In this document: one piece after another, positions 1 to 57,846 of the stretch | Layout of the letters: the number at the start of each line of letters is the position of its first letter | How positions within the stretch are numbered: position 1 is the stretch's first letter | Source of the DNA: a virus | Taxonomy: Duplodnaviria; Caudoviricetes | Virus record (IMG/VR): IMGVR_UViG_3300009467_000016 | Span: 1-57,846 of that record | Reading direction: 5' to 3' (one strand) | Length of the DNA: 57,846 nucleotides | The notes under the pieces: generated by a model | Databases searched by the model: none | Told to the model about the DNA's origin: nothing | Seen by the model: only the letters and a program-made list of their open reading frames with translations | Position numbers and translations under genes: made by a program

Positions 1-112
1 ACCACTAGACAATAAGTCTTGGTAAGCAGCTAGGCAATACCCTTGAACCTTTAAAGCACCGACAGGTACAGACTCTACAGCACCAGCACTACCCTGCTTC
101 TTATCGTCAGCC
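1..112. repeat. Terminal direct repeat copy 1 (circular assembly overlap)
   Basis: 1-112 identical to 57735-57846; thyX reading frame continues across the junction. Confidence 0.95.
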
Positions 113-456
113 CTACCACGCCATACATCAGGCTCATAGAACTCAGGCTTATCATCCACATACCTACGACTGATCTCATTCCAACGTAAAAACTTATGCT
201 TGACCAACTGCCTAGCTGCAAAGATAGGTGCCTTGACATGAAACGAAACAAAGGCATGACCAAAAGGTGACATGTGTCTGTGCTTGGCTAGGTACTTGAT
301 TAACTTCTTGTCAGGGTCATTGAGGATAGGTGTCATAGTCTCACCCACTATGCCCGATGTACCAAGTGCCTCACTCTTCTTACCAAAGCTAACACGTGCT
401 GCATTGACTACAGACAGGTCACTGCCCATGTGGTCTATGTATGTTACATCAATCAT
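1..456 (-). CDS. thyX: FAD-dependent thymidylate synthase ThyX, 5' part (spans the circular junction; not in ORF track)
   Basis: Manual translation from ATG at 456: MIDVTYIDHMGSDLSVVNAARVSFGK...HMSPFGH...APIFAARQLVKHKFLRWNEISRRYV, ThyX motifs. Confidence 0.93.
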   Translation of the reverse strand, partial: MIDVTYIDHMGSDLSVVNAARVSFGKKSEALGTSGIVGETMTPILNDPDKKLIKYLAKHRHMSPFGHAFVSFHVKAPIFAARQLVKHKFLRWNEISRRYVDDKPEFYEPDVWRGRADDKKQGSAGAVESVPVGALKVQGYCLAAYQDLLSSG

Positions 457-457
457 C

Positions 458-838
458 TTATTTATCCTTTACGTAGTTCTCAACAAAGTGCGTAGCAGAC
501 TTAGACAGGTAAACTTTAACAGACCGCCAAGAAACCCTTCCCCCGTCTGGATTTATTTTAGAACTCCATTTGCCTGTCAACAAATAGTATCTAAAAGTTT
601 TGTCACCCTCTTGTATATATACGCAGCCATTACCCAATGTAACGTAGTCAATACCTGCGTCCAATATTTCTTTCATTATCTTTAGCCTCCGTAACTCTCT
701 CTGAGCCGCACCATCAGAATAATCTTTATCATATTTTCTTATCGCTTCAGCTTCAGCTAAAGGTATTTCTTTTTCTATCCATTTGTTTACAGTGTCAATA
801 TCTGCAGTAACTACACTATCTGTATTTTCATCACTCAT
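458..838 (-). CDS. Hypothetical protein
   Basis: 126-aa ORF tightly packed between neighbours on the operon strand. Confidence 0.7.
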   Translation of the reverse strand: MSDENTDSVVTADIDTVNKWIEKEIPLAEAEAIRKYDKDYSDGAAQRELRRLKIMKEILDAGIDYVTLGNGCVYIQEGDKTFRYYLLTGKWSSKINPDGGRVSWRSVKVYLSKSATHFVENYVKDK

Positions 839-1269
839 TAACCTACTCTCCCCACGTACTTAGCTATGTGATGTACAAATGGCAACAGACTTATCGCCAT
901 CAAAAGATTAACACCCGTATGCACCAAGGCAATACGTAACGTGTCACCCCTTGGCATACCGTCAGACACTAGCAGTCCTGCCAGCCAGATAGTCCCTGTA
1001 GTTCCTATGTTGGCACCTAAGACACATGCAATAGCAGCAGGTAGTGGTACTGCACCTGATGCTACCAAGGCAATGATGGCTGTGGTACTGAGGCTACTAC
1101 TCTGCCATGCCAAGGTCATAATGATACCACCAAAGAACATATAGATAGGGTTAGCCATGAACCATTGCAAGTGGTCTATGTTACCCATAGATTTCATGCC
1201 ACCACTAAACATCTTGAGGCCAATGTAAAAAACTACAAGACCAATGGCTGTATATACATAGTTGTTCAT
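838..1269 (-). CDS. Na+/Pi cotransporter family (NptA/SLC34-like) single-repeat membrane protein
   Basis: Hydrophobic 143 aa with QSSS and GANIGTT signature motifs. Confidence 0.85.
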   Translation of the reverse strand: MNNYVYTAIGLVVFYIGLKMFSGGMKSMGNIDHLQWFMANPIYMFFGGIIMTLAWQSSSLSTTAIIALVASGAVPLPAAIACVLGANIGTTGTIWLAGLLVSDGMPRGDTLRIALVHTGVNLLMAISLLPFVHHIAKYVGRVG

Positions 1270-1370
1270 AACTCTACTACCCTCAACGCCCCAACCTCTA
1301 CACCAACTGAAAAGCCTACATAAAACGTAATCACTACCAAGATAGCTAACGGTATAATTCTGTGAGTCAC
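1266..1370 (-). CDS. Small membrane peptide (34 aa, GTG start)
   Basis: MTHRIIPLAILVVITFYVGFSVGVEVGALRVVEL; start and stop overlap both neighbours (GTGA/ATGA). Confidence 0.5.
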   Translation of the reverse strand: MTHRIIPLAILVVITFYVGFSVGVEVGALRVVEL

Positions 1371-1468
1371 GGTGCTGTGCCTTTCCAAATCTTTAGCTGT
1401 GCTTCAAGTTGCTCAATGCGTTTCTTTAACTCGCCAATCTCTCTAAGTAATTCCTCTCTAGCTTTCAT
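1367..1468 (-). CDS. Small coiled-coil peptide (33 aa)
   Basis: MKAREELLREIGELKKRIEQLEAQLKIWKGTAP fills the operon gap. Confidence 0.55.
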   Translation of the reverse strand: MKAREELLREIGELKKRIEQLEAQLKIWKGTAP

Positions 1469-1994
1469 TTGCTACATCCTTTATTGTATTTATAGCTTGT
1501 TCATCAGTCATGCAGAACCACTCACCATTAATACTTTTATCCCAAGCCAAGGAAGCCTTAGTTGCAGCAATCTTGTGAGCCTTGACCTCTGCTTTATTGC
1601 GATCCTCAAAGTGTACAGAATGTATTAACTTGTAGTCTCGCATAGGTGAACTTGTTTGGTAGCTACTAAGCCTATCCTCTGCATCTACTGCCTTTCCTAT
1701 CTTCACCCAATCAGGCCATGCAGGGTTACGAATAGCGTAAACGTAGCCACTCTTTTGCTTTATGTCTTTCTCCAAGGCAGCAAAGGCTGCATCATCAAAG
1801 GACTTGTATCTCCCTGCTTTGTGTAAGGGATGATCAAATGATATATATTTACCGTTTACCCACATCCTACTTTTGTTATGTGATTGCTTACAGGTAGTAC
1901 ACCAGTACTTTTTTATCTTGGCTTGGCTTTCTAAAAAGTTCTCACCTACCTCTAACTTAACAGAACAATGAATACATTTTGCATCAGCTTTCAT
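1458..1994 (-). CDS. T5orf172/GIY-YIG-like nuclease-domain protein with N-terminal Zn finger
   Basis: CxxC...CxxC, then GYVYAI...WVKIGKA...RLSSYQTSSP...GEWF. Confidence 0.75.
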   Translation of the reverse strand: MKADAKCIHCSVKLEVGENFLESQAKIKKYWCTTCKQSHNKSRMWVNGKYISFDHPLHKAGRYKSFDDAAFAALEKDIKQKSGYVYAIRNPAWPDWVKIGKAVDAEDRLSSYQTSSPMRDYKLIHSVHFEDRNKAEVKAHKIAATKASLAWDKSINGEWFCMTDEQAINTIKDVANES

Positions 1995-2121
1995 CTTCTT
2001 TCTCTCCTTTGTGCTTCTTCTTACGAATGGCTGGACGTTTCTTATCAGGTATAACCTTGGGTCTGTACTTGGGGTTCATCAAATCCTTAGCCATAGGATT
2101 AGGTCTTCTCGTCTTGTCCAT
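1984..2121 (-). CDS. Small basic protein (45 aa), ArfA-like motif
   Basis: MDKTRRPNPMAKDLMNPKYRPKVIPDKKRPAIRKKKHKGEKEDES; fills the gap between primase and the next gene. Confidence 0.65.
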   Translation of the reverse strand: MDKTRRPNPMAKDLMNPKYRPKVIPDKKRPAIRKKKHKGEKEDES

Positions 2122-2122
2122 G

Positions 2123-2881
2123 TCATAGGAACTCCTTCAACTGCTCAATGTCGGACTCTACACGATACTTTATGTCATCGTCAAGCCTTAATGCAATAGT
2201 GCCAACACCCGTCCATGCCTCTATCTCTTGTCTGAAACGCAAGGTCTTGTGTGCAGCATCAGGGTCTAACGCTACGATAACCTGAGAATAATTACCCAAC
2301 TGTTCCATATGTGCAACACTTAAAGACGTACCAAGGATAGCCATACCTGTAAAACCTAGCTTGGCTACAGTGATAGCACTGATAACATCCTCAACTACAA
2401 CCACAGTGTCACCTGTACCTGCAAGGAAGTAGTTAGCCTTGCCAGTGTAGCGCAACCACTTAGGTTCTGCACCAGCTAAAGCCCTACCTACAGCATCAAG
2501 CATCACCCCATTGTTAAAGATAGGAAACACTGCACGTCTATCCTTGAGGTCATACATCAAGCCTTGGTCATGTAAGTCCCACTTATCCCTGAACGCATCA
2601 AGACCACTACCACTAGGCACAACATACTCAGGTAGCACCATAGCCTCAACCTTGGGCTTAGGCTTGTCTTGCTCTATCTCTTGCATCCTAGCCTGTATGT
2701 CAGCAGCAGTCATACCTACAGTGTGAACGCCACTGATCTTACACCCTAGCTTGTAGCAGTTATACAAGACAGCACCGCCTGACTTGTTAGCTGTGAAGGT
2801 ATTCTTACCACCACAATCAGGGCAATCACCTCTTACAGTGTCGCCCTCCCCTAAGTCTAAGTCTTCTATGTACTTATCCAT
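2123..2881 (-). CDS. DNA primase (Zn finger + TOPRIM)
   Basis: CPDC...C..C zinc motif; VVVEDVISA and ALDPDA TOPRIM motifs. Confidence 0.9.
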   Translation of the reverse strand: MDKYIEDLDLGEGDTVRGDCPDCGGKNTFTANKSGGAVLYNCYKLGCKISGVHTVGMTAADIQARMQEIEQDKPKPKVEAMVLPEYVVPSGSGLDAFRDKWDLHDQGLMYDLKDRRAVFPIFNNGVMLDAVGRALAGAEPKWLRYTGKANYFLAGTGDTVVVVEDVISAITVAKLGFTGMAILGTSLSVAHMEQLGNYSQVIVALDPDAAHKTLRFRQEIEAWTGVGTIALRLDDDIKYRVESDIEQLKEFL

Positions 2882-3807
2882 TATATCAAATCATCCTCTC
2901 TGTTGGATAGTGCCTTGGTAGCACCAGCCAATGTATTAACCAAGTAAGGCATCACACTCTGAGGGCTACTGTGTCCACTTACCTGCATGATACCCACAAC
3001 ATCAACGCCACGCTCCACCATCTGTGTGATAGCTGTACGGCGTAAGTCCATAGCTGTCAACTCCTTGGGTAAGCCAGCAGCCTCTTTGACGCTGTTAACT
3101 AATCCGCAAATCTCAACATCATCGTAGGGCGTGTATGCCCCAGCCCTAGCCCTAACTCTAGGGGCTACGTAGGGTAGGAACCCAAAGTCTTGCTTCTGTT
3201 GTCTAAGCATAGGCAGCAAGCCACCCTGTACAGGCAGGTGAACATCTTCACCACGTTTGCTTTGCTCTAGGTTTAGTACGCCTTTGTCTAAGTCTAATGC
3301 TCCCCACTCAAGTAAACGCATGTCACCGATACGCTGCGCCCAATGGAAAGCCATATGCACAATCAAGCCAATGCTGCGCCACTCCCAGTTGTTGTACGCT
3401 GTGTCAAGAAACTGTTTGACTTGAGGTGTAGTCCACTTGATCTTGCGGGGCTTGGCCTTGGCCCTTTGGATGAGCGACACAGGGTTTGATAGTAGTACCT
3501 CATGTCTTCTAGCTGTGTTAAGCACAATGCTTAGACAGGTAGCTATGTAGTTAGCTGCCCTTACACCGTGCTTAACTTGCCAGTAGTCGTAACCTACAGT
3601 CACATTAGAAAACTGTAGGTCTTTTAGTTTAATGTTACCTAAGAACTTACCACCTTGCACAGGGGTAACACAGGCAAACTCAAGGTTACGTTCATAGTCA
3701 TACTGTGACTTGCCACCCAAAGCTGAGAACTTAGGTGTACGCATATAGAAGTCACAGGCTTTGCGTATAGTGTGTGTACTTTTAAGTTCTTCTTGTTTAG
3801 GTGGCAT
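2881..3807 (-). CDS. int: Tyrosine recombinase/integrase
   Basis: Catalytic pattern R (AQRIGDM), K (QSKRG), xxLRR (MDLRRTA), H (SGHSS), Y (MPY). Confidence 0.9.
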   Translation of the reverse strand: MPPKQEELKSTHTIRKACDFYMRTPKFSALGGKSQYDYERNLEFACVTPVQGGKFLGNIKLKDLQFSNVTVGYDYWQVKHGVRAANYIATCLSIVLNTARRHEVLLSNPVSLIQRAKAKPRKIKWTTPQVKQFLDTAYNNWEWRSIGLIVHMAFHWAQRIGDMRLLEWGALDLDKGVLNLEQSKRGEDVHLPVQGGLLPMLRQQKQDFGFLPYVAPRVRARAGAYTPYDDVEICGLVNSVKEAAGLPKELTAMDLRRTAITQMVERGVDVVGIMQVSGHSSPQSVMPYLVNTLAGATKALSNREDDLI

Positions 3808-3808
3808 G

Positions 3809-3898
3809 TTACATCATCCCTATGGCTGCACTAACAAAAACGATAGTGATTAGTATGTAGAGTAGAAAGTCACCTACACGCTTAAAAAAGGGGTGCAT
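3809..3898 (-). CDS. Small membrane peptide (29 aa)
   Basis: MHPFFKRVGDFLLYILITIVFVSAAIGMM, GGGAG RBS upstream, abuts integrase start. Confidence 0.45.
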   Translation of the reverse strand: MHPFFKRVGDFLLYILITIVFVSAAIGMM

Positions 3899-4073
3899 AT
3901 AGCTCCCCCTTAGTTATGCATTGATTAACTAGGTATAGCTCTGTGCTGAGTAGGTCAGCCCTGTGCATGTCACCCTCCCACTGTGACTCCTCTACTGCAT
4001 TCATCAACCTCTGCCGTTCTTCTGACAGAGGTGTGAGGTGTTCTAAGTTGTATTGATTGCTTGGCATGTCCAT
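3882..4073 (-). CDS. Hypothetical early protein
   Basis: ORF with GAGGGAG RBS just downstream of a dyad repeat. Confidence 0.7.
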   Translation of the reverse strand: MDMPSNQYNLEHLTPLSEERQRLMNAVEESQWEGDMHRADLLSTELYLVNQCITKGELYAPLF

Positions 4074-4088
4074 TGGTTACTCCCTCAA

Positions 4089-4112
4089 TTAGTGTCGGAC
4101 AATCCGACGTTA
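4089..4112. repeat. Dyad repeat copy 1, TTAGTGTCGGA-CAA-TCCGACGTTA
   Basis: Read directly; intergenic. Confidence 0.95.
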
Positions 4113-4119
4113 TCAACTA

Positions 4120-4500
4120 TTACTTTACGCCACCAACACAGTTACGGCGCATAGTCCAACTAATGTTAATCTCTCCATCAGGATATGAAGTATATGCTTT
4201 CTCTAAGGCATCAACAGTCTCAAGTACTGTTTTCACCTTATCAGCCTCAGTCAGATCATCTGTATAATCAAAGTGCAAAGGCACTACAGCAATAGTATCC
4301 TCCCAATGGTCATGCTTGTAGTAATGCTCACTGCCATCAGCGTGTACTGTAGGGGATGGCATATAACCGTGCTTGTTAGGCTTGGTAGGTTTATCAATCT
4401 CAGTACGCCCATAGCAACTCTCAGTTACAGTAATGATTGCATCATGAAACGAGTAGGTCTGTATCTTGTACAGCATATCGTGTTGCATCTTGGTTCCCAT
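4120..4500 (-). CDS. Hypothetical early protein
   Basis: Start placed at ATG 4500 after a GGAGACT RBS. Confidence 0.7.
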   Translation of the reverse strand: MGTKMQHDMLYKIQTYSFHDAIITVTESCYGRTEIDKPTKPNKHGYMPSPTVHADGSEHYYKHDHWEDTIAVVPLHFDYTDDLTEADKVKTVLETVDALEKAYTSYPDGEINISWTMRRNCVGGVK

Positions 4501-5224
4501 TGGTAGTCTCCTTGTTTGTGTTAGCTGCCATAACAGCGATTGCAAAGCCACGTGGTGTGGCTGATCTGATGTTCTTAGTCTTAGCAGACTTACCGCCTAA
4601 CTTCAAGTGCTGTCGGCTGTGACCTGTCTCAGGCTCAACTGGAACCTTGGGAGGCATCACAAAGCCATTGCCTGTCCATAGGCAAGTCTTCTTAGGGTAG
4701 GCGTCACGGTCTGCAATGTAGTCAGGCCAACGTGGATGCCGTGCGTCATTCTTGGCAATGTAACCACCGTACTCGTAAGGGTGAAACGTATGGTCAGGCT
4801 TGCGCCATTTGGTAGCCAATACAGATACAGGGTTCTCAATGAAGTACGGGCAACCAAGATCATCAAACAGACCAGCACAATCAATGGCGTGTTGTGCAGC
4901 CCTCTGTTGAAACAATGGGTCAGCCTCTGCTTTCTTCTTAAACCACGCTGCCCCTGATACAGCCAGATCAGTACAAACAGGAAAGGCCATACCAAATGCT
5001 ACCTTGCGACCATAGAAACTAAAGAACATATTACTGTAAGTACTAAAGTCATGCAGGTCAGCATGTACATATCGTATTATGCCACCGCTATCAAAATGAT
5101 CTTTGACTACCTTATCTTTAGGATGCTGAATGTCAAAGGCATAGCAAATGTACCCTGCCTCTGCCCAAGGCTTGAGAGCCTCACCTGTGTAGTCGTACAG
5201 ACTGATTACGTGTTGTTTCATCAC
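4442..5224 (-). CDS. Phage C5-cytosine DNA methyltransferase-like protein
   Basis: SLYDYTG (motif I-like), FPVCTD (motif IV-like), IENP (motif VI), KKTCLW, RSATP. Confidence 0.7.
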   Translation of the reverse strand: MMKQHVISLYDYTGEALKPWAEAGYICYAFDIQHPKDKVVKDHFDSGGIIRYVHADLHDFSTYSNMFFSFYGRKVAFGMAFPVCTDLAVSGAAWFKKKAEADPLFQQRAAQHAIDCAGLFDDLGCPYFIENPVSVLATKWRKPDHTFHPYEYGGYIAKNDARHPRWPDYIADRDAYPKKTCLWTGNGFVMPPKVPVEPETGHSRQHLKLGGKSAKTKNIRSATPRGFAIAVMAANTNKETTNGNQDATRYAVQDTDLLVS

Positions 5225-5472
5225 GCTGCCTCAATCATTGCAAAGGGTACGTTGTAGATAGAACCACGCATACGCACCTGTGCTTTCTTTAAGTTAACTT
5301 TCTCAATGATACCTGCAGTACGCTTGGTCTTTTGTACTACCCAAACGTCCTGACCTACCTTGAGGCTAGCCCTACCCTTGAGGGTCTTTAAGTCATGCGC
5401 CAAGTCAATGATCTCATTGAGGTCAGCAGTGTCTAGTGCAAGCATAGCTTGTTTGATGTCAGTCAATTCCAT
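5221..5472 (-). CDS. Hypothetical protein (SH3/KOW-like C-terminus)
   Basis: GGAGACT RBS and own promoter; LKVGQDVWV...GIIEKVN. Confidence 0.75.
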   Translation of the reverse strand: MELTDIKQAMLALDTADLNEIIDLAHDLKTLKGRASLKVGQDVWVVQKTKRTAGIIEKVNLKKAQVRMRGSIYNVPFAMIEAA

Positions 5473-5507
5473 GATGTAGTCTCCTATTAAAGAATGTCCC
5501 TGCCACC

Positions 5508-5536
5508 TGTATAGCAGCAGGGGTAGCCAAAGTCAA
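5508..5536 (-). promoter_or_regulatory. Sigma70-type early promoter
   Basis: TTGACT-N17-TATACA with TGc extended -10. Confidence 0.75.
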
Positions 5537-5539
5537 CAA

Positions 5540-5773
5540 TCAGCCAGCGAAGTGACGCAAGCGGCGAGGGTTAGCCACATGACGATTAGATATCTTCTCA
5601 AGATAAATAGTACGCTTGAAGATATGTAAGGCAGTCATGGTCTTGAGGTGCTGTACACTCAAGCCACGGCTCTTAACCTTACGCTTACGGACGATACCTT
5701 TCTTACCAAGGAAGTTAAACCGAAAACCACTGGTACGGTCATTGAGGGGCTTAGTGGCGATACATGCAAACAT
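5540..5773 (-). CDS. Hypothetical basic early protein
   Basis: 77-aa ORF with GGAGACT RBS downstream of dyad repeat 2. Confidence 0.7.
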   Translation of the reverse strand: MFACIATKPLNDRTSGFRFNFLGKKGIVRKRKVKSRGLSVQHLKTMTALHIFKRTIYLEKISNRHVANPRRLRHFAG

Positions 5774-5800
5774 GAAGAGTCTCCTTATAGGTTTGCTTAG

Positions 5801-5824
5801 TTAGTGTCGGATTGTCCGACGTTA
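5801..5824. repeat. Dyad repeat copy 2 (loop TTG)
   Basis: TTAGTGTCGGATTGTCCGACGTTA; terminal TTA is the TAA stop of the upstream minus-strand gene. Confidence 0.95.
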
Positions 5825-6007
5825 AGTGTAGTCACCCTCGTAAGGGTCATAGTGATCAGGCTCAGAAGGAACGTAGGGTTCCTGTGAATACTTATAGTGC
5901 CACTCAGGGTGCTTGTCAATCAAGTCACCAATCTCAGTGTCGGCAGGGTTATACCCTATTACTTGGATGGTGCCGCACTCATCCCAAAAAATAGCTTCAA
6001 GCATCAT
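5822..6007 (-). CDS. Hypothetical acidic early protein
   Basis: Start placed at ATG 6007 after GGAGA. Confidence 0.65.
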   Translation of the reverse strand: MMLEAIFWDECGTIQVIGYNPADTEIGDLIDKHPEWHYKYSQEPYVPSEPDHYDPYEGDYT

Positions 6008-6368
6008 CAATCTCCACATTGAAGGTAGATATAAAAGGTTTACCTGTGTCACTGTGTAGTGCAAGGTAGGCTATGTCACTCTTATACAAAGGCTCATCGT
6101 CCTTGTCAACAAAGGTAGCAGCCTTGTAAGGATTGTACTTGGCAAGGTTGCCCCTATAGTTAAACAAGGGGATACGCTCTATGAGTTCACCCCTAGCGAA
6201 GGCGTGTACGTTCTTCTTACCCTCACGCAACACCCTAGCACGGCCAGCAGGTTGCACAACATAGGTCACATTCTTGAGCGTGGCGTTGCAAACATGTGCA
6301 ATCACCTTGCCCTTGTGCCGCATAGAGAAAACCTTCTTGTGCAAGTTAAAGTATATCTCAACTCTCAT
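5997..6368 (-). CDS. Conserved phage hypothetical protein
   Basis: YFNLHKKVFS...GRARVLREGKKNVHAF...YNPYK pattern recalled from phage early genes. Confidence 0.75.
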   Translation of the reverse strand: MRVEIYFNLHKKVFSMRHKGKVIAHVCNATLKNVTYVVQPAGRARVLREGKKNVHAFARGELIERIPLFNYRGNLAKYNPYKAATFVDKDDEPLYKSDIAYLALHSDTGKPFISTFNVEIDDA

Positions 6369-6567
6369 CGTCTATCTCCCAAAACATTTCCTGCCAATCA
6401 AAGTCAGTATAACCTGACATTATAAACTCACGCTCAGAGGGTGAAGCATTAGGGAAAGCGTTCTGTGCTAACTCTCCCCGCTCCCATGATGCAATTTGTG
6501 CAGCGGTTACGTCAATCTCTTTGGTGGCAGTGTTACCTGTCAGGGGTGATGTTCTGGTGATCTTCAT
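6358..6567 (-). CDS. Hypothetical early protein
   Basis: GGAGACT RBS; overlapping operon arrangement. Confidence 0.75.
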   Translation of the reverse strand: MKITRTSPLTGNTATKEIDVTAAQIASWERGELAQNAFPNASPSEREFIMSGYTDFDWQEMFWEIDDES

Positions 6568-6724
6568 GATTAGTCTCCATTTTAGTTGGTGTAATATTGT
6601 TATACCAGAAGCGGTTCTCTATGTCAAACAAAGTGAAACTTCTGGTGACTTCTCTTAACCATTTGCTACGCCAAGCTTTATCTGGACGCCTAGCGTAGCG
6701 GTCACGTTTATTTAGGTGAAGCAT
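6533..6724 (-). CDS. Hypothetical protein
   Basis: 63-aa ORF on operon strand immediately after dyad repeat 3; weak RBS. Confidence 0.45.
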   Translation of the reverse strand: MLHLNKRDRYARRPDKAWRSKWLREVTRSFTLFDIENRFWYNNITPTKMETNHEDHQNITPDR

Positions 6725-6892
6725 TTAATAGTTAGTGTCGGATTGTCCGACGTTAAGGGGCTGAACATCTTTATACTCACCAATCTTGTAGTTTGCCAAG
6801 AGCCAGTTAGCAAAATACTCAGCATCATTTTTACTCAAGTGCTGCATGAGTTCACCCATGATTTCACGATGAAGGCGTTGTGTCTTGTTCAT
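6725..6892 (-). CDS. Hypothetical protein whose C-terminus (NVGQSDTN) is encoded by dyad repeat 3
   Basis: Start at ATG 6892 coupled to upstream stop (TAATG). Confidence 0.65.
   Translation of the reverse strand: MNKTQRLHREIMGELMQHLSKNDAEYFANWLLANYKIGEYKDVQPLNVGQSDTNY
6732..6755. repeat. Dyad repeat copy 3 (loop TTG)
   Basis: Read directly. Confidence 0.95.
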
Positions 6893-7053
6893 TATGCAAT
6901 ACTCCATGATACAGCCCACCATTGACCATCAATGGGAAGGTCTAGCGTTTCTCTTTCTTCTTGCGTAAAGGTATCATAAGTTTCTGAACACCAGCCCCAA
7001 CTGTTAGACCAACATAAATTTGCATCCTTTACACATACAATTATCCAATTCAT
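6892..7053 (-). CDS. Small Trp/Cys-rich protein (53 aa; not in ORF track)
   Basis: MNWIIVCVKDANLCWSNSWGWCSETYDTFTQEERETLDLPIDGQWWAVSWSIA; ATGA and TAATG couplings on both sides. Confidence 0.65.
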   Translation of the reverse strand: MNWIIVCVKDANLCWSNSWGWCSETYDTFTQEERETLDLPIDGQWWAVSWSIA

Positions 7054-7247
7054 AGGTTTAGCCCTTCCAATGTAGATTGCAACTCTTTTAGGGTCTCTCT
7101 TAACTGCTCCTCAGCAGTAGCACATCTTTTGTGATTGTCAAAGTCATCCACAATGTTACCTGCCAACGCTCCAAGAGAATCAGCCAAGTGGCTAACCTCA
7201 TGCAACTTGTCCCGCATGTGCAGGGCTTGATCCCAAGTGTCAAACAT
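7050..7247 (-). CDS. Hypothetical early protein
   Basis: AGGAG RBS just downstream of dyad repeat 4. Confidence 0.7.
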   Translation of the reverse strand: MFDTWDQALHMRDKLHEVSHLADSLGALAGNIVDDFDNHKRCATAEEQLRETLKELQSTLEGLNL

Positions 7248-7266
7248 CTGTTTATTCTCCTAGTAA

Positions 7267-7290
7267 TTAGTGTCGGATTGTCCGACGTTA
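7267..7290. repeat. Dyad repeat copy 4 (loop TTG)
   Basis: Read directly; intergenic. Confidence 0.95.
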
Positions 7291-7295
7291 AGTAA

Positions 7296-8042
7296 TCAGT
7301 CTTGCACAAAGCCACTGGTGTCTTTCTTAGCCCTGCCCTTAGCGTATAGGCTCACCATCACACCGTCAGGATCAAGAAACCGCAGGTCATCAGCATCACC
7401 ACTGATAACAGGAACACCCATAAACATGCGAGGTATAACGTCAACACTGCGCCACACTACAGCCATGTTCATGCCCTTATCCATAGCGATCTTGACTTGC
7501 TTGGCGTACAAAGGATTAGCAGTGCTGTAGCTAAAAGTCAAATGGTAGTTCTTGATATGGTCAGTCTTGCGATTGGCAATCTTGGTGTAGTCATACCATT
7601 GCACCTGTGGGAACATATCAAAGATATTGGCAAAGGAACCTATAGGCACACCATACCTAGTATTGTGATTAGATACAGGTATACGTTCCCAACGTATGTC
7701 GGATGTACCGTTGAGCCGAATAACAGGTATCACACCTTGCTTGTCGCAGTACTTGATAAACTTAGTAACATCAACAACAAGTTGCGCCATAAAGCCATCA
7801 CGATCAGCGGCAAACCACGCAGTCTTTTTAGCACGTGCCGCTTGTACTGTGTTCATAGCACCACGCCCTGCAGTGAATAAACAACCGTCAATACAGCCAG
7901 CAATCTCAGCATTGGCACAAACATTGATGCCAGCACTTTTCCAAGGCTGCATATACATAATAGCGGTTTCATACTTGTCACCGTTACCTTTTACTGTTTT
8001 TGCATCAGCACCAGATGCAATTAGCTTACCACGAAAAGCCAT
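7296..8042 (-). CDS. GP88-like protein with Cys cluster (radical-SAM-like)
   Basis: VCANAEIAGCIDGCL, RLNGTSD, YDYTK, GDADDLRFLD motifs. Confidence 0.7.
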   Translation of the reverse strand: MAFRGKLIASGADAKTVKGNGDKYETAIMYMQPWKSAGINVCANAEIAGCIDGCLFTAGRGAMNTVQAARAKKTAWFAADRDGFMAQLVVDVTKFIKYCDKQGVIPVIRLNGTSDIRWERIPVSNHNTRYGVPIGSFANIFDMFPQVQWYDYTKIANRKTDHIKNYHLTFSYSTANPLYAKQVKIAMDKGMNMAVVWRSVDVIPRMFMGVPVISGDADDLRFLDPDGVMVSLYAKGRAKKDTSGFVQD

Positions 8043-8061
8043 ATATTTAGTCTCCATATAT

Positions 8062-8085
8062 TTAGTGTCGGATTATCCGACGTTA
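8062..8085. repeat. Dyad repeat copy 5 (loop TTA)
   Basis: Loop supplies the TAA stop of the upstream gene. Confidence 0.95.
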
Positions 8086-8504
8086 GCATACTCTAGGTCA
8101 CAATCGTTAGCCAAGTCAATTAAGTATGGCTTAACTACTTCATACCAGTTATGTTCGCCTATGTCAAATCCATCACTGTGATCGTCATGAATAAGTTGAA
8201 GCTTGTACAATAATCTACCTTGCTCATAGCTTAAAGCCTCAACACCCATAGATGCAGCCACAGCGTTAAGCACAGGTTGCACACCGCAAGAGCGATTAAA
8301 AGTTGAATATTCCAAAACACCCTTGCCCTCAAAGGTATGCTTGTAGTGTTCATCATCAATAAATGCACCAACAATGCACTTGTTACCCTCATGGCCCCTG
8401 TAAGCACAATCTGAACCACCGTATTCACTAGGTGTACTCATAGAAGGCTTTTCCATTTGAGCAAAGTGAGCGATTGCCTTATCAAACATTTCTTGAAGTG
8501 TCAT
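8073..8504 (-). CDS. Hypothetical early protein
   Basis: CAYRG...KCIVG...LQLIHD pattern; GGAGACT RBS. Confidence 0.75.
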   Translation of the reverse strand: MTLQEMFDKAIAHFAQMEKPSMSTPSEYGGSDCAYRGHEGNKCIVGAFIDDEHYKHTFEGKGVLEYSTFNRSCGVQPVLNAVAASMGVEALSYEQGRLLYKLQLIHDDHSDGFDIGEHNWYEVVKPYLIDLANDCDLEYANVG

Positions 8505-8525
8505 AGTTTTAGTCTCCACATAAAA

Positions 8526-8549
8526 TTAGTGTCGGATTATCCGACGTTA
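8526..8549. repeat. Dyad repeat copy 6 (loop TTA)
   Basis: Between promoter 8588-8616 and RBS. Confidence 0.95.
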
Positions 8550-8587
8550 AAGGGTCAATCAATTTAGCCCATGACTAGCCCTACACC

Positions 8588-8616
8588 TTGATAGCATAGG
8601 ACTAGGCAGAAGTCAA
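8588..8616 (-). promoter_or_regulatory. Sigma70-type early promoter
   Basis: TTGACT-N17-TATCAA with TGc extended -10. Confidence 0.7.
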
Positions 8617-8622
8617 ATCAAC

Positions 8623-8835
8623 TCAGATGCTGTAAGAATAACGGTTACGCAATTCATCTGAGTACGTTAGGGCTTGATCTATATAAAACCCCTCTTTTTC
8701 TACATTGTGATCTGCCATAGCACGTGCAGCGTTATGACAATCTTTAATGATATGGCGTAACGCCTCAATATCACAATCGCTTGCGTTCCTGCGCCATGTT
8801 TCAAAGTCCTCTTTTGTTGCATAATCAGGTCTCAT
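8623..8835 (-). CDS. Hypothetical early protein
   Basis: GGGGGAGACT RBS; ATGA overlap with upstream gene. Confidence 0.75.
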   Translation of the reverse strand: MRPDYATKEDFETWRRNASDCDIEALRHIIKDCHNAARAMADHNVEKEGFYIDQALTYSDELRNRYSYSI

Positions 8836-9008
8836 AAGTCTCCCCCCATTAAAATCTGTTTCAATTCAGTAACAGATACCCCTGCGATTTGGGCTAGTTC
8901 CGACAACAGCATATCAGGATTGTTATCATAAACATCCTTTAACGCATCATTACGGCGTACTATAGCCGCTTCCTTAGCTTCCCTGCATACCTTGCCAAAC
9001 TCAGTCAT
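8832..9008 (-). CDS. Small HTH-like protein
   Basis: Start placed at ATG 9008; NPDMLLSELAQIAGVSVTELKQIL resembles a helix-turn-helix. Confidence 0.6.
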   Translation of the reverse strand: MTEFGKVCREAKEAAIVRRNDALKDVYDNNPDMLLSELAQIAGVSVTELKQILMGGDL

Positions 9009-9027
9009 TGTTTTAGTCTCCTCAAAA

Positions 9028-9051
9028 TTAGTGTCGGATTGTCCGACGTTA
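9028..9051. repeat. Dyad repeat copy 7 (loop TTG)
   Basis: Between promoter 9068-9096 and RBS. Confidence 0.95.
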
Positions 9052-9067
9052 ACGTTGCCTTGCAATA

Positions 9068-9096
9068 TGTATAGCATAGGGTGTCGCTTATGTCAA
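9068..9096 (-). promoter_or_regulatory. Sigma70-type early promoter
   Basis: TTGACA-N17-TATACA with TGc extended -10. Confidence 0.8.
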
Positions 9097-9158
9097 ACCA
9101 GACGGCATCCCATTACTATCATGCGTATGTGCGCGTTCCCGGCGCGTACGTAAGGCAC

Positions 9159-9192
9159 AAAAAAGCCCCGCAAACTCGAAAGCTTGCAGGGC
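9159..9192 (-). terminator. Rho-independent terminator
   Basis: Minus strand GCCCTGCAAGCT-TTCG-AGTTTGCGGGGC followed by T6. Confidence 0.85.
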
Positions 9193-9196
9193 GTGA

Positions 9197-9220
9197 TTAG
9201 TGTCGGATTATCCGACCTTA
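9197..9220. repeat. Dyad repeat copy 8 (loop TTA, ...CCTTA variant)
   Basis: Terminal TTA is the stop of gene 9218-9874. Confidence 0.95.
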
Positions 9221-9874
9221 TTTCTTGGTTTGGGGACGCTTGTGTTTCTGCTGCTGCTCAAGTGTATTCTTAAGCGTCAAAAGTACATCGGCAATTTTGA
9301 TGTTATGCTTGGCAGCCGTTGCCAGCGCGTTGTCTACAATGCTTTGCGCCGATACGGTTTCAGTTTTCTTGCTTGTCGCGCTAGTTGCAGGGCCTTGCTT
9401 TGATGTTTTCTTTTGTGCCTCTTTAATTGCCTTTTTACACTTTGATACACCCATTGCATCAAGGCTTTCTGTATCGTCCATTTTTGTGACTACAGACCAA
9501 TTTTTGGCGATTAGAATAGCGTCACTAACGTCCTGCTTTGACATGAAACCGATAGAGCTGGTTTCGCGATATGTTGCAAAGCTTGCTTCGCCCCGTGCCT
9601 TGATGTCGCCGCCTGCAGCGATCCAATTCTTGCGTATCTCAATCAAGTTATCGCCAATAGTTTTCCAATATGACAAGCCAGTCTTTGCGTTCTCGGCAAG
9701 CTTTTCGGTGTTATCAATTACCGTCGAGAATAGTGGGCTATTGAGTGTAGACAAGTCAGGCTTTTCAGTTTTTGCCTTACGCTCTTTTGCAGTTGTCTTT
9801 ATGTTAACGACTTTTGTGTTGGTCTTTGTTGCTGTCTTTGAAGTCTTTGTGGTTTTCTTTGCAGTGTTAGCCAT
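9218..9874 (-). CDS. Lys/Thr-rich first early protein
   Basis: Start placed at ATG 9874 after GGAGACT; flanked by two dyad repeats and a terminator. Confidence 0.8.
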   Translation of the reverse strand: MANTAKKTTKTSKTATKTNTKVVNIKTTAKERKAKTEKPDLSTLNSPLFSTVIDNTEKLAENAKTGLSYWKTIGDNLIEIRKNWIAAGGDIKARGEASFATYRETSSIGFMSKQDVSDAILIAKNWSVVTKMDDTESLDAMGVSKCKKAIKEAQKKTSKQGPATSATSKKTETVSAQSIVDNALATAAKHNIKIADVLLTLKNTLEQQQKHKRPQTKK

Positions 9875-9925
9875 TTGATTAGTCTCCATTGGGTTAAATC
9901 AACACCGACACGGTGCCGATAAGCT

Positions 9926-9954
9926 TTTGTAATCTTAATCGGTGTTTAGGTCAA
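9926..9954 (-). promoter_or_regulatory. Putative early promoter
   Basis: TTGACC-N17-TACAAA. Confidence 0.5.
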
Positions 9955-9973
9955 TACACTTTCTGAAAAAAGA

Positions 9974-9997
9974 TTAGTGTCGGATAATCCGACCTTA
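9974..9997. repeat. Dyad repeat copy 9 (loop TAA, ...CCTTA variant)
   Basis: Read directly. Confidence 0.95.
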
Positions 9998-10393
9998 ATT
10001 GATTGGCGTTAGTCGTGTCGGTGTTGTTTCTTTTGAGGTATACTTTTTTGAGCCATTATAGAGACAAGCTTTTGAGTTAAGCATTGGTGCACAAATGTTT
10101 CGTTTCTCTTTCACTTGTTCAAAGTATAGGAAAACAAGCCTATTTTGACGATATATTAATAGATAATCAGTAATAATATTGAGTAATAACAATGGTTTAC
10201 ACTGTAAAACCCCTGCATAATGATAGAACTGCCTTGAAAAGCACCCCCTGCGACGGCCACCCCCCACCCGTACTGTACGTATATATGTACTCTGCAACAC
10301 ACGGGGTTTCTCAATAGCACAACCTTAAGTATAACCCCAAAGAAAGACGTTTTATGCTTGATCCCGGCTGCATATATGTGCTAGACTACAAAT

Positions 10394-10409
10394 TGTTTCA
10401 CGTGAAACA
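10394..10409. promoter_or_regulatory. parS: parS site 1
   Basis: Perfect TGTTTCACGTGAAACA palindrome in the divergent intergenic region. Confidence 0.88.
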
Positions 10410-10535
10410 TTCCTGATGAGTGAATTTATATGCAATGTATACTGGTTAGTCCCAAATAGTGGAACAAGTTAGCTATTAGTGTGCTTTTTATGCAACACTC
10501 TTAAAGAAAAACACATAGCTAGGGTATTTTTGGGG

Positions 10536-10563
10536 TTGACATGGGGTGTTATTTGTGTAAAAC
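10536..10563 (+). promoter_or_regulatory. Putative promoter of the late arm
   Basis: TTGACA-N16-TAAAAC(TA); a similar TTGACT-N16-TAAAAC(TA) lies at 10730-10757. Confidence 0.55.
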
Positions 10564-10580
10564 TACGGTAGTAGGTAGTA

Positions 10581-10750
10581 GTTAAACTTTAAAGTTTAAT
10601 TATCATGTTAAAACAAAAAAACACTTAACTAAAAGTTTAACTTACTACTTCGCATTAAGAAAAGTTTAACTTTAAAGTTTAACTACAGTTAATTATTTCT
10701 TATTATTTGTATAAATTACAACAAAACACTTGACTTAAAGTTTAACATAA
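10581..10750. repeat. AT-rich region with AAAGTTTAA(C/T) iterations
   Basis: Five direct copies, one inverted copy, and the 18-bp palindrome TTAAACTTTAAAGTTTAA at 10582-10599. Confidence 0.8.
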
Positions 10751-10760
10751 GTAAAACTAT

Positions 10761-11015
10761 ATGAAAATAGACAAACAAGAATCTGTACTAGAGACATTTT
10801 ACCTAGCGTTAGCTTCCAGTAACAACAAGGCGTTACATGAAGTTCACATCCCTATGTCTGATGTATTTTATGTACGAGCAGCTATTGAGGCTGACACTGG
10901 GGTTAGGTATACGTTAGACCACGTTGAGCGTTCAATGTACTTAGAGGGTCACTTAGGTCGTAAGGACGTATTAGACCCTGATAGACCAAGAGGATATTGT
11001 ACTTACGATGCCTAG
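10761..11015 (+). CDS. Hypothetical protein, first gene of late arm
   Basis: 84-aa ORF overlapping the next gene. Confidence 0.7.
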   Translation: MKIDKQESVLETFYLALASSNNKALHEVHIPMSDVFYVRAAIEADTGVRYTLDHVERSMYLEGHLGRKDVLDPDRPRGYCTYDA

Positions 11016-11199
11016 ACAGCACTTTGATGATTGGAAAGTAATGCCACGGCTTATGATGCTTGTGGTTACGCTTTTAACTTACCAAGTCACACATTGGTAC
11101 ATGGGTTTACCTGACCCTACCATACAGCAGAGTGGACTTGTATCAGTCGTAATGGGGGCATTAACCGGGTGTTTTGCAATATGGATGGGCAAAGAGTAA
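11008..11199 (+). CDS. Two-TM small membrane protein (holin-like)
   Basis: Two hydrophobic helices; lysis module context. Confidence 0.6.
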   Translation: MPRQHFDDWKVMPRLMMLVVTLLTYQVTHWYMGLPDPTIQQSGLVSVVMGALTGCFAIWMGKE

Positions 11200-11207
11200 G
11201 TATAGCC

Positions 11208-11396
11208 ATGCCGATTCACAAAGAAGTTAATCGCTTTCTTTGGATTATTAAGGGTAGGTTGGCTCCTGATGAGTACAGTGAGCAAGACTATTTAGACGTA
11301 CATGACGCTTACTTTAGACGGCTCTGGGGCAACCATGAGAACTGTGTCCATGAGGAAGGCTTTGAGGAAGCATATACGGAGAAGTATAACAAATGA
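11208..11396 (+). CDS. Hypothetical acidic protein
   Basis: ATG 11208; ATGA overlap with next gene. Confidence 0.6.
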   Translation: MPIHKEVNRFLWIIKGRLAPDEYSEQDYLDVHDAYFRRLWGNHENCVHEEGFEEAYTEKYNK

Positions 11397-11746
11397 TTGG
11401 TCAACTCATAGGTAGCCTTACAGGTTTAGCAACAAGTATCATTGATGGCAAGACCCAGATTAAACTCACTGAAGCTGAGATAAAGAAAAAGCAGCTTACA
11501 GGTGAGTTAGATTGGGACTTAGAAGCTATGAGGGCTACTGAGAATAGCTGGAAGGATGAATGGATTACTTTGTTGTTTAGCATTCCGCTTATCTTAGCTT
11601 TTTGTGGTGATTGGGGTAACGATATAGTAGCTAGGGGTTTTGCAGCGTTGGAGGTTATGCCTCAGTGGTATCAGATTGCATTAGGTGGTATTGTTTCAGC
11701 TTCCATAGGAATGCGTTCAGTGAGTAAGTTCTTTGGAAAGAAGTAA
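11393..11746 (+). CDS. Putative holin (3TM type)
   Basis: SWKDEW motif, hydrophobic helices, basic C-terminus, upstream of endolysin. Confidence 0.65.
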   Translation: MIGQLIGSLTGLATSIIDGKTQIKLTEAEIKKKQLTGELDWDLEAMRATENSWKDEWITLLFSIPLILAFCGDWGNDIVARGFAALEVMPQWYQIALGGIVSASIGMRSVSKFFGKK

Positions 11747-11762
11747 TAATGTAGTGATAAAA

Positions 11763-11870
11763 ATGCCACAGTTAAGTAACTTGGATAGGCAATACATTAC
11801 ATTAGAGAAACAGCAAGAGTTAATACGAGAGCAAGCAAAGCTCATAGAGGAGAAACAAAATGGGGTTTAA
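11763..11870 (+). CDS. Small coiled-coil peptide (35 aa)
   Basis: MPQLSNLDRQYITLEKQQELIREQAKLIEEKQNGV fills the gap before the endolysin. Confidence 0.45.
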   Translation: MPQLSNLDRQYITLEKQQELIREQAKLIEEKQNGV

Positions 11871-12312
11871 GTTATCATCACGTAGTATTGATCGTCTTGG
11901 CGGTATTGATGCAGGACTAATAACTGTAGTTAACACAGCTATTGACATGACTAAAGTTGACTTTGGTGTGACATGCGGTATGCGTACATTAGCCGAGCAG
12001 GAAGCTTTGGTAGCTAAGGGTGCATCACAAACCATGAAAAGCAAGCACTTAGAGGGTCGTGCAGTTGATCTTGTAGCTTACGTAGGGTCTAACGTTACTT
12101 GGGCTTTAAATATGTATGACGAGATAGCTGACGCTATGGCTGACGCTGCACGTATTCACGGTGTAGCTGTTAAGTGGGGTGCTGCTTGGAGTGTAGGTAA
12201 CATTGCTGAGTGGGACGGTTCTATGGAAGAAGCTATGAATAGCTATGTAGACCTACGCCGTTCTCAAGGTCGCAGGCCATTTATTGATGCTCCACATTTT
12301 GAAATGATGTAG
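11860..12312 (+). CDS. Endolysin, peptidase M15 (L-Ala-D-Glu peptidase-like)
   Basis: GMRT..EQ, SKHLEGRAVD, WG, DAPHFE Zn-peptidase motifs. Confidence 0.9.
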   Translation: MGFKLSSRSIDRLGGIDAGLITVVNTAIDMTKVDFGVTCGMRTLAEQEALVAKGASQTMKSKHLEGRAVDLVAYVGSNVTWALNMYDEIADAMADAARIHGVAVKWGAAWSVGNIAEWDGSMEEAMNSYVDLRRSQGRRPFIDAPHFEMM

Positions 12313-12323
12313 ATGTTTAGATT

Positions 12324-12659
12324 ATGGAGTTTATATTAGGATTAGCACTATCTGCCCACATAGGATTTGATAGAGGTTACAATAATGTACATCCCTTTTT
12401 TGATATAAGGCACGAAAATTTAATAATAGGTGGATACTATAATTCGTTGGAAACTACGAGTTTTTATTTTGGAAGATCAAATGAGTTATTTGAAGGTTTA
12501 TCTATTGAAACAGTAATTGTTTCTGGTTATAATGCCTCAATTATACCTACAACAAGACTGGTATTTGATAATTACTATGTTCTTATTGGAAAAGAAGGAA
12601 AAAACTACGGCCTTGTTATTGGCTATCAAATACCATTAAATACATATATTGGAGAATAA
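12324..12659 (+). CDS. AT-rich putative small outer-membrane beta-barrel-like protein
   Basis: YNNVHP...GGYYNS...SFYFG amphipathic strands; visibly lower GC than neighbours. Confidence 0.5.
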   Translation: MEFILGLALSAHIGFDRGYNNVHPFFDIRHENLIIGGYYNSLETTSFYFGRSNELFEGLSIETVIVSGYNASIIPTTRLVFDNYYVLIGKEGKNYGLVIGYQIPLNTYIGE

Positions 12660-12664
12660 ATAAA

Positions 12665-13195
12665 ATGCCATCTAAAGCTAAACCCATTCAAATGAAGACT
12701 ACTTATCATGTAGGTGGGGATACAAAAGCTGTTCCAAAATCAGTAGACATTAACGCCGCCAATGCACGTAATAAGTTTAATGCTGCAAACAAATCGGCTG
12801 TGAATGCACGTAATAAGTTTAATGCTGCAAACAAAGCAACGCCGACAGCAGTATCAACGCCGACAGCCGACCCAACGCCGACAGCCGATACACGCAAATC
12901 TCCAATCGGCATTATGAAAGAAAAATCAACGCCAAACAGACGAAGACCGTCAAGTCGTAGATTACAACAGATGCAAAGACGCAAATTAGCAATGATGCGT
13001 AGACGCGGAGGTGGACGTGTTTCACCAGCAGCTACTCCAACCCCTAGTCGTCCAACCCCTAGTAGAGGTGGACGTGTAATCCCTAGTAGAGGTGGGCGTC
13101 CAACCCCTCGTAATATGGCTGTTAGAGGGCCAAGACGCGCTACAGGTGGCAGACGTAGACTTGGCAGAAACCTTAGTCGTTTTTCGTTTCAGTAA
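12665..13195 (+). CDS. Arg/Pro-rich low-complexity basic protein with internal repeats
   Basis: NARNKFNAANK x2, PTA(D) repeats, PSRGGR x2; GGAG RBS. Confidence 0.7.
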   Translation: MPSKAKPIQMKTTYHVGGDTKAVPKSVDINAANARNKFNAANKSAVNARNKFNAANKATPTAVSTPTADPTPTADTRKSPIGIMKEKSTPNRRRPSSRRLQQMQRRKLAMMRRRGGGRVSPAATPTPSRPTPSRGGRVIPSRGGRPTPRNMAVRGPRRATGGRRRLGRNLSRFSFQ

Positions 13196-13209
13196 GGTAG
13201 TATTGCAAT

Positions 13210-13488
13210 ATGAGCATAGATTACAGGGGAGAGACATTTGCAGGTTATAACAAGCCGAAGCGTACCCCTGATCACCCGAAAAAAAGTCATGCCGTTCTTG
13301 CGAAAGAAGGTACAACCATTAAGCTCATCAGGTTCGGTGAACAAGGAGCGAAGACCGCCGGGAAGCCAAAAAAAGGTGAATCCGACAAGATGAAGAAAAA
13401 ACGTGCATCCTTTAAAGCAAGACACGGTAAAAACATAAAAAAGGGAAAACTCAGCGCAGCATACTGGGCTGATAGAACAAAATGGTAA
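13210..13488 (+). CDS. Conserved basic phage protein
   Basis: FAGYNKPKRTP...LIRFG...SFKARH...SAAYWA...KW pattern recalled from marine phages. Confidence 0.8.
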   Translation: MSIDYRGETFAGYNKPKRTPDHPKKSHAVLAKEGTTIKLIRFGEQGAKTAGKPKKGESDKMKKKRASFKARHGKNIKKGKLSAAYWADRTKW

Positions 13489-13511
13489 CACGCTATAAAG
13501 GATAATATATC

Positions 13512-14063
13512 ATGGCAACTACAACTTTAACACAAGGTATTGAAGAATACCAATCAGACATTACATTTGGTAATGGCATTGACGTAACAGGCACTGGTGC
13601 ATTTAGTGGCGCAGTAACCCTGTTGAAACCTATTGAAAGTATTACTGCTGCAACACGTACTGTGCTTGCTGCTGAGTCAGGTACAATTTTTAGTCTTAAT
13701 CGTGCTGCGGGGATTGTTGTAACTTTACCTGCTGCTGCTGTTGGACTTAACTATAAGTTCCACATTGGTACTACAGGTACTGGTACACTTACTATTAATG
13801 CAGCTACATCTGCTGATACCCTTCAGGGTGTAGTAATGATGCATGACAAAGACGAAGTAGGTTCTGTTGTTGTTCTTAATGAGAACATTCAGACCTCTGC
13901 TTTTGCTGTTCCTGCCGCTGCTGATCACCAGCTTGTAATGGATGCTGACACTAAGGGACGTTTTGTCGGTGGTATTGTTGAGTACACCTGCTTGTCAGAT
14001 TCCAAGTGGGTTGTAGAGGGACACCTCTTTGGTGACGGCAACTCAGTAACTCCATTCACATAA
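13512..14063 (+). CDS. Putative virion structural (fibre/decoration-like) protein
   Basis: Thr/Gly-rich beta protein, AAESG...RAAGIVVTLPAA. Confidence 0.6.
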   Translation: MATTTLTQGIEEYQSDITFGNGIDVTGTGAFSGAVTLLKPIESITAATRTVLAAESGTIFSLNRAAGIVVTLPAAAVGLNYKFHIGTTGTGTLTINAATSADTLQGVVMMHDKDEVGSVVVLNENIQTSAFAVPAAADHQLVMDADTKGRFVGGIVEYTCLSDSKWVVEGHLFGDGNSVTPFT

Positions 14064-14100
14064 TTTTAATTTGCTATAATAAAAGAGGGGGTAGTTACTA

Positions 14101-14367
14101 ATGTCAGGACCAACTAAGATATCTGTAACTCCTCCTTTAGGCAAACGTAACTATCGTAAAGAATACGATAACTACCACGCCTCACCAGAGCAAAAGAAAA
14201 AGAGAGCCTCACGCAACGCTGCACGTAAACGCAGTGCAGCAAAACCGGGGCAGGACGTTCATCACAAAAATGGCAATCCTTTAGATAACAGGAAGGGCAA
14301 CTTAGCTGTTGTATCCCCTAGCTCTAATAGATCGTTTCCACGTGATCGTAACGCTAGGAAAACGTAA
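14101..14367 (+). CDS. HNH endonuclease
   Basis: DVHHKNGNPLDN..GNL...NR. Confidence 0.85.
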   Translation: MSGPTKISVTPPLGKRNYRKEYDNYHASPEQKKKRASRNAARKRSAAKPGQDVHHKNGNPLDNRKGNLAVVSPSSNRSFPRDRNARKT

Positions 14368-14383
14368 CGGGAGTTAAAACACA

Positions 14384-14686
14384 ATGGTTGACCAAGCCGC
14401 ATTGGTAGGAGAACACTTAGGATGGGCTGTAGAAGACGCAGTTACTCTAGGTGATACTGCTACTACACACGTAGTTTGCACTAACGCTAAGATGGTGCTT
14501 ATTGAGACAAGTCACGCTTTAGATATAGGTTTTGCTACAGCAGAAGCTGACATTACAGATAACGACATTATGTTACCTGCTGGTGTTCACAGTCTTGTTG
14601 TACCTAAAGCTATAGGTAACGCTACAATTTTAAATTACAGACGAGGTAGCAGTACAAGTACGCTAGTTCGTGTTGTATTAACATAA
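14384..14686 (+). CDS. Hypothetical (possible structural) protein
   Basis: 100-aa ORF with GGGAG RBS. Confidence 0.7.
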   Translation: MVDQAALVGEHLGWAVEDAVTLGDTATTHVVCTNAKMVLIETSHALDIGFATAEADITDNDIMLPAGVHSLVVPKAIGNATILNYRRGSSTSTLVRVVLT

Positions 14687-14701
14687 AGGGGATTACACAA
14701 G

Positions 14702-15400
14702 ATGGCTAGTAAGTTAACACAGTGGATTAATGCCAGTTTAAAAAACAAAGGTATGACCGCTAAACAAGCACAAAAGAATGCTTATAAGTACAAGAGTATT
14801 GCTGCAGCTAAAAAGGCAGGGTCTTTGTACTACAAAGATAAGAACGGTAAGATAATGATTGCCGCTTATGCGGAGGACTTAAAAAACATTCCTAAAGTCA
14901 AACCTAAAGACAAGCCTAAAGCTGATCGTAAAGATGGCTTACTGAGTAAGAGTGGCAACCCTACACAAGGTCCGGGTAATCGCGGAATGCGTGAAAAAAA
15001 GATTACCACAACTCCTCTCCCTAAGACTTCAACAGCTAAACCTAAACCTAGCGTAGAAGCCCTTGTTAAACCGTCTGTGCCTGTACAGCCTAGTGGTGGT
15101 GGCAATGGTAAAGCTAACCCTACAACAAATTCAGCAAAGCTTGACGCTTGGAAAGCAGGAGATAAAGGTCTTAGTTCTAAAGAGCAATTTCGTTTAGCTA
15201 AATGGGCTGAAAGAAATGACTTAAGTGTTCCTAAAGACTTAGCTAAAGATCGTGTTAGACTTAGCCTTAAAACTTCACTGAATAAAAACAAAGGTGGTCC
15301 TGTAACTAAGAAGCCTAAAGGTGCTTACGCTGCAGGTGGTATGACTAAAAAGTCAGGCTATATGTATGGTGGCATGGCAAAGAAAAAGGCGAAGAAATAA
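14702..15400 (+). CDS. Lys-rich protein with C-terminal xxxGG motifs
   Basis: KNKGGPV, YAAGGMT, YMYGGMA near the C-terminus. Confidence 0.75.
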   Translation: MASKLTQWINASLKNKGMTAKQAQKNAYKYKSIAAAKKAGSLYYKDKNGKIMIAAYAEDLKNIPKVKPKDKPKADRKDGLLSKSGNPTQGPGNRGMREKKITTTPLPKTSTAKPKPSVEALVKPSVPVQPSGGGNGKANPTTNSAKLDAWKAGDKGLSSKEQFRLAKWAERNDLSVPKDLAKDRVRLSLKTSLNKNKGGPVTKKPKGAYAAGGMTKKSGYMYGGMAKKKAKK

Positions 15401-15487
15401 TGCATAACGGGATTGCATTCTTGTATGTAGTCCTTTAAGTCAAAGCATGGTATAACTATCTCTGGTAATACATAGAGGAGTTATACC

Positions 15488-15640
15488 ATGTTTAAAACAT
15501 TTATCAAAGCATTACAAGACAGTCAAATGCGTAGAGTGCAATACTGGCAGTTAGTTAATATGTCAGATTCTGCGCTTAAAGACATTGGAGTCACACGTGG
15601 CGAAATTAAGCAAAAGTTCTACGGTAAAGAAGGTACCTAA
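15488..15640 (+). CDS. DUF1127 (YjiS-like) small protein, 50 aa (not in ORF track)
   Basis: MFKTFIKALQDSQMRRVQYWQLVNMSDSALKDIGVTRGEIKQKFYGKEGT has the LxxMSDxxLKDIGxxRxEI signature; GAGGAG RBS; TGgTATAAC -10 at 15448-15456. Confidence 0.85.
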   Translation: MFKTFIKALQDSQMRRVQYWQLVNMSDSALKDIGVTRGEIKQKFYGKEGT

Positions 15641-15830
15641 AGCAAAAGGCTATGCTAAAGGTGGTTCAACAGTAAATGCGGCGGGTAATTATACTAAGCC
15701 TACTATGCGTAAGTCTCTTGTCGCCTCCGTTAAGGCTGGCGGCAAAGGTGGAAGCCCCGGACAGTGGTCGGCTCGTAAAGCTCAAATGGTTGCCAAGCAA
15801 TACAAAGCAAAAGGTGGAGGATACACGTAA
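15597..15830 (+). CDS. Basic protein, DUF5872-like N-terminal half
   Basis: GNYTKP.MRK...GGKGGSPGQWSARKAQ..AKQYKAKGGGY. Confidence 0.7.
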   Translation: MAKLSKSSTVKKVPKAKGYAKGGSTVNAAGNYTKPTMRKSLVASVKAGGKGGSPGQWSARKAQMVAKQYKAKGGGYT

Positions 15831-15985
15831 TGAAAGTAGACGCACCTAAAGGTTATCACTGGATGAAACAAAAAGATGGCAGTTTAAAACTAATGAAGCA
15901 TGACGGTAAGTTTGTTCCTCACAAGGGGGCAAGCCTTGCTGCTAACTTTGCAGTACAAAAGAAACACAATGCCAAACAAAAGTAA
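15830..15985 (+). CDS. Small basic protein (51 aa; not in ORF track)
   Basis: MKVDAPKGYHWMKQKDGSLKLMKHDGKFVPHKGAS...; TAATG coupling. Confidence 0.7.
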   Translation: MKVDAPKGYHWMKQKDGSLKLMKHDGKFVPHKGASLAANFAVQKKHNAKQK

Positions 15986-16289
15986 AACACCTAAAGCAAA
16001 GAAAAAGCCAGCCGCTAAGATGAACTCTGGCGGTTTAGCTAAAAGTCAAAAGAGCCTTAAGTCATGGACTAAGCAGGATTGGAGAACTAAGAGTGGCAAA
16101 CCTTCTACGCAAGGTCCAAAGGCTACAGGAGAGCGTTACTTGCCAGCTAGTGCTATCAAAGCTATGGATTCTAAGTCTTACTCTGCGTCTTCAGCGAAGA
16201 AAAGAGCAGATACAGCAAAAGGTAAGCAATTCTCTAAGCAACCTAAAAAAGCGGCTAAAGCTGCCAAGCCGTACAGGAAAGTAACATGA
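15969..16289 (+). CDS. Basic protein, DUF5872-like C-terminal half
   Basis: Start placed at ATG 15969; QKSLKSWTKQDWRTKSGKPS...GERYLP. Confidence 0.7.
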   Translation: MPNKSKTPKAKKKPAAKMNSGGLAKSQKSLKSWTKQDWRTKSGKPSTQGPKATGERYLPASAIKAMDSKSYSASSAKKRADTAKGKQFSKQPKKAAKAAKPYRKVT

Positions 16290-16654
16290 GTAGAGTACTA
16301 AACGAAAAGCAACAACTCTTTATGCAAGTCTTATTTGATGAAGCACAAGGTGACGTTGTACAAGCTAAGAAGCTTGCAGGTTATGCTGATGGCTCATCTA
16401 CTAAGACTATTGTAGAGAGCTTAAAGGATGAGATATTTGAGGCTACAAAGACTTATATGTCGCGACTTGGGCCTAAAGCTGCGGTTGCTTACGGTAGTGC
16501 TTTGGTTGACCCTACGCAGCTTGGTATTAAAGAAAAGATGGTAGCTGCAGGTCAAATCTTAGATCGTGCTGGTATAGTTAAGACTGAGAAGGTTGCAGTA
16601 GAAGCTAGTGGTGGTTTGTTTATCTTGCCACCTAAAGAAAGTGACGATGACTAA
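16286..16654 (+). CDS. terS: Terminase small subunit (putative)
   Basis: LNEKQQLF...AKKLAGY HTH-like N-terminus, ILDRAG; position upstream of TerL. Confidence 0.7.
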   Translation: MSRVLNEKQQLFMQVLFDEAQGDVVQAKKLAGYADGSSTKTIVESLKDEIFEATKTYMSRLGPKAAVAYGSALVDPTQLGIKEKMVAAGQILDRAGIVKTEKVAVEASGGLFILPPKESDDD

Positions 16655-17060
16655 ACACTTTGCGTTTAATGACTTAGGTTATTGGATGTTACCTAAGCCT
16701 AAGAAACTACGACATTGGGAGAGAATACCAAGGCTAGTTAAGTTTGTACCTTTTGGCTACGAGATAGACCCAAAAGATGAACGTTGGTTAAACCCTATTG
16801 AGAAAGAGTTAGAACTATTAGAGCTTGCAAAGAAACACTTAAAGCAATATAGTTATAGAGAAGTTTCTGCTTGGTTAACTACACAGTCAGGTAAAAGCAT
16901 ATCTCATATGGGCTTAAAAAAGAGGGTAGACCTTGAGCGAAAACGTAAAGCAACTGCTAGAATCAAACGTAAGCTTGCCAAAAGGCTCCAAGAAGCGATC
17001 ACGCAGTACGAAACGCTTGAAAAAGAAAGGACAGGATACTACACCTGTCCAGCCGAGTAA
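16647..17060 (+). CDS. DNA-binding protein with recombinase-domain-like motifs
   Basis: VPFGY...SYREVSAWL...ISHMGL; start placed at ATG 16647. Confidence 0.6.
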   Translation: MTKHFAFNDLGYWMLPKPKKLRHWERIPRLVKFVPFGYEIDPKDERWLNPIEKELELLELAKKHLKQYSYREVSAWLTTQSGKSISHMGLKKRVDLERKRKATARIKRKLAKRLQEAITQYETLEKERTGYYTCPAE

Positions 17061-18516
17061 GAATGTTTCACGTGAAACAGTGCCAGCCACAGTTATACCT
17101 GCACCGTTTGACGTAGAACAAGCACAGAATATTGTATTTCAACCTAATCCCGGCCCTCAGACTCAATATCTAGCGTCAGGAGAGCGCGAAGTACTTTACG
17201 GTGGGGCAGCAGGTGGCGGTAAAAGCTACGCTACACTCGCTGACCCCTTACGTAACTTAAACCATCACGCATTTAGTGGGTTGCTTGTGCGCCACACTAC
17301 AGAGGAACTTAGGGAACTTATTCAGAAAAGCCAAGAGTTGTACCCTAAAGCAATTCCGGGCATTAAGTGGTCAGAGCGTAAGTCTCAATGGGTTACACCT
17401 AGAGGTGGTCGCATTTGGATGAGTTACCTAGATAAAGACCAAGACGTTATGCGCTACCAAGGACAGGCGTTTAACTACATTGCATTTGATGAGTTAACTC
17501 AATGGAATACACCGTTTGCGTGGAACTACATGCGCTCACGTTTACGTAGTGCTTCACCTGAGTTAGGCTTGTACATGAGGGCTACTACAAACCCCGGCTC
17601 TATAGGCCACGCTTGGGTTAAGAAGATGTTTATTGACCCGTCTGAGCCTAACAAGCCTTTTTGGGCTACCGATATTGAAACAGGGAAGACCTTAGCGTAC
17701 CCTAAAGGTCACACTAAAGAAGGTCAACCTTTGTTTAAGCGTAGGTTTATACCTGCAAGTTTGTTTGACAATCCATACTTAGCTGACAGTGGCGATTATG
17801 AGACTATGCTGCTATCTATGCCAGAGCATCAACGTAAGCAACTACTAGAAGGAAACTGGGATGTTAATGAGGGTGCAGCCTTCCCTGAGTTTAATAGACA
17901 AATTCACGTTGTTGACCCTTATGACATTCCTAATAGCTGGGCGAAGTTCAGAGCTTGCGATTACGGTTACGGCAGTTGGACAGGTGTTGTGTGGTTTGCC
18001 GTATCACCCTCTGAGCATCTTGTAGTTTATAGAGAAATGTATGTCACCAAAGTTACTGCTACTGACTTAGCGGATTTAATATTAGAGGCAGAGTCAGATG
18101 ATGGCACCATAAGATACGGCGTGTTGGACTCGTCCCTTTGGCATAAAAGAGGTGACACTGGTCCTAGTCTAGCGGAGCAAATGATTATGAAGGGCTGTCG
18201 CTGGAGACCTTCTGATCGTTCTAAAGGTTCTAGGGTGTCAGGCAAAAATGAGATACACCGCCGTTTGCAGGTAGACGAGTTTACTGAGGAACCCCAACTC
18301 GTATTCTTTTCTACCTGCACCAACTGCATAGCACAGATACCTAGCATACCTTTAGATAAGCGTAACCCTGAAGACGTAGATACAAACGCAGAAGATCACT
18401 TGTACGATGCTTTAAGGTATGGTATCATGACAAGACCTAGAAGTTCCTTGTGGGATTTCAACCCTTCAACACAGAGAAGCGGTTTTCAAGCTGCTGATCC
18501 AGTATTCGGATATTAA
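16933..18516 (+). CDS. terL: Terminase large subunit (start uncertain)
   Basis: Walker A YGGAAGGGKS, Walker B IAFDE, ATTNPG, RNase H-like CDYG and DHLYDALRY. Confidence 0.95.
   Translation: MSENVKQLLESNVSLPKGSKKRSRSTKRLKKKGQDTTPVQPSKNVSRETVPATVIPAPFDVEQAQNIVFQPNPGPQTQYLASGEREVLYGGAAGGGKSYATLADPLRNLNHHAFSGLLVRHTTEELRELIQKSQELYPKAIPGIKWSERKSQWVTPRGGRIWMSYLDKDQDVMRYQGQAFNYIAFDELTQWNTPFAWNYMRSRLRSASPELGLYMRATTNPGSIGHAWVKKMFIDPSEPNKPFWATDIETGKTLAYPKGHTKEGQPLFKRRFIPASLFDNPYLADSGDYETMLLSMPEHQRKQLLEGNWDVNEGAAFPEFNRQIHVVDPYDIPNSWAKFRACDYGYGSWTGVVWFAVSPSEHLVVYREMYVTKVTATDLADLILEAESDDGTIRYGVLDSSLWHKRGDTGPSLAEQMIMKGCRWRPSDRSKGSRVSGKNEIHRRLQVDEFTEEPQLVFFSTCTNCIAQIPSIPLDKRNPEDVDTNAEDHLYDALRYGIMTRPRSSLWDFNPSTQRSGFQAADPVFGY
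17064..17079. promoter_or_regulatory. parS: parS site 2 (inside TerL N-terminal extension, encodes VSRET)
   Basis: Perfect TGTTTCACGTGAAACA. Confidence 0.88.
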
Positions 18517-18518
18517 AT

Positions 18519-20669
18519 ATGGACCCAGATGATTTCACAACAGACTTTGAAACTAACTTAGAGTCAGGCGAGTCTTCTCACATTGAAGACGTTACTTCTG
18601 AAAGTATGCATGATCCTAAGACAGGTCACATTATTAATCTAGTAATGGATCGTTACAAACGTGCAGAAGATGCTCGTATGACAGACGAAACACGTTGGAT
18701 GGATGCTTACCGTAACTACCGTGGTATATACAACAACGAAGTCCAATTTACTGAAACTGAAAAGTCGCGTGTATTTGTCAAGGTAACTAAAACTAAAACA
18801 CTGGCTGCATATGGTCAGATTGTAGATGTACTCTTTGGTAGTCACAAGTTTCCATTAGCTATTGATCCTACTACGCTCCCAGAGGGCGTGGCTGAGTCCG
18901 TACACTTTGATGCTTCACCTAAAGCAGAGGAAGGTATGGAAGAACTAAAAGAGGCGTTTACCCCGCCTATGTTTAGCTCTGAAGAATCAAGACTACAACC
19001 CGGAGAGACTATAGAATCTTTACGAGAGCGTCTAGGTGGCATGGCTAAGAAGCTAGAGCCTGTAGAAGATAAACTTATTGAGGGTCAAGGTACACTCCCT
19101 ACAAGCATTACTTTTAATCCTGCACTTGTTGCAGCTAAGAAGATGCAAAAGAAAGTACATGATCAGCTAGAAGAGTCAGGGGCTAACAAGCAACTGCGCC
19201 TAGCTGCCTTTGAGACTGCTTTATTTGGCACTGGTATTATGAAGGGTCCATTTGCTGTAAATAAAGAGTACCCTAATTGGGATGAAGAAGGTGAGTACAA
19301 GCCAACCATTAAGACTGTACCATCTACTAGCCATGTTTCTATTTGGAACTTTTATCCTGACCCTGATGCTGCTAACATGGATGAGGCTGAGTATATCGTA
19401 GAGCGACACAAGATGTCACGCTCACAGGTTCGTGCATTAAAGGGTAGACCTTTCTTTCGTGATAACGCCATTGATAAGTCTCTTGCTATGGGTGAGTCCT
19501 ATGAGAAGAAATGGTGGGAGCAAGCTATGGAGGATGACGCTCAAAGCGGTAAAGCATAGCGTTATGAAGTACATGAGTTCTGGGGTTTCGTTGATAGAGA
19601 AGTCCTTGAAGAGTACGATGTAGATATTCCTAAAGAGTTAAAAGATACAGAGCAAGTCAACGTAAACATTTGGGTATGTAACCATCAAGTCTTGCGTCTT
19701 GTAATGAACCCATTTAAACCTGCACTTATTCCTTACTACGCTGTACCTTATGAGCTTAACCCATATAGCTTCTTTGGTGTAGGTATAGCTGAAAATATGG
19801 ATGATACACAAACTCTTATGAATGGCTTCATGCGTATGGCTGTAGACAATGCAGCCTTAAGTGGTAATATGCTTATTGAAGTAGATGAAACCAACCTAGT
19901 TCCCGGCCAAGATTTAAGCGTGTACCCCGGAAAAGTCTTTAGAAGACAAGGTGGTGCGCCGGGACAAGCTATTTTTGGAACCAAGTTCCCCAACGTGTCA
20001 GGCGAGAACATGCAGATGTTTGACAAGGCACGTGTATTAGCAGATGAGAGTACAGGCTTCCCTAGCTTTGCTCATGGTCAGACAGGAGTTTCAGGTGTCG
20101 GACGTACAGCTTCTGGCATTAGTATGCTCATGTCTGCTGCTAATGGTTCTATACGGAATGTAATTAAGAACGTAGATGACTACATGCTTAAGCCTTTAGG
20201 TAAAGCGTTCTTTAACTTCAACATGCAGTTTGACTTTGATCCTGAGATTAAGGGTGACTTAGAGGTACGCGCACAGGGTACTGAGAGCTTGATGGCTAAC
20301 GAAGTGCGTAGCCAGCGTTTGATGCAGTTCTTGCAAGTAGCACAAAATCCTGTACTGGCACCGTTTGCTAAGATGGATTACCTTATTCGTGAGATTGCAG
20401 TTAGCATGGATTTAGACCCTGAGAAGCTCACAAACAGCTTACAAGACGCCGCTATCCAAGCGGAGATACTGAAGCAGTTCCAGCAGCCTCTACCACAGCC
20501 ACCAGAAGAAGGAGTTCCCCAGTCGGGTACTACCCCACCCCAAGGCGCAGCACCCACAGGACAGGCTCCTACAGGGCCACAGGACGCATCAGGTGGAGGC
20601 GGCGGTAACATTGGAGTAGGCTCTGCACCTGCGCCGGGAGAACAAGGCTTTACTGGAAGGCCACAATAA
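18519..20669 (+). CDS. Portal protein interrupted by one in-frame TAG (19557-19559)
   Basis: ORFs 18519-19559 and 19692-20669 share a frame and the gap is open (RYEVHEFWG...); portal-like FGTGIMKGP, FFGVGIAE; follows TerL. Confidence 0.85.
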
Positions 20670-21295
20670 TGAGCATAGGAGTTTTACTAGGTAAGCAGCT
20701 TGCCAAGGCTATTAAGGGTACAGGCGATGATGTAGCTGATGAGACTGTAGAGGCTTTGGGTAAGACTTCTGCTAAACCTGAACGCTTTGATCCTGAAGCT
20801 TTAAAGAGGGCGGCTAATCAAAACGACAAGTCAAGAGAAATACTTGTTGATATGCCTATAGAAGACTTTCTTAGAGTTTCAGAAAAAGTAAGTCCTGACG
20901 ATCCGGCTAGGGCTGACTCAAGAAAAGTAACAAAAGAGCTTGTAGAAAAAGGTACGCCTTTTAGGTCTATTCCAAGTCTTACATTTGAAAACTTAGGGGA
21001 TGGTACAGCAAAAGCTACAGGGCATGAAGGGCGTCACAGAGCTATGGCTTTACTTGCTGCAGGAGAAGATACTATTCCTGTAGTTTTGCATAGTTATGGA
21101 GGTAAAGGTGGTAGTATTCGTTGGGGCCAACAAAGTGATCCTGACAGTTTTGACTATATAGATGTATTACCTGACAGGCTAAAGAGTGAAGACACAGATG
21201 ATGTAGTGCCTATGCCTGACGCTGCAAGAAACATACGTAAAAAAGCTTCAGCAGAGAACATCCGTAGCTTAGTACAAAGGCCAATCAACAAATGA
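20669..21295 (+). CDS. ParB/Srx-fold-like domain protein
   Basis: GHEGRHRAMALLAAGEDTIPVV resembles the ParB/sulfiredoxin GxHR motif, helix and IPV strand. Confidence 0.55.
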   Translation: MSIGVLLGKQLAKAIKGTGDDVADETVEALGKTSAKPERFDPEALKRAANQNDKSREILVDMPIEDFLRVSEKVSPDDPARADSRKVTKELVEKGTPFRSIPSLTFENLGDGTAKATGHEGRHRAMALLAAGEDTIPVVLHSYGGKGGSIRWGQQSDPDSFDYIDVLPDRLKSEDTDDVVPMPDAARNIRKKASAENIRSLVQRPINK

Positions 21296-21489
21296 GCCAA
21301 CTAAAGAAACTCGCAAACGATAAACCCTTATGGGATGCTTTTGAGGCTGAACTAGAGGAGCGCATTCAAAACAGTTACAAGATGTTTTCACAGACGGATG
21401 ACCCTATAGTTATGAATAGAATGCAGGGTGCAGTACACGCTTTGACTGCGCTTAAGCAGCTTAGACTAAAGGTAAACGCTAATGGCTAG
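21292..21489 (+). CDS. Small helical protein downstream of portal
   Basis: RMQG..HAL..LKQLR pattern recalled from post-portal genes. Confidence 0.75.
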   Translation: MSQLKKLANDKPLWDAFEAELEERIQNSYKMFSQTDDPIVMNRMQGAVHALTALKQLRLKVNANG

Positions 21490-24400
21490 ACTTGAAAGTC
21501 AAATGGAAGATATAATGGGTTATCCTACAGGTGGAGACCCTAGTATTATAGACCCTACTACGGGTAAGCCTTATGATGATTCAAGTCGTATGCGTCAGCA
21601 AGCTGAGATAACTCGTCAAGCTGATGCTATGGAAGCGTTTCAGAATGATGAAAACAAAGTTAAGCTACCTAAGTTACTTGAAGAAAAAATAACTCCATTA
21701 TTTAATAAACCAGAAATAAAGTTTTCTGCACAAGACCTTGAAAAACAATACAAAGACTATAATCCTGAATTTGGTAAGGCTAATGAGCTTGATGACTATG
21801 GGATGAAGCGTTATGTTGCTGATCGTTCTTCCTTTTTAACAGAGCCAAAATTAAATACATACAATACAAGTTTAATTGACACAATAATTGATGCAGGATT
21901 TTTGTTAAGAAATGAAACACAAGGTGTGACTAATGAAAAATCTCTTTTAAGTAATTTTGATAAGATTAAAGATAGACCTGCTGTTATTGGCTTTTTAAAG
22001 GAAGCTCTTGGCCCCGGACCTTACGGAGAGGGTTTTGATATAAACAAAGCATCGTGGTGTGCTGCGTTTGTAAATCATATCTTAGGAATAGCAGGATTTG
22101 ATCAACTTAAATATGGAGAAAATAAGTCAGAAGAAAGTTATAATAAAATAAGGGCTAATGCGTATTTAAAGTACGGTACACCTGTAGACAGTCTTGAAGA
22201 TGCTAAAGAAGGTGATATTATAATATGGGATTTAAAACCTAATAATAGTGATGATGGTACTCATGTAACTTTTTATGCAGGAGATAGATATGGAAAGCAA
22301 GGGGTAGGAGATTCTGTAGATATTGTTGGAGGCAATCATGGAGCGCGTCAATCTGTATCTTTAAAAGGTTCGGGTAGTGAGGATGTATATGTAAAAAAGA
22401 ATATACGAGGTATTGTTAGGGTAACTAAAAATAATATTACACAAGATTTTGTTAATGAATTAGCAGATATAGACCCTATTTTTAAACCTTTTACTGAACT
22501 AAATAAAAAAGGAAATCCTGTACCTTTAGTAAGTCTTAGGCCACAACTTAGGCCCAAAAAATTTAACGAAGGCGGTTCTGTAACTAGCCCATACAAAAGA
22601 AGTCACCCTAGCGCAATGCCAGCAGATGACTACTATGACATGCAAGCTAGGCAAGACGAGGATAAGCAGACTAAGGAAGCTTTTGTTGAACCTACTGTGC
22701 CTTTCTTTGAGCGTCCTATGGATTCAGATGAGTCTGACCGTATAGTAGGACAAGACGATGCAGGTAATCTTGTACGTCAAACTGCTCTAGGTAATACATA
22801 TACAGTATCTCCCAACCCTGATCAACGCACTACTCGCACAAAGGTTACAGACGCAGCAGATGCTTTCCTAGAGAACCCTAGACTACCTACAAAAGATGAG
22901 GTTGTAGGGGCAGGTAAAGCGGCTCTTGAGGGTGCAGTAGATGTAGTAAGCACTCCTAAGAGGCTGTTGACAGGAGAGCAAAGCCCTACTGAAACTCAGA
23001 TGGGCGATGTGTTTGATGTCTCTGTAGGTACAGGTATAATAGGTGCTACACAAAAGCTACCTGAGAATGCCTTGGGTATGTTTATGGGTAGGTACGCTAA
23101 AAATCTGCCTGAAGGTGATATAAAGGAGGCTTTTATAGCAGACTTGACAGGTATGGACACAGGTACACTTAATGAACTAGGAGAACTTGTTCCTACAGAT
23201 TTTGGTGGGCCTGAAGATTATACTGTACATAGTATTATAAGACAAATATCACGTGGTGCTGACTTACCTAAAGCTAAACAAGCTGTACTAGATGCAGGAT
23301 GGAGTGAGGGTAAAGACGGTAAGTATCGTTGGGAGCTTAGTGATAAAGACGCTAAAGTAGATGAATCTAAATTTACTGTGCTTAGTGCCACTGACATAGC
23401 TTCAGCTATTAATGCACCATTGGCAAATGTTAATTATTCTGAGTTAGGTGATGTATTAGATCATCCTAATTTATATAAAAACTACCCTGACTTAAAAACA
23501 ATGCCTGTATTTGTAGATACAGATTTAACAGGTACAACCACTGCAGGATATTTTAATACACAAGAAGGCTATTTAGCTATAGCCCAAGACCAGCTTAATA
23601 ATCCTAAAGAACTTAAACGCACTCTTCTACACGAAGTTATGCATAGAATTCAACAAAAAGAAGGCTTTGATTCAGGGACTAATAAACTTTCTGATGAAGT
23701 AAGAAAGATATATGACTCAAGGGCTAATGCACCAGAGGCTAAAGCTGCTTGGGCTAAGTATGATCAAGATATAGCTAATTATGATTTTAATCATATCCCA
23801 AAGTCTTTAGACCTTTTTAGAAATATTATAAAGTTTTCTGAAGATAATAATTTAAACTATGGAAATACCCCCTTTATAGAAGATGCAAAATCTAAATTTG
23901 TTGACTCTATTAGAGCAGCAAAAATGGCACGTGACGCTCGGAGAGACCTTGGACCTAATTCTTCTGAGTACAAAAAACTTTTACAGTTTGCGATTGATAC
24001 ATCAGCAAGTAATACACTAAAAGTTATGCGTAGGTTTTCAAGGCTTATGGAAGCTGCAGAACGAGGCGCAATGGGGCCAAGAAGTTACCGTATAACACAA
24101 GACTACCGTGACCTATTTAAAGACCTTCCTATTATGAAGGATGGCTCTCTAATGTTTAACGCTGAAAACTTAGGCACACAACTCTTAGGTTTAGAACAGC
24201 CTTTATTACCTGACTACATAAATCCTAACGCTACACCTACACAAATCTCAGCAGATAAAAGGCTTATTTACAGGTCAAAATCAGGAGAAGTTGAGGCTAC
24301 TAATGTAGAATATAGAATGGATTTTGATGATGCCCAGCGGTCAGAAAATTCACCTAAAGAAACTGAGTTTGGTGCTACAGGGTTTGAGCGTGACGAGCAA

Positions 24401-26416
24401 TTTACTACAGAACAAGCAAGAGCTTTACCTAATACATACGCCCAAGGAGGGCTTACATCAATGAACAATCAAACACAAAGGGCTTTTGCGCTAGGCGGCC
24501 AAGCTGAGACAGTAGACCCTGTATCAGGCAATGATGTACCGCCGGGATCGTTACCAGAGGAAGTAAGGGATGATATTGATGCCAAGCTATCTGAGGGGGA
24601 GTACGTTGTTCCTGCTGATGTTGTACGTTTCTTTGGGGTAAAATACTTTGAAGATTTACGTACAGAAGCAAAAATGGGCTTGCAACAGATGGACGCAGAT
24701 GGTAGGATAGGTGGTGAACCTGTACCTGCACAAGAGCAACCACAAGGGCAAGATGATAGTATGGACGTAGCTAAACTAAAAGCTGCACTTTCTAGTTCTG
24801 GCATGTATGCTGGGGGTTTAACGGATGGTAATAGCCTTGATAACTTTATTGATGACGCTTCTCGTAGTCCTATGGTTAATGGAAGAATGAGAGCAGGGGG
24901 TGCTACAGTTAAGATGGCTGTTGGGGGTTTAGTACCTACAGGCACCTATGGGGATGTTACCAAGGTAGACGGCATTATTAAACAGCTTATGACTGCAGCT
25001 AATAATGATCCTGTGTTAATGGAAAAGCTTTCCAGTAAAGGCATTATGATTAACAAGACAGGTGCAGATAAAAAGTCTGCTGAAATGCAACAAGCTAATA
25101 AACCTCAAGAGCCGCTTAAGGCGGCTAAAGGAACTCTTGTTAGTCCTGACCCGTTTAACCTTGAAGATTATGATAATTTAGGAAGTAGCATATTTGACGC
25201 TGCAGGTATAGAAGACCCACTTAAAGCTATTGAAGCTACCTTTTTAGATTCAAATGGTGTAATAGAGCAAATTGTTTTGATTGCTCCTGATGGCATGGAG
25301 ATACCTGTAGCTTGGAATAGTGCTATGCCTATCCCGCCGGGTTTCACTAAAAAGGCTACAAATGAGTATGGCGGCACTAAACCTGTTGCATCTGCTGCAC
25401 CTGTAAATAATTCTTTAGTTCGTCGTAAGGCAGGGGATGGTAAGACAGGGGATGACTCTGACACTGGTGGAGGTGGGGGAGAGCCTACAACTACTTCAAC
25501 TCCTTTTGACTACAGAGGAGTCTCTATAGAGGATTTAAAAAGTAGGTTAGATAAAACAAAAAAGTATAGTAAAATAGGTAGTATTATTGGTGTTTTTGCT
25601 GGTCCTGTAGGTACGGTTATAGGACTTGCAGCAAAAGCTAATTATGGAATAGTAAAAAGACGCATTGAAATAGAGTTAGATACAAGAATAAAAGAAGGTA
25701 CAATAACAGCCAAAGACCTTGGGTCAGAGAAAAATCCTAACGAACTACGTGTATTAATTGCAGACGTATCAACTAAACGTAAGCTTAGTGCGGCTGAAAA
25801 GATAGTTGCAGATGAAAACGCAAAACTTAAAAACCTAGACCCCGAAGCATTTATAGAAAAACAAAGGAGGAGTATATTTAATGTAGCTCCTGACCAAAAA
25901 GGGGTTTTAGATAAATTTCTTGATGCTGCTGCCCAAAACGCTGCAGATAAAATCGCAGAAGAAGTATTAAATAATCAAGTAGATGGCACACCTACTACTT
26001 CTGGTAGGAGTTCTACTAAGCCAAAACTTAAAGGTCTTGAAAAAGTAACTGCACTTAAAGCTGCACAGGACTTTGCTACTACTAAACGCCTTGAAAAAGA
26101 ACGTAAAGATGAAGAAGCACGAAAAGCAGCACAAGCCGCTGCTAATGCACAGGCTGCAAGAGCAAGACAAGCAGCAAGAGAGGCAGAGAATGAAAGGGAA
26201 AGAGGCGATGATGGCCCAAACTTTAGTAGTAGCGACGAAGGTGGTGGTGGGTCTAGTAACTTTGGTGTATTTACTGGTAGAACTGTTACAAAGTCTGATG
26301 GTACAAAAGGTAAGGGACGATCAGATTACAAAGAAGGCGGCTTAGTCTCCATGCCAGCAGCAAAGAAAAAGAAACAAACAACCCAGCGAAGAAAGGGTCT
26401 AGGTACTAGGCCGTAA
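21482..26416 (+). CDS. Large polyvalent protein (NlpC/P60-CHAP-like, LPD23-like, zincin metallopeptidase)
   Basis: WCAAFVN...GDI...HVTFY...VGGN; GWSEGKDGKYRWELSD; LLHEVMHRIQQKEGF...GEVEA; DDIDAKLSEGEYVVPADVV. Confidence 0.8.
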   Translation: MARLESQMEDIMGYPTGGDPSIIDPTTGKPYDDSSRMRQQAEITRQADAMEAFQNDENKVKLPKLLEEKITPLFNKPEIKFSAQDLEKQYKDYNPEFGKANELDDYGMKRYVADRSSFLTEPKLNTYNTSLIDTIIDAGFLLRNETQGVTNEKSLLSNFDKIKDRPAVIGFLKEALGPGPYGEGFDINKASWCAAFVNHILGIAGFDQLKYGENKSEESYNKIRANAYLKYGTPVDSLEDAKEGDIIIWDLKPNNSDDGTHVTFYAGDRYGKQGVGDSVDIVGGNHGARQSVSLKGSGSEDVYVKKNIRGIVRVTKNNITQDFVNELADIDPIFKPFTELNKKGNPVPLVSLRPQLRPKKFNEGGSVTSPYKRSHPSAMPADDYYDMQARQDEDKQTKEAFVEPTVPFFERPMDSDESDRIVGQDDAGNLVRQTALGNTYTVSPNPDQRTTRTKVTDAADAFLENPRLPTKDEVVGAGKAALEGAVDVVSTPKRLLTGEQSPTETQMGDVFDVSVGTGIIGATQKLPENALGMFMGRYAKNLPEGDIKEAFIADLTGMDTGTLNELGELVPTDFGGPEDYTVHSIIRQISRGADLPKAKQAVLDAGWSEGKDGKYRWELSDKDAKVDESKFTVLSATDIASAINAPLANVNYSELGDVLDHPNLYKNYPDLKTMPVFVDTDLTGTTTAGYFNTQEGYLAIAQDQLNNPKELKRTLLHEVMHRIQQKEGFDSGTNKLSDEVRKIYDSRANAPEAKAAWAKYDQDIANYDFNHIPKSLDLFRNIIKFSEDNNLNYGNTPFIEDAKSKFVDSIRAAKMARDARRDLGPNSSEYKKLLQFAIDTSASNTLKVMRRFSRLMEAAERGAMGPRSYRITQDYRDLFKDLPIMKDGSLMFNAENLGTQLLGLEQPLLPDYINPNATPTQISADKRLIYRSKSGEVEATNVEYRMDFDDAQRSENSPKETEFGATGFERDEQFTTEQARALPNTYAQGGLTSMNNQTQRAFALGGQAETVDPVSGNDVPPGSLPEEVRDDIDAKLSEGEYVVPADVVRFFGVKYFEDLRTEAKMGLQQMDADGRIGGEPVPAQEQPQGQDDSMDVAKLKAALSSSGMYAGGLTDGNSLDNFIDDASRSPMVNGRMRAGGATVKMAVGGLVPTGTYGDVTKVDGIIKQLMTAANNDPVLMEKLSSKGIMINKTGADKKSAEMQQANKPQEPLKAAKGTLVSPDPFNLEDYDNLGSSIFDAAGIEDPLKAIEATFLDSNGVIEQIVLIAPDGMEIPVAWNSAMPIPPGFTKKATNEYGGTKPVASAAPVNNSLVRRKAGDGKTGDDSDTGGGGGEPTTTSTPFDYRGVSIEDLKSRLDKTKKYSKIGSIIGVFAGPVGTVIGLAAKANYGIVKRRIEIELDTRIKEGTITAKDLGSEKNPNELRVLIADVSTKRKLSAAEKIVADENAKLKNLDPEAFIEKQRRSIFNVAPDQKGVLDKFLDAAAQNAADKIAEEVLNNQVDGTPTTSGRSSTKPKLKGLEKVTALKAAQDFATTKRLEKERKDEEARKAAQAAANAQAARARQAAREAENERERGDDGPNFSSSDEGGGGSSNFGVFTGRTVTKSDGTKGKGRSDYKEGGLVSMPAAKKKKQTTQRRKGLGTRP

Positions 26417-26436
26417 CTACAAAAAAAGGAAAACTA

Positions 26437-27332
26437 ATGCCACCAGAACTAACAACTATGGAGAAACCTAAGACAGCAGGTTTTGTTGATAGCACATACC
26501 GCAATGCCAATGCACGACGTATTGCTGAAGAAGAAGCTGAAATGGCTAAATTTGATGCAGCCCAACAGGAGGGCGGTGAGAAACAAGAGGATCAAGCAGA
26601 ACCAGAAAGTGTTGCAAAAAAGCAACAGGTTGAAGCTAAAGAGCCTGACACAGGGGAAGAACGCACATACAAGAAACGGTATGATGACATTCGCAAGCTA
26701 CAAAGTAACACTGCAGCAGAACTAAAGGCTATCAAAGCCCAACTAGAGAACGCTAAAGATCAAGGCATTGTACGCCCACCTAAGAGCGATGAAGACATTC
26801 AAGCTTGGGCTGACAAGTACCCTGACGTTGCAGCTATTGTTGAGACTATTGCTGAGAAAAAAGCACAAGAGAAGTTTAGCTTTGCAGAGGACCGTCTACG
26901 CCAGATTGATGAAATGTCTGAGGAAGCTAACCGTAGTAAATCTATGGATGCTATTCGTGAATCACATAGCGACTTTGATGATCTCAAGGAGAGCGACGAG
27001 TTTCACGATTGGGCAGGGAACAGCCTAAGTGGGTACAGGATGCTTTGTATGAGAACCAAGATGACCCACGCTCTGTAGTACGGGTCATTGATCTATACAA
27101 AGGTGACAAGGGGTTAGACACTAAGTCCCGCAAGAAGTCATCTAAGGCTGCTGCATCTGCAGTTGTAACTAAACGCTCATCCAAGCCTAGTGAAGCTGAC
27201 AACGATGTTTCCTTTACTGAATCACAAGTTGGCAAGATGTCAATGCAGGATTTTGAGAAACATCAGGAGGCTATTATGGAAGCACAACGTGCAGGGAAAT
27301 TTATTTATGATCTTTCTGGCGGTGCAAGGTAA
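26437..27332 (+). CDS. Putative scaffolding protein, frameshifted near 27016
   Basis: Acidic coiled coil (YKKRYDD) before MCP; ...FHDWA continues as EQPKWVQDALYEN in the -1 frame to ...FIYDLSGGAR. Confidence 0.75.
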
Positions 27333-27340
27333 ATAAAAGC

Positions 27341-27368
27341 TTGACAACAAAAGATTACTAAGTATAAC
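27341..27368 (+). promoter_or_regulatory. Promoter upstream of the major capsid gene
   Basis: TTGACA-N16-TATAAC(TA). Confidence 0.75.
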
Positions 27369-27575
27369 TATACCTACAAGACACTACTTTGAGAAGCAAG
27401 CCCTACTAAAGTGTAGCTACCTTGCTTCTTAATTACTACTAAGCAACAACATATTAGTTAAGACCTACCTGAATTTACAGGCCCGTTGTAACAACGCCAC
27501 CCTTAAAAATGCAGCCTCTTAAACTTGTGTTAAGCTTACTTAAACCTAAGCCAAACATTTAATGGAGGAACCATC

Positions 27576-28649
27576 ATGGCTTTTACAACGGCATCAGGTT
27601 ATGGGAATTTACCAAACGGTAATTTTAGCCCAGTAATCTATTCAAAAAAAGTACAGCTTGCATTCCGCAAGAGTACAGTAGTTGGTGACGTTACCAACTC
27701 AGACTATTTTGGTGAAATCGCTGCACAAGGTGATACCGTCAAGATTATCAAAGAACCCGAAATTTCTGTCTCAGAGTATGCACGTGGCACGAATGTCACA
27801 GCACAAGATTTGCAAGACGAAGATTTCACCTTAGTCATTGATAAGGCTAACTATTTTGCCTTTAAGATGGACGATATTGAAGAAGCACACAGCCACGTCA
27901 ATTTCATGGACCTTGCAACAAGTCGCGCTGCATACCGTCTAGCTGACAACCATGACCAAGAAGTTCTTGCGTACATGTCAGGCTACAAGCAGTCTTCTTT
28001 GCACAGCAAAGGTGATACCCTTAACACTACTGTTAATGGTTCTAAGGCTGTATCTACTGCAGGTGCTAACGAACTGCTCTCCTCTATGCAACTGCATAAA
28101 GGTGACTTTGGCAACATTACTACTGCCTCTGCTGGCACTCACTCAATTCCTGTGACTGCACGTATGCCGGGAGCTACTTCCCTGCCAACTGCTACCGTTT
28201 CCCCTGCAATGATTGTATCACGCATGAAACGTTTGCTTGATCAACAGCAAGTTGACTCACAAGGTCGCTGGCTGATTGTGGACCCAGTGTTTATGGAAAT
28301 CCTTGCTGATGAAGATTCACGCTTCATGAACGCTGATTTCGGTGAATCAGGCGGTTTGCGTAACGGTCTGTCCGTTAACAACTTCCACGGCTTCCGTGTT
28401 TATTCCTCGTCCAATTTGCCAGCACTCGGCACTGGGGCAGGTACAGCAGGTACAGCTAACCAATTGACTAATTGCGGTATTATCGTAGCTGGTCATGACT
28501 CGGCTGTTGCAACTGCAGAGCAGATCAACAAAACCGAAACATATCGTGACCCTGACAGCTTTGCTGACATTGTTCGTGGTATGCATCTATACGGTAGGAA
28601 GATTCTTCGCCCTGAAGCAATCGTCACTGCCCGTTATAACGCAGCATAA
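27576..28649 (+). CDS. Major capsid protein
   Basis: NFSPVIYSKKV...YFGEI..QGDTVKII...FADIVRGMHLYGRKILRPEA; GGAGG RBS; own promoter. Confidence 0.92.
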   Translation: MAFTTASGYGNLPNGNFSPVIYSKKVQLAFRKSTVVGDVTNSDYFGEIAAQGDTVKIIKEPEISVSEYARGTNVTAQDLQDEDFTLVIDKANYFAFKMDDIEEAHSHVNFMDLATSRAAYRLADNHDQEVLAYMSGYKQSSLHSKGDTLNTTVNGSKAVSTAGANELLSSMQLHKGDFGNITTASAGTHSIPVTARMPGATSLPTATVSPAMIVSRMKRLLDQQQVDSQGRWLIVDPVFMEILADEDSRFMNADFGESGGLRNGLSVNNFHGFRVYSSSNLPALGTGAGTAGTANQLTNCGIIVAGHDSAVATAEQINKTETYRDPDSFADIVRGMHLYGRKILRPEAIVTARYNAA

Positions 28650-28663
28650 GGGAGATATAAATT

Positions 28664-29197
28664 ATGGCTACTTATGACATGACTTCCATTGATACCGCTG
28701 GTGTTGGGGCAAACTCTATTGCTGTCCCAACCAATGTTGGTAACTCTGTACGGACTATTGAAGCAATCCTAGATATTGATGCAATGGTTACTGCTGGATA
28801 CTCTGGCGCAGATGGTGACATCTTTCAATTGCTTGAAATCCCTGCCGAATCAGTAATGCTTGCTGGCGGTGCGGAAATCATGAAGTCCTTTACGGCTTCT
28901 TGTACTTGTAATATTGACTTCGCTGGTGGCGATGACATTATTGACGGTGCTGCACTAGACGCTGCTGCTGGTACATACCTTGCAAAAGGTACTGCTGGTG
29001 AAGCTAACATTGTAAATACAGGTGCTGCATCTACTTATGCGGCTGCTGCGTTAGCTCTTGTTAGTGCTGCAGATACCATTGATGTTGTTATTGCTGATGC
29101 TGCACCTGCAACTGGACGCCTTCGGGTCTATGCAGTAATTGCAGATATTTCTGCTGCAATGACAGAACCTGCTGTTGCACAGCGCGACCTTCTGTAA
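28664..29197 (+). CDS. Virion structural protein (minor capsid/decoration-like)
   Basis: Ala-rich 177 aa directly after MCP. Confidence 0.65.
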   Translation: MATYDMTSIDTAGVGANSIAVPTNVGNSVRTIEAILDIDAMVTAGYSGADGDIFQLLEIPAESVMLAGGAEIMKSFTASCTCNIDFAGGDDIIDGAALDAAAGTYLAKGTAGEANIVNTGAASTYAAAALALVSAADTIDVVIADAAPATGRLRVYAVIADISAAMTEPAVAQRDLL

Positions 29198-29213
29198 GAC
29201 AATACATTAACTT

Positions 29214-29238
29214 TGGGGCTGGCTATATGCTGGCCCCA
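29214..29238 (+). terminator. Hairpin after capsid genes (terminator or mRNA stabiliser)
   Basis: TGGGGCTGGC-TATAT-GCTGGCCCCA; weak U tract. Confidence 0.55.
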
Positions 29239-29271
29239 TTAGTGTATCAAAAGATTTATTGAGGAAACATA

Positions 29272-30207
29272 ATGGCTCTTACTTTTCTTTCATTAACTAA
29301 TAGTACTATTACTCGTATGAATGAAGTAGAGCTTACATCTAGTAACTTTACTGGGTCAAGAGGCGTACAGACACAATGTAAAGCAGCAGTCAATGAAGCA
29401 ATACGATACATCAACCAGCGTGAATTTGGATATTCTTTTAATCACGCTAATAATTCTTCTACCTTAGTAGCAGGGCAATGTAGATACACAGTACCTACAA
29501 GTACCAAGTCTATTGATTATAGCACAGCTAGAATTAAGCGGGACACTGATCTTAATACAACAGGTAATAACCTATCAACGTTGAACTATAATGAATATAT
29601 TGATAAAGACTATGCCAATGAGGAAGACGATGTTATAGCTACAACGCTAAACGGGTCACACTCTGATAGCGTAGCTACACTAACACTTGCATCTACTACA
29701 GGACTTGACGCTACAGGTACAGTACATATAGGTAGTGAGCAAGTTACTTACACTGGCATACTAGGTAATGACATTACAGGCTGCACACGTGGTGCTAATA
29801 GCACAACTGCTGCTGCACATTCAAGTGGCGTAGCAGTCACACAGTTTGAAGGTGGTGGTGTACCTAGAAGTATTGTACGCACACCTGACAACAATTACCT
29901 TTTATATCCGTACCCTGATAAGGCATATGCGTTAGTCTTTGACTACTACACCTTTCCATCTGACTTGTCAGCCCACGGTGATACAACTTCTATACCTGAC
30001 CGTTTTGCACCTGTCATAATAGATGGTGCTACAGCTTTTGTTTATCAATACCGTGGAGAGGTAAATCAATACCAGTTAAACTTTAGTAGATTTGAGCAAG
30101 GCATTAAAAATATGCAAAGCTTGTTAATTAATAAGTATGAATATATTAGATCAACTGTAATTAATAGACCACGTGGTTCTTCTAACTTTATGTCAGGTGT
30201 TAATTAA
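29272..30207 (+). CDS. Head-tail adaptor / tail tubular protein A-like
   Basis: TFLSLTN..RMNE, TLVAGQCRY, LYPYPDKAY, IPDRF..VIIDGA; podovirus synteny. Confidence 0.7.
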   Translation: MALTFLSLTNSTITRMNEVELTSSNFTGSRGVQTQCKAAVNEAIRYINQREFGYSFNHANNSSTLVAGQCRYTVPTSTKSIDYSTARIKRDTDLNTTGNNLSTLNYNEYIDKDYANEEDDVIATTLNGSHSDSVATLTLASTTGLDATGTVHIGSEQVTYTGILGNDITGCTRGANSTTAAAHSSGVAVTQFEGGGVPRSIVRTPDNNYLLYPYPDKAYALVFDYYTFPSDLSAHGDTTSIPDRFAPVIIDGATAFVYQYRGEVNQYQLNFSRFEQGIKNMQSLLINKYEYIRSTVINRPRGSSNFMSGVN

Positions 30208-32237
30208 TGCCAGATAATTCTCAATCTCAACCAGTAGCATTTAATTGTGAAGGCGGTTTAGTTAAAAACCGTTCTACTTTTCTTATGCAGCCGGGAGAGG
30301 CTTTAGTTTTAGAAAACTTTGAGCCTGACGTTGAGGGTGGCTATAGACGTATTAATGGTCATAGAAAATTAATTAATCAGATTGTACCACAGACTAATAG
30401 CTCTGGTGAAAAAGTACTTATGATTGCTAAATTTGCAGATAAGTATATTGCTGCTAGAGGTGAAAAAATATGGACAAGTGCTTCTGCTGAACTACGTACT
30501 AATATTGAGGCTAACACCAGTATGACAGGTTCAGGCACAATAGGCGTAGACAGTGTTGCAGGTTTTTCTAGTAGTGGCACTCTTGAAATAGCTATTACAG
30601 AAACTACTGTTGAACGATTTACTTATACAGGTATTAATGCGTCATCTAATCCTCCCACTTTTACAGGTGTAACACGGCAAGTAGACAGTACTAATGCTGC
30701 TCAACACTTTTTTGGCATTCAAGTTTCAGAAAATTGGACAGAAAGAGATACAGGCAGAACTAATGCAGGTAAGTATCGTTTTGAAAGATTTAACTTTGAT
30801 GGCACAGATAAGATTGTACTTGTTGATGAGGTTAATGCCCCTGTGGTTTTTAATAGCTCTCTTTCAGCTACAGATATTTCGCCTTCTAATGTTGGGTCAG
30901 GTGAAGTTACTGCATTAGGTGCTGACATTGCTGCTGATACAAGTATGACTGGATCAGGTACAATTACAGTAAAAAGCACTGTAGGTTTTATTGACCCTAG
31001 TTCTGGAACTCAGTCTGTATTAATAAATAGTGAAATATTTACATACACAGGACTTACTTCTACTACTTTTACAGGGGTAACTAGAGCTACCAGTGGAACA
31101 ACTGCAGCTGCACATGTAATAGGAGATACTGTCGCAGATTTATTTCCCCCTACAGTTGAAGGCGCTAAATTTGTTACTTCTTTTAAAGAACATATTTTTT
31201 ATGCAGGGATGGCAAATACACCACAAGAATTAGTTTTTAGTTTGCCTTTTGACGAAGATAATTTTTCTGTAGCCCTTGGCGCAGGAAGTATACGAGTAGA
31301 TGACACTATAACAGGTATTAAAGTTTTTCGAAACGATCTTTTTATTTTTTGTGAAAATAGAATTTTTAAATTGTCAGTAAATAGCCAAGCTGATTTTGTT
31401 ATGACTGCTGTTACAAGAAGCATTGGTTGTATTAACGGTGACAGTATTCAAGAATTTGGCGGTGATTTAGTTTTTCTTGGTCCTGATGGGCTACGTACTA
31501 TTGCTGCTACTGCACGTATTGGTGATACTGAACTAGGTACAATTAGTAGAAATGTACAATCTATTTTTGATGAAAACATTAAAAACAGTTCTTTGTTTGA
31601 AAGTGTAGTAATAGCAGATAAGACACAGTACAGAATATTCTTTAGTAAAACAGGTCAGTCTAGCGCACAGACAAAAGGTATTATTTGTGTACTAAGAGAG
31701 AATGGCTTTGAGTTTTCTGAAATTCGTGGGATTAAACCTGCATCTACAGATACCTTTGTTGAAACAGGTAACACGTTTGTTCTTCATGGAGACTTTGAAG
31801 GTTACGTACACCGTCAAGAAATAGGCAATACTTTTGACGGTACTGCTATATTGGGTAAGTACAGAAGTCCTGACATGAGTTTTGGAGATACTGGTGTACG
31901 CAAGCACATGCAAAGGGTTATACTTAACTACAAACCTGAATCAGCTATTGACGCTGATCTTTTACTAAGGTATGATAACGAAAGCGCTGACTCTTCAAGA
32001 CCTGCTGCTTACCCTTTAGATACTGCAGATGTTGCAGCTTTGTTTGGGGTATCTAATTTTAGTACAGAAGGGTCTTTAGTACAATTTATCTTTGGCGGTG
32101 CTTCACAACCTCTTGTAAGACAGGCTGTAGAAGGTTCAGGTTTTTCAGTAGTATTAAGAGTTCATGATGGCGGGGAAACTGCACCCTACTCCCTAAAGGG
32201 GTTTCAGCTAGAATATCAATTAGGAGCAAGACGTTAG
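30207..32237 (+). CDS. Tail nozzle / tubular protein B-like
   Basis: GGL..ENFEPD.EGGYRRING; beta-propeller-like repeats (IGCI..DSIQEFGGDLVFL). Confidence 0.72.
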   Translation: MPDNSQSQPVAFNCEGGLVKNRSTFLMQPGEALVLENFEPDVEGGYRRINGHRKLINQIVPQTNSSGEKVLMIAKFADKYIAARGEKIWTSASAELRTNIEANTSMTGSGTIGVDSVAGFSSSGTLEIAITETTVERFTYTGINASSNPPTFTGVTRQVDSTNAAQHFFGIQVSENWTERDTGRTNAGKYRFERFNFDGTDKIVLVDEVNAPVVFNSSLSATDISPSNVGSGEVTALGADIAADTSMTGSGTITVKSTVGFIDPSSGTQSVLINSEIFTYTGLTSTTFTGVTRATSGTTAAAHVIGDTVADLFPPTVEGAKFVTSFKEHIFYAGMANTPQELVFSLPFDEDNFSVALGAGSIRVDDTITGIKVFRNDLFIFCENRIFKLSVNSQADFVMTAVTRSIGCINGDSIQEFGGDLVFLGPDGLRTIAATARIGDTELGTISRNVQSIFDENIKNSSLFESVVIADKTQYRIFFSKTGQSSAQTKGIICVLRENGFEFSEIRGIKPASTDTFVETGNTFVLHGDFEGYVHRQEIGNTFDGTAILGKYRSPDMSFGDTGVRKHMQRVILNYKPESAIDADLLLRYDNESADSSRPAAYPLDTADVAALFGVSNFSTEGSLVQFIFGGASQPLVRQAVEGSGFSVVLRVHDGGETAPYSLKGFQLEYQLGARR

Positions 32238-35200
32238 ATGGGTACTACATACACAAGACAATCAACATTTACTGACGGTGATACAATTACAGCAGACCTG
32301 TTTAACACAGAGTTTGATCAACTTGTTGCTGCCTTTGCTGCCACCTCTGGACACTCACATGACGGTACAGCAGGAGAAGGTGGGACTATTAGTGGCTTGA
32401 TTACTCCCGGCATTACGCTAGGAGATAACACTATTGACGTCACTCTTACGTTTGATGGTGGCTCTAATAACGGTGTACTAAAGTGGATGGAGGATGAGGA
32501 TTACTTTGAGTTTTCTGATGATATACTTATTGCGTCAACAGAAAAAATTCAGTTTGATACAGCCGCTAACTATATTAATTCAGGGGCAACTAATCATCTT
32601 GATCTTGTAGCAGGTGATGAAATACATCTTACAGCTAATACTATTAATATAGATGGTGCTGTAGCACTCAATGGTGCTGTTACTGGGGCTACTAATATTA
32701 CTCTTAGTGGTGAGCTTGATGCAGCTACCTTAGACATTTCAGGTAATGCTGACATTGATGGTAATTTAGATGTAGGTGGTAATCTTACAGTAACAGGTAC
32801 TACTACCTTTAATGGTGGTACTCTTACGCTTGGTGATTCTAATGCTGATAATGTTGTATTTGGGGCAGATGTAAACTCTAGCATTATTCCTAACACAGAT
32901 GATACATACGATTTAGGTTCGGCTAGTCAAGAGTGGCGTGACTTGTACTTGGATGGTACAGCACACATAGACACACTAGACGTTGATCTTAATGCTACTG
33001 TAGCTGGGACTTTGGGTGTAACTGGCATTGCTACATTTACTGATGACATTATTATTGGTGACGGTAAGACCATTGGTTCTGTTAGTGATGTAGATGCTAT
33101 TACTATTGCTTCTAATGGGCAGGTTACTTTTACCCAAAAATTAATAGGTACTGAGTTAGACATTAGTGGTGATATTGATGTACTTGGTACAGCTAACCTT
33201 GATATAGTGGACATTGATGGTGCAGTAAATATGGCTACTACTGCCTTAGTTACTGGTGTCTTGACTACTACATCTACACAGGTAGCAACTGGTGGAATCA
33301 CAAGTGGTTCAAACATTGTTTCTGACACAGACAGTACTGATGATCTTGGTACAACCAGTGTTCGTTGGGCTAATTTATTTGTTGATGGTATTACTGCAAC
33401 TGATCAAATAACAGCTACTGGATTTACTGGTACATTAGATGGTATTCTTGGGTCTGGTACTGCTGCTGCTGCAACTGTAACAACTCTTGATACAAGTGGT
33501 GCTGTTAATTTAAATCTTGTTACTGACTCAACTAGCTCAACTTCAGGTGCTTTGATTGTTGACGGTGGTGTTGGTATAGCTAAGAAGTTGTTCGTTGGTA
33601 CAGACCTAGATGTAGATGGAACAACTAACCTTGATGCCGTAGATATTGATGGTACTGTTACAGTAGGTGCTGACGATCAAGGCTACGATGTAATACTTTA
33701 CGGTGATACTGCTTCAGCTAATATGACTTGGGACACTTCTGCTGATGATCTTATTTTTAATGGTGTTGCTGGTCTTATTGTACCTGAGGGACAACTAACA
33801 CTAGGCTCTGATGCTGTTACTGCTACAGCCGATGAATTAAACATACTTGATGGTAAAGCATTTCTTGATGAAGATAACTTTGCAAGTAACTCAGCAACAG
33901 GTATTGCAAGTCAACAGTCTATTAAAGCCTATGTAGATGCTTCTGCAGGTTCTAATATAGTTGCTACAGGCGCATTAAACTCTGGCTCTATTACATCTGG
34001 TTTTGGCAGTATAGATAATGGTTCATCTGATATTACAACTACAGGGCTTATTTCAGGTGGATCACTTGATATAGACAATGTACTTATTAATGGTACTACT
34101 ATTGGTCATACAAATGACACAGATTTAATTACCCTTGCTGCTGATCTAGTAACCGTAGCAGGTGAAGTATCCATGACTACATTAGATATTGGTGGTACTA
34201 ATGTTACTGCTGATGCAGGGGAATTAAATACTCTTGAAGGTATTACTGCAGTTGTAGGTGAACTTAATGCACTAGACTTAGGAGATACTGCAATAGGAAC
34301 AGCTATTGCTTCTAAGGCTGTAGTGTTAAATTCTAATAAAGATTATACAGGTATTCGTAACTTTACTATTACAGGTAACTTATCTGTAGGTGGTACTACT
34401 ACTGTAGTAGATACAGTAACAATGAATGCACAAAATGCTGTTCTTTTTGAAGGAACTACGGCTGATGACTTTGAAACTACTCTTAGTATTGTAGACCCAA
34501 CTGCTGATAGAACTATTAAACTACCAGACCAAAGTGGTACAATTCCAGTATTAGCAGCAGTTAGTACCACCGCTATTTCTGCTACTCCTGAAGAACTAAA
34601 TATTCTTGATGGTAATACTTCTCCAACTTCTACTACTGTAGTAGACGCAGACCGTGTTGTTATGAATGACGATGGCACTATGGTACAAGTTGCCGTAACA
34701 GACCTTGCTGCTTACTTTGATGATGAAATTACAGCAATGCCTAACTTAATTACTACTGCTGCAACTACTGTAGGTGCTTTAGATAGTGGTAGCATTACAT
34801 CAGGCTTTGGTACTATAGACACTGGTGCAAGTGCAATTACTACTACTGGTTTGATTACAGGTGGTTCTCTTACAGTAGATGATGTAGGAGTAGATGGTAA
34901 AGTTATTACCATGACAGGTTCATCCAATGATACTGCTGTATTTACTGTAGGAACAAATGGTACACTTTCTATTGTAACAACTGATGCTGATGCAGCCGCT
35001 GCTAATATACAAATTACAGCAGATGGTACAGCAGAGCTTGCAGGTACTACAGTTACGCTAGACTCTGGCGGGGATATAGACCTTGCGGCTACTGATGATA
35101 TAAACATTCCATCAGGTGTAGGTCTTACGTTTGGTGATGATGGCGAGAAGATTGAGGGTAATGGTACAGACTTAACAATTACTTCAGGTGCTAAGATTAA

Positions 35201-36977
35201 TCTTACAGCAACATCAGATGTACACATCCCTAATAATGTAGGTATTGTATTTGGTGGTGACTCAGAAAAGATTGAAGGTGATGGAACAGACTTAACTATT
35301 GCTGGTAATAACATTAACCTTACTGCTGCTGTTGATGTTATTATTGATGCTGACAATGAAATAGAACTAAACTCAACTTTAATTGATGTAAATGGCAACT
35401 TAGATGTTAGTGGAACAATCGTTGGTGCTAGTACACTTTCTGCAACAACAGGTACATTTAGTGGTATTTTAAAAACAGATGATGCTACTGAAGCTACTAG
35501 CACAACAGATGGATCATTACAAACAGATGGCGGTTTATCTGTAGTAAAAGATGCTGTGTTTGGTGATGATATTAAACTGTTATCTGATGCTTCTGTAATA
35601 CATTTTGGTGCTGATAGTGAGGTTACTCTTACTCATGTGCATGATGCTGGACTAGCACTAAAGCATACTGCTACTGCAGATGACAAACCTATCGTACTTA
35701 CCTTGCAAACAGGTGAGACTGATATAGCAGCCGATGATGAGATTGGAGTAATTAATTTTCAAGCCCCTAATGAAGGTGCAGGTACGGATTCTATACTTGT
35801 AGCTGCAGGTATTGCTGCTGTATCGGAAGGTGATTTTAGTGCTTCTAATAATGCTACTAAACTTTCATTTAGGACAGGTGCATCAGAAGCAGCTTCCGAA
35901 AAAATGTCACTTAGCTCTGCTGGTTTGCTAACTATTGCTGATGACTTTATTATTAAAGATGGTGGTACTATTGGTTCTGCTAGTGACGTAGATGCTATTA
36001 CTATTGCTTCTAATGGGCAAGTTACTCTTACACAAACATTAATAGGTACTGATTTAGACATTAGTGGTGATGTAGATGTAGACGGAACATTAGAGGCTGA
36101 TGCAATTACGATTGGTGGAACTGCGGTAGGCTCTATTTTTAGCCCAATTGCGGGTGGCACAGGCATAGTTACAACAGGTGCTTTAGACGCAGGTTCAATA
36201 ACTTCTGGTTTTGGTAACATAGACACAGGTTCTAGTACTATTACTACTACTGGATTAATTTCTGGCGGTTCATTAGACATTGATAATGTTTTAATCAATG
36301 GTACTACTATAGGGCATACAGACGATACAGACTTAATTACACTTGCTAATGGTGTAGTCACTGTCGCTGGTGAAGTATCTATGACCACATTAGATATTGG
36401 TGGTACTAATGTTACTGCTGATGCAGGGGAATTAAATCAACTAGCTGGGGCAGTAGCAAAAACTGCAGGTAAAGAAACCATATGGGTTCCTGCCAGTGCT
36501 ATGCAGCCTACTACTACTAATGGTTGTTCTGCACTTACTACAGTAGAGACTACATCAGGTAGACCAGACTTAGTTGTATTAGACTTTGATAAAGATAGTG
36601 ATGAGTTTGCACAATTTAGTATAGCATTTCCTAAATCATGGAACGCAGGTACTGTAACCTTTCAAGTCTTTTGGGCTGGTATTGCAGCTACAACAGATGT
36701 TGATTGGATGGTTGATGCTGTTGCTATATCTAATAACACTAGCTTTGATGTTGCGTATGGCACAGCAGTAGTAGTTACAGACAATGCTCAAGGTGCGGTA
36801 GAAGAACTAAATGTATCTGCTGAAAGTGGTGCATTAACTATTGCAGGTTCTCCCGGCGACGATGAGCTATGTTTCTTTAGAATTGGTAGGGATGTATCAG
36901 GCGATGCTATGGCAGGTGATGCACGGCTTGCAGGCATTAAAGTGTTCTTTACTACTGACTTAGCTAATGATGCGTAG
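32238..36977 (+). CDS. Long tail fibre protein with internal repeats
   Basis: 1579 aa rich in G/T/D; N-terminal YTRQS..DGDTI..FN.EF..GHSHDG anchor; duplicated modules. Confidence 0.85.
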   Translation: MGTTYTRQSTFTDGDTITADLFNTEFDQLVAAFAATSGHSHDGTAGEGGTISGLITPGITLGDNTIDVTLTFDGGSNNGVLKWMEDEDYFEFSDDILIASTEKIQFDTAANYINSGATNHLDLVAGDEIHLTANTINIDGAVALNGAVTGATNITLSGELDAATLDISGNADIDGNLDVGGNLTVTGTTTFNGGTLTLGDSNADNVVFGADVNSSIIPNTDDTYDLGSASQEWRDLYLDGTAHIDTLDVDLNATVAGTLGVTGIATFTDDIIIGDGKTIGSVSDVDAITIASNGQVTFTQKLIGTELDISGDIDVLGTANLDIVDIDGAVNMATTALVTGVLTTTSTQVATGGITSGSNIVSDTDSTDDLGTTSVRWANLFVDGITATDQITATGFTGTLDGILGSGTAAAATVTTLDTSGAVNLNLVTDSTSSTSGALIVDGGVGIAKKLFVGTDLDVDGTTNLDAVDIDGTVTVGADDQGYDVILYGDTASANMTWDTSADDLIFNGVAGLIVPEGQLTLGSDAVTATADELNILDGKAFLDEDNFASNSATGIASQQSIKAYVDASAGSNIVATGALNSGSITSGFGSIDNGSSDITTTGLISGGSLDIDNVLINGTTIGHTNDTDLITLAADLVTVAGEVSMTTLDIGGTNVTADAGELNTLEGITAVVGELNALDLGDTAIGTAIASKAVVLNSNKDYTGIRNFTITGNLSVGGTTTVVDTVTMNAQNAVLFEGTTADDFETTLSIVDPTADRTIKLPDQSGTIPVLAAVSTTAISATPEELNILDGNTSPTSTTVVDADRVVMNDDGTMVQVAVTDLAAYFDDEITAMPNLITTAATTVGALDSGSITSGFGTIDTGASAITTTGLITGGSLTVDDVGVDGKVITMTGSSNDTAVFTVGTNGTLSIVTTDADAAAANIQITADGTAELAGTTVTLDSGGDIDLAATDDINIPSGVGLTFGDDGEKIEGNGTDLTITSGAKINLTATSDVHIPNNVGIVFGGDSEKIEGDGTDLTIAGNNINLTAAVDVIIDADNEIELNSTLIDVNGNLDVSGTIVGASTLSATTGTFSGILKTDDATEATSTTDGSLQTDGGLSVVKDAVFGDDIKLLSDASVIHFGADSEVTLTHVHDAGLALKHTATADDKPIVLTLQTGETDIAADDEIGVINFQAPNEGAGTDSILVAAGIAAVSEGDFSASNNATKLSFRTGASEAASEKMSLSSAGLLTIADDFIIKDGGTIGSASDVDAITIASNGQVTLTQTLIGTDLDISGDVDVDGTLEADAITIGGTAVGSIFSPIAGGTGIVTTGALDAGSITSGFGNIDTGSSTITTTGLISGGSLDIDNVLINGTTIGHTDDTDLITLANGVVTVAGEVSMTTLDIGGTNVTADAGELNQLAGAVAKTAGKETIWVPASAMQPTTTNGCSALTTVETTSGRPDLVVLDFDKDSDEFAQFSIAFPKSWNAGTVTFQVFWAGIAATTDVDWMVDAVAISNNTSFDVAYGTAVVVTDNAQGAVEELNVSAESGALTIAGSPGDDELCFFRIGRDVSGDAMAGDARLAGIKVFFTTDLANDA

Positions 36978-36989
36978 GGGGTAAAAAAC

Positions 36990-37856
36990 ATGAGCAGTTT
37001 TGGGTATAATGTTTTAGGTTTTGGAGCTTCTGCTCCTGCTCCTGCGGTAGCTGATAGCCTCTTTGGACCGTCCTATGGAAATTGGGATGGAAGTCTTTTA
37101 AGATTTAGCAGTACGTCTGACGCTAACGGTGGATCAACCAGTAGTTTAAATGGTTTAGCTTTTTTTTATGACGCTGTAACAAGTAGGGTGTATGATGGGT
37201 ATGCTGGTGGTAGCTACATGTCTTATCATGCAGGCGGTTATTATTTATTTAACAGCGGCGATTCCATAATGCCAAACAGACCTTCTAGTTCAAATGTAGA
37301 CTCAGGTAACGGCACCAGTGGTGCTACAATAGTGTATCAAGATAACAAATCATACGTTTTGTTTGGTTCCATTGTTTCCCAAACTGTTTATGTTTGGTTA
37401 AATGGAACAACGCCTGTATATAAAGGTTACTTTAATTTACAGTCGGGTCATAATGCTAGATCATTAGCGTTTGGAGAATGGGATGGCGGTACAAAATTAT
37501 TTTCAAACAGTATTTCACTGACTACTTTTTACTATACCATACCTGATCTTGAAAATTTAAACAACTCCACCATAAGTGTAGACGGCAACTTTACAACTGG
37601 TGTTAGTGCTTTTTATAGTATGTCGTACGCAGGTAAAGACAGTAATGATGATGTTCATTTTTATTTTCGAAATTCCGCCAAAATGTATTTGTATAAAATT
37701 GCAGATGGTGCAAGTTCGGCAACCGCAGCAACGGAAGTAGAAAATTGGACAAGATCAGGCGGTGGCAGCTACGGCCATTTCATTGATTATGATAATAAAA
37801 AACTATACACTGGTGGGCTTGGCGCTCAGACTTTGTATAGGTATCCTTTACTTTAG
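36990..37856 (+). CDS. Putative receptor-binding / fibre-tip protein
   Basis: SSFGYNVLGFG N-terminus and S/G/Y-rich beta body directly after the fibre gene. Confidence 0.55.
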   Translation: MSSFGYNVLGFGASAPAPAVADSLFGPSYGNWDGSLLRFSSTSDANGGSTSSLNGLAFFYDAVTSRVYDGYAGGSYMSYHAGGYYLFNSGDSIMPNRPSSSNVDSGNGTSGATIVYQDNKSYVLFGSIVSQTVYVWLNGTTPVYKGYFNLQSGHNARSLAFGEWDGGTKLFSNSISLTTFYYTIPDLENLNNSTISVDGNFTTGVSAFYSMSYAGKDSNDDVHFYFRNSAKMYLYKIADGASSATAATEVENWTRSGGGSYGHFIDYDNKKLYTGGLGAQTLYRYPLL

Positions 37857-37871
37857 AAAGGCAAAACTAAA

Positions 37872-38126
37872 ATGGATATTAACTGGACAGTAGTAACAAT
37901 AGTTGGTGCCTTGTTAGCCCAAGGTGCTGCTATTGTCTGGGCAGTATCAGGCATGGCGTCAGACATTCAGTATAACAGAAGTGACATATCCGAAATGGAA
38001 TCTAGCACAGCAAGACTAGCTGATGATATACATGAGAATGATGTAATGATTGCACGTATTGATGCAAACGTAGAAGCAATCAAGGAAGCATTAAATGTGG
38101 TTACGACTAGCCACGCAAAGAGATAA
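37872..38126 (+). CDS. TM + coiled-coil small protein
   Basis: N-terminal hydrophobic helix. Confidence 0.7.
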   Translation: MDINWTVVTIVGALLAQGAAIVWAVSGMASDIQYNRSDISEMESSTARLADDIHENDVMIARIDANVEAIKEALNVVTTSHAKR

Positions 38127-38130
38127 CTAA

Positions 38131-38610
38131 ATGATTGACCCCATCACAGCTTTTGCTGCAGCCAATGCAGCTTTCAAAGGGGTCAAGATGCTTGTAGGAG
38201 CTGGCAGAGAGATACAAGATGTATCACAGCAGCTAGGAGCATGGTACGGTGCAGTAGCAGACATTACTAGGGCTGAGTCTCAACGTAAGAAACCTACATG
38301 GCTAGACAAGCAGACTCACGGCAGTGACAACATTGAACAAGAAGCAATGGACATTGTTGTTCGTAAGAAGACATTGCTTGAGAAAGAAAAAGAAATAAAG
38401 TTTATGTTAGACTACAGGTTTGGTCTTGGCACATACGATGAAATGCTAGGGATGCGTAGGCAGATACGTAAGGAACGTGAAGAGACTGTGTACGCAGCAA
38501 TGGAAGCTAAAAGACAGATAGCTAACAATGCAGCAATAGGTGGCTTATCATTACTAATCATTGGTGTATTAGGTGGGGGCATGTATTTAATATCACTAGG
38601 AATTAGTTAA
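38131..38610 (+). CDS. Hypothetical protein with C-terminal TM
   Basis: MIDPIT start, coiled coil, hydrophobic C-terminus. Confidence 0.75.
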   Translation: MIDPITAFAAANAAFKGVKMLVGAGREIQDVSQQLGAWYGAVADITRAESQRKKPTWLDKQTHGSDNIEQEAMDIVVRKKTLLEKEKEIKFMLDYRFGLGTYDEMLGMRRQIRKEREETVYAAMEAKRQIANNAAIGGLSLLIIGVLGGGMYLISLGIS

Positions 38611-38876
38611 TGATTAATCTTGTTGTGTTACCCCTTGTGTTAGCGGGGTTGTTAAGTCACCCTGAGTTTGTACAGTGTCACCTAGCAAAAAGAGTTAAGA
38701 TACAGGGAGAAATGGTTTGCATTTACCGTGGACCTAATGGTACAATAGGCTACCACTACCCTATGTTTAAGTTTAGTGAGTGTCCTAAGACATACATGTG
38801 TAGGTACACGCCTAACGCTAAGAAGAAAGTAAGTGTTCAAGATATACTTGACGGATTAAAGGACGGATTTGAATAA
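38610..38876 (+). CDS. Small Cys-containing exported-like protein
   Basis: Hydrophobic N-terminus, four Cys; TAATG coupling. Confidence 0.65.
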   Translation: MINLVVLPLVLAGLLSHPEFVQCHLAKRVKIQGEMVCIYRGPNGTIGYHYPMFKFSECPKTYMCRYTPNAKKKVSVQDILDGLKDGFE

Positions 38877-41356
38877 TGGCTTTTACCTATGGTGAATACA
38901 ACGGAAAAAAATTAGATGATTTAAGTGGTGCTGAAAGACGTGCTTATGAAGCTAGTGTGACAGCGTATCAAGCGCAACAAAATCAACAAGAGGCAGTAGA
39001 TAGAGCTGCAAGTTCCCCAGATACGGGTACTACAGATACGGGTACTACAGATACGGGTACTACAGATACGGGTACTACAGATACGGGTACTACAGAGACT
39101 GACGGTGAAACCACTGTTGAAAACCCTGACCCGCCACCTTTTGAACCCCCTGTATTTGGTGCAGGCACTGTTGATGAAACTCCCATGCAATCTAAGCTTG
39201 ATAAAATCAATCAAGAGCTTGCTGATTTGTACACTATGGATCAGACTGACCCTGCTGTTATTAAGGCTATAGAAGATAAGACTAAAGAGCAACAAACTAC
39301 AAGTGCTGCAGCCGTGACTGAGGGCCAGCAGAATCTTGTAAGTACTGCAATTAAAACCCCTCAAGACTTACTTACTAAAGCTACTGTTGCTAAAATAGAC
39401 CCTGATACAATCGGTGCAGAGATTTCTTCAGACTTAAATAAAGTCCCTCAGTATGATGCAGCAGGTAATCCAATATTAGATGAAGCAGGTAATCCTGTTT
39501 TAGGGCCATCACAAGCAAATGTAGCTACGGCAAGCAAAGCAGGTGTTCCTCAGTATGACGCAGCAGGTAATGTAATATTAGATGCAGAGGGAAATCCTGT
39601 TTTAGGTGCAGCACAAACTGACGCACCAGATGATATTGAAACTGAAAAGTACACTGCATCAACTTCAATAGGGGATGCCACTAAAGCCCTTGAAGGCGGC
39701 GAGTTTATTGATGGGGCTTCTCTGGTAGAAAAAGCTGCAGAGTCATCAAAAGGAATGCTCAAAGATGCAAAGTACAATAAAGAAAAAGGGACTGTCACAT
39801 ATTTAAGACCTAATGCTGTAGCTATGGGTTTTCAGGAGGATGGATCACCTTACCCTCAAACCTTTAGTGAAGTAGAAGTACCCATTGCGGAGTTTGCGGA
39901 GCTTACAGGCATATCACTAGATGATTACACTACACAAGTAGATGGCCTTAAGACAGTAAAAGGGGATGACCCTGATGCCATTGAAGGAGCAACTGCAGAC
40001 GTAGAAGAACTAAAAGGCAAGGACATTAAAGCTGCTCAAATAGATGCAGAGGATGTCACACAGATAGTTAAGCCTGATGCTCGTAAGCTTGAACCCGGCG
40101 AGGAAATTGAAGGCTCTGCTGTTGATATGGCAAGAGTAAAAGCGGCTGTAGAGTTTGACGCAGCACAGGCTGACCCATCTAAACAGGCTACTGTTAGAGG
40201 CCAGATGGAAGAACTGCAAGCTGACTTTGAAGGTGGTCAGACGCCAGCTTGGGCTGCAGGGGCATTAAGAAACGTTTCAGCACAGATGGCAGCGCGTGGG
40301 CTTGGTGCTAGTAGTATGGCAGGACAAGCTCTTGTACAGGCTGCTATGGAAGCTGCTCTACCTATTGCACAGGTAGATGCTGCTACCTTTAGTAAGTTTG
40401 AGTTTGAAAACCTTAGCAACAGGCAAGCCACTGCAATGTTTGCTGCAGAGCAACGTGCTAAATTTCTTGGACAAGAGTTTGACGAAGAGTTTCAAACACG
40501 TGTAAAAAATGCAGCTACTATTAGTGACATTGCTAATCAGAACTTTACAGCGGAACAGAGTATAGCATTAGAGAATGCTAAACTGGCATCAACTGCGAAT
40601 ATTGCTAATCTTAGTGCAAGAAATGCTAAAGTACTAGCTGATGCTGCTGCTGTATCTAACATGGAAATATCTAATTTAAATAATCAACAGCAAGCTAAAG
40701 TAGAGAACGCTAAAAACTTACTACAAATGGATATGACTAACTTAAATAATGAACAACAGACAGAGATATTTAAAGCACAGTCAATACAAGCTAGTATTCT
40801 TAGTGATCAGGCAGCAGAAAATGTAGCTAAACAATTTGGTGCTGAGAGTGAGAACGAGACCAATCAAGTTATGGCAAAGTTAGCGCAAGCAACAGCCGAA
40901 CAAAATACTTCACAAAAGAATTTAATGGAGCAGTTTAATGCAGGTGAGGAAAATGCAATAGCTAAACATGCTGCAGAACAAAAGAACGCAAGAGAAGAAT
41001 TTAATAGTGAATTTGCGTTAGAGATATCAAAAGCTAATGCATTATGGCGGCAAAATACTACCACAGTAAATACAGCCGAACAAAATGAGGCTAATAGGGA
41101 CGAGGCTAAAGCAGCTAATGAATTTACTGCTGAAACTTTAGATCAAATATGGCAAAGAGATCGTGACTTATTAAGCTATGCTTGGCAGAGTAGTAATAAT
41201 GCTTTAGATAGACTTAATGATGTTATTCTTGCTAATATTACAGCTACTTCATCAGCGAGTAATGCAGCTATATCAGCGGCAGCGACAACAGCAGCAGCAG
41301 AAATGACTGCATGGGGCCAACTAGGTAAAGGCTTATTAGGCTTAGATTTTGGATAA
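38876..41356 (+). CDS. Internal virion / ejection protein (putative)
   Basis: Ala/Gln/Asn-rich helical C-terminal half, MAARGLGASSMAG motif, position after tail genes. Confidence 0.65.
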   Translation: MAFTYGEYNGKKLDDLSGAERRAYEASVTAYQAQQNQQEAVDRAASSPDTGTTDTGTTDTGTTDTGTTDTGTTETDGETTVENPDPPPFEPPVFGAGTVDETPMQSKLDKINQELADLYTMDQTDPAVIKAIEDKTKEQQTTSAAAVTEGQQNLVSTAIKTPQDLLTKATVAKIDPDTIGAEISSDLNKVPQYDAAGNPILDEAGNPVLGPSQANVATASKAGVPQYDAAGNVILDAEGNPVLGAAQTDAPDDIETEKYTASTSIGDATKALEGGEFIDGASLVEKAAESSKGMLKDAKYNKEKGTVTYLRPNAVAMGFQEDGSPYPQTFSEVEVPIAEFAELTGISLDDYTTQVDGLKTVKGDDPDAIEGATADVEELKGKDIKAAQIDAEDVTQIVKPDARKLEPGEEIEGSAVDMARVKAAVEFDAAQADPSKQATVRGQMEELQADFEGGQTPAWAAGALRNVSAQMAARGLGASSMAGQALVQAAMEAALPIAQVDAATFSKFEFENLSNRQATAMFAAEQRAKFLGQEFDEEFQTRVKNAATISDIANQNFTAEQSIALENAKLASTANIANLSARNAKVLADAAAVSNMEISNLNNQQQAKVENAKNLLQMDMTNLNNEQQTEIFKAQSIQASILSDQAAENVAKQFGAESENETNQVMAKLAQATAEQNTSQKNLMEQFNAGEENAIAKHAAEQKNAREEFNSEFALEISKANALWRQNTTTVNTAEQNEANRDEAKAANEFTAETLDQIWQRDRDLLSYAWQSSNNALDRLNDVILANITATSSASNAAISAAATTAAAEMTAWGQLGKGLLGLDFG
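39020..39094 (+). repeat. Perfect 15-bp tandem repeat x5 (GATACGGGTACTACA, DTGTT)
   Basis: Read directly. Confidence 0.95.
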
Positions 41357-41374
41357 ATACAAGGGGGAATTGAT

Positions 41375-42235
41375 ATGTCAGATAGATATATAACTAAAGA
41401 AAGAATGCAAAAGTTCTTAGAGAGAGGCAATGATAAGTCTGTCTCTAATGTAGCAGCAGATGAAATACAAGCTACTGTAGGTGAGGTAGGTAAAGGTAGA
41501 GGTCTTGGGTCACAAACTAGAAGTAAAAAAAGAAAGGCTATGTTAAGTCAGGCAGGACAAAACTTGTATGACTCCTCTGCAGCCGTATTAGAACAACAAA
41601 AAGCTACTCAGGAAGCTATTCAACAAGAGAGCATTAATGATCTTCTGTTTTCTGTTATGCGTGAAACTGAAAAAGAAACACAAAAGTATTCACCTTCTGC
41701 TGAAGGCACTTTGGGTACAGCTACCTACCTAACTCAAGATGAGAAAAGACAACGGGGTAGGCTTGGTCCTGTAGCTGAAAAGCTAATGACTTCTAAAGAG
41801 TCAGGTAGTGGAGGTTATGACGCTCTATATGATCAGTCTCAAAAGAGTACATTTAAAGATTTTAAACCTACAGAAATGACTATTGGAGAAGTTCTAGCAT
41901 TTCAAAAGAAACGGGGAGAAGGCTCCTACGCATCCTTTGTAAAAGCTAACAATCCAAAAGGTACACTTTCTACACCTGTAGGAAAGTTTCAATATGTAGG
42001 AGCTACTTTGCAGGATGAAGTAGATACTAATGACTATGATCTTAATGACAAGTTCGATGCTAACATGCAAGATACTATTTTCTACAACCACGCTAACAGA
42101 ATAATAAAGAACCTTAAGACGCAAGAGGGCAAACGCTCTAAAATGAGGTCTACTTGGGAAGGCTTCAAGAGTAGAAAAGCTGTATCAGATAAAGAGCTAG
42201 ATGCTCTTATAGCTGAGATACAAAGTCGTAAATAA
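41375..42235 (+). CDS. Virion-associated lysozyme-like muramidase
   Basis: KESGSGGYDA, MTIGEV..FQ, PVGKFQY...TL, KFD..MQD lysozyme-fold motifs. Confidence 0.7.
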   Translation: MSDRYITKERMQKFLERGNDKSVSNVAADEIQATVGEVGKGRGLGSQTRSKKRKAMLSQAGQNLYDSSAAVLEQQKATQEAIQQESINDLLFSVMRETEKETQKYSPSAEGTLGTATYLTQDEKRQRGRLGPVAEKLMTSKESGSGGYDALYDQSQKSTFKDFKPTEMTIGEVLAFQKKRGEGSYASFVKANNPKGTLSTPVGKFQYVGATLQDEVDTNDYDLNDKFDANMQDTIFYNHANRIIKNLKTQEGKRSKMRSTWEGFKSRKAVSDKELDALIAEIQSRK

Positions 42236-42251
42236 AAAGGCAACAATAAAA

Positions 42252-42860
42252 ATGAGTAGAGTATTAAGAGGCCCAATTCCCGGCCAATCATTTGCGGATA
42301 AACCCGGCAACTACCCTTGGGAGAGACCCCCTGAAACTGCTGATCCTAAAGTGGCACTTAGTAAGCATCTTAAAAATATGTCTGGGGCTAAGTACATGGA
42401 TAGTGCGCTTTACATGATGGAGGTGGGCCTACCTGTAGAGGTGCTTACTAACACTACTTTAACTATGGCGGTAGGGAGAGGCATACACAGTATTGATGTA
42501 GGGCTTATTATTGCACCTGCTATTCACAAAGAGATTGTGTCTATTGCTGAAATGGCTGGCATTGAATATGACGAGTATTTCCCAGAGGAAGAAGAAGAAA
42601 AAGAAGCAGCTAAAGAAAGACTTAAGGCCATTATTATTGCCAAGATGAAGCGCAAAAAACCCAAAGAAAAAACTCAAATATCTCAAACTATGGAAGCTAT
42701 GACTAGCCCAGAAACAGAGGAGTTTGAAGATATGCAAGACCCACAGGACAAACAAGAGGCTCCTACAGAAGACATGGCTATGGATCAGCAACCACAGCAG
42801 GAAGAATCACAAGAGCCACCTAATCAAATGGGCATGGGCTTAATGAGTAGAGAGGCATAA
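42252..42860 (+). CDS. Conserved phage protein
   Basis: PIPGQS...PGNYPWERPP N-terminus; acidic tail. Confidence 0.75.
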   Translation: MSRVLRGPIPGQSFADKPGNYPWERPPETADPKVALSKHLKNMSGAKYMDSALYMMEVGLPVEVLTNTTLTMAVGRGIHSIDVGLIIAPAIHKEIVSIAEMAGIEYDEYFPEEEEEKEAAKERLKAIIIAKMKRKKPKEKTQISQTMEAMTSPETEEFEDMQDPQDKQEAPTEDMAMDQQPQQEESQEPPNQMGMGLMSREA

Positions 42861-42864
42861 AGAC

Positions 42865-44430
42865 ATGGGTATTAGTGGAAATGCATTAGCTTTTATTGGT
42901 GGTGCTGCAGAGCAATTCGCAGAAAACAAACAAGGGTTTAAAAAAGAACTACGTGACAATAAACGTAAACAGAAAGAATGGTTAAACACATATGGCAACA
43001 AAGCCCTTGATGAAACCAAGCAGCAGCAAGAGAGTGTAGAATTAGCCTTAGATGAGCTAGAAGCGCGAGGATTAAAGACGCCAGATGCACTTCAACTTTT
43101 GCAAAGGCATGGTGTAAATGCTGTACTTGAATTAAATAAAACCGTAAAAGATTATGAGTCGGCTAATAGCACAACGGTAGATGCAGACCTTATGAATAAA
43201 ATATGGAAGGCTGCAGAAGATTTCACACCTACAAGTCAAAGCTTTGAAGAAGCTGTCTCTAAAGTCTTTGGTACAAATAAAGCAGGTTCTACAGCCCCTG
43301 TAATACAAGAGTCAGAAGAAAGAGGTTTCTTTGATAAAATTAAAGCCAACCTTAGTGGTGCCTATGAAGATGAAGAATATGATGACTTCTTAAATGATGC
43401 AAGCGAAGGTATGGGTGGATACACTATCAATGAACTAAGAGCAATGTCAGAGTCCTCACTTTCTATGGTGGGTTCTGATGGTGCTGCTGTGTTTGACAGG
43501 TCTGTTCTTAGGGGTGATGAACCTTCGGCTGGTGAAGTTAGACTTTGGAAAAACACTACAAATATCATCGTGCGAGAGGCACTTAAAAATCTTTCACCAG
43601 CAGACAGACAAGCAGTTGGAAAAAGAGAAAACTCTAATTTGGACTTAGTAGACCGTGACACAGATGATATATTCTTTGATTTAGCTGACCCTGATGGTGT
43701 TTATTTTGAAGCCTTTAGTGAAGCTACTAGAAAAGTACACGAACAAAATCCTTTCTCTAACAACAGGGCTGCTACAGGTGCATATGGCGGTCAAGATGCT
43801 CTAAATGCAATACTTAATCCACCAGAACCACCTACACCAGAAGAGTTAGCAGAACAACTTGAGCAAGACCTAATAGATAATAATCTAACAGAGGCTAGAC
43901 CTGAAGATTTAGGTGAATCTACAGACGCACAAGTAGGTGAATACTTTAGGGACAATAATAAAGACTTTGTTATATCAAATGGAGAGTTAGTCGGGCGTCC
44001 AGAAGATGCACCCTTTGATGAATCTAAAGTTGTAGAATTGCCCCCAACAGAATTGCCCGTAGAAGAAGGTACATATAACACAGACGATCTAACTCTAAAA
44101 GCCCAACCTACTGTAGCACCTGAAGGCATCCCTGTACGTCCAGAGCCTAGATATGCAGGTGGTGAAAAAACCAGACCCCTACAAAAGCCTTTAAACAGAA
44201 GAGACCTAGATGATTGGGATGATCAATATGAAGATAAGTATAACCCTGATGCTACTTACAAGATAGTTAGACCTCAAGGCCCAAGACCTGAAGATACAAA
44301 TAGCCGAGAGTATTATGAGTATGAGCTTTGGGATGCTACCTACGGAGATACCCATGATCCCCTTACAGGATACCCTCTAATAGAAGGCTTAGATAAGACC
44401 CTCATTCCTAACTCAGAGGTTGCTGACTAA
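42865..44430 (+). CDS. Putative internal virion protein
   Basis: 521-aa acidic ORF in the ejection module. Confidence 0.6.
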   Translation: MGISGNALAFIGGAAEQFAENKQGFKKELRDNKRKQKEWLNTYGNKALDETKQQQESVELALDELEARGLKTPDALQLLQRHGVNAVLELNKTVKDYESANSTTVDADLMNKIWKAAEDFTPTSQSFEEAVSKVFGTNKAGSTAPVIQESEERGFFDKIKANLSGAYEDEEYDDFLNDASEGMGGYTINELRAMSESSLSMVGSDGAAVFDRSVLRGDEPSAGEVRLWKNTTNIIVREALKNLSPADRQAVGKRENSNLDLVDRDTDDIFFDLADPDGVYFEAFSEATRKVHEQNPFSNNRAATGAYGGQDALNAILNPPEPPTPEELAEQLEQDLIDNNLTEARPEDLGESTDAQVGEYFRDNNKDFVISNGELVGRPEDAPFDESKVVELPPTELPVEEGTYNTDDLTLKAQPTVAPEGIPVRPEPRYAGGEKTRPLQKPLNRRDLDDWDDQYEDKYNPDATYKIVRPQGPRPEDTNSREYYEYELWDATYGDTHDPLTGYPLIEGLDKTLIPNSEVAD

Positions 44431-47400
44431 TGAGAGTTATTGACGCAAAGTTTATAAACCCCAGCCAACAAGAGCCTGACTTCATGACCTACACAGGTGG
44501 TGAGAAGGATACGTTTGGCATTAGTGATCTCACAGAGGATCACAACTACAACGTCATTGAAGCGCAGATGAAAGCTCGCTTTGGTATGTCTGAGAAGTCT
44601 CACGACAGGCAAGAAGTCGTAGATAAGTGGATTAATTACAACAGAAAGTTTAACGTAGGTAACACCCTTAGTGTACTAGGTGAAGCCAGCTACTTAAGCA
44701 AAGCTGACGATGAAGAGAAAGTAAAAGCTCTCAACTCGTACAAGCTCTTTGATAACATGAAGGGAGCCTTTAGTGGTGGTACAGCAGCAGAAAAGCTAGA
44801 CAGTGTGTACGACTACGGTATGGCTTTAATTGTGGACCCTGTTAACTTGGTCAGCTTTGGTGTTGGTAAGTTAGCTACAGGCGGTGGATCAAAAGTAGCT
44901 GCAGGTGCGGCAAAAGAAGCCTTAGAGATATCAGCTAATCAGATACTACGTAAGGCAGGACAGACGGGTGCTAAACGATCTGCACTTAAGCCAGCCGTAA
45001 AAGCTGAGATAGGTAGAGCGCGTCAACGTGTACTTAGTAAGGCACTAAAAGGCGAGGCTGTAGAAGGCTTAGAGGAAGGCGTTGTAGAGGGTGCGCTTAA
45101 GAAGGCTGCAACTAAAGAGTTTAGATACGGCATAGGCACTGAGACTGTTAGTGCTATGGGTATTGATGCCATTCAGCAGAACATGGCGTACCGTGAGGTA
45201 GGCTTTCAAGATGAGTTCAGCTATCTAAACTCTGGCTTAATTGCTGGTGGGGGTTTCTTTGGCTATGGATTAGCTAAAGCGTTTGGTATGATGGACGGTA
45301 CAGACCTACCCAAGTCTGTAGCGTTAGAGGCTTATGATGCTGCTGTAACGGCAGAGGCTGCAGCTAGAAAGATAGCAAGGCAAGAAGGTGAAGCCACCTA
45401 CAAAGATGCTATGGCAAACCTAGCTAACGATGAAGAACTCCAACGCAAAACTATGGAGAGCCTAAAGAATAACACTGCTGCTGCACAAAGTTGGGCTGAA
45501 ATGGTAGCCTCTGGTAAGCGTATAGCAGAAGAAACAGGTGACAGGTATGAAGGTAGTGGTGCAGAGGGTTTATCCGCTTTTATCTTTGGTAAGAAAGATT
45601 TGCCAGAAGGCCGAAACTTCAAAGGGCTTTTTGATATATTTAATGATGCGGGAATTGATCTGGCGTATGCAGATGATGTATGGCAGGGTACTACCCACTT
45701 TGTAACTAGCACAGTCAAAGCCCTACCACAAAATGTCAAGAATGAAGTAGATAGTCTGTACAAAAATACTGTACTTAAGTTAGACACAGTGTATGAAAGC
45801 AAGACAAACCTAGATGACGCTATGGACTTCATGGCAAGTGATTATAGTTCTATGGGTGCTAGGATGGGCGTCATGGGCGGCTTGGGAAGAGAAGTAGAAA
45901 AGATACGTAAAGTAAAGCAAGCCACAGGACAAACTAACCTTAAAGTCACAGGGGAGGAAATGCTAGATGGTATCATAGACCCTAGCACAGGAACAGCTAA
46001 GAACGTTGACAAAGTAGAGCGTAGCTTGATGGGACGCTCACAGGATAACCTTATACGTATTCTTGTAACTCATCCCGGTACTACTGCGCTTAACTTGTTA
46101 GGCTGGGTCAACGCCTCTGGTATGCAATCTCTGTCTGATGGGCTTAGGGGTGCGCTTTATGGTGGGGCTTCTGTAGCACAGTACATAACAGGCAACAAAG
46201 CCAATGCTGTTGAGTACGCTGAGAAGTCTAAGCTTATGCTAACCCTGCAAGGCGAAAAGATGAAAAACTTGCTTAACCCTTTTGCTACACAAGAGGAAGC
46301 ACTTAACTTCTTATCGCTTAACCCTAAGATGCGTAAAGAACTATTCCGCTATGTATCTGGTGGCCTAGACAGTAAGGATGTTCTTAAAACGTTAGACTTA
46401 GAGTTTGATGATCTTGAAAAACCGGGCGTCTTTGAGAAAGTTATTGATACATTCCAAACAGTGTATGGCGTTAAGGCTGTAGATGTATTAACTAAGACAC
46501 AAGAGTTTATGTACAACATAGACAAACAAATACGCATTAAGTACAACATGAGTTACCAAGACTTCATAGGTGCTAAGGATGCTCAAGGTCAACCCCTACA
46601 CTGGGCTAAGATGCGCTCTGATGATTTCGTTGCAATACAAGCCACTGCTGTTGAGGACTCACTGCGTAGTGTGTTCTCTAAGTCCTTTGGCGGTGGTGAC
46701 TTTAAGAGAGACCGTAACATTGTAGAAATGGCTGCTAAAGGTATAGAGGATGCACGTAAGTATCCTATCCTTGGTGCTATGATCCCGTTTGGTCAGTTCT
46801 TTAACAACACTATTGCCTTTATGACTGACTACTCAGGCATTAGTATAGTACACTCTTATTTTGCTAAGAACAACAGAGACCTTATGGAAATGTCTACTAA
46901 GGCTGCTGTAGGTTTGACTTCTATTACTGCCATGTCTGAATACGAAATGAAGAACATGGATGAAGGCTTGGCTTGGCATGAGGAACGTGACGATGATGGA
47001 CAAGTAAGGTCACGCCTGTATGACTTCCCGTTTAGCTACTACAAAGGCATAGGACGTATTGTAGCGCACTTTAGACGTGACGGTGAAGTACCACCTGAGT
47101 TGTACGATGATATCGTAACTACGTTTGGTACAGCTAACCTTACACGTTCTTTGGGTGAGTCATCAGCCTCTGCGTTTGACTTTATGAAGGACGTTGCTTC
47201 TGGTAAATATCCTGATGCAGTAGAAGGCTTACAAAAAGCTATGGGTAATGTAGGTTCTATGTACCTGTCAGGGTACAGCAGACCGTTAGACCCTCTTAAT
47301 CAAATTACAGCGTTTGCTATGGGTGACGCCTACAATGAAACAGATCGTAACATTGGTAGTAAGTTTATCAACAACTCCACACGTTACGTTGAGAGTATCT

Positions 47401-48017
47401 TTGACGGCTTTGACCAGCTTACAGGAATACCTACTGCTGCAGGTACTGCACTAGGATTAGACATGACAGAAACACCTGCTAAGGAAAGACCTTTGGAAGA
47501 AAGACCTAGAGGCGTAGCTATTGGGCGTATCTTTGGTTACAGGGACTCACCTGCACCACAGGCTATTGATAAGATGTTTGCCGATATAGGTAAGCCTAAG
47601 TGGAAGACAGATATTAAGTCTGCTGTGCCAGAGGCCAACAATACGCTTAACAGGGTTATAACTAAATACTTAGAAGCAGAAGCAGCTAAGGTTGTCTATG
47701 GTGATAAATGGAAGAACGCATCATTAGATCAAAAGATATCTGATCAAAAATTAGCAGTATCTAAGGCTAAGAAAAGAGCCTTAGCTGAGTTGTATAGATC
47801 AGGCAACCCTACAGATAAACGCCACCGTGAAATGTTTAAAATTAGTAGGCGAGGGTCAGGTGTCACTATGACTGACATGGAGGAAGCTTTAGAGGAGATT
47901 GGCATAGATAAGAAAGTAGAAGACTTATCATACGATCAGCTACGATTGCTAAGGCGTTTTCTAAAGATGGAGAAGCGAGACTTAAAACGCTCATCCAGAG
48001 AATCACTTAGAGGTTAA
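44430..48017 (+). CDS. Large internal virion / ejection protein (putative)
   Basis: 1195 aa, last gene of late arm, DPVNLVSFGVGK motif. Confidence 0.65.
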   Translation: MRVIDAKFINPSQQEPDFMTYTGGEKDTFGISDLTEDHNYNVIEAQMKARFGMSEKSHDRQEVVDKWINYNRKFNVGNTLSVLGEASYLSKADDEEKVKALNSYKLFDNMKGAFSGGTAAEKLDSVYDYGMALIVDPVNLVSFGVGKLATGGGSKVAAGAAKEALEISANQILRKAGQTGAKRSALKPAVKAEIGRARQRVLSKALKGEAVEGLEEGVVEGALKKAATKEFRYGIGTETVSAMGIDAIQQNMAYREVGFQDEFSYLNSGLIAGGGFFGYGLAKAFGMMDGTDLPKSVALEAYDAAVTAEAAARKIARQEGEATYKDAMANLANDEELQRKTMESLKNNTAAAQSWAEMVASGKRIAEETGDRYEGSGAEGLSAFIFGKKDLPEGRNFKGLFDIFNDAGIDLAYADDVWQGTTHFVTSTVKALPQNVKNEVDSLYKNTVLKLDTVYESKTNLDDAMDFMASDYSSMGARMGVMGGLGREVEKIRKVKQATGQTNLKVTGEEMLDGIIDPSTGTAKNVDKVERSLMGRSQDNLIRILVTHPGTTALNLLGWVNASGMQSLSDGLRGALYGGASVAQYITGNKANAVEYAEKSKLMLTLQGEKMKNLLNPFATQEEALNFLSLNPKMRKELFRYVSGGLDSKDVLKTLDLEFDDLEKPGVFEKVIDTFQTVYGVKAVDVLTKTQEFMYNIDKQIRIKYNMSYQDFIGAKDAQGQPLHWAKMRSDDFVAIQATAVEDSLRSVFSKSFGGGDFKRDRNIVEMAAKGIEDARKYPILGAMIPFGQFFNNTIAFMTDYSGISIVHSYFAKNNRDLMEMSTKAAVGLTSITAMSEYEMKNMDEGLAWHEERDDDGQVRSRLYDFPFSYYKGIGRIVAHFRRDGEVPPELYDDIVTTFGTANLTRSLGESSASAFDFMKDVASGKYPDAVEGLQKAMGNVGSMYLSGYSRPLDPLNQITAFAMGDAYNETDRNIGSKFINNSTRYVESIFDGFDQLTGIPTAAGTALGLDMTETPAKERPLEERPRGVAIGRIFGYRDSPAPQAIDKMFADIGKPKWKTDIKSAVPEANNTLNRVITKYLEAEAAKVVYGDKWKNASLDQKISDQKLAVSKAKKRALAELYRSGNPTDKRHREMFKISRRGSGVTMTDMEEALEEIGIDKKVEDLSYDQLRLLRRFLKMEKRDLKRSSRESLRG

Positions 48018-48021
48018 TACG

Positions 48022-48059
48022 AAAAAAGGGGCGGTCACAACGACTGCCCCTCTTGCTTT
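48022..48059. terminator. Bidirectional terminator at the convergence of the two arms
   Basis: A6-GGGGCGGTC-ACAAC-GACTGCCCC-TCTTGCTTT. Confidence 0.85.
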
Positions 48060-48074
48060 GTTTCACGTGAAACA
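48059..48074. promoter_or_regulatory. parS: parS site 3
   Basis: Perfect TGTTTCACGTGAAACA between the terminator and the stop codon at 48076. Confidence 0.88.
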
Positions 48075-48075
48075 T

Positions 48076-48279
48076 TTACTTTACGCCATGTAACTCCGAG
48101 CAGTACCTAGCCCATAAATAAACATCCCTAATGCTCTGCATAACGTGCTTACGCTCTGGGCAAGGCTCTATGTGCTTAACTATAAAAGTATCTAATCCCT
48201 CACATAGCTTTGTTAAGTCTTCCACAAAGATTTGCCTATTACCTTTGCTATAGTTTAGTGCTTCTTCTTCTAAGTTCAC
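48076..48279 (-). CDS. Hypothetical protein (67 aa)
   Basis: GTG start; TTGACA-N17-TACAGT promoter-like element upstream (about 48315-48343). Confidence 0.7.
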   Translation of the reverse strand: MNLEEEALNYSKGNRQIFVEDLTKLCEGLDTFIVKHIEPCPERKHVMQSIRDVYLWARYCSELHGVK

Positions 48280-48370
48280 AGGGCTGCCTTTCTTGTGTGT
48301 GTCTTTATAGCAACACTGTAAAGCTTATCGTAAAGGTTGTCAAGATGTTTGTTGACCTCACTACTATCAT

Positions 48371-48592
48371 CTAACTTTCTTCATCTATGTTAAACGGCAT
48401 GGAGATACACAGGCTTACTGCCCTAGCACCATCGTCGGGTCTTGAATTATATAGGCGAAGCATATCAAACTCACGCCATTGCTGGCATGATTCTTCTGTC
48501 TTAAAAGCCATATTAGGCGAATGTACAATAAAACTATTATCTTTAGTTACAGGGGCAGTCAGTGTCATTACTACTACATATACCCAGATCAT
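48371..48592 (-). CDS. Small exported-like protein
   Basis: MIWVYVVVM start after AGGAG; F.TEESC...C pattern; start coordinate approximate. Confidence 0.6.
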   Translation of the reverse strand: MIWVYVVVMTLTAPVTKDNSFIVHSPNMAFKTEESCQQWREFDMLRLYNSRPDDGARAVSLCISMPFNIDEES

Positions 48593-48642
48593 ATTATTAC
48601 TCCTTGAATAAAGCAGTTTATCCACTTGCTTAGGTGAGGGGT

Positions 48643-50559
48643 TTAAGTAATGTCTACCATTTCACAGACATCACCAGTACAGGCCATCGTTTGCATACCA
48701 GAGGTATTATCTTCTATTTCATAGTTGTCAAACAAAGTCCAATCTACTTTAGGCGGTGACTTGTCAAGCATTTCGTAGTACTCTTCTTTAGTACACTCTT
48801 GATAAGGTGCCTGTTGGTACGTATGCTCATTGAACGGAAGGAACGACACACCTGACATTTCATCAAAGTGTTTGTACACAAATGCTCCTACCTCAAACCA
48901 CTCGTCAGGCTTAACGTTAATCGTAACGCTAGGCTTATGCTCACACCAATGACGCTGATACATCAACCACATTTCTAGCTGCTCTAGTGCTGTCATGTCA
49001 GCCGTACACACTGCACCCAAGGGTGACTGCATAGGGAAGCTAAACACAGTTGTAGCATCAGGCTTCATAACGTCAGGCTCACTAGGGATGCCTTGGTCAC
49101 GCATAAATGCAGTCAATGGGTCTTTATTATCTCCACGCACAGTACGGATATAATAGGGACTATGACGAGCATGTATTCCAGAAGCCGAATCAACCAGTTG
49201 GGAAACTGTTCCACTGGGCTTAACGCAAGTAATAGCAGTGCTGTGAGGGATACCAAGACGGTCAGCCCACTCAGCGTTAGTAGAAACAGCCACATTTTTA
49301 AGATGCTCCAATGTTTCGGATAACCCTTTGTTCTCTAAGGTCATCAGTTTGTTATCCATTATCCCCGTAAGTGACACACCCAGCAATCTTTCTTCTGCTG
49401 TGTTGGTGTTCCACATCTTTCGCAAGTATGGGAAGTTTGTGTAGGTGGATTGTATTGTTCCAAGTACAGTTGCAAGACGGACTTTTCTTGTAAGGTCTTC
49501 CAAACTGTCCGTAGCCCTGATAACAACTTCTGTGAGATTACAGAATTGGTTAGGGCGTAAAATAATCTCCGAACACGGATTGGTTCCAAACTCATAAGGC
49601 CCATGTACTTTGTTAGTCTTTCTACGGCCATTCTTTTCTGCTTGTTTAATTGCTGCTTCTCTATTAAATATTCCTCGTTCTCCACTGCCACTCTCCATTA
49701 GGGCTGTCCACTCACGCATGAATGACATACTGTCAGGTTTCTCTGAATAAGATACTGAGTTGTTAGCCAAGGCTCTGTGTGCTGCATTCTCCCACCAGTT
49801 ACCTGACTTGGCATGGCGCATACGATCATCAGATAGATTAGATAAACTAATCATAGCACTACGGCGTACACCACCGACCACTACTACCTCACCAATCTTA
49901 CACATAAGATCGTGACACTCTAGGCTGGACAGTTTGCGTCCCTGTGCCTGTCGGAATGTAGTAACAGCAAAGTTAAACAAATCAACCAAAGGAGCAGGAC
50001 CACTAGCCCGACCACCAAACGTTTTAAGCCTTGCCCCTGCAGGGCGAACTCTGCTAATATCCCACTTAGGAATTTCACCAGCCCACAGGAGTGCCAACAC
50101 TTGTCTGAGACCTTTAGCCCATCCTTCCTTGCTGTCCTTGATGACAACAGTCGTATCGCTTTGGAAAAGAGTAGGAACATCAGAGAGTTTAGCGATGAAC
50201 TGACGCTCAACACTGAAACCAACCCCCGTACCGCAAAGCAAGATGAACATAGCCTCATCGAAAGACTTAGGATCATCTACGGGTAGGTAGCTACAATTGT
50301 ACATACAGGTGTTGTCACGCTCTGCCGCTTTTCCTGCAGTCATAAGTGACCTCATGCTAGGCATAACCTCAAGGCTAAGAATAGCACTACGCATTTCATC
50401 TAGGTCAACAGGCTTGAGCCATGTCTTAGCGATGTTCTGTAGGTAACGCTCTACAGTTTCACCCCATGTTTCACGGCGTCCTTCTCCTTCAATCCAACGT
50501 GCATAGCGGCTGGTTGCAATGAAGGTCTGGTAGTCACTGGGTAGGTAATTGTTATTCAT
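48643..50559 (-). CDS. nrdJ: Class II (B12-dependent) ribonucleotide reductase
   Basis: YNCSY, GGVRRSA, GTNPCSEI, CVKPSGT, C-terminal ACTGDVCE; no beta-subunit gene. Confidence 0.92.
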   Translation of the reverse strand: MNNNYLPSDYQTFIATSRYARWIEGEGRRETWGETVERYLQNIAKTWLKPVDLDEMRSAILSLEVMPSMRSLMTAGKAAERDNTCMYNCSYLPVDDPKSFDEAMFILLCGTGVGFSVERQFIAKLSDVPTLFQSDTTVVIKDSKEGWAKGLRQVLALLWAGEIPKWDISRVRPAGARLKTFGGRASGPAPLVDLFNFAVTTFRQAQGRKLSSLECHDLMCKIGEVVVVGGVRRSAMISLSNLSDDRMRHAKSGNWWENAAHRALANNSVSYSEKPDSMSFMREWTALMESGSGERGIFNREAAIKQAEKNGRRKTNKVHGPYEFGTNPCSEIILRPNQFCNLTEVVIRATDSLEDLTRKVRLATVLGTIQSTYTNFPYLRKMWNTNTAEERLLGVSLTGIMDNKLMTLENKGLSETLEHLKNVAVSTNAEWADRLGIPHSTAITCVKPSGTVSQLVDSASGIHARHSPYYIRTVRGDNKDPLTAFMRDQGIPSEPDVMKPDATTVFSFPMQSPLGAVCTADMTALEQLEMWLMYQRHWCEHKPSVTINVKPDEWFEVGAFVYKHFDEMSGVSFLPFNEHTYQQAPYQECTKEEYYEMLDKSPPKVDWTLFDNYEIEDNTSGMQTMACTGDVCEMVDIT

Positions 50560-50570
50560 ACTTTATTTCC

Positions 50571-50993
50571 TTATACTAAGTCAGACAGGTCAGGCTTCCA
50601 GTAGCTTGAACCCTTTAACACTTTGCCGTCAGGCCGCTTGATTGGTTTACCTTGTGGCCCTAGCTTAGACATATTAGATGCGTGTACTCTGCGTACAGCT
50701 TCATCTAAGTCCCATCCGTAGGTAGCTGCATAGCCATACGTAACGTACACTAAGTCAGCTAACTCTTTGAGTAACTCTAGTGGGCCATCTGCGTCACGTA
50801 CTTCACTATACTCCTCTTTGAGTAGCAGCCAGCGTAACCCTTCTAGCTTTCTACTGTAGCCATACTTTTCATCAAGAGGGTGATCCATAGCTACTGCAAA
50901 CTCTTTTACCATATCTAGTGGACTACGAGTGTGATCTGTAGCAGCCTCTCTGTCGTACTCAGCGAAATCGTCTATCTCTTGCTGTGTAATCAT
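50571..50993 (-). CDS. MazG-like / PRA-PH-like NTP pyrophosphohydrolase
   Basis: EEYSE...KELADLVYV...VHASNMSK...DGKVLK. Confidence 0.85.
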   Translation of the reverse strand: MITQQEIDDFAEYDREAATDHTRSPLDMVKEFAVAMDHPLDEKYGYSRKLEGLRWLLLKEEYSEVRDADGPLELLKELADLVYVTYGYAATYGWDLDEAVRRVHASNMSKLGPQGKPIKRPDGKVLKGSSYWKPDLSDLV

Positions 50994-51163
50994 CCCTGAT
51001 CCTTTACGTTTATGTTAGATATTTCTACATCATCTATATCATAGATAATACGAGTCATCAAGTCTTTTATATCTTCTTCATAGTACATAGGGTGAGAAGA
51101 TAGGATGTTGTTTGACTTGTCAACTTGTAAGACAAAGGTAACACTAAACTTCTCAGTCTTCAT
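50990..51163 (-). CDS. Hypothetical protein
   Basis: Short ORF overlapping both neighbours; start probably MKTEK. Confidence 0.6.
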   Translation of the reverse strand: MKTEKFSVTFVLQVDKSNNILSSHPMYYEEDIKDLMTRIIYDIDDVEISNINVKDQG

Positions 51164-51419
51164 TACGCTCAACCTCCTGTATCAATCTATCTAAGTACCA
51201 CCTAGCTTTCTTCAAGTCCTCTACGCCATTCTTGTAAGGCCACCTCCACATATACTTGAATGAGTTCTGCCAACAGTATGCCTCATGGGGTGATACATCT
51301 GCACCCTCTGACATAGCCTTCATAGCATCTATACACTCAATGTTAGCTGTGTTGTAGTGGGGTGGCTTATCTACCATGTCTACCTCAAAGGGCATGATTG
51401 TTTCTTTCCATTTAGCCAT
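51153..51419 (-). CDS. DUF3310 (SaV-like) protein
   Basis: DMVDKPPHY...ECID...KYMWRW.YKNG.EDLKKARWYL; start probably MAKWKE. Confidence 0.85.
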   Translation of the reverse strand: MAKWKETIMPFEVDMVDKPPHYNTANIECIDAMKAMSEGADVSPHEAYCWQNSFKYMWRWPYKNGVEDLKKARWYLDRLIQEVERNED

Positions 51420-51420
51420 A

Positions 51421-51765
51421 CTAGCAGTTGCCCTTAGTTTTGGTGAAAGCACTGAGTGTAAGTACATTACCCTCTGCTGTATAGGAAGATTGTGGTGTAT
51501 CGTCCATAGGCACTTGGTTCTCTTCTAGTAGACGCTCTATCTTCTCTTCTAGTGCAAGCTTTAGACCTTCATAGATTTCATCATCGTCATCATTAAGCAA
51601 CTCAAACAAACCAATCATAGCTAGACCTACACCCATAGCATCTGTTAATTGATCGTCAGTCAATTCGTGATCGTCACTCTTGCAGATACAAGTAGCGATC
51701 TGTCCATTACCCATAGGCTTGATTAGTATTGCAATCTCATCATCGTCTAGTGTGTATGGCATCAA
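51421..51765 (-). CDS. Hypothetical acidic protein
   Basis: 114-aa ORF ending TKTKGNC. Confidence 0.75.
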   Translation of the reverse strand: MMPYTLDDDEIAILIKPMGNGQIATCICKSDDHELTDDQLTDAMGVGLAMIGLFELLNDDDDEIYEGLKLALEEKIERLLEENQVPMDDTPQSSYTAEGNVLTLSAFTKTKGNC

Positions 51766-52205
51766 GTCTTCCTTTTTGTTTTAAGTGGTATCTTAGTCTG
51801 TGTAACATACTTTCCCGGCTCTGTCAACCACCCTTGAGGTATTAGTCTGTGTGAGTACAAGAAGTCATTTTTTTCACACCAATCACAGTATCTACTCTTA
51901 GCACCCTTGTAGAGTTTAGCTTTAGCGTTACTGAATACAAAGCGTATGTCTAACTCAGGGTGCTGCCTTCTTACTTCCACATGCTTGCGCCTGTCTTCAC
52001 TGTCAAAGATACCCTTGGTCTCAATAAAGATACCGTTGTCCAACTGAAAGTCAGGCGTGTAAGTACGATAACGTAAGTCCTCCCACTCTATTTTAAGTAG
52101 CTCATACCTTACCTTTTTTTGGCACTCAGACAAAACAAGAGCAGTCTGTTTTTCAAGACCGCTCCTGTACTTGGCTTTAAGGTGTAGCCTCTTAGGTTTA
52201 GGCAT
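51762..52205 (-). CDS. T7 endonuclease I-like Holliday junction resolvase
   Basis: YRSGLE, YTPDF, IETKG, DRRKH, DIRFVF, WCEK. Confidence 0.92.
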   Translation of the reverse strand: MPKPKRLHLKAKYRSGLEKQTALVLSECQKKVRYELLKIEWEDLRYRTYTPDFQLDNGIFIETKGIFDSEDRRKHVEVRRQHPELDIRFVFSNAKAKLYKGAKSRYCDWCEKNDFLYSHRLIPQGWLTEPGKYVTQTKIPLKTKRKT

Positions 52206-52407
52206 CTTCTTCTGGGATAGTCTCGTCTTCTAGTGCCTGTTTAAGCTTGTCTACTAAAAGCACCCCCATGTTAGACACACTAGCTAATTGAAACTCTAGC
52301 TGTCGCTTCATTGTTGCGCTATATTGTATCTCTGCTAACAAAGCAATCTGTGTTTCGTTAAAGTCTTCTGAGTCGTATTCAATATCGTTTAGTGTCACTT
52401 TAGCCAT
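52198..52407 (-). CDS. Hypothetical protein
   Basis: MAKVTLNDIEYDSEDF..., GAGG RBS. Confidence 0.7.
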   Translation of the reverse strand: MAKVTLNDIEYDSEDFNETQIALLAEIQYSATMKRQLEFQLASVSNMGVLLVDKLKQALEDETIPEEDA

Positions 52408-53278
52408 TTGCATTTTCCTCTTTCAGTTTAGTGTAATGTACCATAGGTGCTGTTAGTTTGCCTTGATAGACTCTTGATGGCAACTCTTGATAGTCAGGCC
52501 GACAAGCTTTCTTGAATGAGCAGAAGCTACACTCTTTGCATAGCGTTCTGTTACCTGATTCTTTCTTGCGATAGGTCTCAGGTATATCTGTGTACTGACG
52601 CTCAAGTGGCTCATCGTTCTCTAGGTAGTCATACGTTTCACGCATCTTATCTAATACTTCTTCAACGTCTACGTGCTTGGCTGAAACGTACTTGTGATGA
52701 CCATTAGCTTTGTTTACTACCCACCAGCCACCAACCTTCTTACCTGCTGCTGTAGCGTAGCCTACAAGCTGTGCTACGTAGCCAAAAGGATCACTAGCCT
52801 GTAGTGTCTCAAGGTCAACAAACTTCTTAGTGTAGGAGTAATCAGATGCACTCTTAACATCGTCTACCCTGCCAGCCATCACTAAGTCATACTCACCCTT
52901 GATTGGGCGTCTACCTCCCCCTAAGTCTAACGACACGTACTCATTGTCTTGGAACTCTACACCAGCAGTGCGTAGGATACCTTTAAATACTGCCTCAACT
53001 ATATCGCCTAGCATCATGTTCATCATGAACTGCTCTGGCATTGGTTCTTTTTCTTCTGGCATGTTCTTTTCAAACCAGAGTTGACACTTAGCTCGTCCTA
53101 TGTTGGACATTCTAAGCCTGAACGCATCCCTTGGCCCACCGTTGAATTGCTTGTTTAGTCCTGCCGATACGTCAGAAGCAACGTTATCAATTATTGCTTC
53201 TGACATTTCTGCTTGACCTAAAGTAGCATCACGCATGAGTATCTTAATGGGTAGTTCAGCAGCGTGTGCAAAATCCAT
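52400..53278 (-). CDS. PD-(D/E)XK exonuclease (Cas4-like fold)
   Basis: RMSNIGR.KC, GEYD, DDVKS, Y..QL..Y, C..C..C C-terminal cluster. Confidence 0.85.
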   Translation of the reverse strand: MDFAHAAELPIKILMRDATLGQAEMSEAIIDNVASDVSAGLNKQFNGGPRDAFRLRMSNIGRAKCQLWFEKNMPEEKEPMPEQFMMNMMLGDIVEAVFKGILRTAGVEFQDNEYVSLDLGGGRRPIKGEYDLVMAGRVDDVKSASDYSYTKKFVDLETLQASDPFGYVAQLVGYATAAGKKVGGWWVVNKANGHHKYVSAKHVDVEEVLDKMRETYDYLENDEPLERQYTDIPETYRKKESGNRTLCKECSFCSFKKACRPDYQELPSRVYQGKLTAPMVHYTKLKEENANG

Positions 53279-53279
53279 C

Positions 53280-54164
53280 CTAAAAAGGAATTTCTTCTAC
53301 TTGCACGATAGCGTCAAGTGTAGAGGGGTCTATAGCCACATCAGGCTTACGTAAAGACTTCCACTTGCTAAGTACATACTCGTTACCGTAGTCAATGTAG
53401 TCAACGAAAGCCTGTACTGTAGCGTGATCCTCTGGCACCATCTTAGTCTTAGTACCCAAGTTAGCAACCATAGTAGCGTACTTGTTACCTGTAGGCAGAG
53501 TCTCCTTATGGGCATGAAGTGTTATCGTATGCTCAATAGGTAACAGCTTCTTAGATACAATATCTTTAAGTGCTGCATCCAAGGAACGCTTACTGTCAGC
53601 ATTCTTTACGTCCATCGTAAAGTCAATCTCTGAGTCATAGCCTTTTACAGCTACACCATTCTCATCAGTAACTTTACCTAGCTTAACCTTGCCAAACAAA
53701 ACCTTAGTGTTCTTAACACTACGGATAATAGCTTTAGTGTCTTCATCAACGGCATCCCAATCCTTGATGTATGCACTAGGCCGACCAAGGTTGAACGTAC
53801 CTTTGGTGTCTTTAAGATCGCCCTTAAGTACAGTAGCCATGACAGTCTTGTTCATAGCGTTGTTGTCGCTATCCCATTGGGTCCATTGCTGACGCTGTGC
53901 AAATAAACGGATGGTAGCACTACGGCTATACACAGTCACACCCTCTGAGTCAGTAAGCTTGTAAGCACCCAAGGGTACGACTACCTTCTCTTCTAGTTCA
54001 CCGTCTTCATCTACTTGCTCCTTCATGATGGGAGCTTGTACCTGTGCTAGTCGTGCAAGGTTAGGCCCACTGGAAGAACCCATAGACATATCAGCATCTG
54101 CACTGAAACCCATAGCTGCAGCAAGGTCTGCACTTGCCATTGTCGTAGATAACTCATTGCTCAT
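53280..54164 (-). CDS. Single-stranded DNA-binding protein (putative)
   Basis: Acidic C-terminus EEIPF; between polymerase and exonuclease; own strong promoter. Confidence 0.65.
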   Translation of the reverse strand: MSNELSTTMASADLAAAMGFSADADMSMGSSSGPNLARLAQVQAPIMKEQVDEDGELEEKVVVPLGAYKLTDSEGVTVYSRSATIRLFAQRQQWTQWDSDNNAMNKTVMATVLKGDLKDTKGTFNLGRPSAYIKDWDAVDEDTKAIIRSVKNTKVLFGKVKLGKVTDENGVAVKGYDSEIDFTMDVKNADSKRSLDAALKDIVSKKLLPIEHTITLHAHKETLPTGNKYATMVANLGTKTKMVPEDHATVQAFVDYIDYGNEYVLSKWKSLRKPDVAIDPSTLDAIVQVEEIPF

Positions 54165-54197
54165 TATATATCCTTTCTGAGCTTTATTTGAACCGCA

Positions 54198-54226
54198 GTT
54201 ATATCATATCACATCTTTAGTGTCAA
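54198..54226 (-). promoter_or_regulatory. Sigma70 promoter overlapping the 3' end of the polymerase gene, driving the SSB operon
   Basis: TTGACA-N17-TATAAC with TGa extended -10. Confidence 0.8.
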
Positions 54227-56288
54227 GCCAATTCGGTCCAATTTTGGCTTCTAAAAGTAGTGGTACGTTCATCTTTATGCCGTAGTAATTATCAATGATA
54301 CTATTAAGACAGTCGTTAACATCGTTAATGACACTGATTACCTCCTTTTGTTCATCAGGGTGTATGTCAATGACCGCTGAGTCATGAACACTATTAACTA
54401 TGCAAGAGCGCATGTTCTTTAGTCTCTTGTCAATCTCAAGTAACACAACAGGTACAACATCACCAGTAGCAAACCCTTGGACAGGGTAGTTCTTGATCCT
54501 AGTGAAGTTAGTAGGCGTATTGTTTTCCCTTCTAGTAGTACCGGGAAATGCATACTGCCTACCTGACACATTGGTTATCTTTTGGAAACGTATAGCCTCA
54601 TCACCTAGCTTCTTGTGCCACTTGGCTATGCCTTTGTACTTGTCAATGAAGTGCGTGTAGTACGCAGCTTCTGCCTTAGTCCTGCCAAAGCCTGTCGCGC
54701 CAAAGAGAGGGGCGAAGGTGTGTTCCTTGGCAGCTTGCCTTGCAGTAGGTTGACCTGCATCAGAGATAATCTGTGCAGTGTATGCGTGTACGTCAAACCC
54801 TGTGTTGATCTCTTCCATAGCTGTCTCATCCTGTGACAGGAATGCAGCAGCCCTAAACTCTAGCTGTGCAAAGTCAGCTTCCATGATCTTACCGCCCTCC
54901 CAACGTGATACAAAGACACGCTTAACAGGGAACGTACCACCTCTAGGCATGTTCTGCATGTTAGGCTCACGCCCACTAAACCTGCCAGTAGATGTAATGT
55001 GCTGCGTTAGTGACACGTGCAGTACATCGTTCTGTTTAGTGAAGGTGTCTATACCCTCAACAAAGCTAGACAGGTAGCTAGACACAGCGTTCAACCGCTT
55101 CAAGTCCTCAAGGAACTTAACAGCTACATCCATGTTGTTGTCCATAGCTGTAGCTCTGAGTACGTCTAGTATATCCTTGCCTGTAGAAAAACCACTAGCA
55201 CTAACCCAAGATGCGCTAGGTGGGAAGAAACCAAAGCCAGCCATTCTTGATTGCTTCTTGAGTTGATAGCCTCTGGCATCACAGTCCTTACATTTGTTGG
55301 GTTTTGCATACTTACTACCATCTTTCTTTACTTTGTACGTTTCTGCACTGCCTTCACAAGTCGGGCAAGTGAACGCCTCAGTACGATACAGAAGGTCACT
55401 GTTAGCATTGACTATCTCCTTTAGGTCAGATAGCTTCCTACAGTTATCAAACAAGTTAGGCCAATCATCCTTGGAGTGAGGCTTACGGCTAAAGATAACC
55501 TGAGACATTTGCTCTGGGCTATTTAAGTTAACTGGGGTGTCACCCATGACCTCACGCACTTGCATCTGTAGACGGGACTGAATGGCTCCACGCTCATCCT
55601 CAAACTCCTTACGCACTGCATCCAAAGCCTTGCGGTCTACCTTCATACCGTCAGCCTTCATGCGTGTAAGAAGCTTGCATACCTCAAACGTAATGTCTCT
55701 CACGTTACCAAGGCTCTGAGACTCAGGTAACATAAAGTCTGCACTCTGTGCATGAAACAGTGAAGCTGTGGTATTGCAGTCAGCCTCAAGGTAAAAGGTC
55801 AACTCTGCTAATGGTATCTCATCAGTGTTGTAACCTTCCTTAAAGTAACGCTTTAGAGTGTCATCCTTTTGAAAGTCAAGGTTTCTACGGATAGCTGTGT
55901 TACCTAGAGACAAAGATATCTTTTTGACTACTCCTTTATCTGATATCTCTATGTTGTTTCCTCTGAGTAAAATACTCTCGGCAAGCATAGTATCCCATAT
56001 AGCCCCGTCATACTTAAAGCCACACTCCCAAAGCCAAGCCAAGTCATGCTGTGCGTTGTGCATGATCAGCAGGGTAGTGTTATCCAATATCTTTTGAATA
56101 CGTCGAGACTCAACGCCTGTCTGATCAACGTACTCTTTGTGTTGCAGATCAAACGTCAGAGCCTCAGTACCATCGTCAACGTCACGTACCCCTACGTTCA
56201 CTAGGAAGTTACCCTCCTCCCAAGGGTCTAGCAGAAGCTTACCGTTGCGCTTCTTTGTTGTGTTCTCAACGTCCAATACTATACGCAT
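54204..56288 (-). CDS. polA: Family A DNA polymerase with 3'-5' exonuclease and DnaJ-like Zn-finger insertion
   Basis: LDVE, HNAQHD, DFAQLEFR, RQAAKEHTF..LFG, VHDS; insertion CPTCEGSA...CKDCDARG. Confidence 0.95.
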   Translation of the reverse strand: MRIVLDVENTTKKRNGKLLLDPWEEGNFLVNVGVRDVDDGTEALTFDLQHKEYVDQTGVESRRIQKILDNTTLLIMHNAQHDLAWLWECGFKYDGAIWDTMLAESILLRGNNIEISDKGVVKKISLSLGNTAIRRNLDFQKDDTLKRYFKEGYNTDEIPLAELTFYLEADCNTTASLFHAQSADFMLPESQSLGNVRDITFEVCKLLTRMKADGMKVDRKALDAVRKEFEDERGAIQSRLQMQVREVMGDTPVNLNSPEQMSQVIFSRKPHSKDDWPNLFDNCRKLSDLKEIVNANSDLLYRTEAFTCPTCEGSAETYKVKKDGSKYAKPNKCKDCDARGYQLKKQSRMAGFGFFPPSASWVSASGFSTGKDILDVLRATAMDNNMDVAVKFLEDLKRLNAVSSYLSSFVEGIDTFTKQNDVLHVSLTQHITSTGRFSGREPNMQNMPRGGTFPVKRVFVSRWEGGKIMEADFAQLEFRAAAFLSQDETAMEEINTGFDVHAYTAQIISDAGQPTARQAAKEHTFAPLFGATGFGRTKAEAAYYTHFIDKYKGIAKWHKKLGDEAIRFQKITNVSGRQYAFPGTTRRENNTPTNFTRIKNYPVQGFATGDVVPVVLLEIDKRLKNMRSCIVNSVHDSAVIDIHPDEQKEVISVINDVNDCLNSIIDNYYGIKMNVPLLLEAKIGPNWLDTKDVI

Positions 56289-56301
56289 TGTGTTCCTTTC
56301 T

Positions 56302-57525
56302 TTAGGCTAGGTACTGTGACCTGCCCCCGTCTAACTCACAATGAACAACCCCATGCCATCCACCCTTTAGTTTGTTCTTAGCTACATTGATATGACGCTG
56401 CTTGTCTTCATCATCACCCTCAGTAACTTGGTTCTTAGCAATCAGAAGCATCAAGTCTGCCTCTGCTGCCTTGCCTGTCTTACTACCTTCCAGCATAGAC
56501 TGATCAAGGTAGACTTTATCTTGTGCATCAGCAGACAACTGACTCATCCATATAATAGCACAGTTATACTTCTTAGCTATGTTACGAGCATGGATAGCAG
56601 CAGCCTTGAGATATACGTCTGACTTGTCACTACTCTTTACAGCAAACTTATCACCCATGTCAAGTACAACTATGTCGGGCTTGCTGTGCTTAATGATGTT
56701 CTCTACCCAACCTAAGTCTTTACCTGTACTGTCAAACATGCTGATCTTTTCACGCACCTTCTTGTACCTAGCTGCAGCTAACGCATAGTTAGACTTGATC
56801 TCATCTGTATCCATACTAGCAGCAGCGCACAGGTAGCGTTCAGCTACACGTACATATTCTTCCTCGTTACATAGTACCATACACTTAGCACCCTGCTCTG
56901 CAAAACCTTTAGGTGAAGCAATAGTAGACGCATGGAAGCTTGTCTTACCTGTGTTGGGCCTAGCACCCACAATGATGAAGTGACCACTACTTATGCCTTC
57001 TATGCGCCCAGCGAGGCTAGGTATATTCCATTTCCACTGAGACTGCTGTAGTCCTGCCTCAAGGATCGTATCTATATCAATGTCAGCCCACTCAACATTC
57101 ATGTTAGGCATGAAGTTATCCTCATGAGCCTCAAGTACCTGACGTAGTGGCTCAAGAGAGGTAAGCTTACCGTTAACGTAGTCGAACCCCAAGTTAGCTA
57201 CCTGCTCCCCTACGTGCTGCCTAAACATCCTAGACAGTACATCAGAGGCTACATCCCTAGACATAGGAACCTCTTTGCGTAGCTTTGAGAACAGACCCTC
57301 ATACAAAACCTTGTTAGCTGTAGTCATGGTGCTGTACTCAGAGAAGAACAAAGCTTCTAACTCAGAGGTAGATATAGTACGGTCATACTTTTCCATAGCG
57401 TTGTCCAAGACACGCTTGATCTTGCGTACATCTTTAGTGAACAACTTGTCAGGGCATTTGATACCCTTGTGATCTTCATAGAACTCCTGATCGTGTAGGG
57501 TTCTAATTAGAGATAGCTCCATCAT
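56302..57525 (-). CDS. DnaB-like (SF4) replicative helicase
   Basis: GARPNTGKT, VVLD, SQL, AEADL, KNK; start probably MMELSL, coupled to the thyX stop. Confidence 0.92.
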   Translation of the reverse strand: MMELSLIRTLHDQEFYEDHKGIKCPDKLFTKDVRKIKRVLDNAMEKYDRTISTSELEALFFSEYSTMTTANKVLYEGLFSKLRKEVPMSRDVASDVLSRMFRQHVGEQVANLGFDYVNGKLTSLEPLRQVLEAHEDNFMPNMNVEWADIDIDTILEAGLQQSQWKWNIPSLAGRIEGISSGHFIIVGARPNTGKTSFHASTIASPKGFAEQGAKCMVLCNEEEYVRVAERYLCAAASMDTDEIKSNYALAAARYKKVREKISMFDSTGKDLGWVENIIKHSKPDIVVLDMGDKFAVKSSDKSDVYLKAAAIHARNIAKKYNCAIIWMSQLSADAQDKVYLDQSMLEGSKTGKAAEADLMLLIAKNQVTEGDDEDKQRHINVAKNKLKGGWHGVVHCELDGGRSQYLA

Positions 57526-57846
57526 CCGTATAATCCTCTTAATGCTTTCCAAGACAAAGGGAATAGCTTATGCATACTGTCACATATCTGATTAGCTACT
57601 AGTCTAGTCTCTAACTGTGTGTCTCCCTTGCACCTAAGATTACACATATCTGCAAAGGCGTCAAGGCTACCTGACCAATACCATTCAGTCATGGTGCTTT
57701 GTGGCAACACCATACGTGCTTGTTCTGGACAGATACCACTAGACAATAAGTCTTGGTAAGCAGCTAGGCAATACCCTTGAACCTTTAAAGCACCGACAGG
57801 TACAGACTCTACAGCACCAGCACTACCCTGCTTCTTATCGTCAGCC
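57522..57846 (-). CDS. thyX: ThyX, 3' part
   Basis: CPEQARMVLP...W..S...LR....Q.E.R; in frame with 1-456 through the overlap. Confidence 0.93.
   Translation of the reverse strand, partial: ADDKKQGSAGAVESVPVGALKVQGYCLAAYQDLLSSGICPEQARMVLPQSTMTEWYWSGSLDAFADMCNLRCKGDTQLETRLVANQICDSMHKLFPLSWKALRGLYG
57735..57846. repeat. Terminal direct repeat copy 2
   Basis: Identical to 1-112. Confidence 0.95.

Follow-up and report, generated by a model that had tools for sequence, protein, structure and literature searches.

The early region of an uncultured marine phage of the HMO-2011 type, whose complete record of 57,846 bp is here called the window, raises the question of what a series of short dyad repeats in the operon upstream of a tyrosine integrase gene is for, and what reads them. 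The earlier note on this DNA had listed nine copies and none elsewhere, and this was confirmed. All nine (starting at 4089, 5801, 6732, 7267, 8062, 8526, 9028, 9197 and 9974) match the 24-bp pattern on the plus strand with no mismatches, and raising the tolerance to three mismatches yields no further copies in the window. The core GTCGGA-N3-TCCGAC occurs only at these nine places in the 57,846-bp record, in which the reversed control of the core has no occurrences; shuffled sequence contains a mean of 0.01 copies of the 24-bp pattern, and nine were reached in none of 100 shuffles. The genes of the array are encoded on the minus strand, and in their sense the element reads TAA(C/G)-GTCGGA-NNN-TCCGAC-ACTAA, with a 6-bp stem and a loop that varies among copies. 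The repeats are restricted to one operon.

In the direction of the genes, all features being on the minus strand, the array starts with repeat copy 1 (9974..9997), a position filled in every lineage examined. It lies 19 nt before sigma-70-like hexamers found by eye (TTGACC, 9949-9954, and TACAAA, 9926-9931), upstream of the first early gene (9218..9889, 223 aa). Copy 2 (9197..9220) forms the stop codon of this gene and abuts an intrinsic terminator (9165..9192) with a 12-pair stem and a T run, which is kept in relatives. Next comes a sigma-70-like promoter P1 (TTGACA-17-TATACA, 9068..9096), found by eye and not flagged by the promoter scan, and conserved in L026, L031, L021, L005, L081 and L171. 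The interval 9051-9197, earlier described as lacking genes, does hold this strong terminator and sigma-70-like hexamers. Copy 3 (9028..9051), followed by an RBS, heads the unit of 8832-9008 and 8623-8835. A further sigma-70-like promoter found by eye, P2 (TTGACT-17-TATCAA, 8588..8616), precedes copy 4 (8526..8549), the head of gene 8073-8504. Copy 5 (8062..8085), whose loop triplet TAA is the stop codon of that gene at 8073, heads a GP88-family gene (7296-8042), and copy 6 (7267..7290) heads the unit of 7050-7247, 6892-7053 and 6725-6922. Copy 7 (6732..6755) lies within the 3' end of the last of these, a 65-aa ORF that runs through it and ends in ..NVGQSDTNY, and heads the unit from 6533-6724 to 5822-6019. 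Copy 8 (5801..5824) provides a stop codon and heads the unit from 5540-5773 to 4120-4500, which includes a methylase-like gene (4442-5221) and a second terminator-like hairpin (5498..5522). Copy 9 (4089..4112) is the last one before 3882-4073, int (2881..3807) and the replication genes. The distance from this repeat to int is 282 bp, in line with the earlier estimate of about 280 bp. The placement of copies at gene boundaries was likewise borne out: besides the stop at 8073 and the C-terminus NVGQSDTN, the stop codons at 5822 and 9218 are the first TAA of the element, and an SD-like GGAG with an ATG follows within 30 nt of six of the nine copies. The count of up to five genes per interval was too high, as at most four ORFs of at least 45 aa are present.

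The same note had proposed 11-bp arms that pair fully on one strand and are recognized as a strand-specific hairpin. The arms pair over 10 positions; the two G-T pairs it described are present in seven of the nine copies, the copies at 9197 and 9974 having a T-C mismatch instead. As single-stranded DNA, the two strands differ by about 1 kcal/mol (minimum free energy -5.6 for the plus versus -5.4 kcal/mol for the minus strand; ensemble energy -6.91 versus -5.69 kcal/mol). Moreover, the wobble-compatible flank in relatives is on the other strand or missing, and the loop triplets at orthologous sites switch between reverse-complement forms (TTG, TAA or TTA before 3882-4073; CAA, TAA or TTA before 5540-5773). 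Recognition of one particular strand is not what these data point to.

The repeat belongs to a wider family of short palindromes that recurs in many uncultured relatives. Scanning with a 16-base motif revealed 42 viral contigs, 28 with genes common to the window and 14 without. A search with the profile of the first gene alone yielded 34 loci, and palindromes of this kind are present in all 34. One of these, L025, was already known; among the 33 new loci, 23 contain perfect GTCGGA-N3-TCCGAC in at least two copies, three contain another perfect 6-3-6 core in at least two copies, and seven have imperfect, single or 4-nt-spacer palindromes. Co-occurrence was also counted in 21 loci that include int and extend at least 5 kb upstream. 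At least two sites are present in seven of them, and a homologue of the first gene was seen in four of these seven; two of the remaining three loci end before the position of the gene, and the third, L140, carries an analogue at the corresponding position (hhalign E 0.0027, probability 11%). The first gene was found in none of the 14 int-bearing loci without an array, and CRP-207 has neither the sites nor the gene. The layout, site(s)-promoter-first gene-site-terminator-site followed by gene units, is conserved: it recurs in class A, class B, the L055/L060/L064 types, L099, L140 and L171, and is kept across lineages with first-gene proteins less than 30% identical.

Within a genome the core is largely uniform; among lineages it differs, and at least six types were found. 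In addition to GTCGGA/TCCGAC, these are GACGGA/TCCGTC (11 of 11 sites in L099), GTAGGA/TCCTAC (L051, L091 and L140), (C/A)TCGGA/TCCGAG and GATGGA/TCCATC, as well as cores with a 4-nt spacer in L053 and L054. Changes in one arm are usually matched on the opposite arm. Among 122 distinct sites, three core pairs have changed in both arms (17, 16 and 4 cells), with a covariation score of 0.260 versus 0.080 in shuffles, in a set chosen at no more than one core mismatch, which partly builds in the high share of paired positions. Around the sites, L081 and the window are 81-90% identical, and one stretch of 3,905 nt, spanning two sites, reaches 90.5%. In L081 the flanks TAAC and ACTAA are retained, the central 9 nt are replaced in all eight sites, and 45 of 45 upstream bases match before the homologues of 5540-5773 and 8073-8504. 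Among the metagenome contigs fetched, seven have the L081-type core together with a very different first-gene relative (29-39% identical to profile members over 44-103 aa). In L171 the first-gene relative is a 296-aa ORF between sites, and the next genes have approximately 82-84% DNA identity to class A. Mixed core types within a locus (L051, L075, L168 and L172) count against a phage regulator as the reader of the sites. Uniformity within a genome could also arise by gene conversion rather than by selection by a reader, and the spacer of L053 and L054, longer by 1 nt, and the inside-out core of L081 fit a hairpin more readily than a rigid dimer bound to duplex DNA.

In the first-gene protein, the patch S117-K118-Q119-D120 changes with the core. 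The form S[KR]QD is present in all 24 loci with GTCGGA as the commonest core, in proteins only 29-32% identical to that of the window. SFQD accompanies (A/C)TCGGA..TCCGAG in L063 and L067, two loci with proteins 87-89% identical to that of L060; [ST]R[YF]D occurs with GA(T/C)GGA, DRRD with GACGGA/TCCGTC, DKNK or STND with xTAGGA, and KKRI with the L081-type core. The exceptions are L073 (SRQD with GACGGA, two sites) and L076-L080 (SRQD with mixed GACGGA/TCCGAC and GTCGGA sites), and the covariation was counted on lineages, not on independent events. As the site and the protein change together in related phages, the sites are most likely docking sites of the first early protein.

This protein, with K/T-rich tails and a helical central domain, has no match in Pfam, PHROG, NCBIfam or PDB and, as far as sequence comparison goes, is a new family with no known relatives. 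It has no recognisable DNA-binding fold and no HTH. The model of its central domain (pLDDT 81.4) is a helical bundle with the best PDB match at E 0.62, and the whole-protein model gave no PDB match below E 2.6. The homodimer model scored 0.80, the best of three controls scoring 0.00, with at least 91% of contacts in agreement between runs and a partner pLDDT of at least 72. Of 30 proteins solved as one-chain pairs, 20 reached the mark of 0.80, against 1 of the 23 known as single chains, a calibration that is only rough, since the alignment was supplied by the author. Three of the four patch residues (S117, Q119 and D120) fall within the modelled dimer interface, which counts against docking by this protein. 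The HTH-like 58-aa gene 8832-9008, given as an example of a regulator in the earlier note, is not the likely one: in four of six close relatives its place is taken by a gene unrelated to it beyond the N-terminal ~15 residues, and the sites are retained.

Operators are the best supported in kind of the options raised earlier, with 9218-9889 as the likely regulator. The first-gene protein is a candidate that probably reads the sites; that it reads them on duplex DNA, as operator or roadblock, is a tentative proposal to which we give slightly less than an even chance. For the fuller explanation, that the sites are a stoperator-like dyad operator or roadblock of a dimeric phage regulator and, together with the RBS, also PeSL-like joints, the chances appear evenly balanced. 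We infer that the sites are bound by protein, that DNA rather than RNA is the target, and that the outcome is regulatory. In class B, L055, L060, L064, L058 and L140 the first site precedes the -35 hexamer, the placement expected if it is read on DNA. In class A the first site is itself preceded by a conserved TATAAT and may therefore be transcribed, which counts against the DNA reading.

The alternative that survives best, unlikely as we consider it, is that the early transcripts carry the element as an RNA hairpin, which the first-gene protein again reads and which serves for antitermination, as a translational operator, or as a processing or stability signal before the RBS. An RNA role fits as well, given that the hairpin is stable (-8.3 kcal/mol, z -4.5) and that 35 of 48 class A sites precede an SD, at a median of 10 nt. 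One site stands immediately before the strong terminator after the first gene, and a first early gene with its cognate hairpin and a terminator resembles the arrangement of lambda N/nut; at least five lineages, however, have the first site upstream of the -35 of the first promoter. Compensatory arm changes and the change from a 3- to a 4-nt loop would be natural for a hairpin, but the recurrent half-site variant leaves a T-T or A-A stem mismatch in 19 of 20 single-mismatch copies, and 97 of 122 sites have no pair at position 6/24 of the extended dyad. The absence of an HTH from the protein and a RegA-type cluster in the atlas listing (0.90, a lead only) also favour RNA. Known readers of RNA hairpins usually read the loop, whereas the loop triplets here are not conserved and flip to the reverse complement, and in class B the whole element is found before genes in both orientations.

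That the repeats are recombination linkers without a trans-acting reader, or in the strong form attC-like sites of the neighbouring tyrosine integrase, is improbable as a full account, although PeSL-like module exchange at the repeats is itself supported by comparison of gene orders. Gene order or content, scored by the downstream neighbour, varies at 10 of 10 repeat-bearing junctions versus 8 of 16 without a repeat (Fisher p 0.0095). In relatives, the P2 flank with the repeat precedes four different genes, site-flanked slots hold three mutually unrelated genes of 220-255 aa, and the GP88-family gene occurs in at least four neighbourhoods; module swaps and repeat-bounded insertions are observed. 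Among the products of the phage are a T7-type endonuclease I and a PD-(D/E)XK nuclease, and recombination between sites has been published for PeSLs and Cluster O dyad repeats. The junction test may only show that heads of units tolerate insertions better than overlapping genes. Gene gain and loss, whose breakpoints the earlier note suggested checking, also occurs away from the repeats. Pure linkers would need neither a lineage-specific palindromic core that switches in concert between unchanged flanks nor a covarying protein. As for the strong form, int gives weak generic tyrosine-recombinase hits only (31 bits, where the cut-off is 220), and none of its hits exceeds the curated cut-off of a family; it is co-directional with the array, and a similar int is retained in relatives without repeats. 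The element is 24 bp long with a 6-bp stem and loops unlike among copies. Integron-like Int-driven shuffling, the other half of the earlier proposal, is not supported: it fails the defining features of an integron, and int is not of the integron type.

Selfish REP-like miniature palindromes, spread in the phage genome with little function, are a very improbable explanation. The repeats are multi-copy, intergenic, mostly uniform per genome and different among relatives, one copy lies within an ORF end, and CGTC (class A) and GTAG (class B), beside or in the stem, are the two head motifs of REP super-families. However, a stem of 8-9 bp, a loop of 4-5 nt and a CCA tail characterise CGTC REPs, none of which applies here, a Pfam scan of 40 window proteins turned up no Y1 transposase, and the sites occupy orthologous positions in one operon, with the first-gene layout kept across lineages. 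Hairpin promoters like those of N4, which would serve an unrecognised RNA polymerase or specificity factor of the phage, share with the repeat the 6-bp stem and 3-nt loop of N4 early promoters, and the sites are directly before the RBS with a conserved part that stops ~11 nt past the loop centre, but this account is hardly credible given that Pfam and PHROGs show no RNA polymerase domain in any of the ten largest proteins, RNA polymerase has no occurrences in the HMO-2011-type paper, sigma-70-like promoters are present, the class B element occurs in both orientations, and the sites covary with a 223-aa protein modelled as a dimer.

Under the preferred reading, docking of an early regulator at the sites, the product of 9218-9889, the first gene of the leftward early operon, would be a dedicated regulator and the repeats its cis-acting sites. 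A symmetric homodimer, as modelled, would read the dyad core, most probably as duplex DNA. Autoregulation would come from the site or sites ahead of its own promoter together with the one that follows its stop codon, and the seven sites lying from P1 to int would serve as operators or roadblocks that host RNA polymerase, moving leftward, would have to cross to reach int and the replication genes. The outcome could be early shut-off in lytic growth, silencing in a lysogen, or both; no prophage copy was found in 185,579 species genomes, so that lysogeny of this lineage is only tentative. The stoperators of Cluster A mycobacteriophages follow the same logic as proposed for these sites, and the joining of modules at sites, described for PeSLs, is proposed here too. 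As a by-product, the site and the Shine-Dalgarno region form 40-50 bp of near-identity heading every unit, through which recombination between phages joins and swaps 'site-RBS-gene' modules.

The 24-bp pattern occurs exactly nine times, always on the + strand (starts at 4089, 5801, 6732, 7267, 8062, 8526, 9028, 9197 and 9974), against a mean of 0.01 in shuffled sequence. Its core, GTCGGA-N3-TCCGAC, is absent from the rest of the 57,846-bp record, a complete virus with terminal repeats, so that both the count and the confinement claimed in the earlier note were reproduced. The closest cultured relatives of the window are HMO-2011-type podophages: CRP-207 aligns at 71.5% identity across 14% of the query; for CRP-2, CRP-603 and HMO-2011 the similarity falls on the integrase gene int (2881-3807, - strand). 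Genes of the - strand run from 9889 down to 1 and then onward at the far end of the record. Read in the sense of these genes, the element is TAA(C/G)-GTCGGA-NNN-TCCGAC-ACTAA, with a 6-bp stem and, in most copies, no T run. Six copies are followed within the next 30 nt by a GGAG-type ribosome site and an ATG, and the copy at 6732 by an ATG with no ribosome site; the copy at 9197 lies after the stop codon of the first gene (9218-9889, - strand), abutting a 12-pair intrinsic terminator, and the copy at 9974 lies ahead of the first-gene promoter region. Units headed by a site comprise one to four overlapping or abutting genes, with the repeat 5' of the ribosome-binding site. All nine copies have the same orientation, and all 48 sites of the close relatives that keep the same 24-mer (class A) have the same flank polarity in gene sense. 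No promoter hexamers are found inside the 24-mer, and a promoter consensus scan of 3700-10900 returned 14 promoter-like sites (14.6 expected), none at a repeat; by eye, sigma-70-like hexamers accompany three of the nine copies, 10-40 nt upstream of two and 19 nt downstream of one.

The first repeat lies, together with the first-gene promoter, between the two members of an inverted pair, AACACCGACACG at 9902-9913 and CGTGTCGGTGTT at 10013-10027. The leader holds a third ACACCGA; the pair and ACACCGA have GTGTCGG in common with the repeat half-site. The 16-bp palindrome TGTTTCACGTGAAACA, which we take to be the chromosomal parS consensus, has three perfect copies (10394-10409, 17064-17079 and 48059-48074; 0.01 expected), one of which sits some 400 bp from the first repeat, within the divergent control region; in the related contig L026 a copy follows the first-gene terminator. 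Five copies of AAAGTTTAAC fall within 166 bp at 10581-10746, in the AT-rich region before the rightward operon (seven in the whole window, 0.28 expected), and this cluster may be an iteron or promoter array.

The proposal that the arms pair fully, by means of two G-T wobbles, on one strand only, with its hint that the element may be recognized as a strand-specific hairpin, found no support. The two strands fold near-equally as single-stranded DNA (MFE -5.6 vs -5.4, ensemble -6.91 vs -5.69 kcal/mol), the extra G-T pairs exist in only seven of the nine copies, the stem-extending flank of relatives is on the other strand or does not pair, and position 6/24 of the extended dyad is unpaired at 97 of 122 sites; the wobble idea was rejected on these fold energies and on the flanks and unpaired positions of the relatives. 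Loops at 48 sites in ten class A contigs are TAA (19), CAA (13), TTA (10), TTG (5) and CGA (1), a set that, without the single CGA, is closed under reverse complement, and orthologous sites before the gene at 3882-4073 have the loop TTG, TAA or TTA. The centre therefore appears to flip rather than to be read strand-specifically.

Scanning viral contigs for 16 specified bases yielded 42 loci, 28 with window genes and 14 with none by protein similarity; by a rough estimate, the 14 unrelated single-copy loci are about as many as chance would give for 16 specified bases. Dense TCCGAC/GTCGGA half-site arrays of iteron- or operator-like appearance were seen in L004, L009, L014, L015, L024, L027, L038 and L040, contigs that have no protein in common with the window. 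In more distant relatives (class B), the element is sTAs-TGTCGGA-N3-TCCGACA-sTAs and stands before genes in either orientation. A search with the first-gene profile gave 34 loci, all 34 with such palindromes, and an integrase search gave 80. Throughout these collections each lineage has its own core, for the most part the same at all sites of a genome: GACGGA/TCCGTC at 11 of 11 sites in L099, GTAGGA/TCCTAC in L051, L091, L093 and L140, (C/A)TCGGA/TCCGAG in L063 and L067, GATGGA/TCCATC in L075, and GTCCTAC-N-GTAGGAC in L081, with mixed types in L051, L075, L168 and L172. The sister lineage of L053 (positions 3713-4797, three of three copies) and L054 (3722-4810, two of two) keeps the same arms around a 4-nt spacer, GTCGGA-CTGA/CAGA-TCCGAC, which is a concerted change in spacer length. 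Over 122 distinct sites, three core pairs are changed on both sides (17, 16 and 4 cells), and the covariation score is 0.260, against 0.080 when shuffled and at most 0.078 with the partner slid; the set consists of sites with at most one core mismatch, by which the paired percentage is partly built in. Likewise, the "invariance" of the inner GGA/TCC is an artefact of a search pattern that required it, and in L081 it is changed.

The arrays are organized around the first gene. Class A, class B, the L055, L060 and L064 types and the contigs L099, L140 and L171 share one arrangement: one or two sites stand ahead of a sigma-70-like promoter and the first gene, whose stop codon is marked by a further site; a terminator, another site and the units follow in that order. 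In class B and in the L055, L058, L060, L064 and L140 types, the first site precedes the -35 hexamer; L140 has two sites in tandem, and the second stops 5 nt short of the -35, counted from the 15-nt core. Site arrays are present at seven of the 21 int loci with at least 5 kb upstream and absent from the other 14; the first gene could be detected at four of the seven array loci and at none of the 14 array-free loci (counts that are not phylogenetically independent), and two of the seven end before the first-gene position. In L140 that position is taken by a 252-aa analogue whose C-terminal motif is similar (hhalign E 0.0027, probability 11%). The cultured CRP-207 has neither sites nor first gene.

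The first-gene protein has no match in Pfam, PHROG, NCBIfam or PDB sequences, none by tblastn among 50,697 phage records, and none when the family profile was compared with PDB sequences and all 14 family members with Pfam; an atlas search produced no more than leads. Its family is represented in at least 163 sequence clusters, none annotated. The whole-protein model has pLDDT 63, and that of the central domain, a helical bundle, 81.4; neither matched a PDB structure at E <=0.001. Weak structural matches to HEPN, CheA-P1, TetR, POU and sigma proteins were not used, and reading the protein as a HEPN RNase was dropped, the family having no conserved histidine in the central domain. The protein is predicted to form a homodimer, with a model score of 0.80, the best of three controls scoring 0.00; among proteins of solved structure, 20 of 30 same-chain pairs and one of 23 single chains attain this mark. 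Homodimer runs agreed in at least 91% of contacts, with a partner pLDDT of at least 72. No prophage carrying the system came to light in genome_contigs, where the 21-base class A motif had 0 matches and the first-gene profile a single spurious one of 19 aa.

The most conserved stretch of the family includes S117-K118-Q119-D120, and this patch differs among relatives together with the core. It is S[KR]QD in all 24 loci with GTCGGA as the commonest core, whose first-gene proteins are just 29-32% identical to that of the window. The patch is SFQD in L063 and L067 (87-89% identical to L060), where the outer core has changed as well. GA(T/C)GGA goes with [ST]R[YF]D in L074, L075 and L079, GACGGA/TCCGTC with DRRD in L099, and xTAGGA with DKNK and STND in L051 and L168; L081-type proteins have KKRI. 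Exceptions are L073 and L076-L080. The site motif thus appears, from sequence comparison, to change together with its candidate cognate protein, a descriptive and phylogenetically uncorrected pattern. Since three of the four patch residues lie inside the modelled dimer interface, the patch is less readily seen as a recognition helix.

A core switch between near-isogenic genomes is seen in L081, whose integrase is 96% identical and which aligns to the window at 81-90% identity. At eight of eight sites the flanks TAAC and ACTAA are retained and the central 9 nt replaced. Two of these sites lie inside one 3,905-nt stretch of 90.5% identity, and at two junctions, those ahead of the homologues of 5540-5773 and 8073-8504, the 45 bases upstream match throughout. 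The L081 contig stops short of the first gene; its core type was found at 20 loci in a metagenome-contig scan, seven of which have a best first-gene-family match just 29-39% identical over 44-103 aa. In L171 that match is a 296-aa ORF between sites, and the next genes have about 82-84% DNA identity to class A. A changed core and a divergent first gene within an otherwise similar early region indicate that core and first gene were exchanged together.

From these observations, we consider it probable that the first-gene protein reads the sites. They may quite possibly act as operators or roadblocks on duplex DNA, a reading adopted tentatively. By analogy, the functional model that comes closest is that of the stoperators of Cluster A mycobacteriophages with L5 gp71-type repressors (PMC9283540, PMC6550527). 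As described there, stoperators resemble the sites in having many short intergenic copies that point along the direction of transcription in an integrase-encoding phage, in a motif that differs between related phages together with its cognate protein (here a candidate one), and in a proposed block to elongation as well as initiation (PMC9283540, PMC6550527). Stoperators are, however, asymmetric 13-mers spread genome-wide and bound by a monomer with an HTH and a stoperator domain (PMC9283540, PMC6550527), whereas the sites are dyads confined to one early operon and the putative reader is modelled as a dimer; the protein showed no similarity to stoperator repressors. The nearest published anatomy is the 17-bp dyad of Cluster O mycobacteriophages, TGTTCGG-N3-CCGAACA, 7-3-7 against 6-3-6 here and with a variable triplet in both orientations in each case (PMC4351075). 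There too, numerous copies occupy the short spaces between genes in a single leftward block, and recombination between copies explains indels; unlike the array here, the copies number more than 30, one third of which lie within genes, and the cores are invariant across five close genomes (PMC4351075). The authors suggested a dimeric regulatory protein, and no cognate protein was put forward from evidence (PMC4351075). Here, one particular protein is singled out as the candidate reader by the lineage-specific cores, the conserved arrangement around its gene and the covariation of patch and core. IncP plasmids offer a further parallel, as one dimeric regulator (KorB or KorA) serves about a dozen dispersed palindromic operators at varied promoter distances. 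Dispersed palindromic sites and a dimeric protein, in our case putative operators and a candidate regulator modelled as a dimer, are common to both; the first-gene protein showed no similarity to ParB/KorB or to HTH proteins.

An RNA-level role of the element seems unlikely, though it has a counterpart in lambda N and nut, where the product of the first early gene acts with a cognate hairpin, a terminator lies directly downstream, and protein and site vary together. The window has the same elements: a first early gene, a hairpin, a terminator downstream, and protein and site that differ together among relatives. Yet lambda has two nut sites against nine here, the loops here are unconserved, and several lineages have their first site ahead of the promoter; N is a short arginine-rich peptide, whereas the first-gene protein is modelled as a folded dimer. 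RNA contigs of relatives cover parts of the region and give no demonstration of transcription.

We give little credence to a role of the element purely as a linker or as an integron-like recombination site, although genes do vary around it. Of the cassette shuffling proposed in the earlier note, indels and replacements at the repeats stood, as a modest enrichment from non-independent events, and an integron-like action of Int did not. In a breakpoint check across 13 loci, the downstream neighbour varied at 10 of 10 site junctions and at 8 of 16 site-free ones (p 0.0095), an automated count in which at least one junction was misclassified (the copy inside the ORF at 6725-6922 was scored as repeat-free); an earlier hand count had given no indel enrichment at repeats. 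Single small genes are also gained or lost at plain gene boundaries (e.g., 6892-7053 and 5997-6368), and unit heads may simply tolerate insertions better. Gene-order maps of the 13 loci show one promoter flank with its site preceding four different genes, site-flanked slots holding three mutually unrelated genes of 220-255 aa, and small genes inserted directly 3' of sites. A GP88-family gene occurs in at least four neighbourhoods, preceded in six of seven mapped loci by a site, each with the local core type. Two unit gene families are named after right-arm genes of mycobacteriophage L5, Phage_L5_gp82 (5997-6368, E 7e-31) and GP88 (7296-8042, E 2e-36), and a 143-aa ORF at 838-1269 matches Na_Pi_cotrans (E 1e-16) over about one profile repeat.

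Identity between copies reaches past the ribosome-binding site, over 40-50 bp, and the replication block encodes a T7-type endonuclease I (51762-52205, E 1e-46) adjoined by a PD-(D/E)XK nuclease (52400-53278, E 6e-5), types that can act on cruciforms and short homologies. With such shared identity and nucleases, homologous exchange suffices for the swaps. The 58-aa gene at 8832-9008 and an unrelated 76-90-aa replacement in L026, L031 and L005 have only the N-terminal ~15 residues in common (MTEFGK.C..AK), which places that exchange point just inside the coding region, outside the repeat. The stretch is present in 20 of 24 listed sequencing runs as Logan contigs (k=31); in one metatranscriptome and three DNA runs these are short and break at repeats. 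Three repeat-touching joints (4083>8060, 5824>9258 and 7291>9106), known from contigs only and with short sides of 24-27 nt that are the repeat itself, show neither deletions nor circles.

T4-type PeSLs serve, by analogy, as the model for the shuffling side. Both are repeated motifs that span the gap between the stop codon of one gene and the SD and start codon of the following one, with a stem-loop between stop codon and SD, and both are concentrated ahead of small uncharacterised genes in a plastic early region where copy exchange shuffles modules; a PeSL combines a strong sigma-70 promoter with a terminator stem-loop (PMC2839356), and the repeat here has no promoter hexamers. The integrase is an ordinary phage type rather than that of an integron: its Pfam match is Phage_integrase only, and the NCBIfam matches of 2881-3807 are weak and generic, the best scoring 31 bits against a cut-off of 220 and none attaining the curated cut-off of a family. 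An integron integrase adjoins and diverges from its array, with attI and a cassette promoter; int is co-directional with the array and downstream of it. The attC sites are long imperfect palindromes (~57-141 bp) with extrahelical bases, recombined as a folded single strand, unlike a 24-bp element with a 6-bp perfect stem, a 3-nt loop and strands that fold almost equally.

Selfish repeats and hairpin promoters are less probable still. The likeness to REP elements is limited to the letters CGTC and GTAG, the latter in class B flanks: REP CGTC families have an unpaired head, stems of 8-9 bp, loops of 4-5 nt and a CCA tail, whereas the element here has CGTC overlapping its 6-bp stem, a 3-nt loop and no CCA tail, and no Y1 (RAYT) transposase was found among 40 window proteins scanned in Pfam. 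The 6-bp stem and 3-nt loop do fit the geometry of N4-type hairpin promoters (5-7-bp stem, 3-nt loop), but no RNA polymerase family, such as the giant virion enzyme of N4, was found by Pfam and PHROGs among the ten largest proteins.

A bolder extension of the idea that the protein reads the sites, and one we regard as a long shot, is that the first-gene protein and the dispersed cores would form an exchangeable, immunity-like specificity system in which all sites of a genome are actively rewritten in concert. The rewriting agent could, for instance, be the protein itself, or the phage junction-resolving and recombination enzymes acting on extruded hairpins and copying the core from site to site, and the same active process would move 'site-RBS-gene' modules. 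If true, this would be a cassette system independent of the integrase.

HMO-2011-type phages are one of the dominant marine phage groups (PMC9038755), and the feature is real and widespread in a subgroup of this abundant type. The terms 'promoter', 'RNA polymerase', 'palindrom', 'hairpin' and 'stem-loop' each have 0 occurrences in the main paper on the group, and its searchable literature, supplementary tables aside, makes no mention of the repeats; nothing is in print on early-gene control in these phages, and the repeats are new for the group. The site-flanked slots mark where these phages load and swap accessory genes. A 223-aa protein, a 24-bp site and natural specificity variants together make a concrete and cheap test system, and the data may give a function to an unannotated family of at least 163 sequence clusters. 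Finally, the concerted switch of eight dispersed sites in a genome otherwise 81-90% identical poses the question of how dispersed operator sets evolve, one that extends to stoperators and to the dyad repeats of Cluster O.

What the first reader, a model, noticed from the sequence alone, without database searches (positions are those of the whole stretch)
10394..48074. Three perfect chromosomal parS sites: candidate hijack of host ParABS/SMC
Seen: the exact 16-bp palindrome TGTTTCACGTGAAACA at 10394 (divergent control region), 17064 (TerL N-terminal extension, just after the stop of the preceding gene) and 48059 (between the bidirectional terminator and a stop codon). Three exact copies in 58 kb cannot plausibly be chance. 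No ParA or complete ParB is recognisable. Established: this is the canonical chromosomal parS bound by ParB/Spo0J, which recruits ParA and SMC, and MipZ in Caulobacter; Bacillus phage phi29 uses parS sites to enter spores. I do not know of a report for marine HMO-2011-type phages. Inference: the phage loads host ParB to segregate as an episome in slow-growing cells, to position or compact its DNA, or to titrate ParB and stall host segregation and division.
Basis: partly seen in the sequence, partly recalled or inferred. Interest (0 to 1): 0.87.

Follow-up and report, generated by a model that had tools for sequence, protein, structure and literature searches.

The report
Host centromere sites on marine phage
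An uncultured lineage of a very common type of ocean phage carries two to four exact copies of the DNA site that bacteria use to load their chromosome-sorting protein ParB, yet has no ParB of its own, so it most likely borrows the host's, as the Bacillus phage phi29 does.

Summary
Observation confirmed. TGTTTCACGTGAAACA occurs exactly three times (10394, 17064, 48059). There are no other copies at up to 3 mismatches, and 0 of 100 shuffles reach three.

The window is a complete 57.8-kb HMO-2011-type podovirus. It has a tyrosine integrase. It has no ParB N-terminal domain, ParB HTH or ParA.

All three sites are syntenic and under sequence constraint in relatives:
- Site 1 is 100% identical in 8 distinct sequences whose flanks are 37-47% alike.
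- Site 2 lies inside TerL codons V-S-R-E-T and is present in 9 of 9 loci with TerL at or above 91% identity.
- Site 3 is exact in 23 of 23 loci carrying the adjacent 67-aa gene.

On a TerL tree the parS-bearing phages form one clade (support 100/99). The wider family lacks the site: 0 of 71 more distant TerL loci and 0 of 13 GenBank genomes at up to 1 mismatch.

The same 16-mer is the chromosomal parS of the likely host family. It was found in 112 of 121 genomes, usually as two sites beside parAB.

Best reading: these are selected loading sites for host ParB. What they achieve (episome partition, ParB titration, or compaction/silencing) is untested.

This is a new variant of the phi29 precedent. 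The scan has noted host-type parS on other ParB-less phages before.

The parts
10394..10409 (.). parS site 1, in the 871-nt non-coding control region between the divergent gene blocks
   Evidence: Exact match. An exact copy lies 259-385 nt upstream of the homologue of gene 10761-11015 in 9 of 80 related loci. Across 8 distinct sequences the 16-mer is 100% identical, while the 30-nt flanks are 47% and 37% alike.
17064..17079 (.). parS site 2, inside the variable N-terminal linker of TerL (codons N-V-S-R-E-T), 4 nt after the stop of the preceding gene
   Evidence: Present (0-1 mismatch, position 1 T or A only) in 9 of 9 loci with TerL >=91% identical, and absent there in 71 of 71 with <=87%. Flanks differ by substitutions and indels.
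48059..48074 (.). parS site 3, at the convergence point of the two gene blocks, between a terminator and the stop of a small gene
   Evidence: Exact in 23 of 23 loci that encode a homologue (66-96% aa identity) of the adjacent gene, always 5-11 nt after its stop codon and followed by the hairpin.
9890..10760 (.). Largest non-coding region: divergence point of transcription and minimum of cumulative GC skew. It carries AAAGTTTAAC-type repeats at 10578-10746, which are distinct from parS.
   Evidence: ORF 9995-10300 gives an implausible protein with no family hit.
16933..18516 (+). Terminase large subunit. Its basic N-terminal extension overlaps gene 16608-17060 in another frame and contains parS site 2.
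   Evidence: PF03237 at 3.3e-08. The in-frame start is TTG at 16933, where relatives L132 and L157 have ATG. The N-terminal peptide is conserved in the TerL frame.
48027..48051 (+). G+C-rich terminator hairpin ending the rightward (structural) block, 7 nt before parS site 3
   Evidence: 10 pairs, 7 G-C, T-rich tail. Conserved with the parS in the 23 loci.
48076..48279 (-). 67-aa two-helix protein of unknown function, always found next to parS site 3. The gene, the parS and the terminator form one conserved module.
   Evidence: AF2 pLDDT is 80 with two helices. No PDB fold match (best E 1.9). No Pfam or PHROG hit. The Atlas gives a lead only: Acb2_Tad1_hairpin on 16-40% of cluster members, score 0.90.
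2881..3807 (-). Tyrosine integrase
   Evidence: phrog_1 at 2.6e-30; PF00589 at 4.7e-15. Homologues are also present in the parS-less relatives G008 and G016.
20669..21295 (+). 208-aa protein with a ParB/Srx-type N-domain (GHEGRHRA...TIPV) and no HTH; not a parS reader by homology
   Evidence: No Pfam hit at E<=0.1. AF2 pLDDT is 71. The top Foldseek hits are PadC, Osa, sulfiredoxin and Noc at E about 1e-2, prob 0.94-0.98. Its family occurs in many phages without parS: only 6 of 80 loci have a site. Not found in the parS-bearing G001 and G002.

Best explanation
The three 16-mers are genuine, selected parS sites that load the host's own ParB onto phage DNA.

Shown here: they are identical to the chromosomal parS of the likely host family, the phage has no ParB or ParA, and the 16 bases are held constant at three syntenic places in one clade while the neighbouring DNA diverges.

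Inferred from established ParB biology (recalled, not tested): host ParB dimers bind each site, close into CTP-dependent sliding clamps and spread over neighbouring DNA. With sites about 6.7, 31 and 20 kb apart on the circular map, this could cover much of the 58-kb genome.

Most likely use: the ParB-coated, non-integrated phage genome is positioned and partitioned by the host ParA/ParB machinery when the lytic programme is stalled or delayed. This would be a carrier or pseudolysogenic state, or the time before integration, in a slow-growing marine host, so that daughter cells inherit the genome. That is the role shown for the parS sites of phi29, without the spore.

My odds: host ParB loading is the selected function, about 0.8. 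Partition or positioning is its main pay-off, about 0.4.
For: - Exactness and number: 3 exact copies, none degenerate, 0 of 100 shuffles reach 3. It is the only recurring long palindrome in the genome.
- Host identity: a Rhodobacteraceae-labelled genome has two exact copies flanking mnmG beside rsmG-parA-parB, and its ParB is confirmed by Pfam. In that genome's family, 112 of 121 genomes have the site at <=1 mismatch, mostly exactly two about 1.9 kb apart. The phage therefore carries more parS than a typical host chromosome.
- No phage reader.
- Constraint at site 1: 100% identical over 8 distinct sequences against 37-47% in the flanks.
- Constraint at site 2: 15 of 16 positions invariant in 9 distinct sequences, including all synonymous positions of V-S-R-E-T, within a linker that otherwise varies in sequence and length.
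- Constraint at site 3: exact in 23 of 23 loci while the adjacent protein drops to 66% identity.
- One origin: the 10 parS-bearing TerL rows form one group, support 100/99, 1 change, 0 of 500 shuffles as low.
- Precedent: phi29 carries five parS sites and uses host Spo0J to get its genome into the spore (PMC2731898, passages).
Only 1 of those 119 held loci encodes a ParB detectable by tblastn. The cultured Clostridium phage phiCP7R (18.4 kb) has 7 sites, and a Pseudomonas phage has two sites of a variant type.
Against: - No binding or localisation data exist.
- The host is unknown. It is inferred only from the nearest cultured relatives, which are about 70% identical over half of the TerL-portal region, and the phage family also infects SAR116 and SAR11.
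- The sites are not needed for the HMO-2011-type way of life. They are absent from 0 of 13 GenBank genomes at <=1 mismatch, from the complete relative G008, and from the 71 of 80 TerL loci with <=87% identity.
- The phage has an integrase, and a relative, CRP-3, integrates at a tRNA gene (PMC6918029, passages). Stable inheritance could therefore come from integration, and three ectopic parS in a lysogen's chromosome might be costly.
- A single centromere would suffice for partition. Here the sites are dispersed and sit at operon boundaries, which fits regulatory or titration readings as well.
- No prophage or episome of this lineage was found in 401 sampled genomes of the candidate host family (best TerL match 57%).
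Confidence: 0.42

Rival explanations
1. ParB sponge. The sites still load host ParB, but the pay-off is titration. Once the phage genome replicates to tens or hundreds of copies, 3 sites per copy outnumber the roughly 2 chromosomal sites. Host ParB is drawn away from the origin region. Chromosome segregation stalls, and so does division in alphaproteobacteria where ParB positions MipZ. This would be a protein-free host take-over.
For: The phage has 3 sites, against mostly 2 in genomes of the candidate host family. The sites are dispersed, not clustered. The lineage has its own replication module (DnaB-like helicase, primase, family A polymerase), so high copy number is expected. That extra parS copies disturb the cell cycle in Caulobacter is recalled knowledge, not checked here.
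Against: There are only 2-4 sites per genome, where a sponge might be expected to carry many. Earlier scan notes describe phages with 20-32 sites (unchecked). There is no evidence on copy number or host phenotype. The sites sit at precise, conserved places rather than anywhere convenient.
Confidence: 0.2
2. ParB-dependent organisation or control of the phage genome. ParB clamps, or SMC loaded by them, would act from the module boundaries: the divergent promoter region, the start of the packaging/structural block and the convergent terminators. There they would compact the genome, insulate the modules, or hold back rightward (late) transcription until ParB is displaced.
For: All three sites sit at boundaries of transcription units. 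In the window and three relatives, site 1 lies 6 nt downstream of a -10-like hexamer (TAGACT or TACAAT, read from the sequences). This promoter falls below the scan's threshold, so it is inference only. In relative G001 an extra site also sits beside a terminator-like hairpin.
Against: No promoter is established and there are no expression data. ParB-mediated silencing is mild in the chromosomal systems I recall. The position relative to the -10-like element is not kept in the G001 group, where it is about 27 nt away.
Confidence: 0.15
3. The palindrome is read by a phage-encoded or other host factor, not by ParB. Candidates would be an undetected HTH protein such as gene 16608-17060 or the ParB/Srx-fold protein 20669-21295. 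The identity to parS would then be coincidental or mimicry.
For: Many phage genes here have no known function. A ParB/Srx-fold domain protein exists. The 67-aa gene is always adjacent to site 3.
Against: A full 16 of 16 match to the host family's parS at three to four separate places is very unlikely for an unrelated operator. The ParB/Srx-fold protein lacks an HTH, is missing from the parS-bearing G001 and G002, and its family is common in phages without parS (6 of 80 loci have a site). Gene 16608-17060 is conserved in parS-less relatives. The 67-aa protein is a plain helical hairpin without a DNA-binding fold match.
Confidence: 0.07
4. The sites serve recombination. The 16 bp shared with the host chromosome would act as a core for the phage integrase, or as homology for integration next to the host origin.
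For: An integrase is present. The host carries identical 16-mers.
Against: Three to four copies per genome would invite internal deletions and inversions. A perfect palindrome gives no direction to a recombination core. None of the sites is next to the integrase gene. The related CRP-3 uses a tRNA-Met site (PMC6918029). Contigs laid on the window showed no phage-host junction at a parS (contigs only, weak).
Confidence: 0.03
5. No function. The copies are recent hitch-hikers or chance products kept by linkage.
For: Site 3 lies in a module whose flanks are also highly conserved, so there its constancy alone is not proof of selection.
Against: Sites 1 and 2 stay exact, or 15 of 16, while the flanks fall to 37-70% identity and change length. 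0 of 100 shuffles give three copies. A same-composition control palindrome is about 60 times rarer in IMG/VR.
Confidence: 0.03

Closest known systems
parS sites of Bacillus phages phi29 and Nf, read by host Spo0J (work of Meijer and colleagues as summarised in PMC2731898; passages read)
   Same: A phage without its own ParB carries several dispersed copies of the host's chromosomal parS (five in phi29) and exploits the host partition protein for the fate of its unintegrated genome.
   Different: phi29 is a 19-kb protein-primed virulent phage of a spore-former, and the pay-off is entrapment in the spore. Here the phage is a 58-kb integrase-bearing podovirus of marine, presumably non-sporulating alphaproteobacteria, so the pay-off must differ. 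The sites sit at module boundaries, and one lies inside the TerL gene.
Chromosomal ParABS centromeres (parS bound by ParB/Spo0J; the survey of Livny et al. 2007 is seen only as a citation in PMC10197239)
   Same: Identical 16-bp palindrome. In the candidate host family it occurs as two copies next to parA-parB.
   Different: There is no parA or parB on the element. The sites are dispersed over the whole replicon rather than clustered near an origin.
Plasmid-prophage partition systems (P1 ParAB-parS, N15 SopAB, mycobacteriophage parABS); recalled, not checked here
   Same: Centromere-like sites on a phage genome that serve inheritance of an extrachromosomal form.
   Different: Those phages encode their own ParA and ParB and use private site sequences. 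This phage encodes neither and uses the host's sequence.
Other ParB-less phages with host-type parS
   Same: Multiple host-consensus sites with no phage ParB. Examples seen here are phiCP7R (7 sites in 18.4 kb) and at least 119 IMG/VR contigs. Earlier notes of this scan (unchecked) describe more.
   Different: These are different phage families and hosts (Firmicutes, Streptomyces-like, Pseudomonas), and some carry far larger arrays or a ParA. I found no published account of them. Supplements were closed.

Membership tests
Chromosomal-type parS (ParB/Spo0J binding site) | Match to the 16-bp palindromic consensus | tested here: met
   Three 16 of 16 matches. The same 16-mer flanks mnmG beside parAB in a Rhodobacteraceae-labelled genome and is present in 112 of 121 genomes of its family at <=1 mismatch.
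Chromosomal-type parS (ParB/Spo0J binding site) | Specific binding by ParB and CTP-dependent clamp loading | not testable with these tools
   Needs EMSA, ChIP or similar. Only sequence constraint consistent with a strict reader was shown.
Self-contained ParABS partition cassette (plasmid or plasmid-prophage type) | parB encoded on the same element | tested here: not met
   PF02195 and PF17762 give no candidate in six frames at E<=10. tblastn with a family ParB finds no hit. Only a ParB/Srx-fold N-domain without HTH is present.
Self-contained ParABS partition cassette (plasmid or plasmid-prophage type) | parA encoded on the same element | tested here: not met
   tblastn with a family ParA finds no hit in the window at E<=1e-3. 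No ParA-like family appears among the PHROG and Pfam results for 65 of my 73 listed ORFs; 8 late-block ORFs were not scanned.
phi29-type exploitation of host ParB | Several host-consensus parS sites on a phage that lacks ParB | tested here: met
phi29-type exploitation of host ParB | Dependence on host Spo0J/ParB for the fate of the phage genome (spore entrapment in phi29) | not testable with these tools
   The host is uncultured and unknown. Sporulation is not expected in the candidate hosts, which is inferred from the nearest isolates infecting Rhodobacteraceae, SAR116 and SAR11.
HMO-2011-type phages | Synteny and similarity of hallmark genes (TerL, portal, family A DNA polymerase, helicase, primase, RNR) | tested here: met
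   The best GenBank matches are CRP-207, CRP-2, CRP-603 and HMO-2011. TerS and TerL order is as annotated in CRP-207.

The most novel reading that the evidence does not exclude
Host-type parS on ParB-less phages is a widespread strategy that has evolved repeatedly and gone largely unrecognised. In this abundant marine lineage it would work as a protein-free take-over device. A handful of 16-mers would re-route the host's essential ParB onto replicating phage DNA. That would dissolve the host's origin complex and its division control, and would gather the phage genomes into a ParB condensate that serves as a replication or packaging compartment.
Probability: 0.15. Interest if true: 0.85.

Novelty: new variant of a known kind. 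Interest (0 to 1): 0.62.

Why it matters
HMO-2011-type phages are among the most abundant viruses in the sea. Near-identical DNA to this genome is held by at least 14 marine metagenome runs.

If one of their lineages loads host ParB, then a bare 16-bp motif is enough for a phage to plug into the host's chromosome-segregation machinery. That bears on an open question: how phages persist in slow-growing, rarely lysogenised oligotrophs such as RCA roseobacters, through carrier states or pseudolysogeny.

The strong excess of exact parS in viral contigs (at least 119 against 2 for a control palindrome), and its presence in cultured phages of other phyla, suggest the phi29 trick is general. It can be tested with a plasmid, a ParB-GFP strain and three short sites.

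Tried and rejected
- RNA genes: tRNA and Rfam scans of the window found nothing, so there is no tRNA-type attP clue.
- Promoters: the promoter scan of the control region found no site above its threshold next to site 1 (5 found against 4.0 expected). The -10-like hexamer I mention is read by eye only.
- Host through prophages: the TerL search of genome contigs gave 11 loci. Most were phage contigs binned into MAGs of unrelated phyla (Flavobacteriaceae, Neomarinimicrobiota, Blastopirellula and others), which I do not take as hosts. In 401 sampled genomes of the family of G022 the best TerL match was 57%.
- Integrase region: by eye, the sequence at 3780-4140 showed no tRNA-like attP. I ran no attB search.
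- The 67-aa gene beside site 3: no Pfam or PHROG hit and no PDB fold match (best E 1.9). The Atlas hit to Acb2_Tad1_hairpin clusters (score 0.90, family on 16-40% of members) is a lead only.
- The ParB/Srx-fold protein as a parS reader: rejected, because it has no HTH, is not co-conserved with the sites and belongs to a family common in parS-less phages. A PDB sequence-profile search gave only chance-level ribosomal hits.
- Restriction-avoidance reading of the CACGTG core: rejected. There are 17 copies against 9.6 expected from base composition.
- Substitute palindromes in parS-less relatives: none recur in G008, G016 or G004.
- GenBank search for the site-3 module: no match among GenBank phages.
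- Reads: only Logan contigs were available. They cover the region, including relatives, but showed no phage-host junction and nothing about physical ends. 2342 differences were not listed, so I draw nothing on parS variants from them.
- Complex prediction: complex prediction was not used, because I make no claim of a specific protein-protein contact.
- Literature: one search was swamped by 'parse'-type words. Searches found no paper on host-type parS in marine or HMO-2011-type phages.

Full report
**1. The observation**

One search finds TGTTTCACGTGAAACA at 10394, 17064 and 48059. There is nothing else at up to three mismatches. Shuffles give a mean of 0.26 matches, and 0 of 100 reach three. 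It is the only palindrome of 14 nt or more that recurs in the genome.

The window is a whole IMG/VR virus record of 57,846 bases, rated complete. Its ends repeat over 112 bases. About 93% of it is coding by my ORF list.

**2. What the genome is**

The closest GenBank phages are the HMO-2011-type podoviruses of RCA roseobacters, SAR116 and SAR11. CRP-207, CRP-2 and CRP-603 are about 70% identical over half of the TerL-portal region.

Genes run leftward from 10300 round through the record's start to 48076. This block holds the replication and nucleotide-metabolism genes:
- RNR, MazG, nuclease, family A polymerase and DnaB-like helicase
- ThyX-like protein, primase, tyrosine integrase and methyltransferase

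Genes run rightward from 10761 to 48017. This block holds the endolysin, TerS, TerL, portal, structural genes and tail.

Cumulative GC skew turns at about 10 kb and about 48 kb. Site 1 therefore sits at the divergence point, in the largest non-coding stretch (9890-10760). Site 3 sits at the convergence point, 7 nt after a strong terminator hairpin and one base before the stop codon of a minus-strand 67-aa gene.

Site 2 begins 4 nt after the stop of gene 16608-17060. It lies inside TerL. The TerL frame is open from 16933 (TTG, which is ATG in relatives L132 and L157). It encodes a conserved basic N-terminal peptide followed by a variable linker, in which the parS reads N-V-S-R-E-T.

**3. No reader on the phage**

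ParB_N and HTH_ParB profiles give no candidate in six frames at E<=10, while ringing in 11 and 14 of 14 control genomes. ParA and ParB of a Rhodobacteraceae-labelled genome find nothing by tblastn. PHROG and Pfam scans of 65 of my 73 listed ORFs show no partition protein; the remaining eight ORFs of the late block were not scanned against either library.

- Its sequence has a GHEGRHRA...TIPV motif.
- The AF2 model has pLDDT 71.
- The best PDB fold hits are PadC, Osa, sulfiredoxin and Noc, at weak E of about 1e-2 with probabilities of 0.94-0.98.

It is therefore a ParB/Srx-type N-domain without an HTH. It is missing from the parS-bearing relatives G001 and G002. Its family is common in phages without parS: only 6 of 80 loci have a site, and 5 of those 6 are the relatives at >=66% identity that belong to the same clade.

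**4. Conservation**

Site 2. Of 80 IMG/VR loci with a TerL relative, the 9 with >=91% identity all have the site 16-25 nt before the conserved V/I-P-A. It is exact in 3 and has A for T at position 1 in 6. None of the 71 with <=87% identity has it there. Two of those 71 have a 2-mismatch hit more than 10 kb away, which I take as chance. In 9 distinct sequences, 15 of 16 positions are invariant. The 30-nt flanks are 70% and 43% alike and differ in length.

Site 1. Of 80 loci with a homologue of gene 10761-11015, 9 carry an exact parS 259-385 nt upstream, and some carry a second one about 1.3 kb further left. Of the ten most similar loci, eight have it. The other two hold fewer than 260 nt upstream. 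Over 8 distinct sequences the 16-mer is 100% identical, with flanks 47% and 37% alike.

Site 3. Only 4 of 80 RNR-anchored loci have it. The reason is that it travels with the 67-aa gene. All 23 of 23 loci encoding that gene (66-96% aa identity) have an exact parS 5-11 nt after the stop, followed by the hairpin. Relatives that lack the gene lack the site. Because the flanks of this module are themselves conserved, site 3 alone is weaker evidence of selection.

Several fragments carry sites 1 and 2 together at the expected spacing. Of 28 further records, 25 have at least one site.

Distribution on the tree. On a TerL tree of 58 rows the ten parS-bearing rows form one group. Support is 100/99, one change is needed, and 0 of 500 shuffles are as low. 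The rows were 56 of the 80 loci, the window and CRP-207. The 24 loci I left out were partial or near-duplicate, and all were parS-negative.

The complete relative G008 (58.6 kb), G016 (88% complete) and G004 have no site and no substitute recurring palindrome. Of 13 GenBank HMO-2011-type genomes, none has a site at <=1 mismatch and one has a 2-mismatch hit.

**5. The host side**

The host is not known. A Rhodobacteraceae-labelled MAG, reached through a distant TerL hit, has two exact copies flanking mnmG beside rsmG, parA and parB. Its ParB is confirmed by three Pfam domains.

In a sample of that genome's family, 112 of 121 genomes have the site at <=1 mismatch. Most have exactly two sites about 1.9 kb apart. 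One phage genome thus carries more parS than a typical chromosome of the candidate host family.

**6. How it most likely works**

Shown:
- Identity to the host family's parS.
- Absence of a phage ParB or ParA.
- Constraint on the 16-mer at three syntenic places.
- A single origin in one clade.

Inferred from established ParB biology (recalled): host ParB binds the sites, closes into CTP clamps and spreads. What follows is open.

I favour positioning and partition of the non-integrated genome by host ParA/ParB, at about 0.4. It is the demonstrated use in phi29. These phages infect slow-growing hosts that are said to be rarely lysogenised (PMC6918029, passages).

Titration of ParB (about 0.2) and ParB/SMC-dependent organisation or silencing from the module boundaries (about 0.15) fit the dispersed, boundary-located sites about as well.

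The integrase cuts against a pure episome reading. It is also present in parS-less relatives, so it is not linked to the sites.

**7. Comparison and novelty**

phi29 and Nf are the closest known case. The differences are the phage family, a presumably non-sporulating marine host, the presence of an integrase, and the placement of the sites.

I found no paper on parS in HMO-2011-type or other marine phages:
- The ISME J paper on the group has 0 mentions of parS or ParB (term search of the main text).
- Searches found none. Supplements were closed.

The phenomenon is broader than one lineage:
- 26 of those 119 loci have two or more sites, and only 1 has a detectable ParB in the held stretch.
- A 121-nt query around site 1 hit 219 GenBank phage records at E<=10, mostly Listeria, Clostridium and Bacillus phages.
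- I verified two of these records. phiCP7R has 7 sites, 4 of them exact. A Pseudomonas phage has two sites of a G-for-A variant type.
- Earlier notes of this scan report host-type parS on other ParB-less phages. I did not check them.

Verdict: a real, selected feature, and a new variant of a known kind.

Noticed in passing
window 19557-19559 (portal gene 18519-20669): The portal reading frame is interrupted by one in-frame stop codon (…SGKA*RYEV…) where relative G001 reads E. Both halves match portal/adaptor PHROGs. This could be a sequencing or assembly variant, a defective genome or read-through; it was not resolved.
   Followed up: partly
window 20669-21295: A 208-aa protein between the portal and the 1644-aa giant protein has a ParB/Srx-type N-domain fold without an HTH. 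Some relatives of it are fused to or lie beside ART-PolyVal (PF18760) proteins, so it looks like a virion-delivered 'polyvalent protein' module.
   Followed up: yes
window 48076-48279 (minus strand): A 67-aa two-helix hairpin protein is always found directly beside parS site 3 (23 of 23 loci). The ESM Atlas places it near clusters partly labelled Acb2_Tad1_hairpin (anti-defence sponges), at score 0.90, which is a lead only. There is no PDB fold match.
   Followed up: partly
window 10578-10746: The AT-rich control region carries at least six copies, in both orientations, of an AAAGTTTAAC-type motif, including a 22-nt inverted pair. These are candidate operators or origin repeats, distinct from parS.
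   Followed up: no
window 16933-17060: The TerL start (TTG, ATG in relatives) lies 128 nt inside the preceding gene in another frame. Both frames are conserved across the family: the TerL basic N-terminal peptide and the ...LEKER.GYYT... C-terminus of the upstream gene. GenBank annotation of CRP-207 starts TerL later and leaves most of the upstream gene unannotated.
   Followed up: partly
window 11008-11199 and 11393-11746 versus G001: Two small genes are 100% identical in protein to those of relative G001, while neighbouring genes are about 67% identical. This is a sign of recent recombinational exchange within the clade.
   Followed up: no
GenBank JQ729990.1 (Clostridium phage phiCP7R) and PP496413.1 (Pseudomonas phage vB_PpuM-Amme-3): phiCP7R (18.4 kb) has 7 parS sites, 4 of them exact and several in pairs about 25 nt apart. 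The Pseudomonas phage has two sites of the TGTTCCACGTGGAACA type, which I recall as the Pseudomonas variant.
   Followed up: partly
G001 (IMG/VR relative) 18567-18582: Relatives of the G001 group carry an extra exact parS about 1.3 kb left of site 1, again next to a terminator-like hairpin. Genomes of that group probably have four sites.
   Followed up: partly
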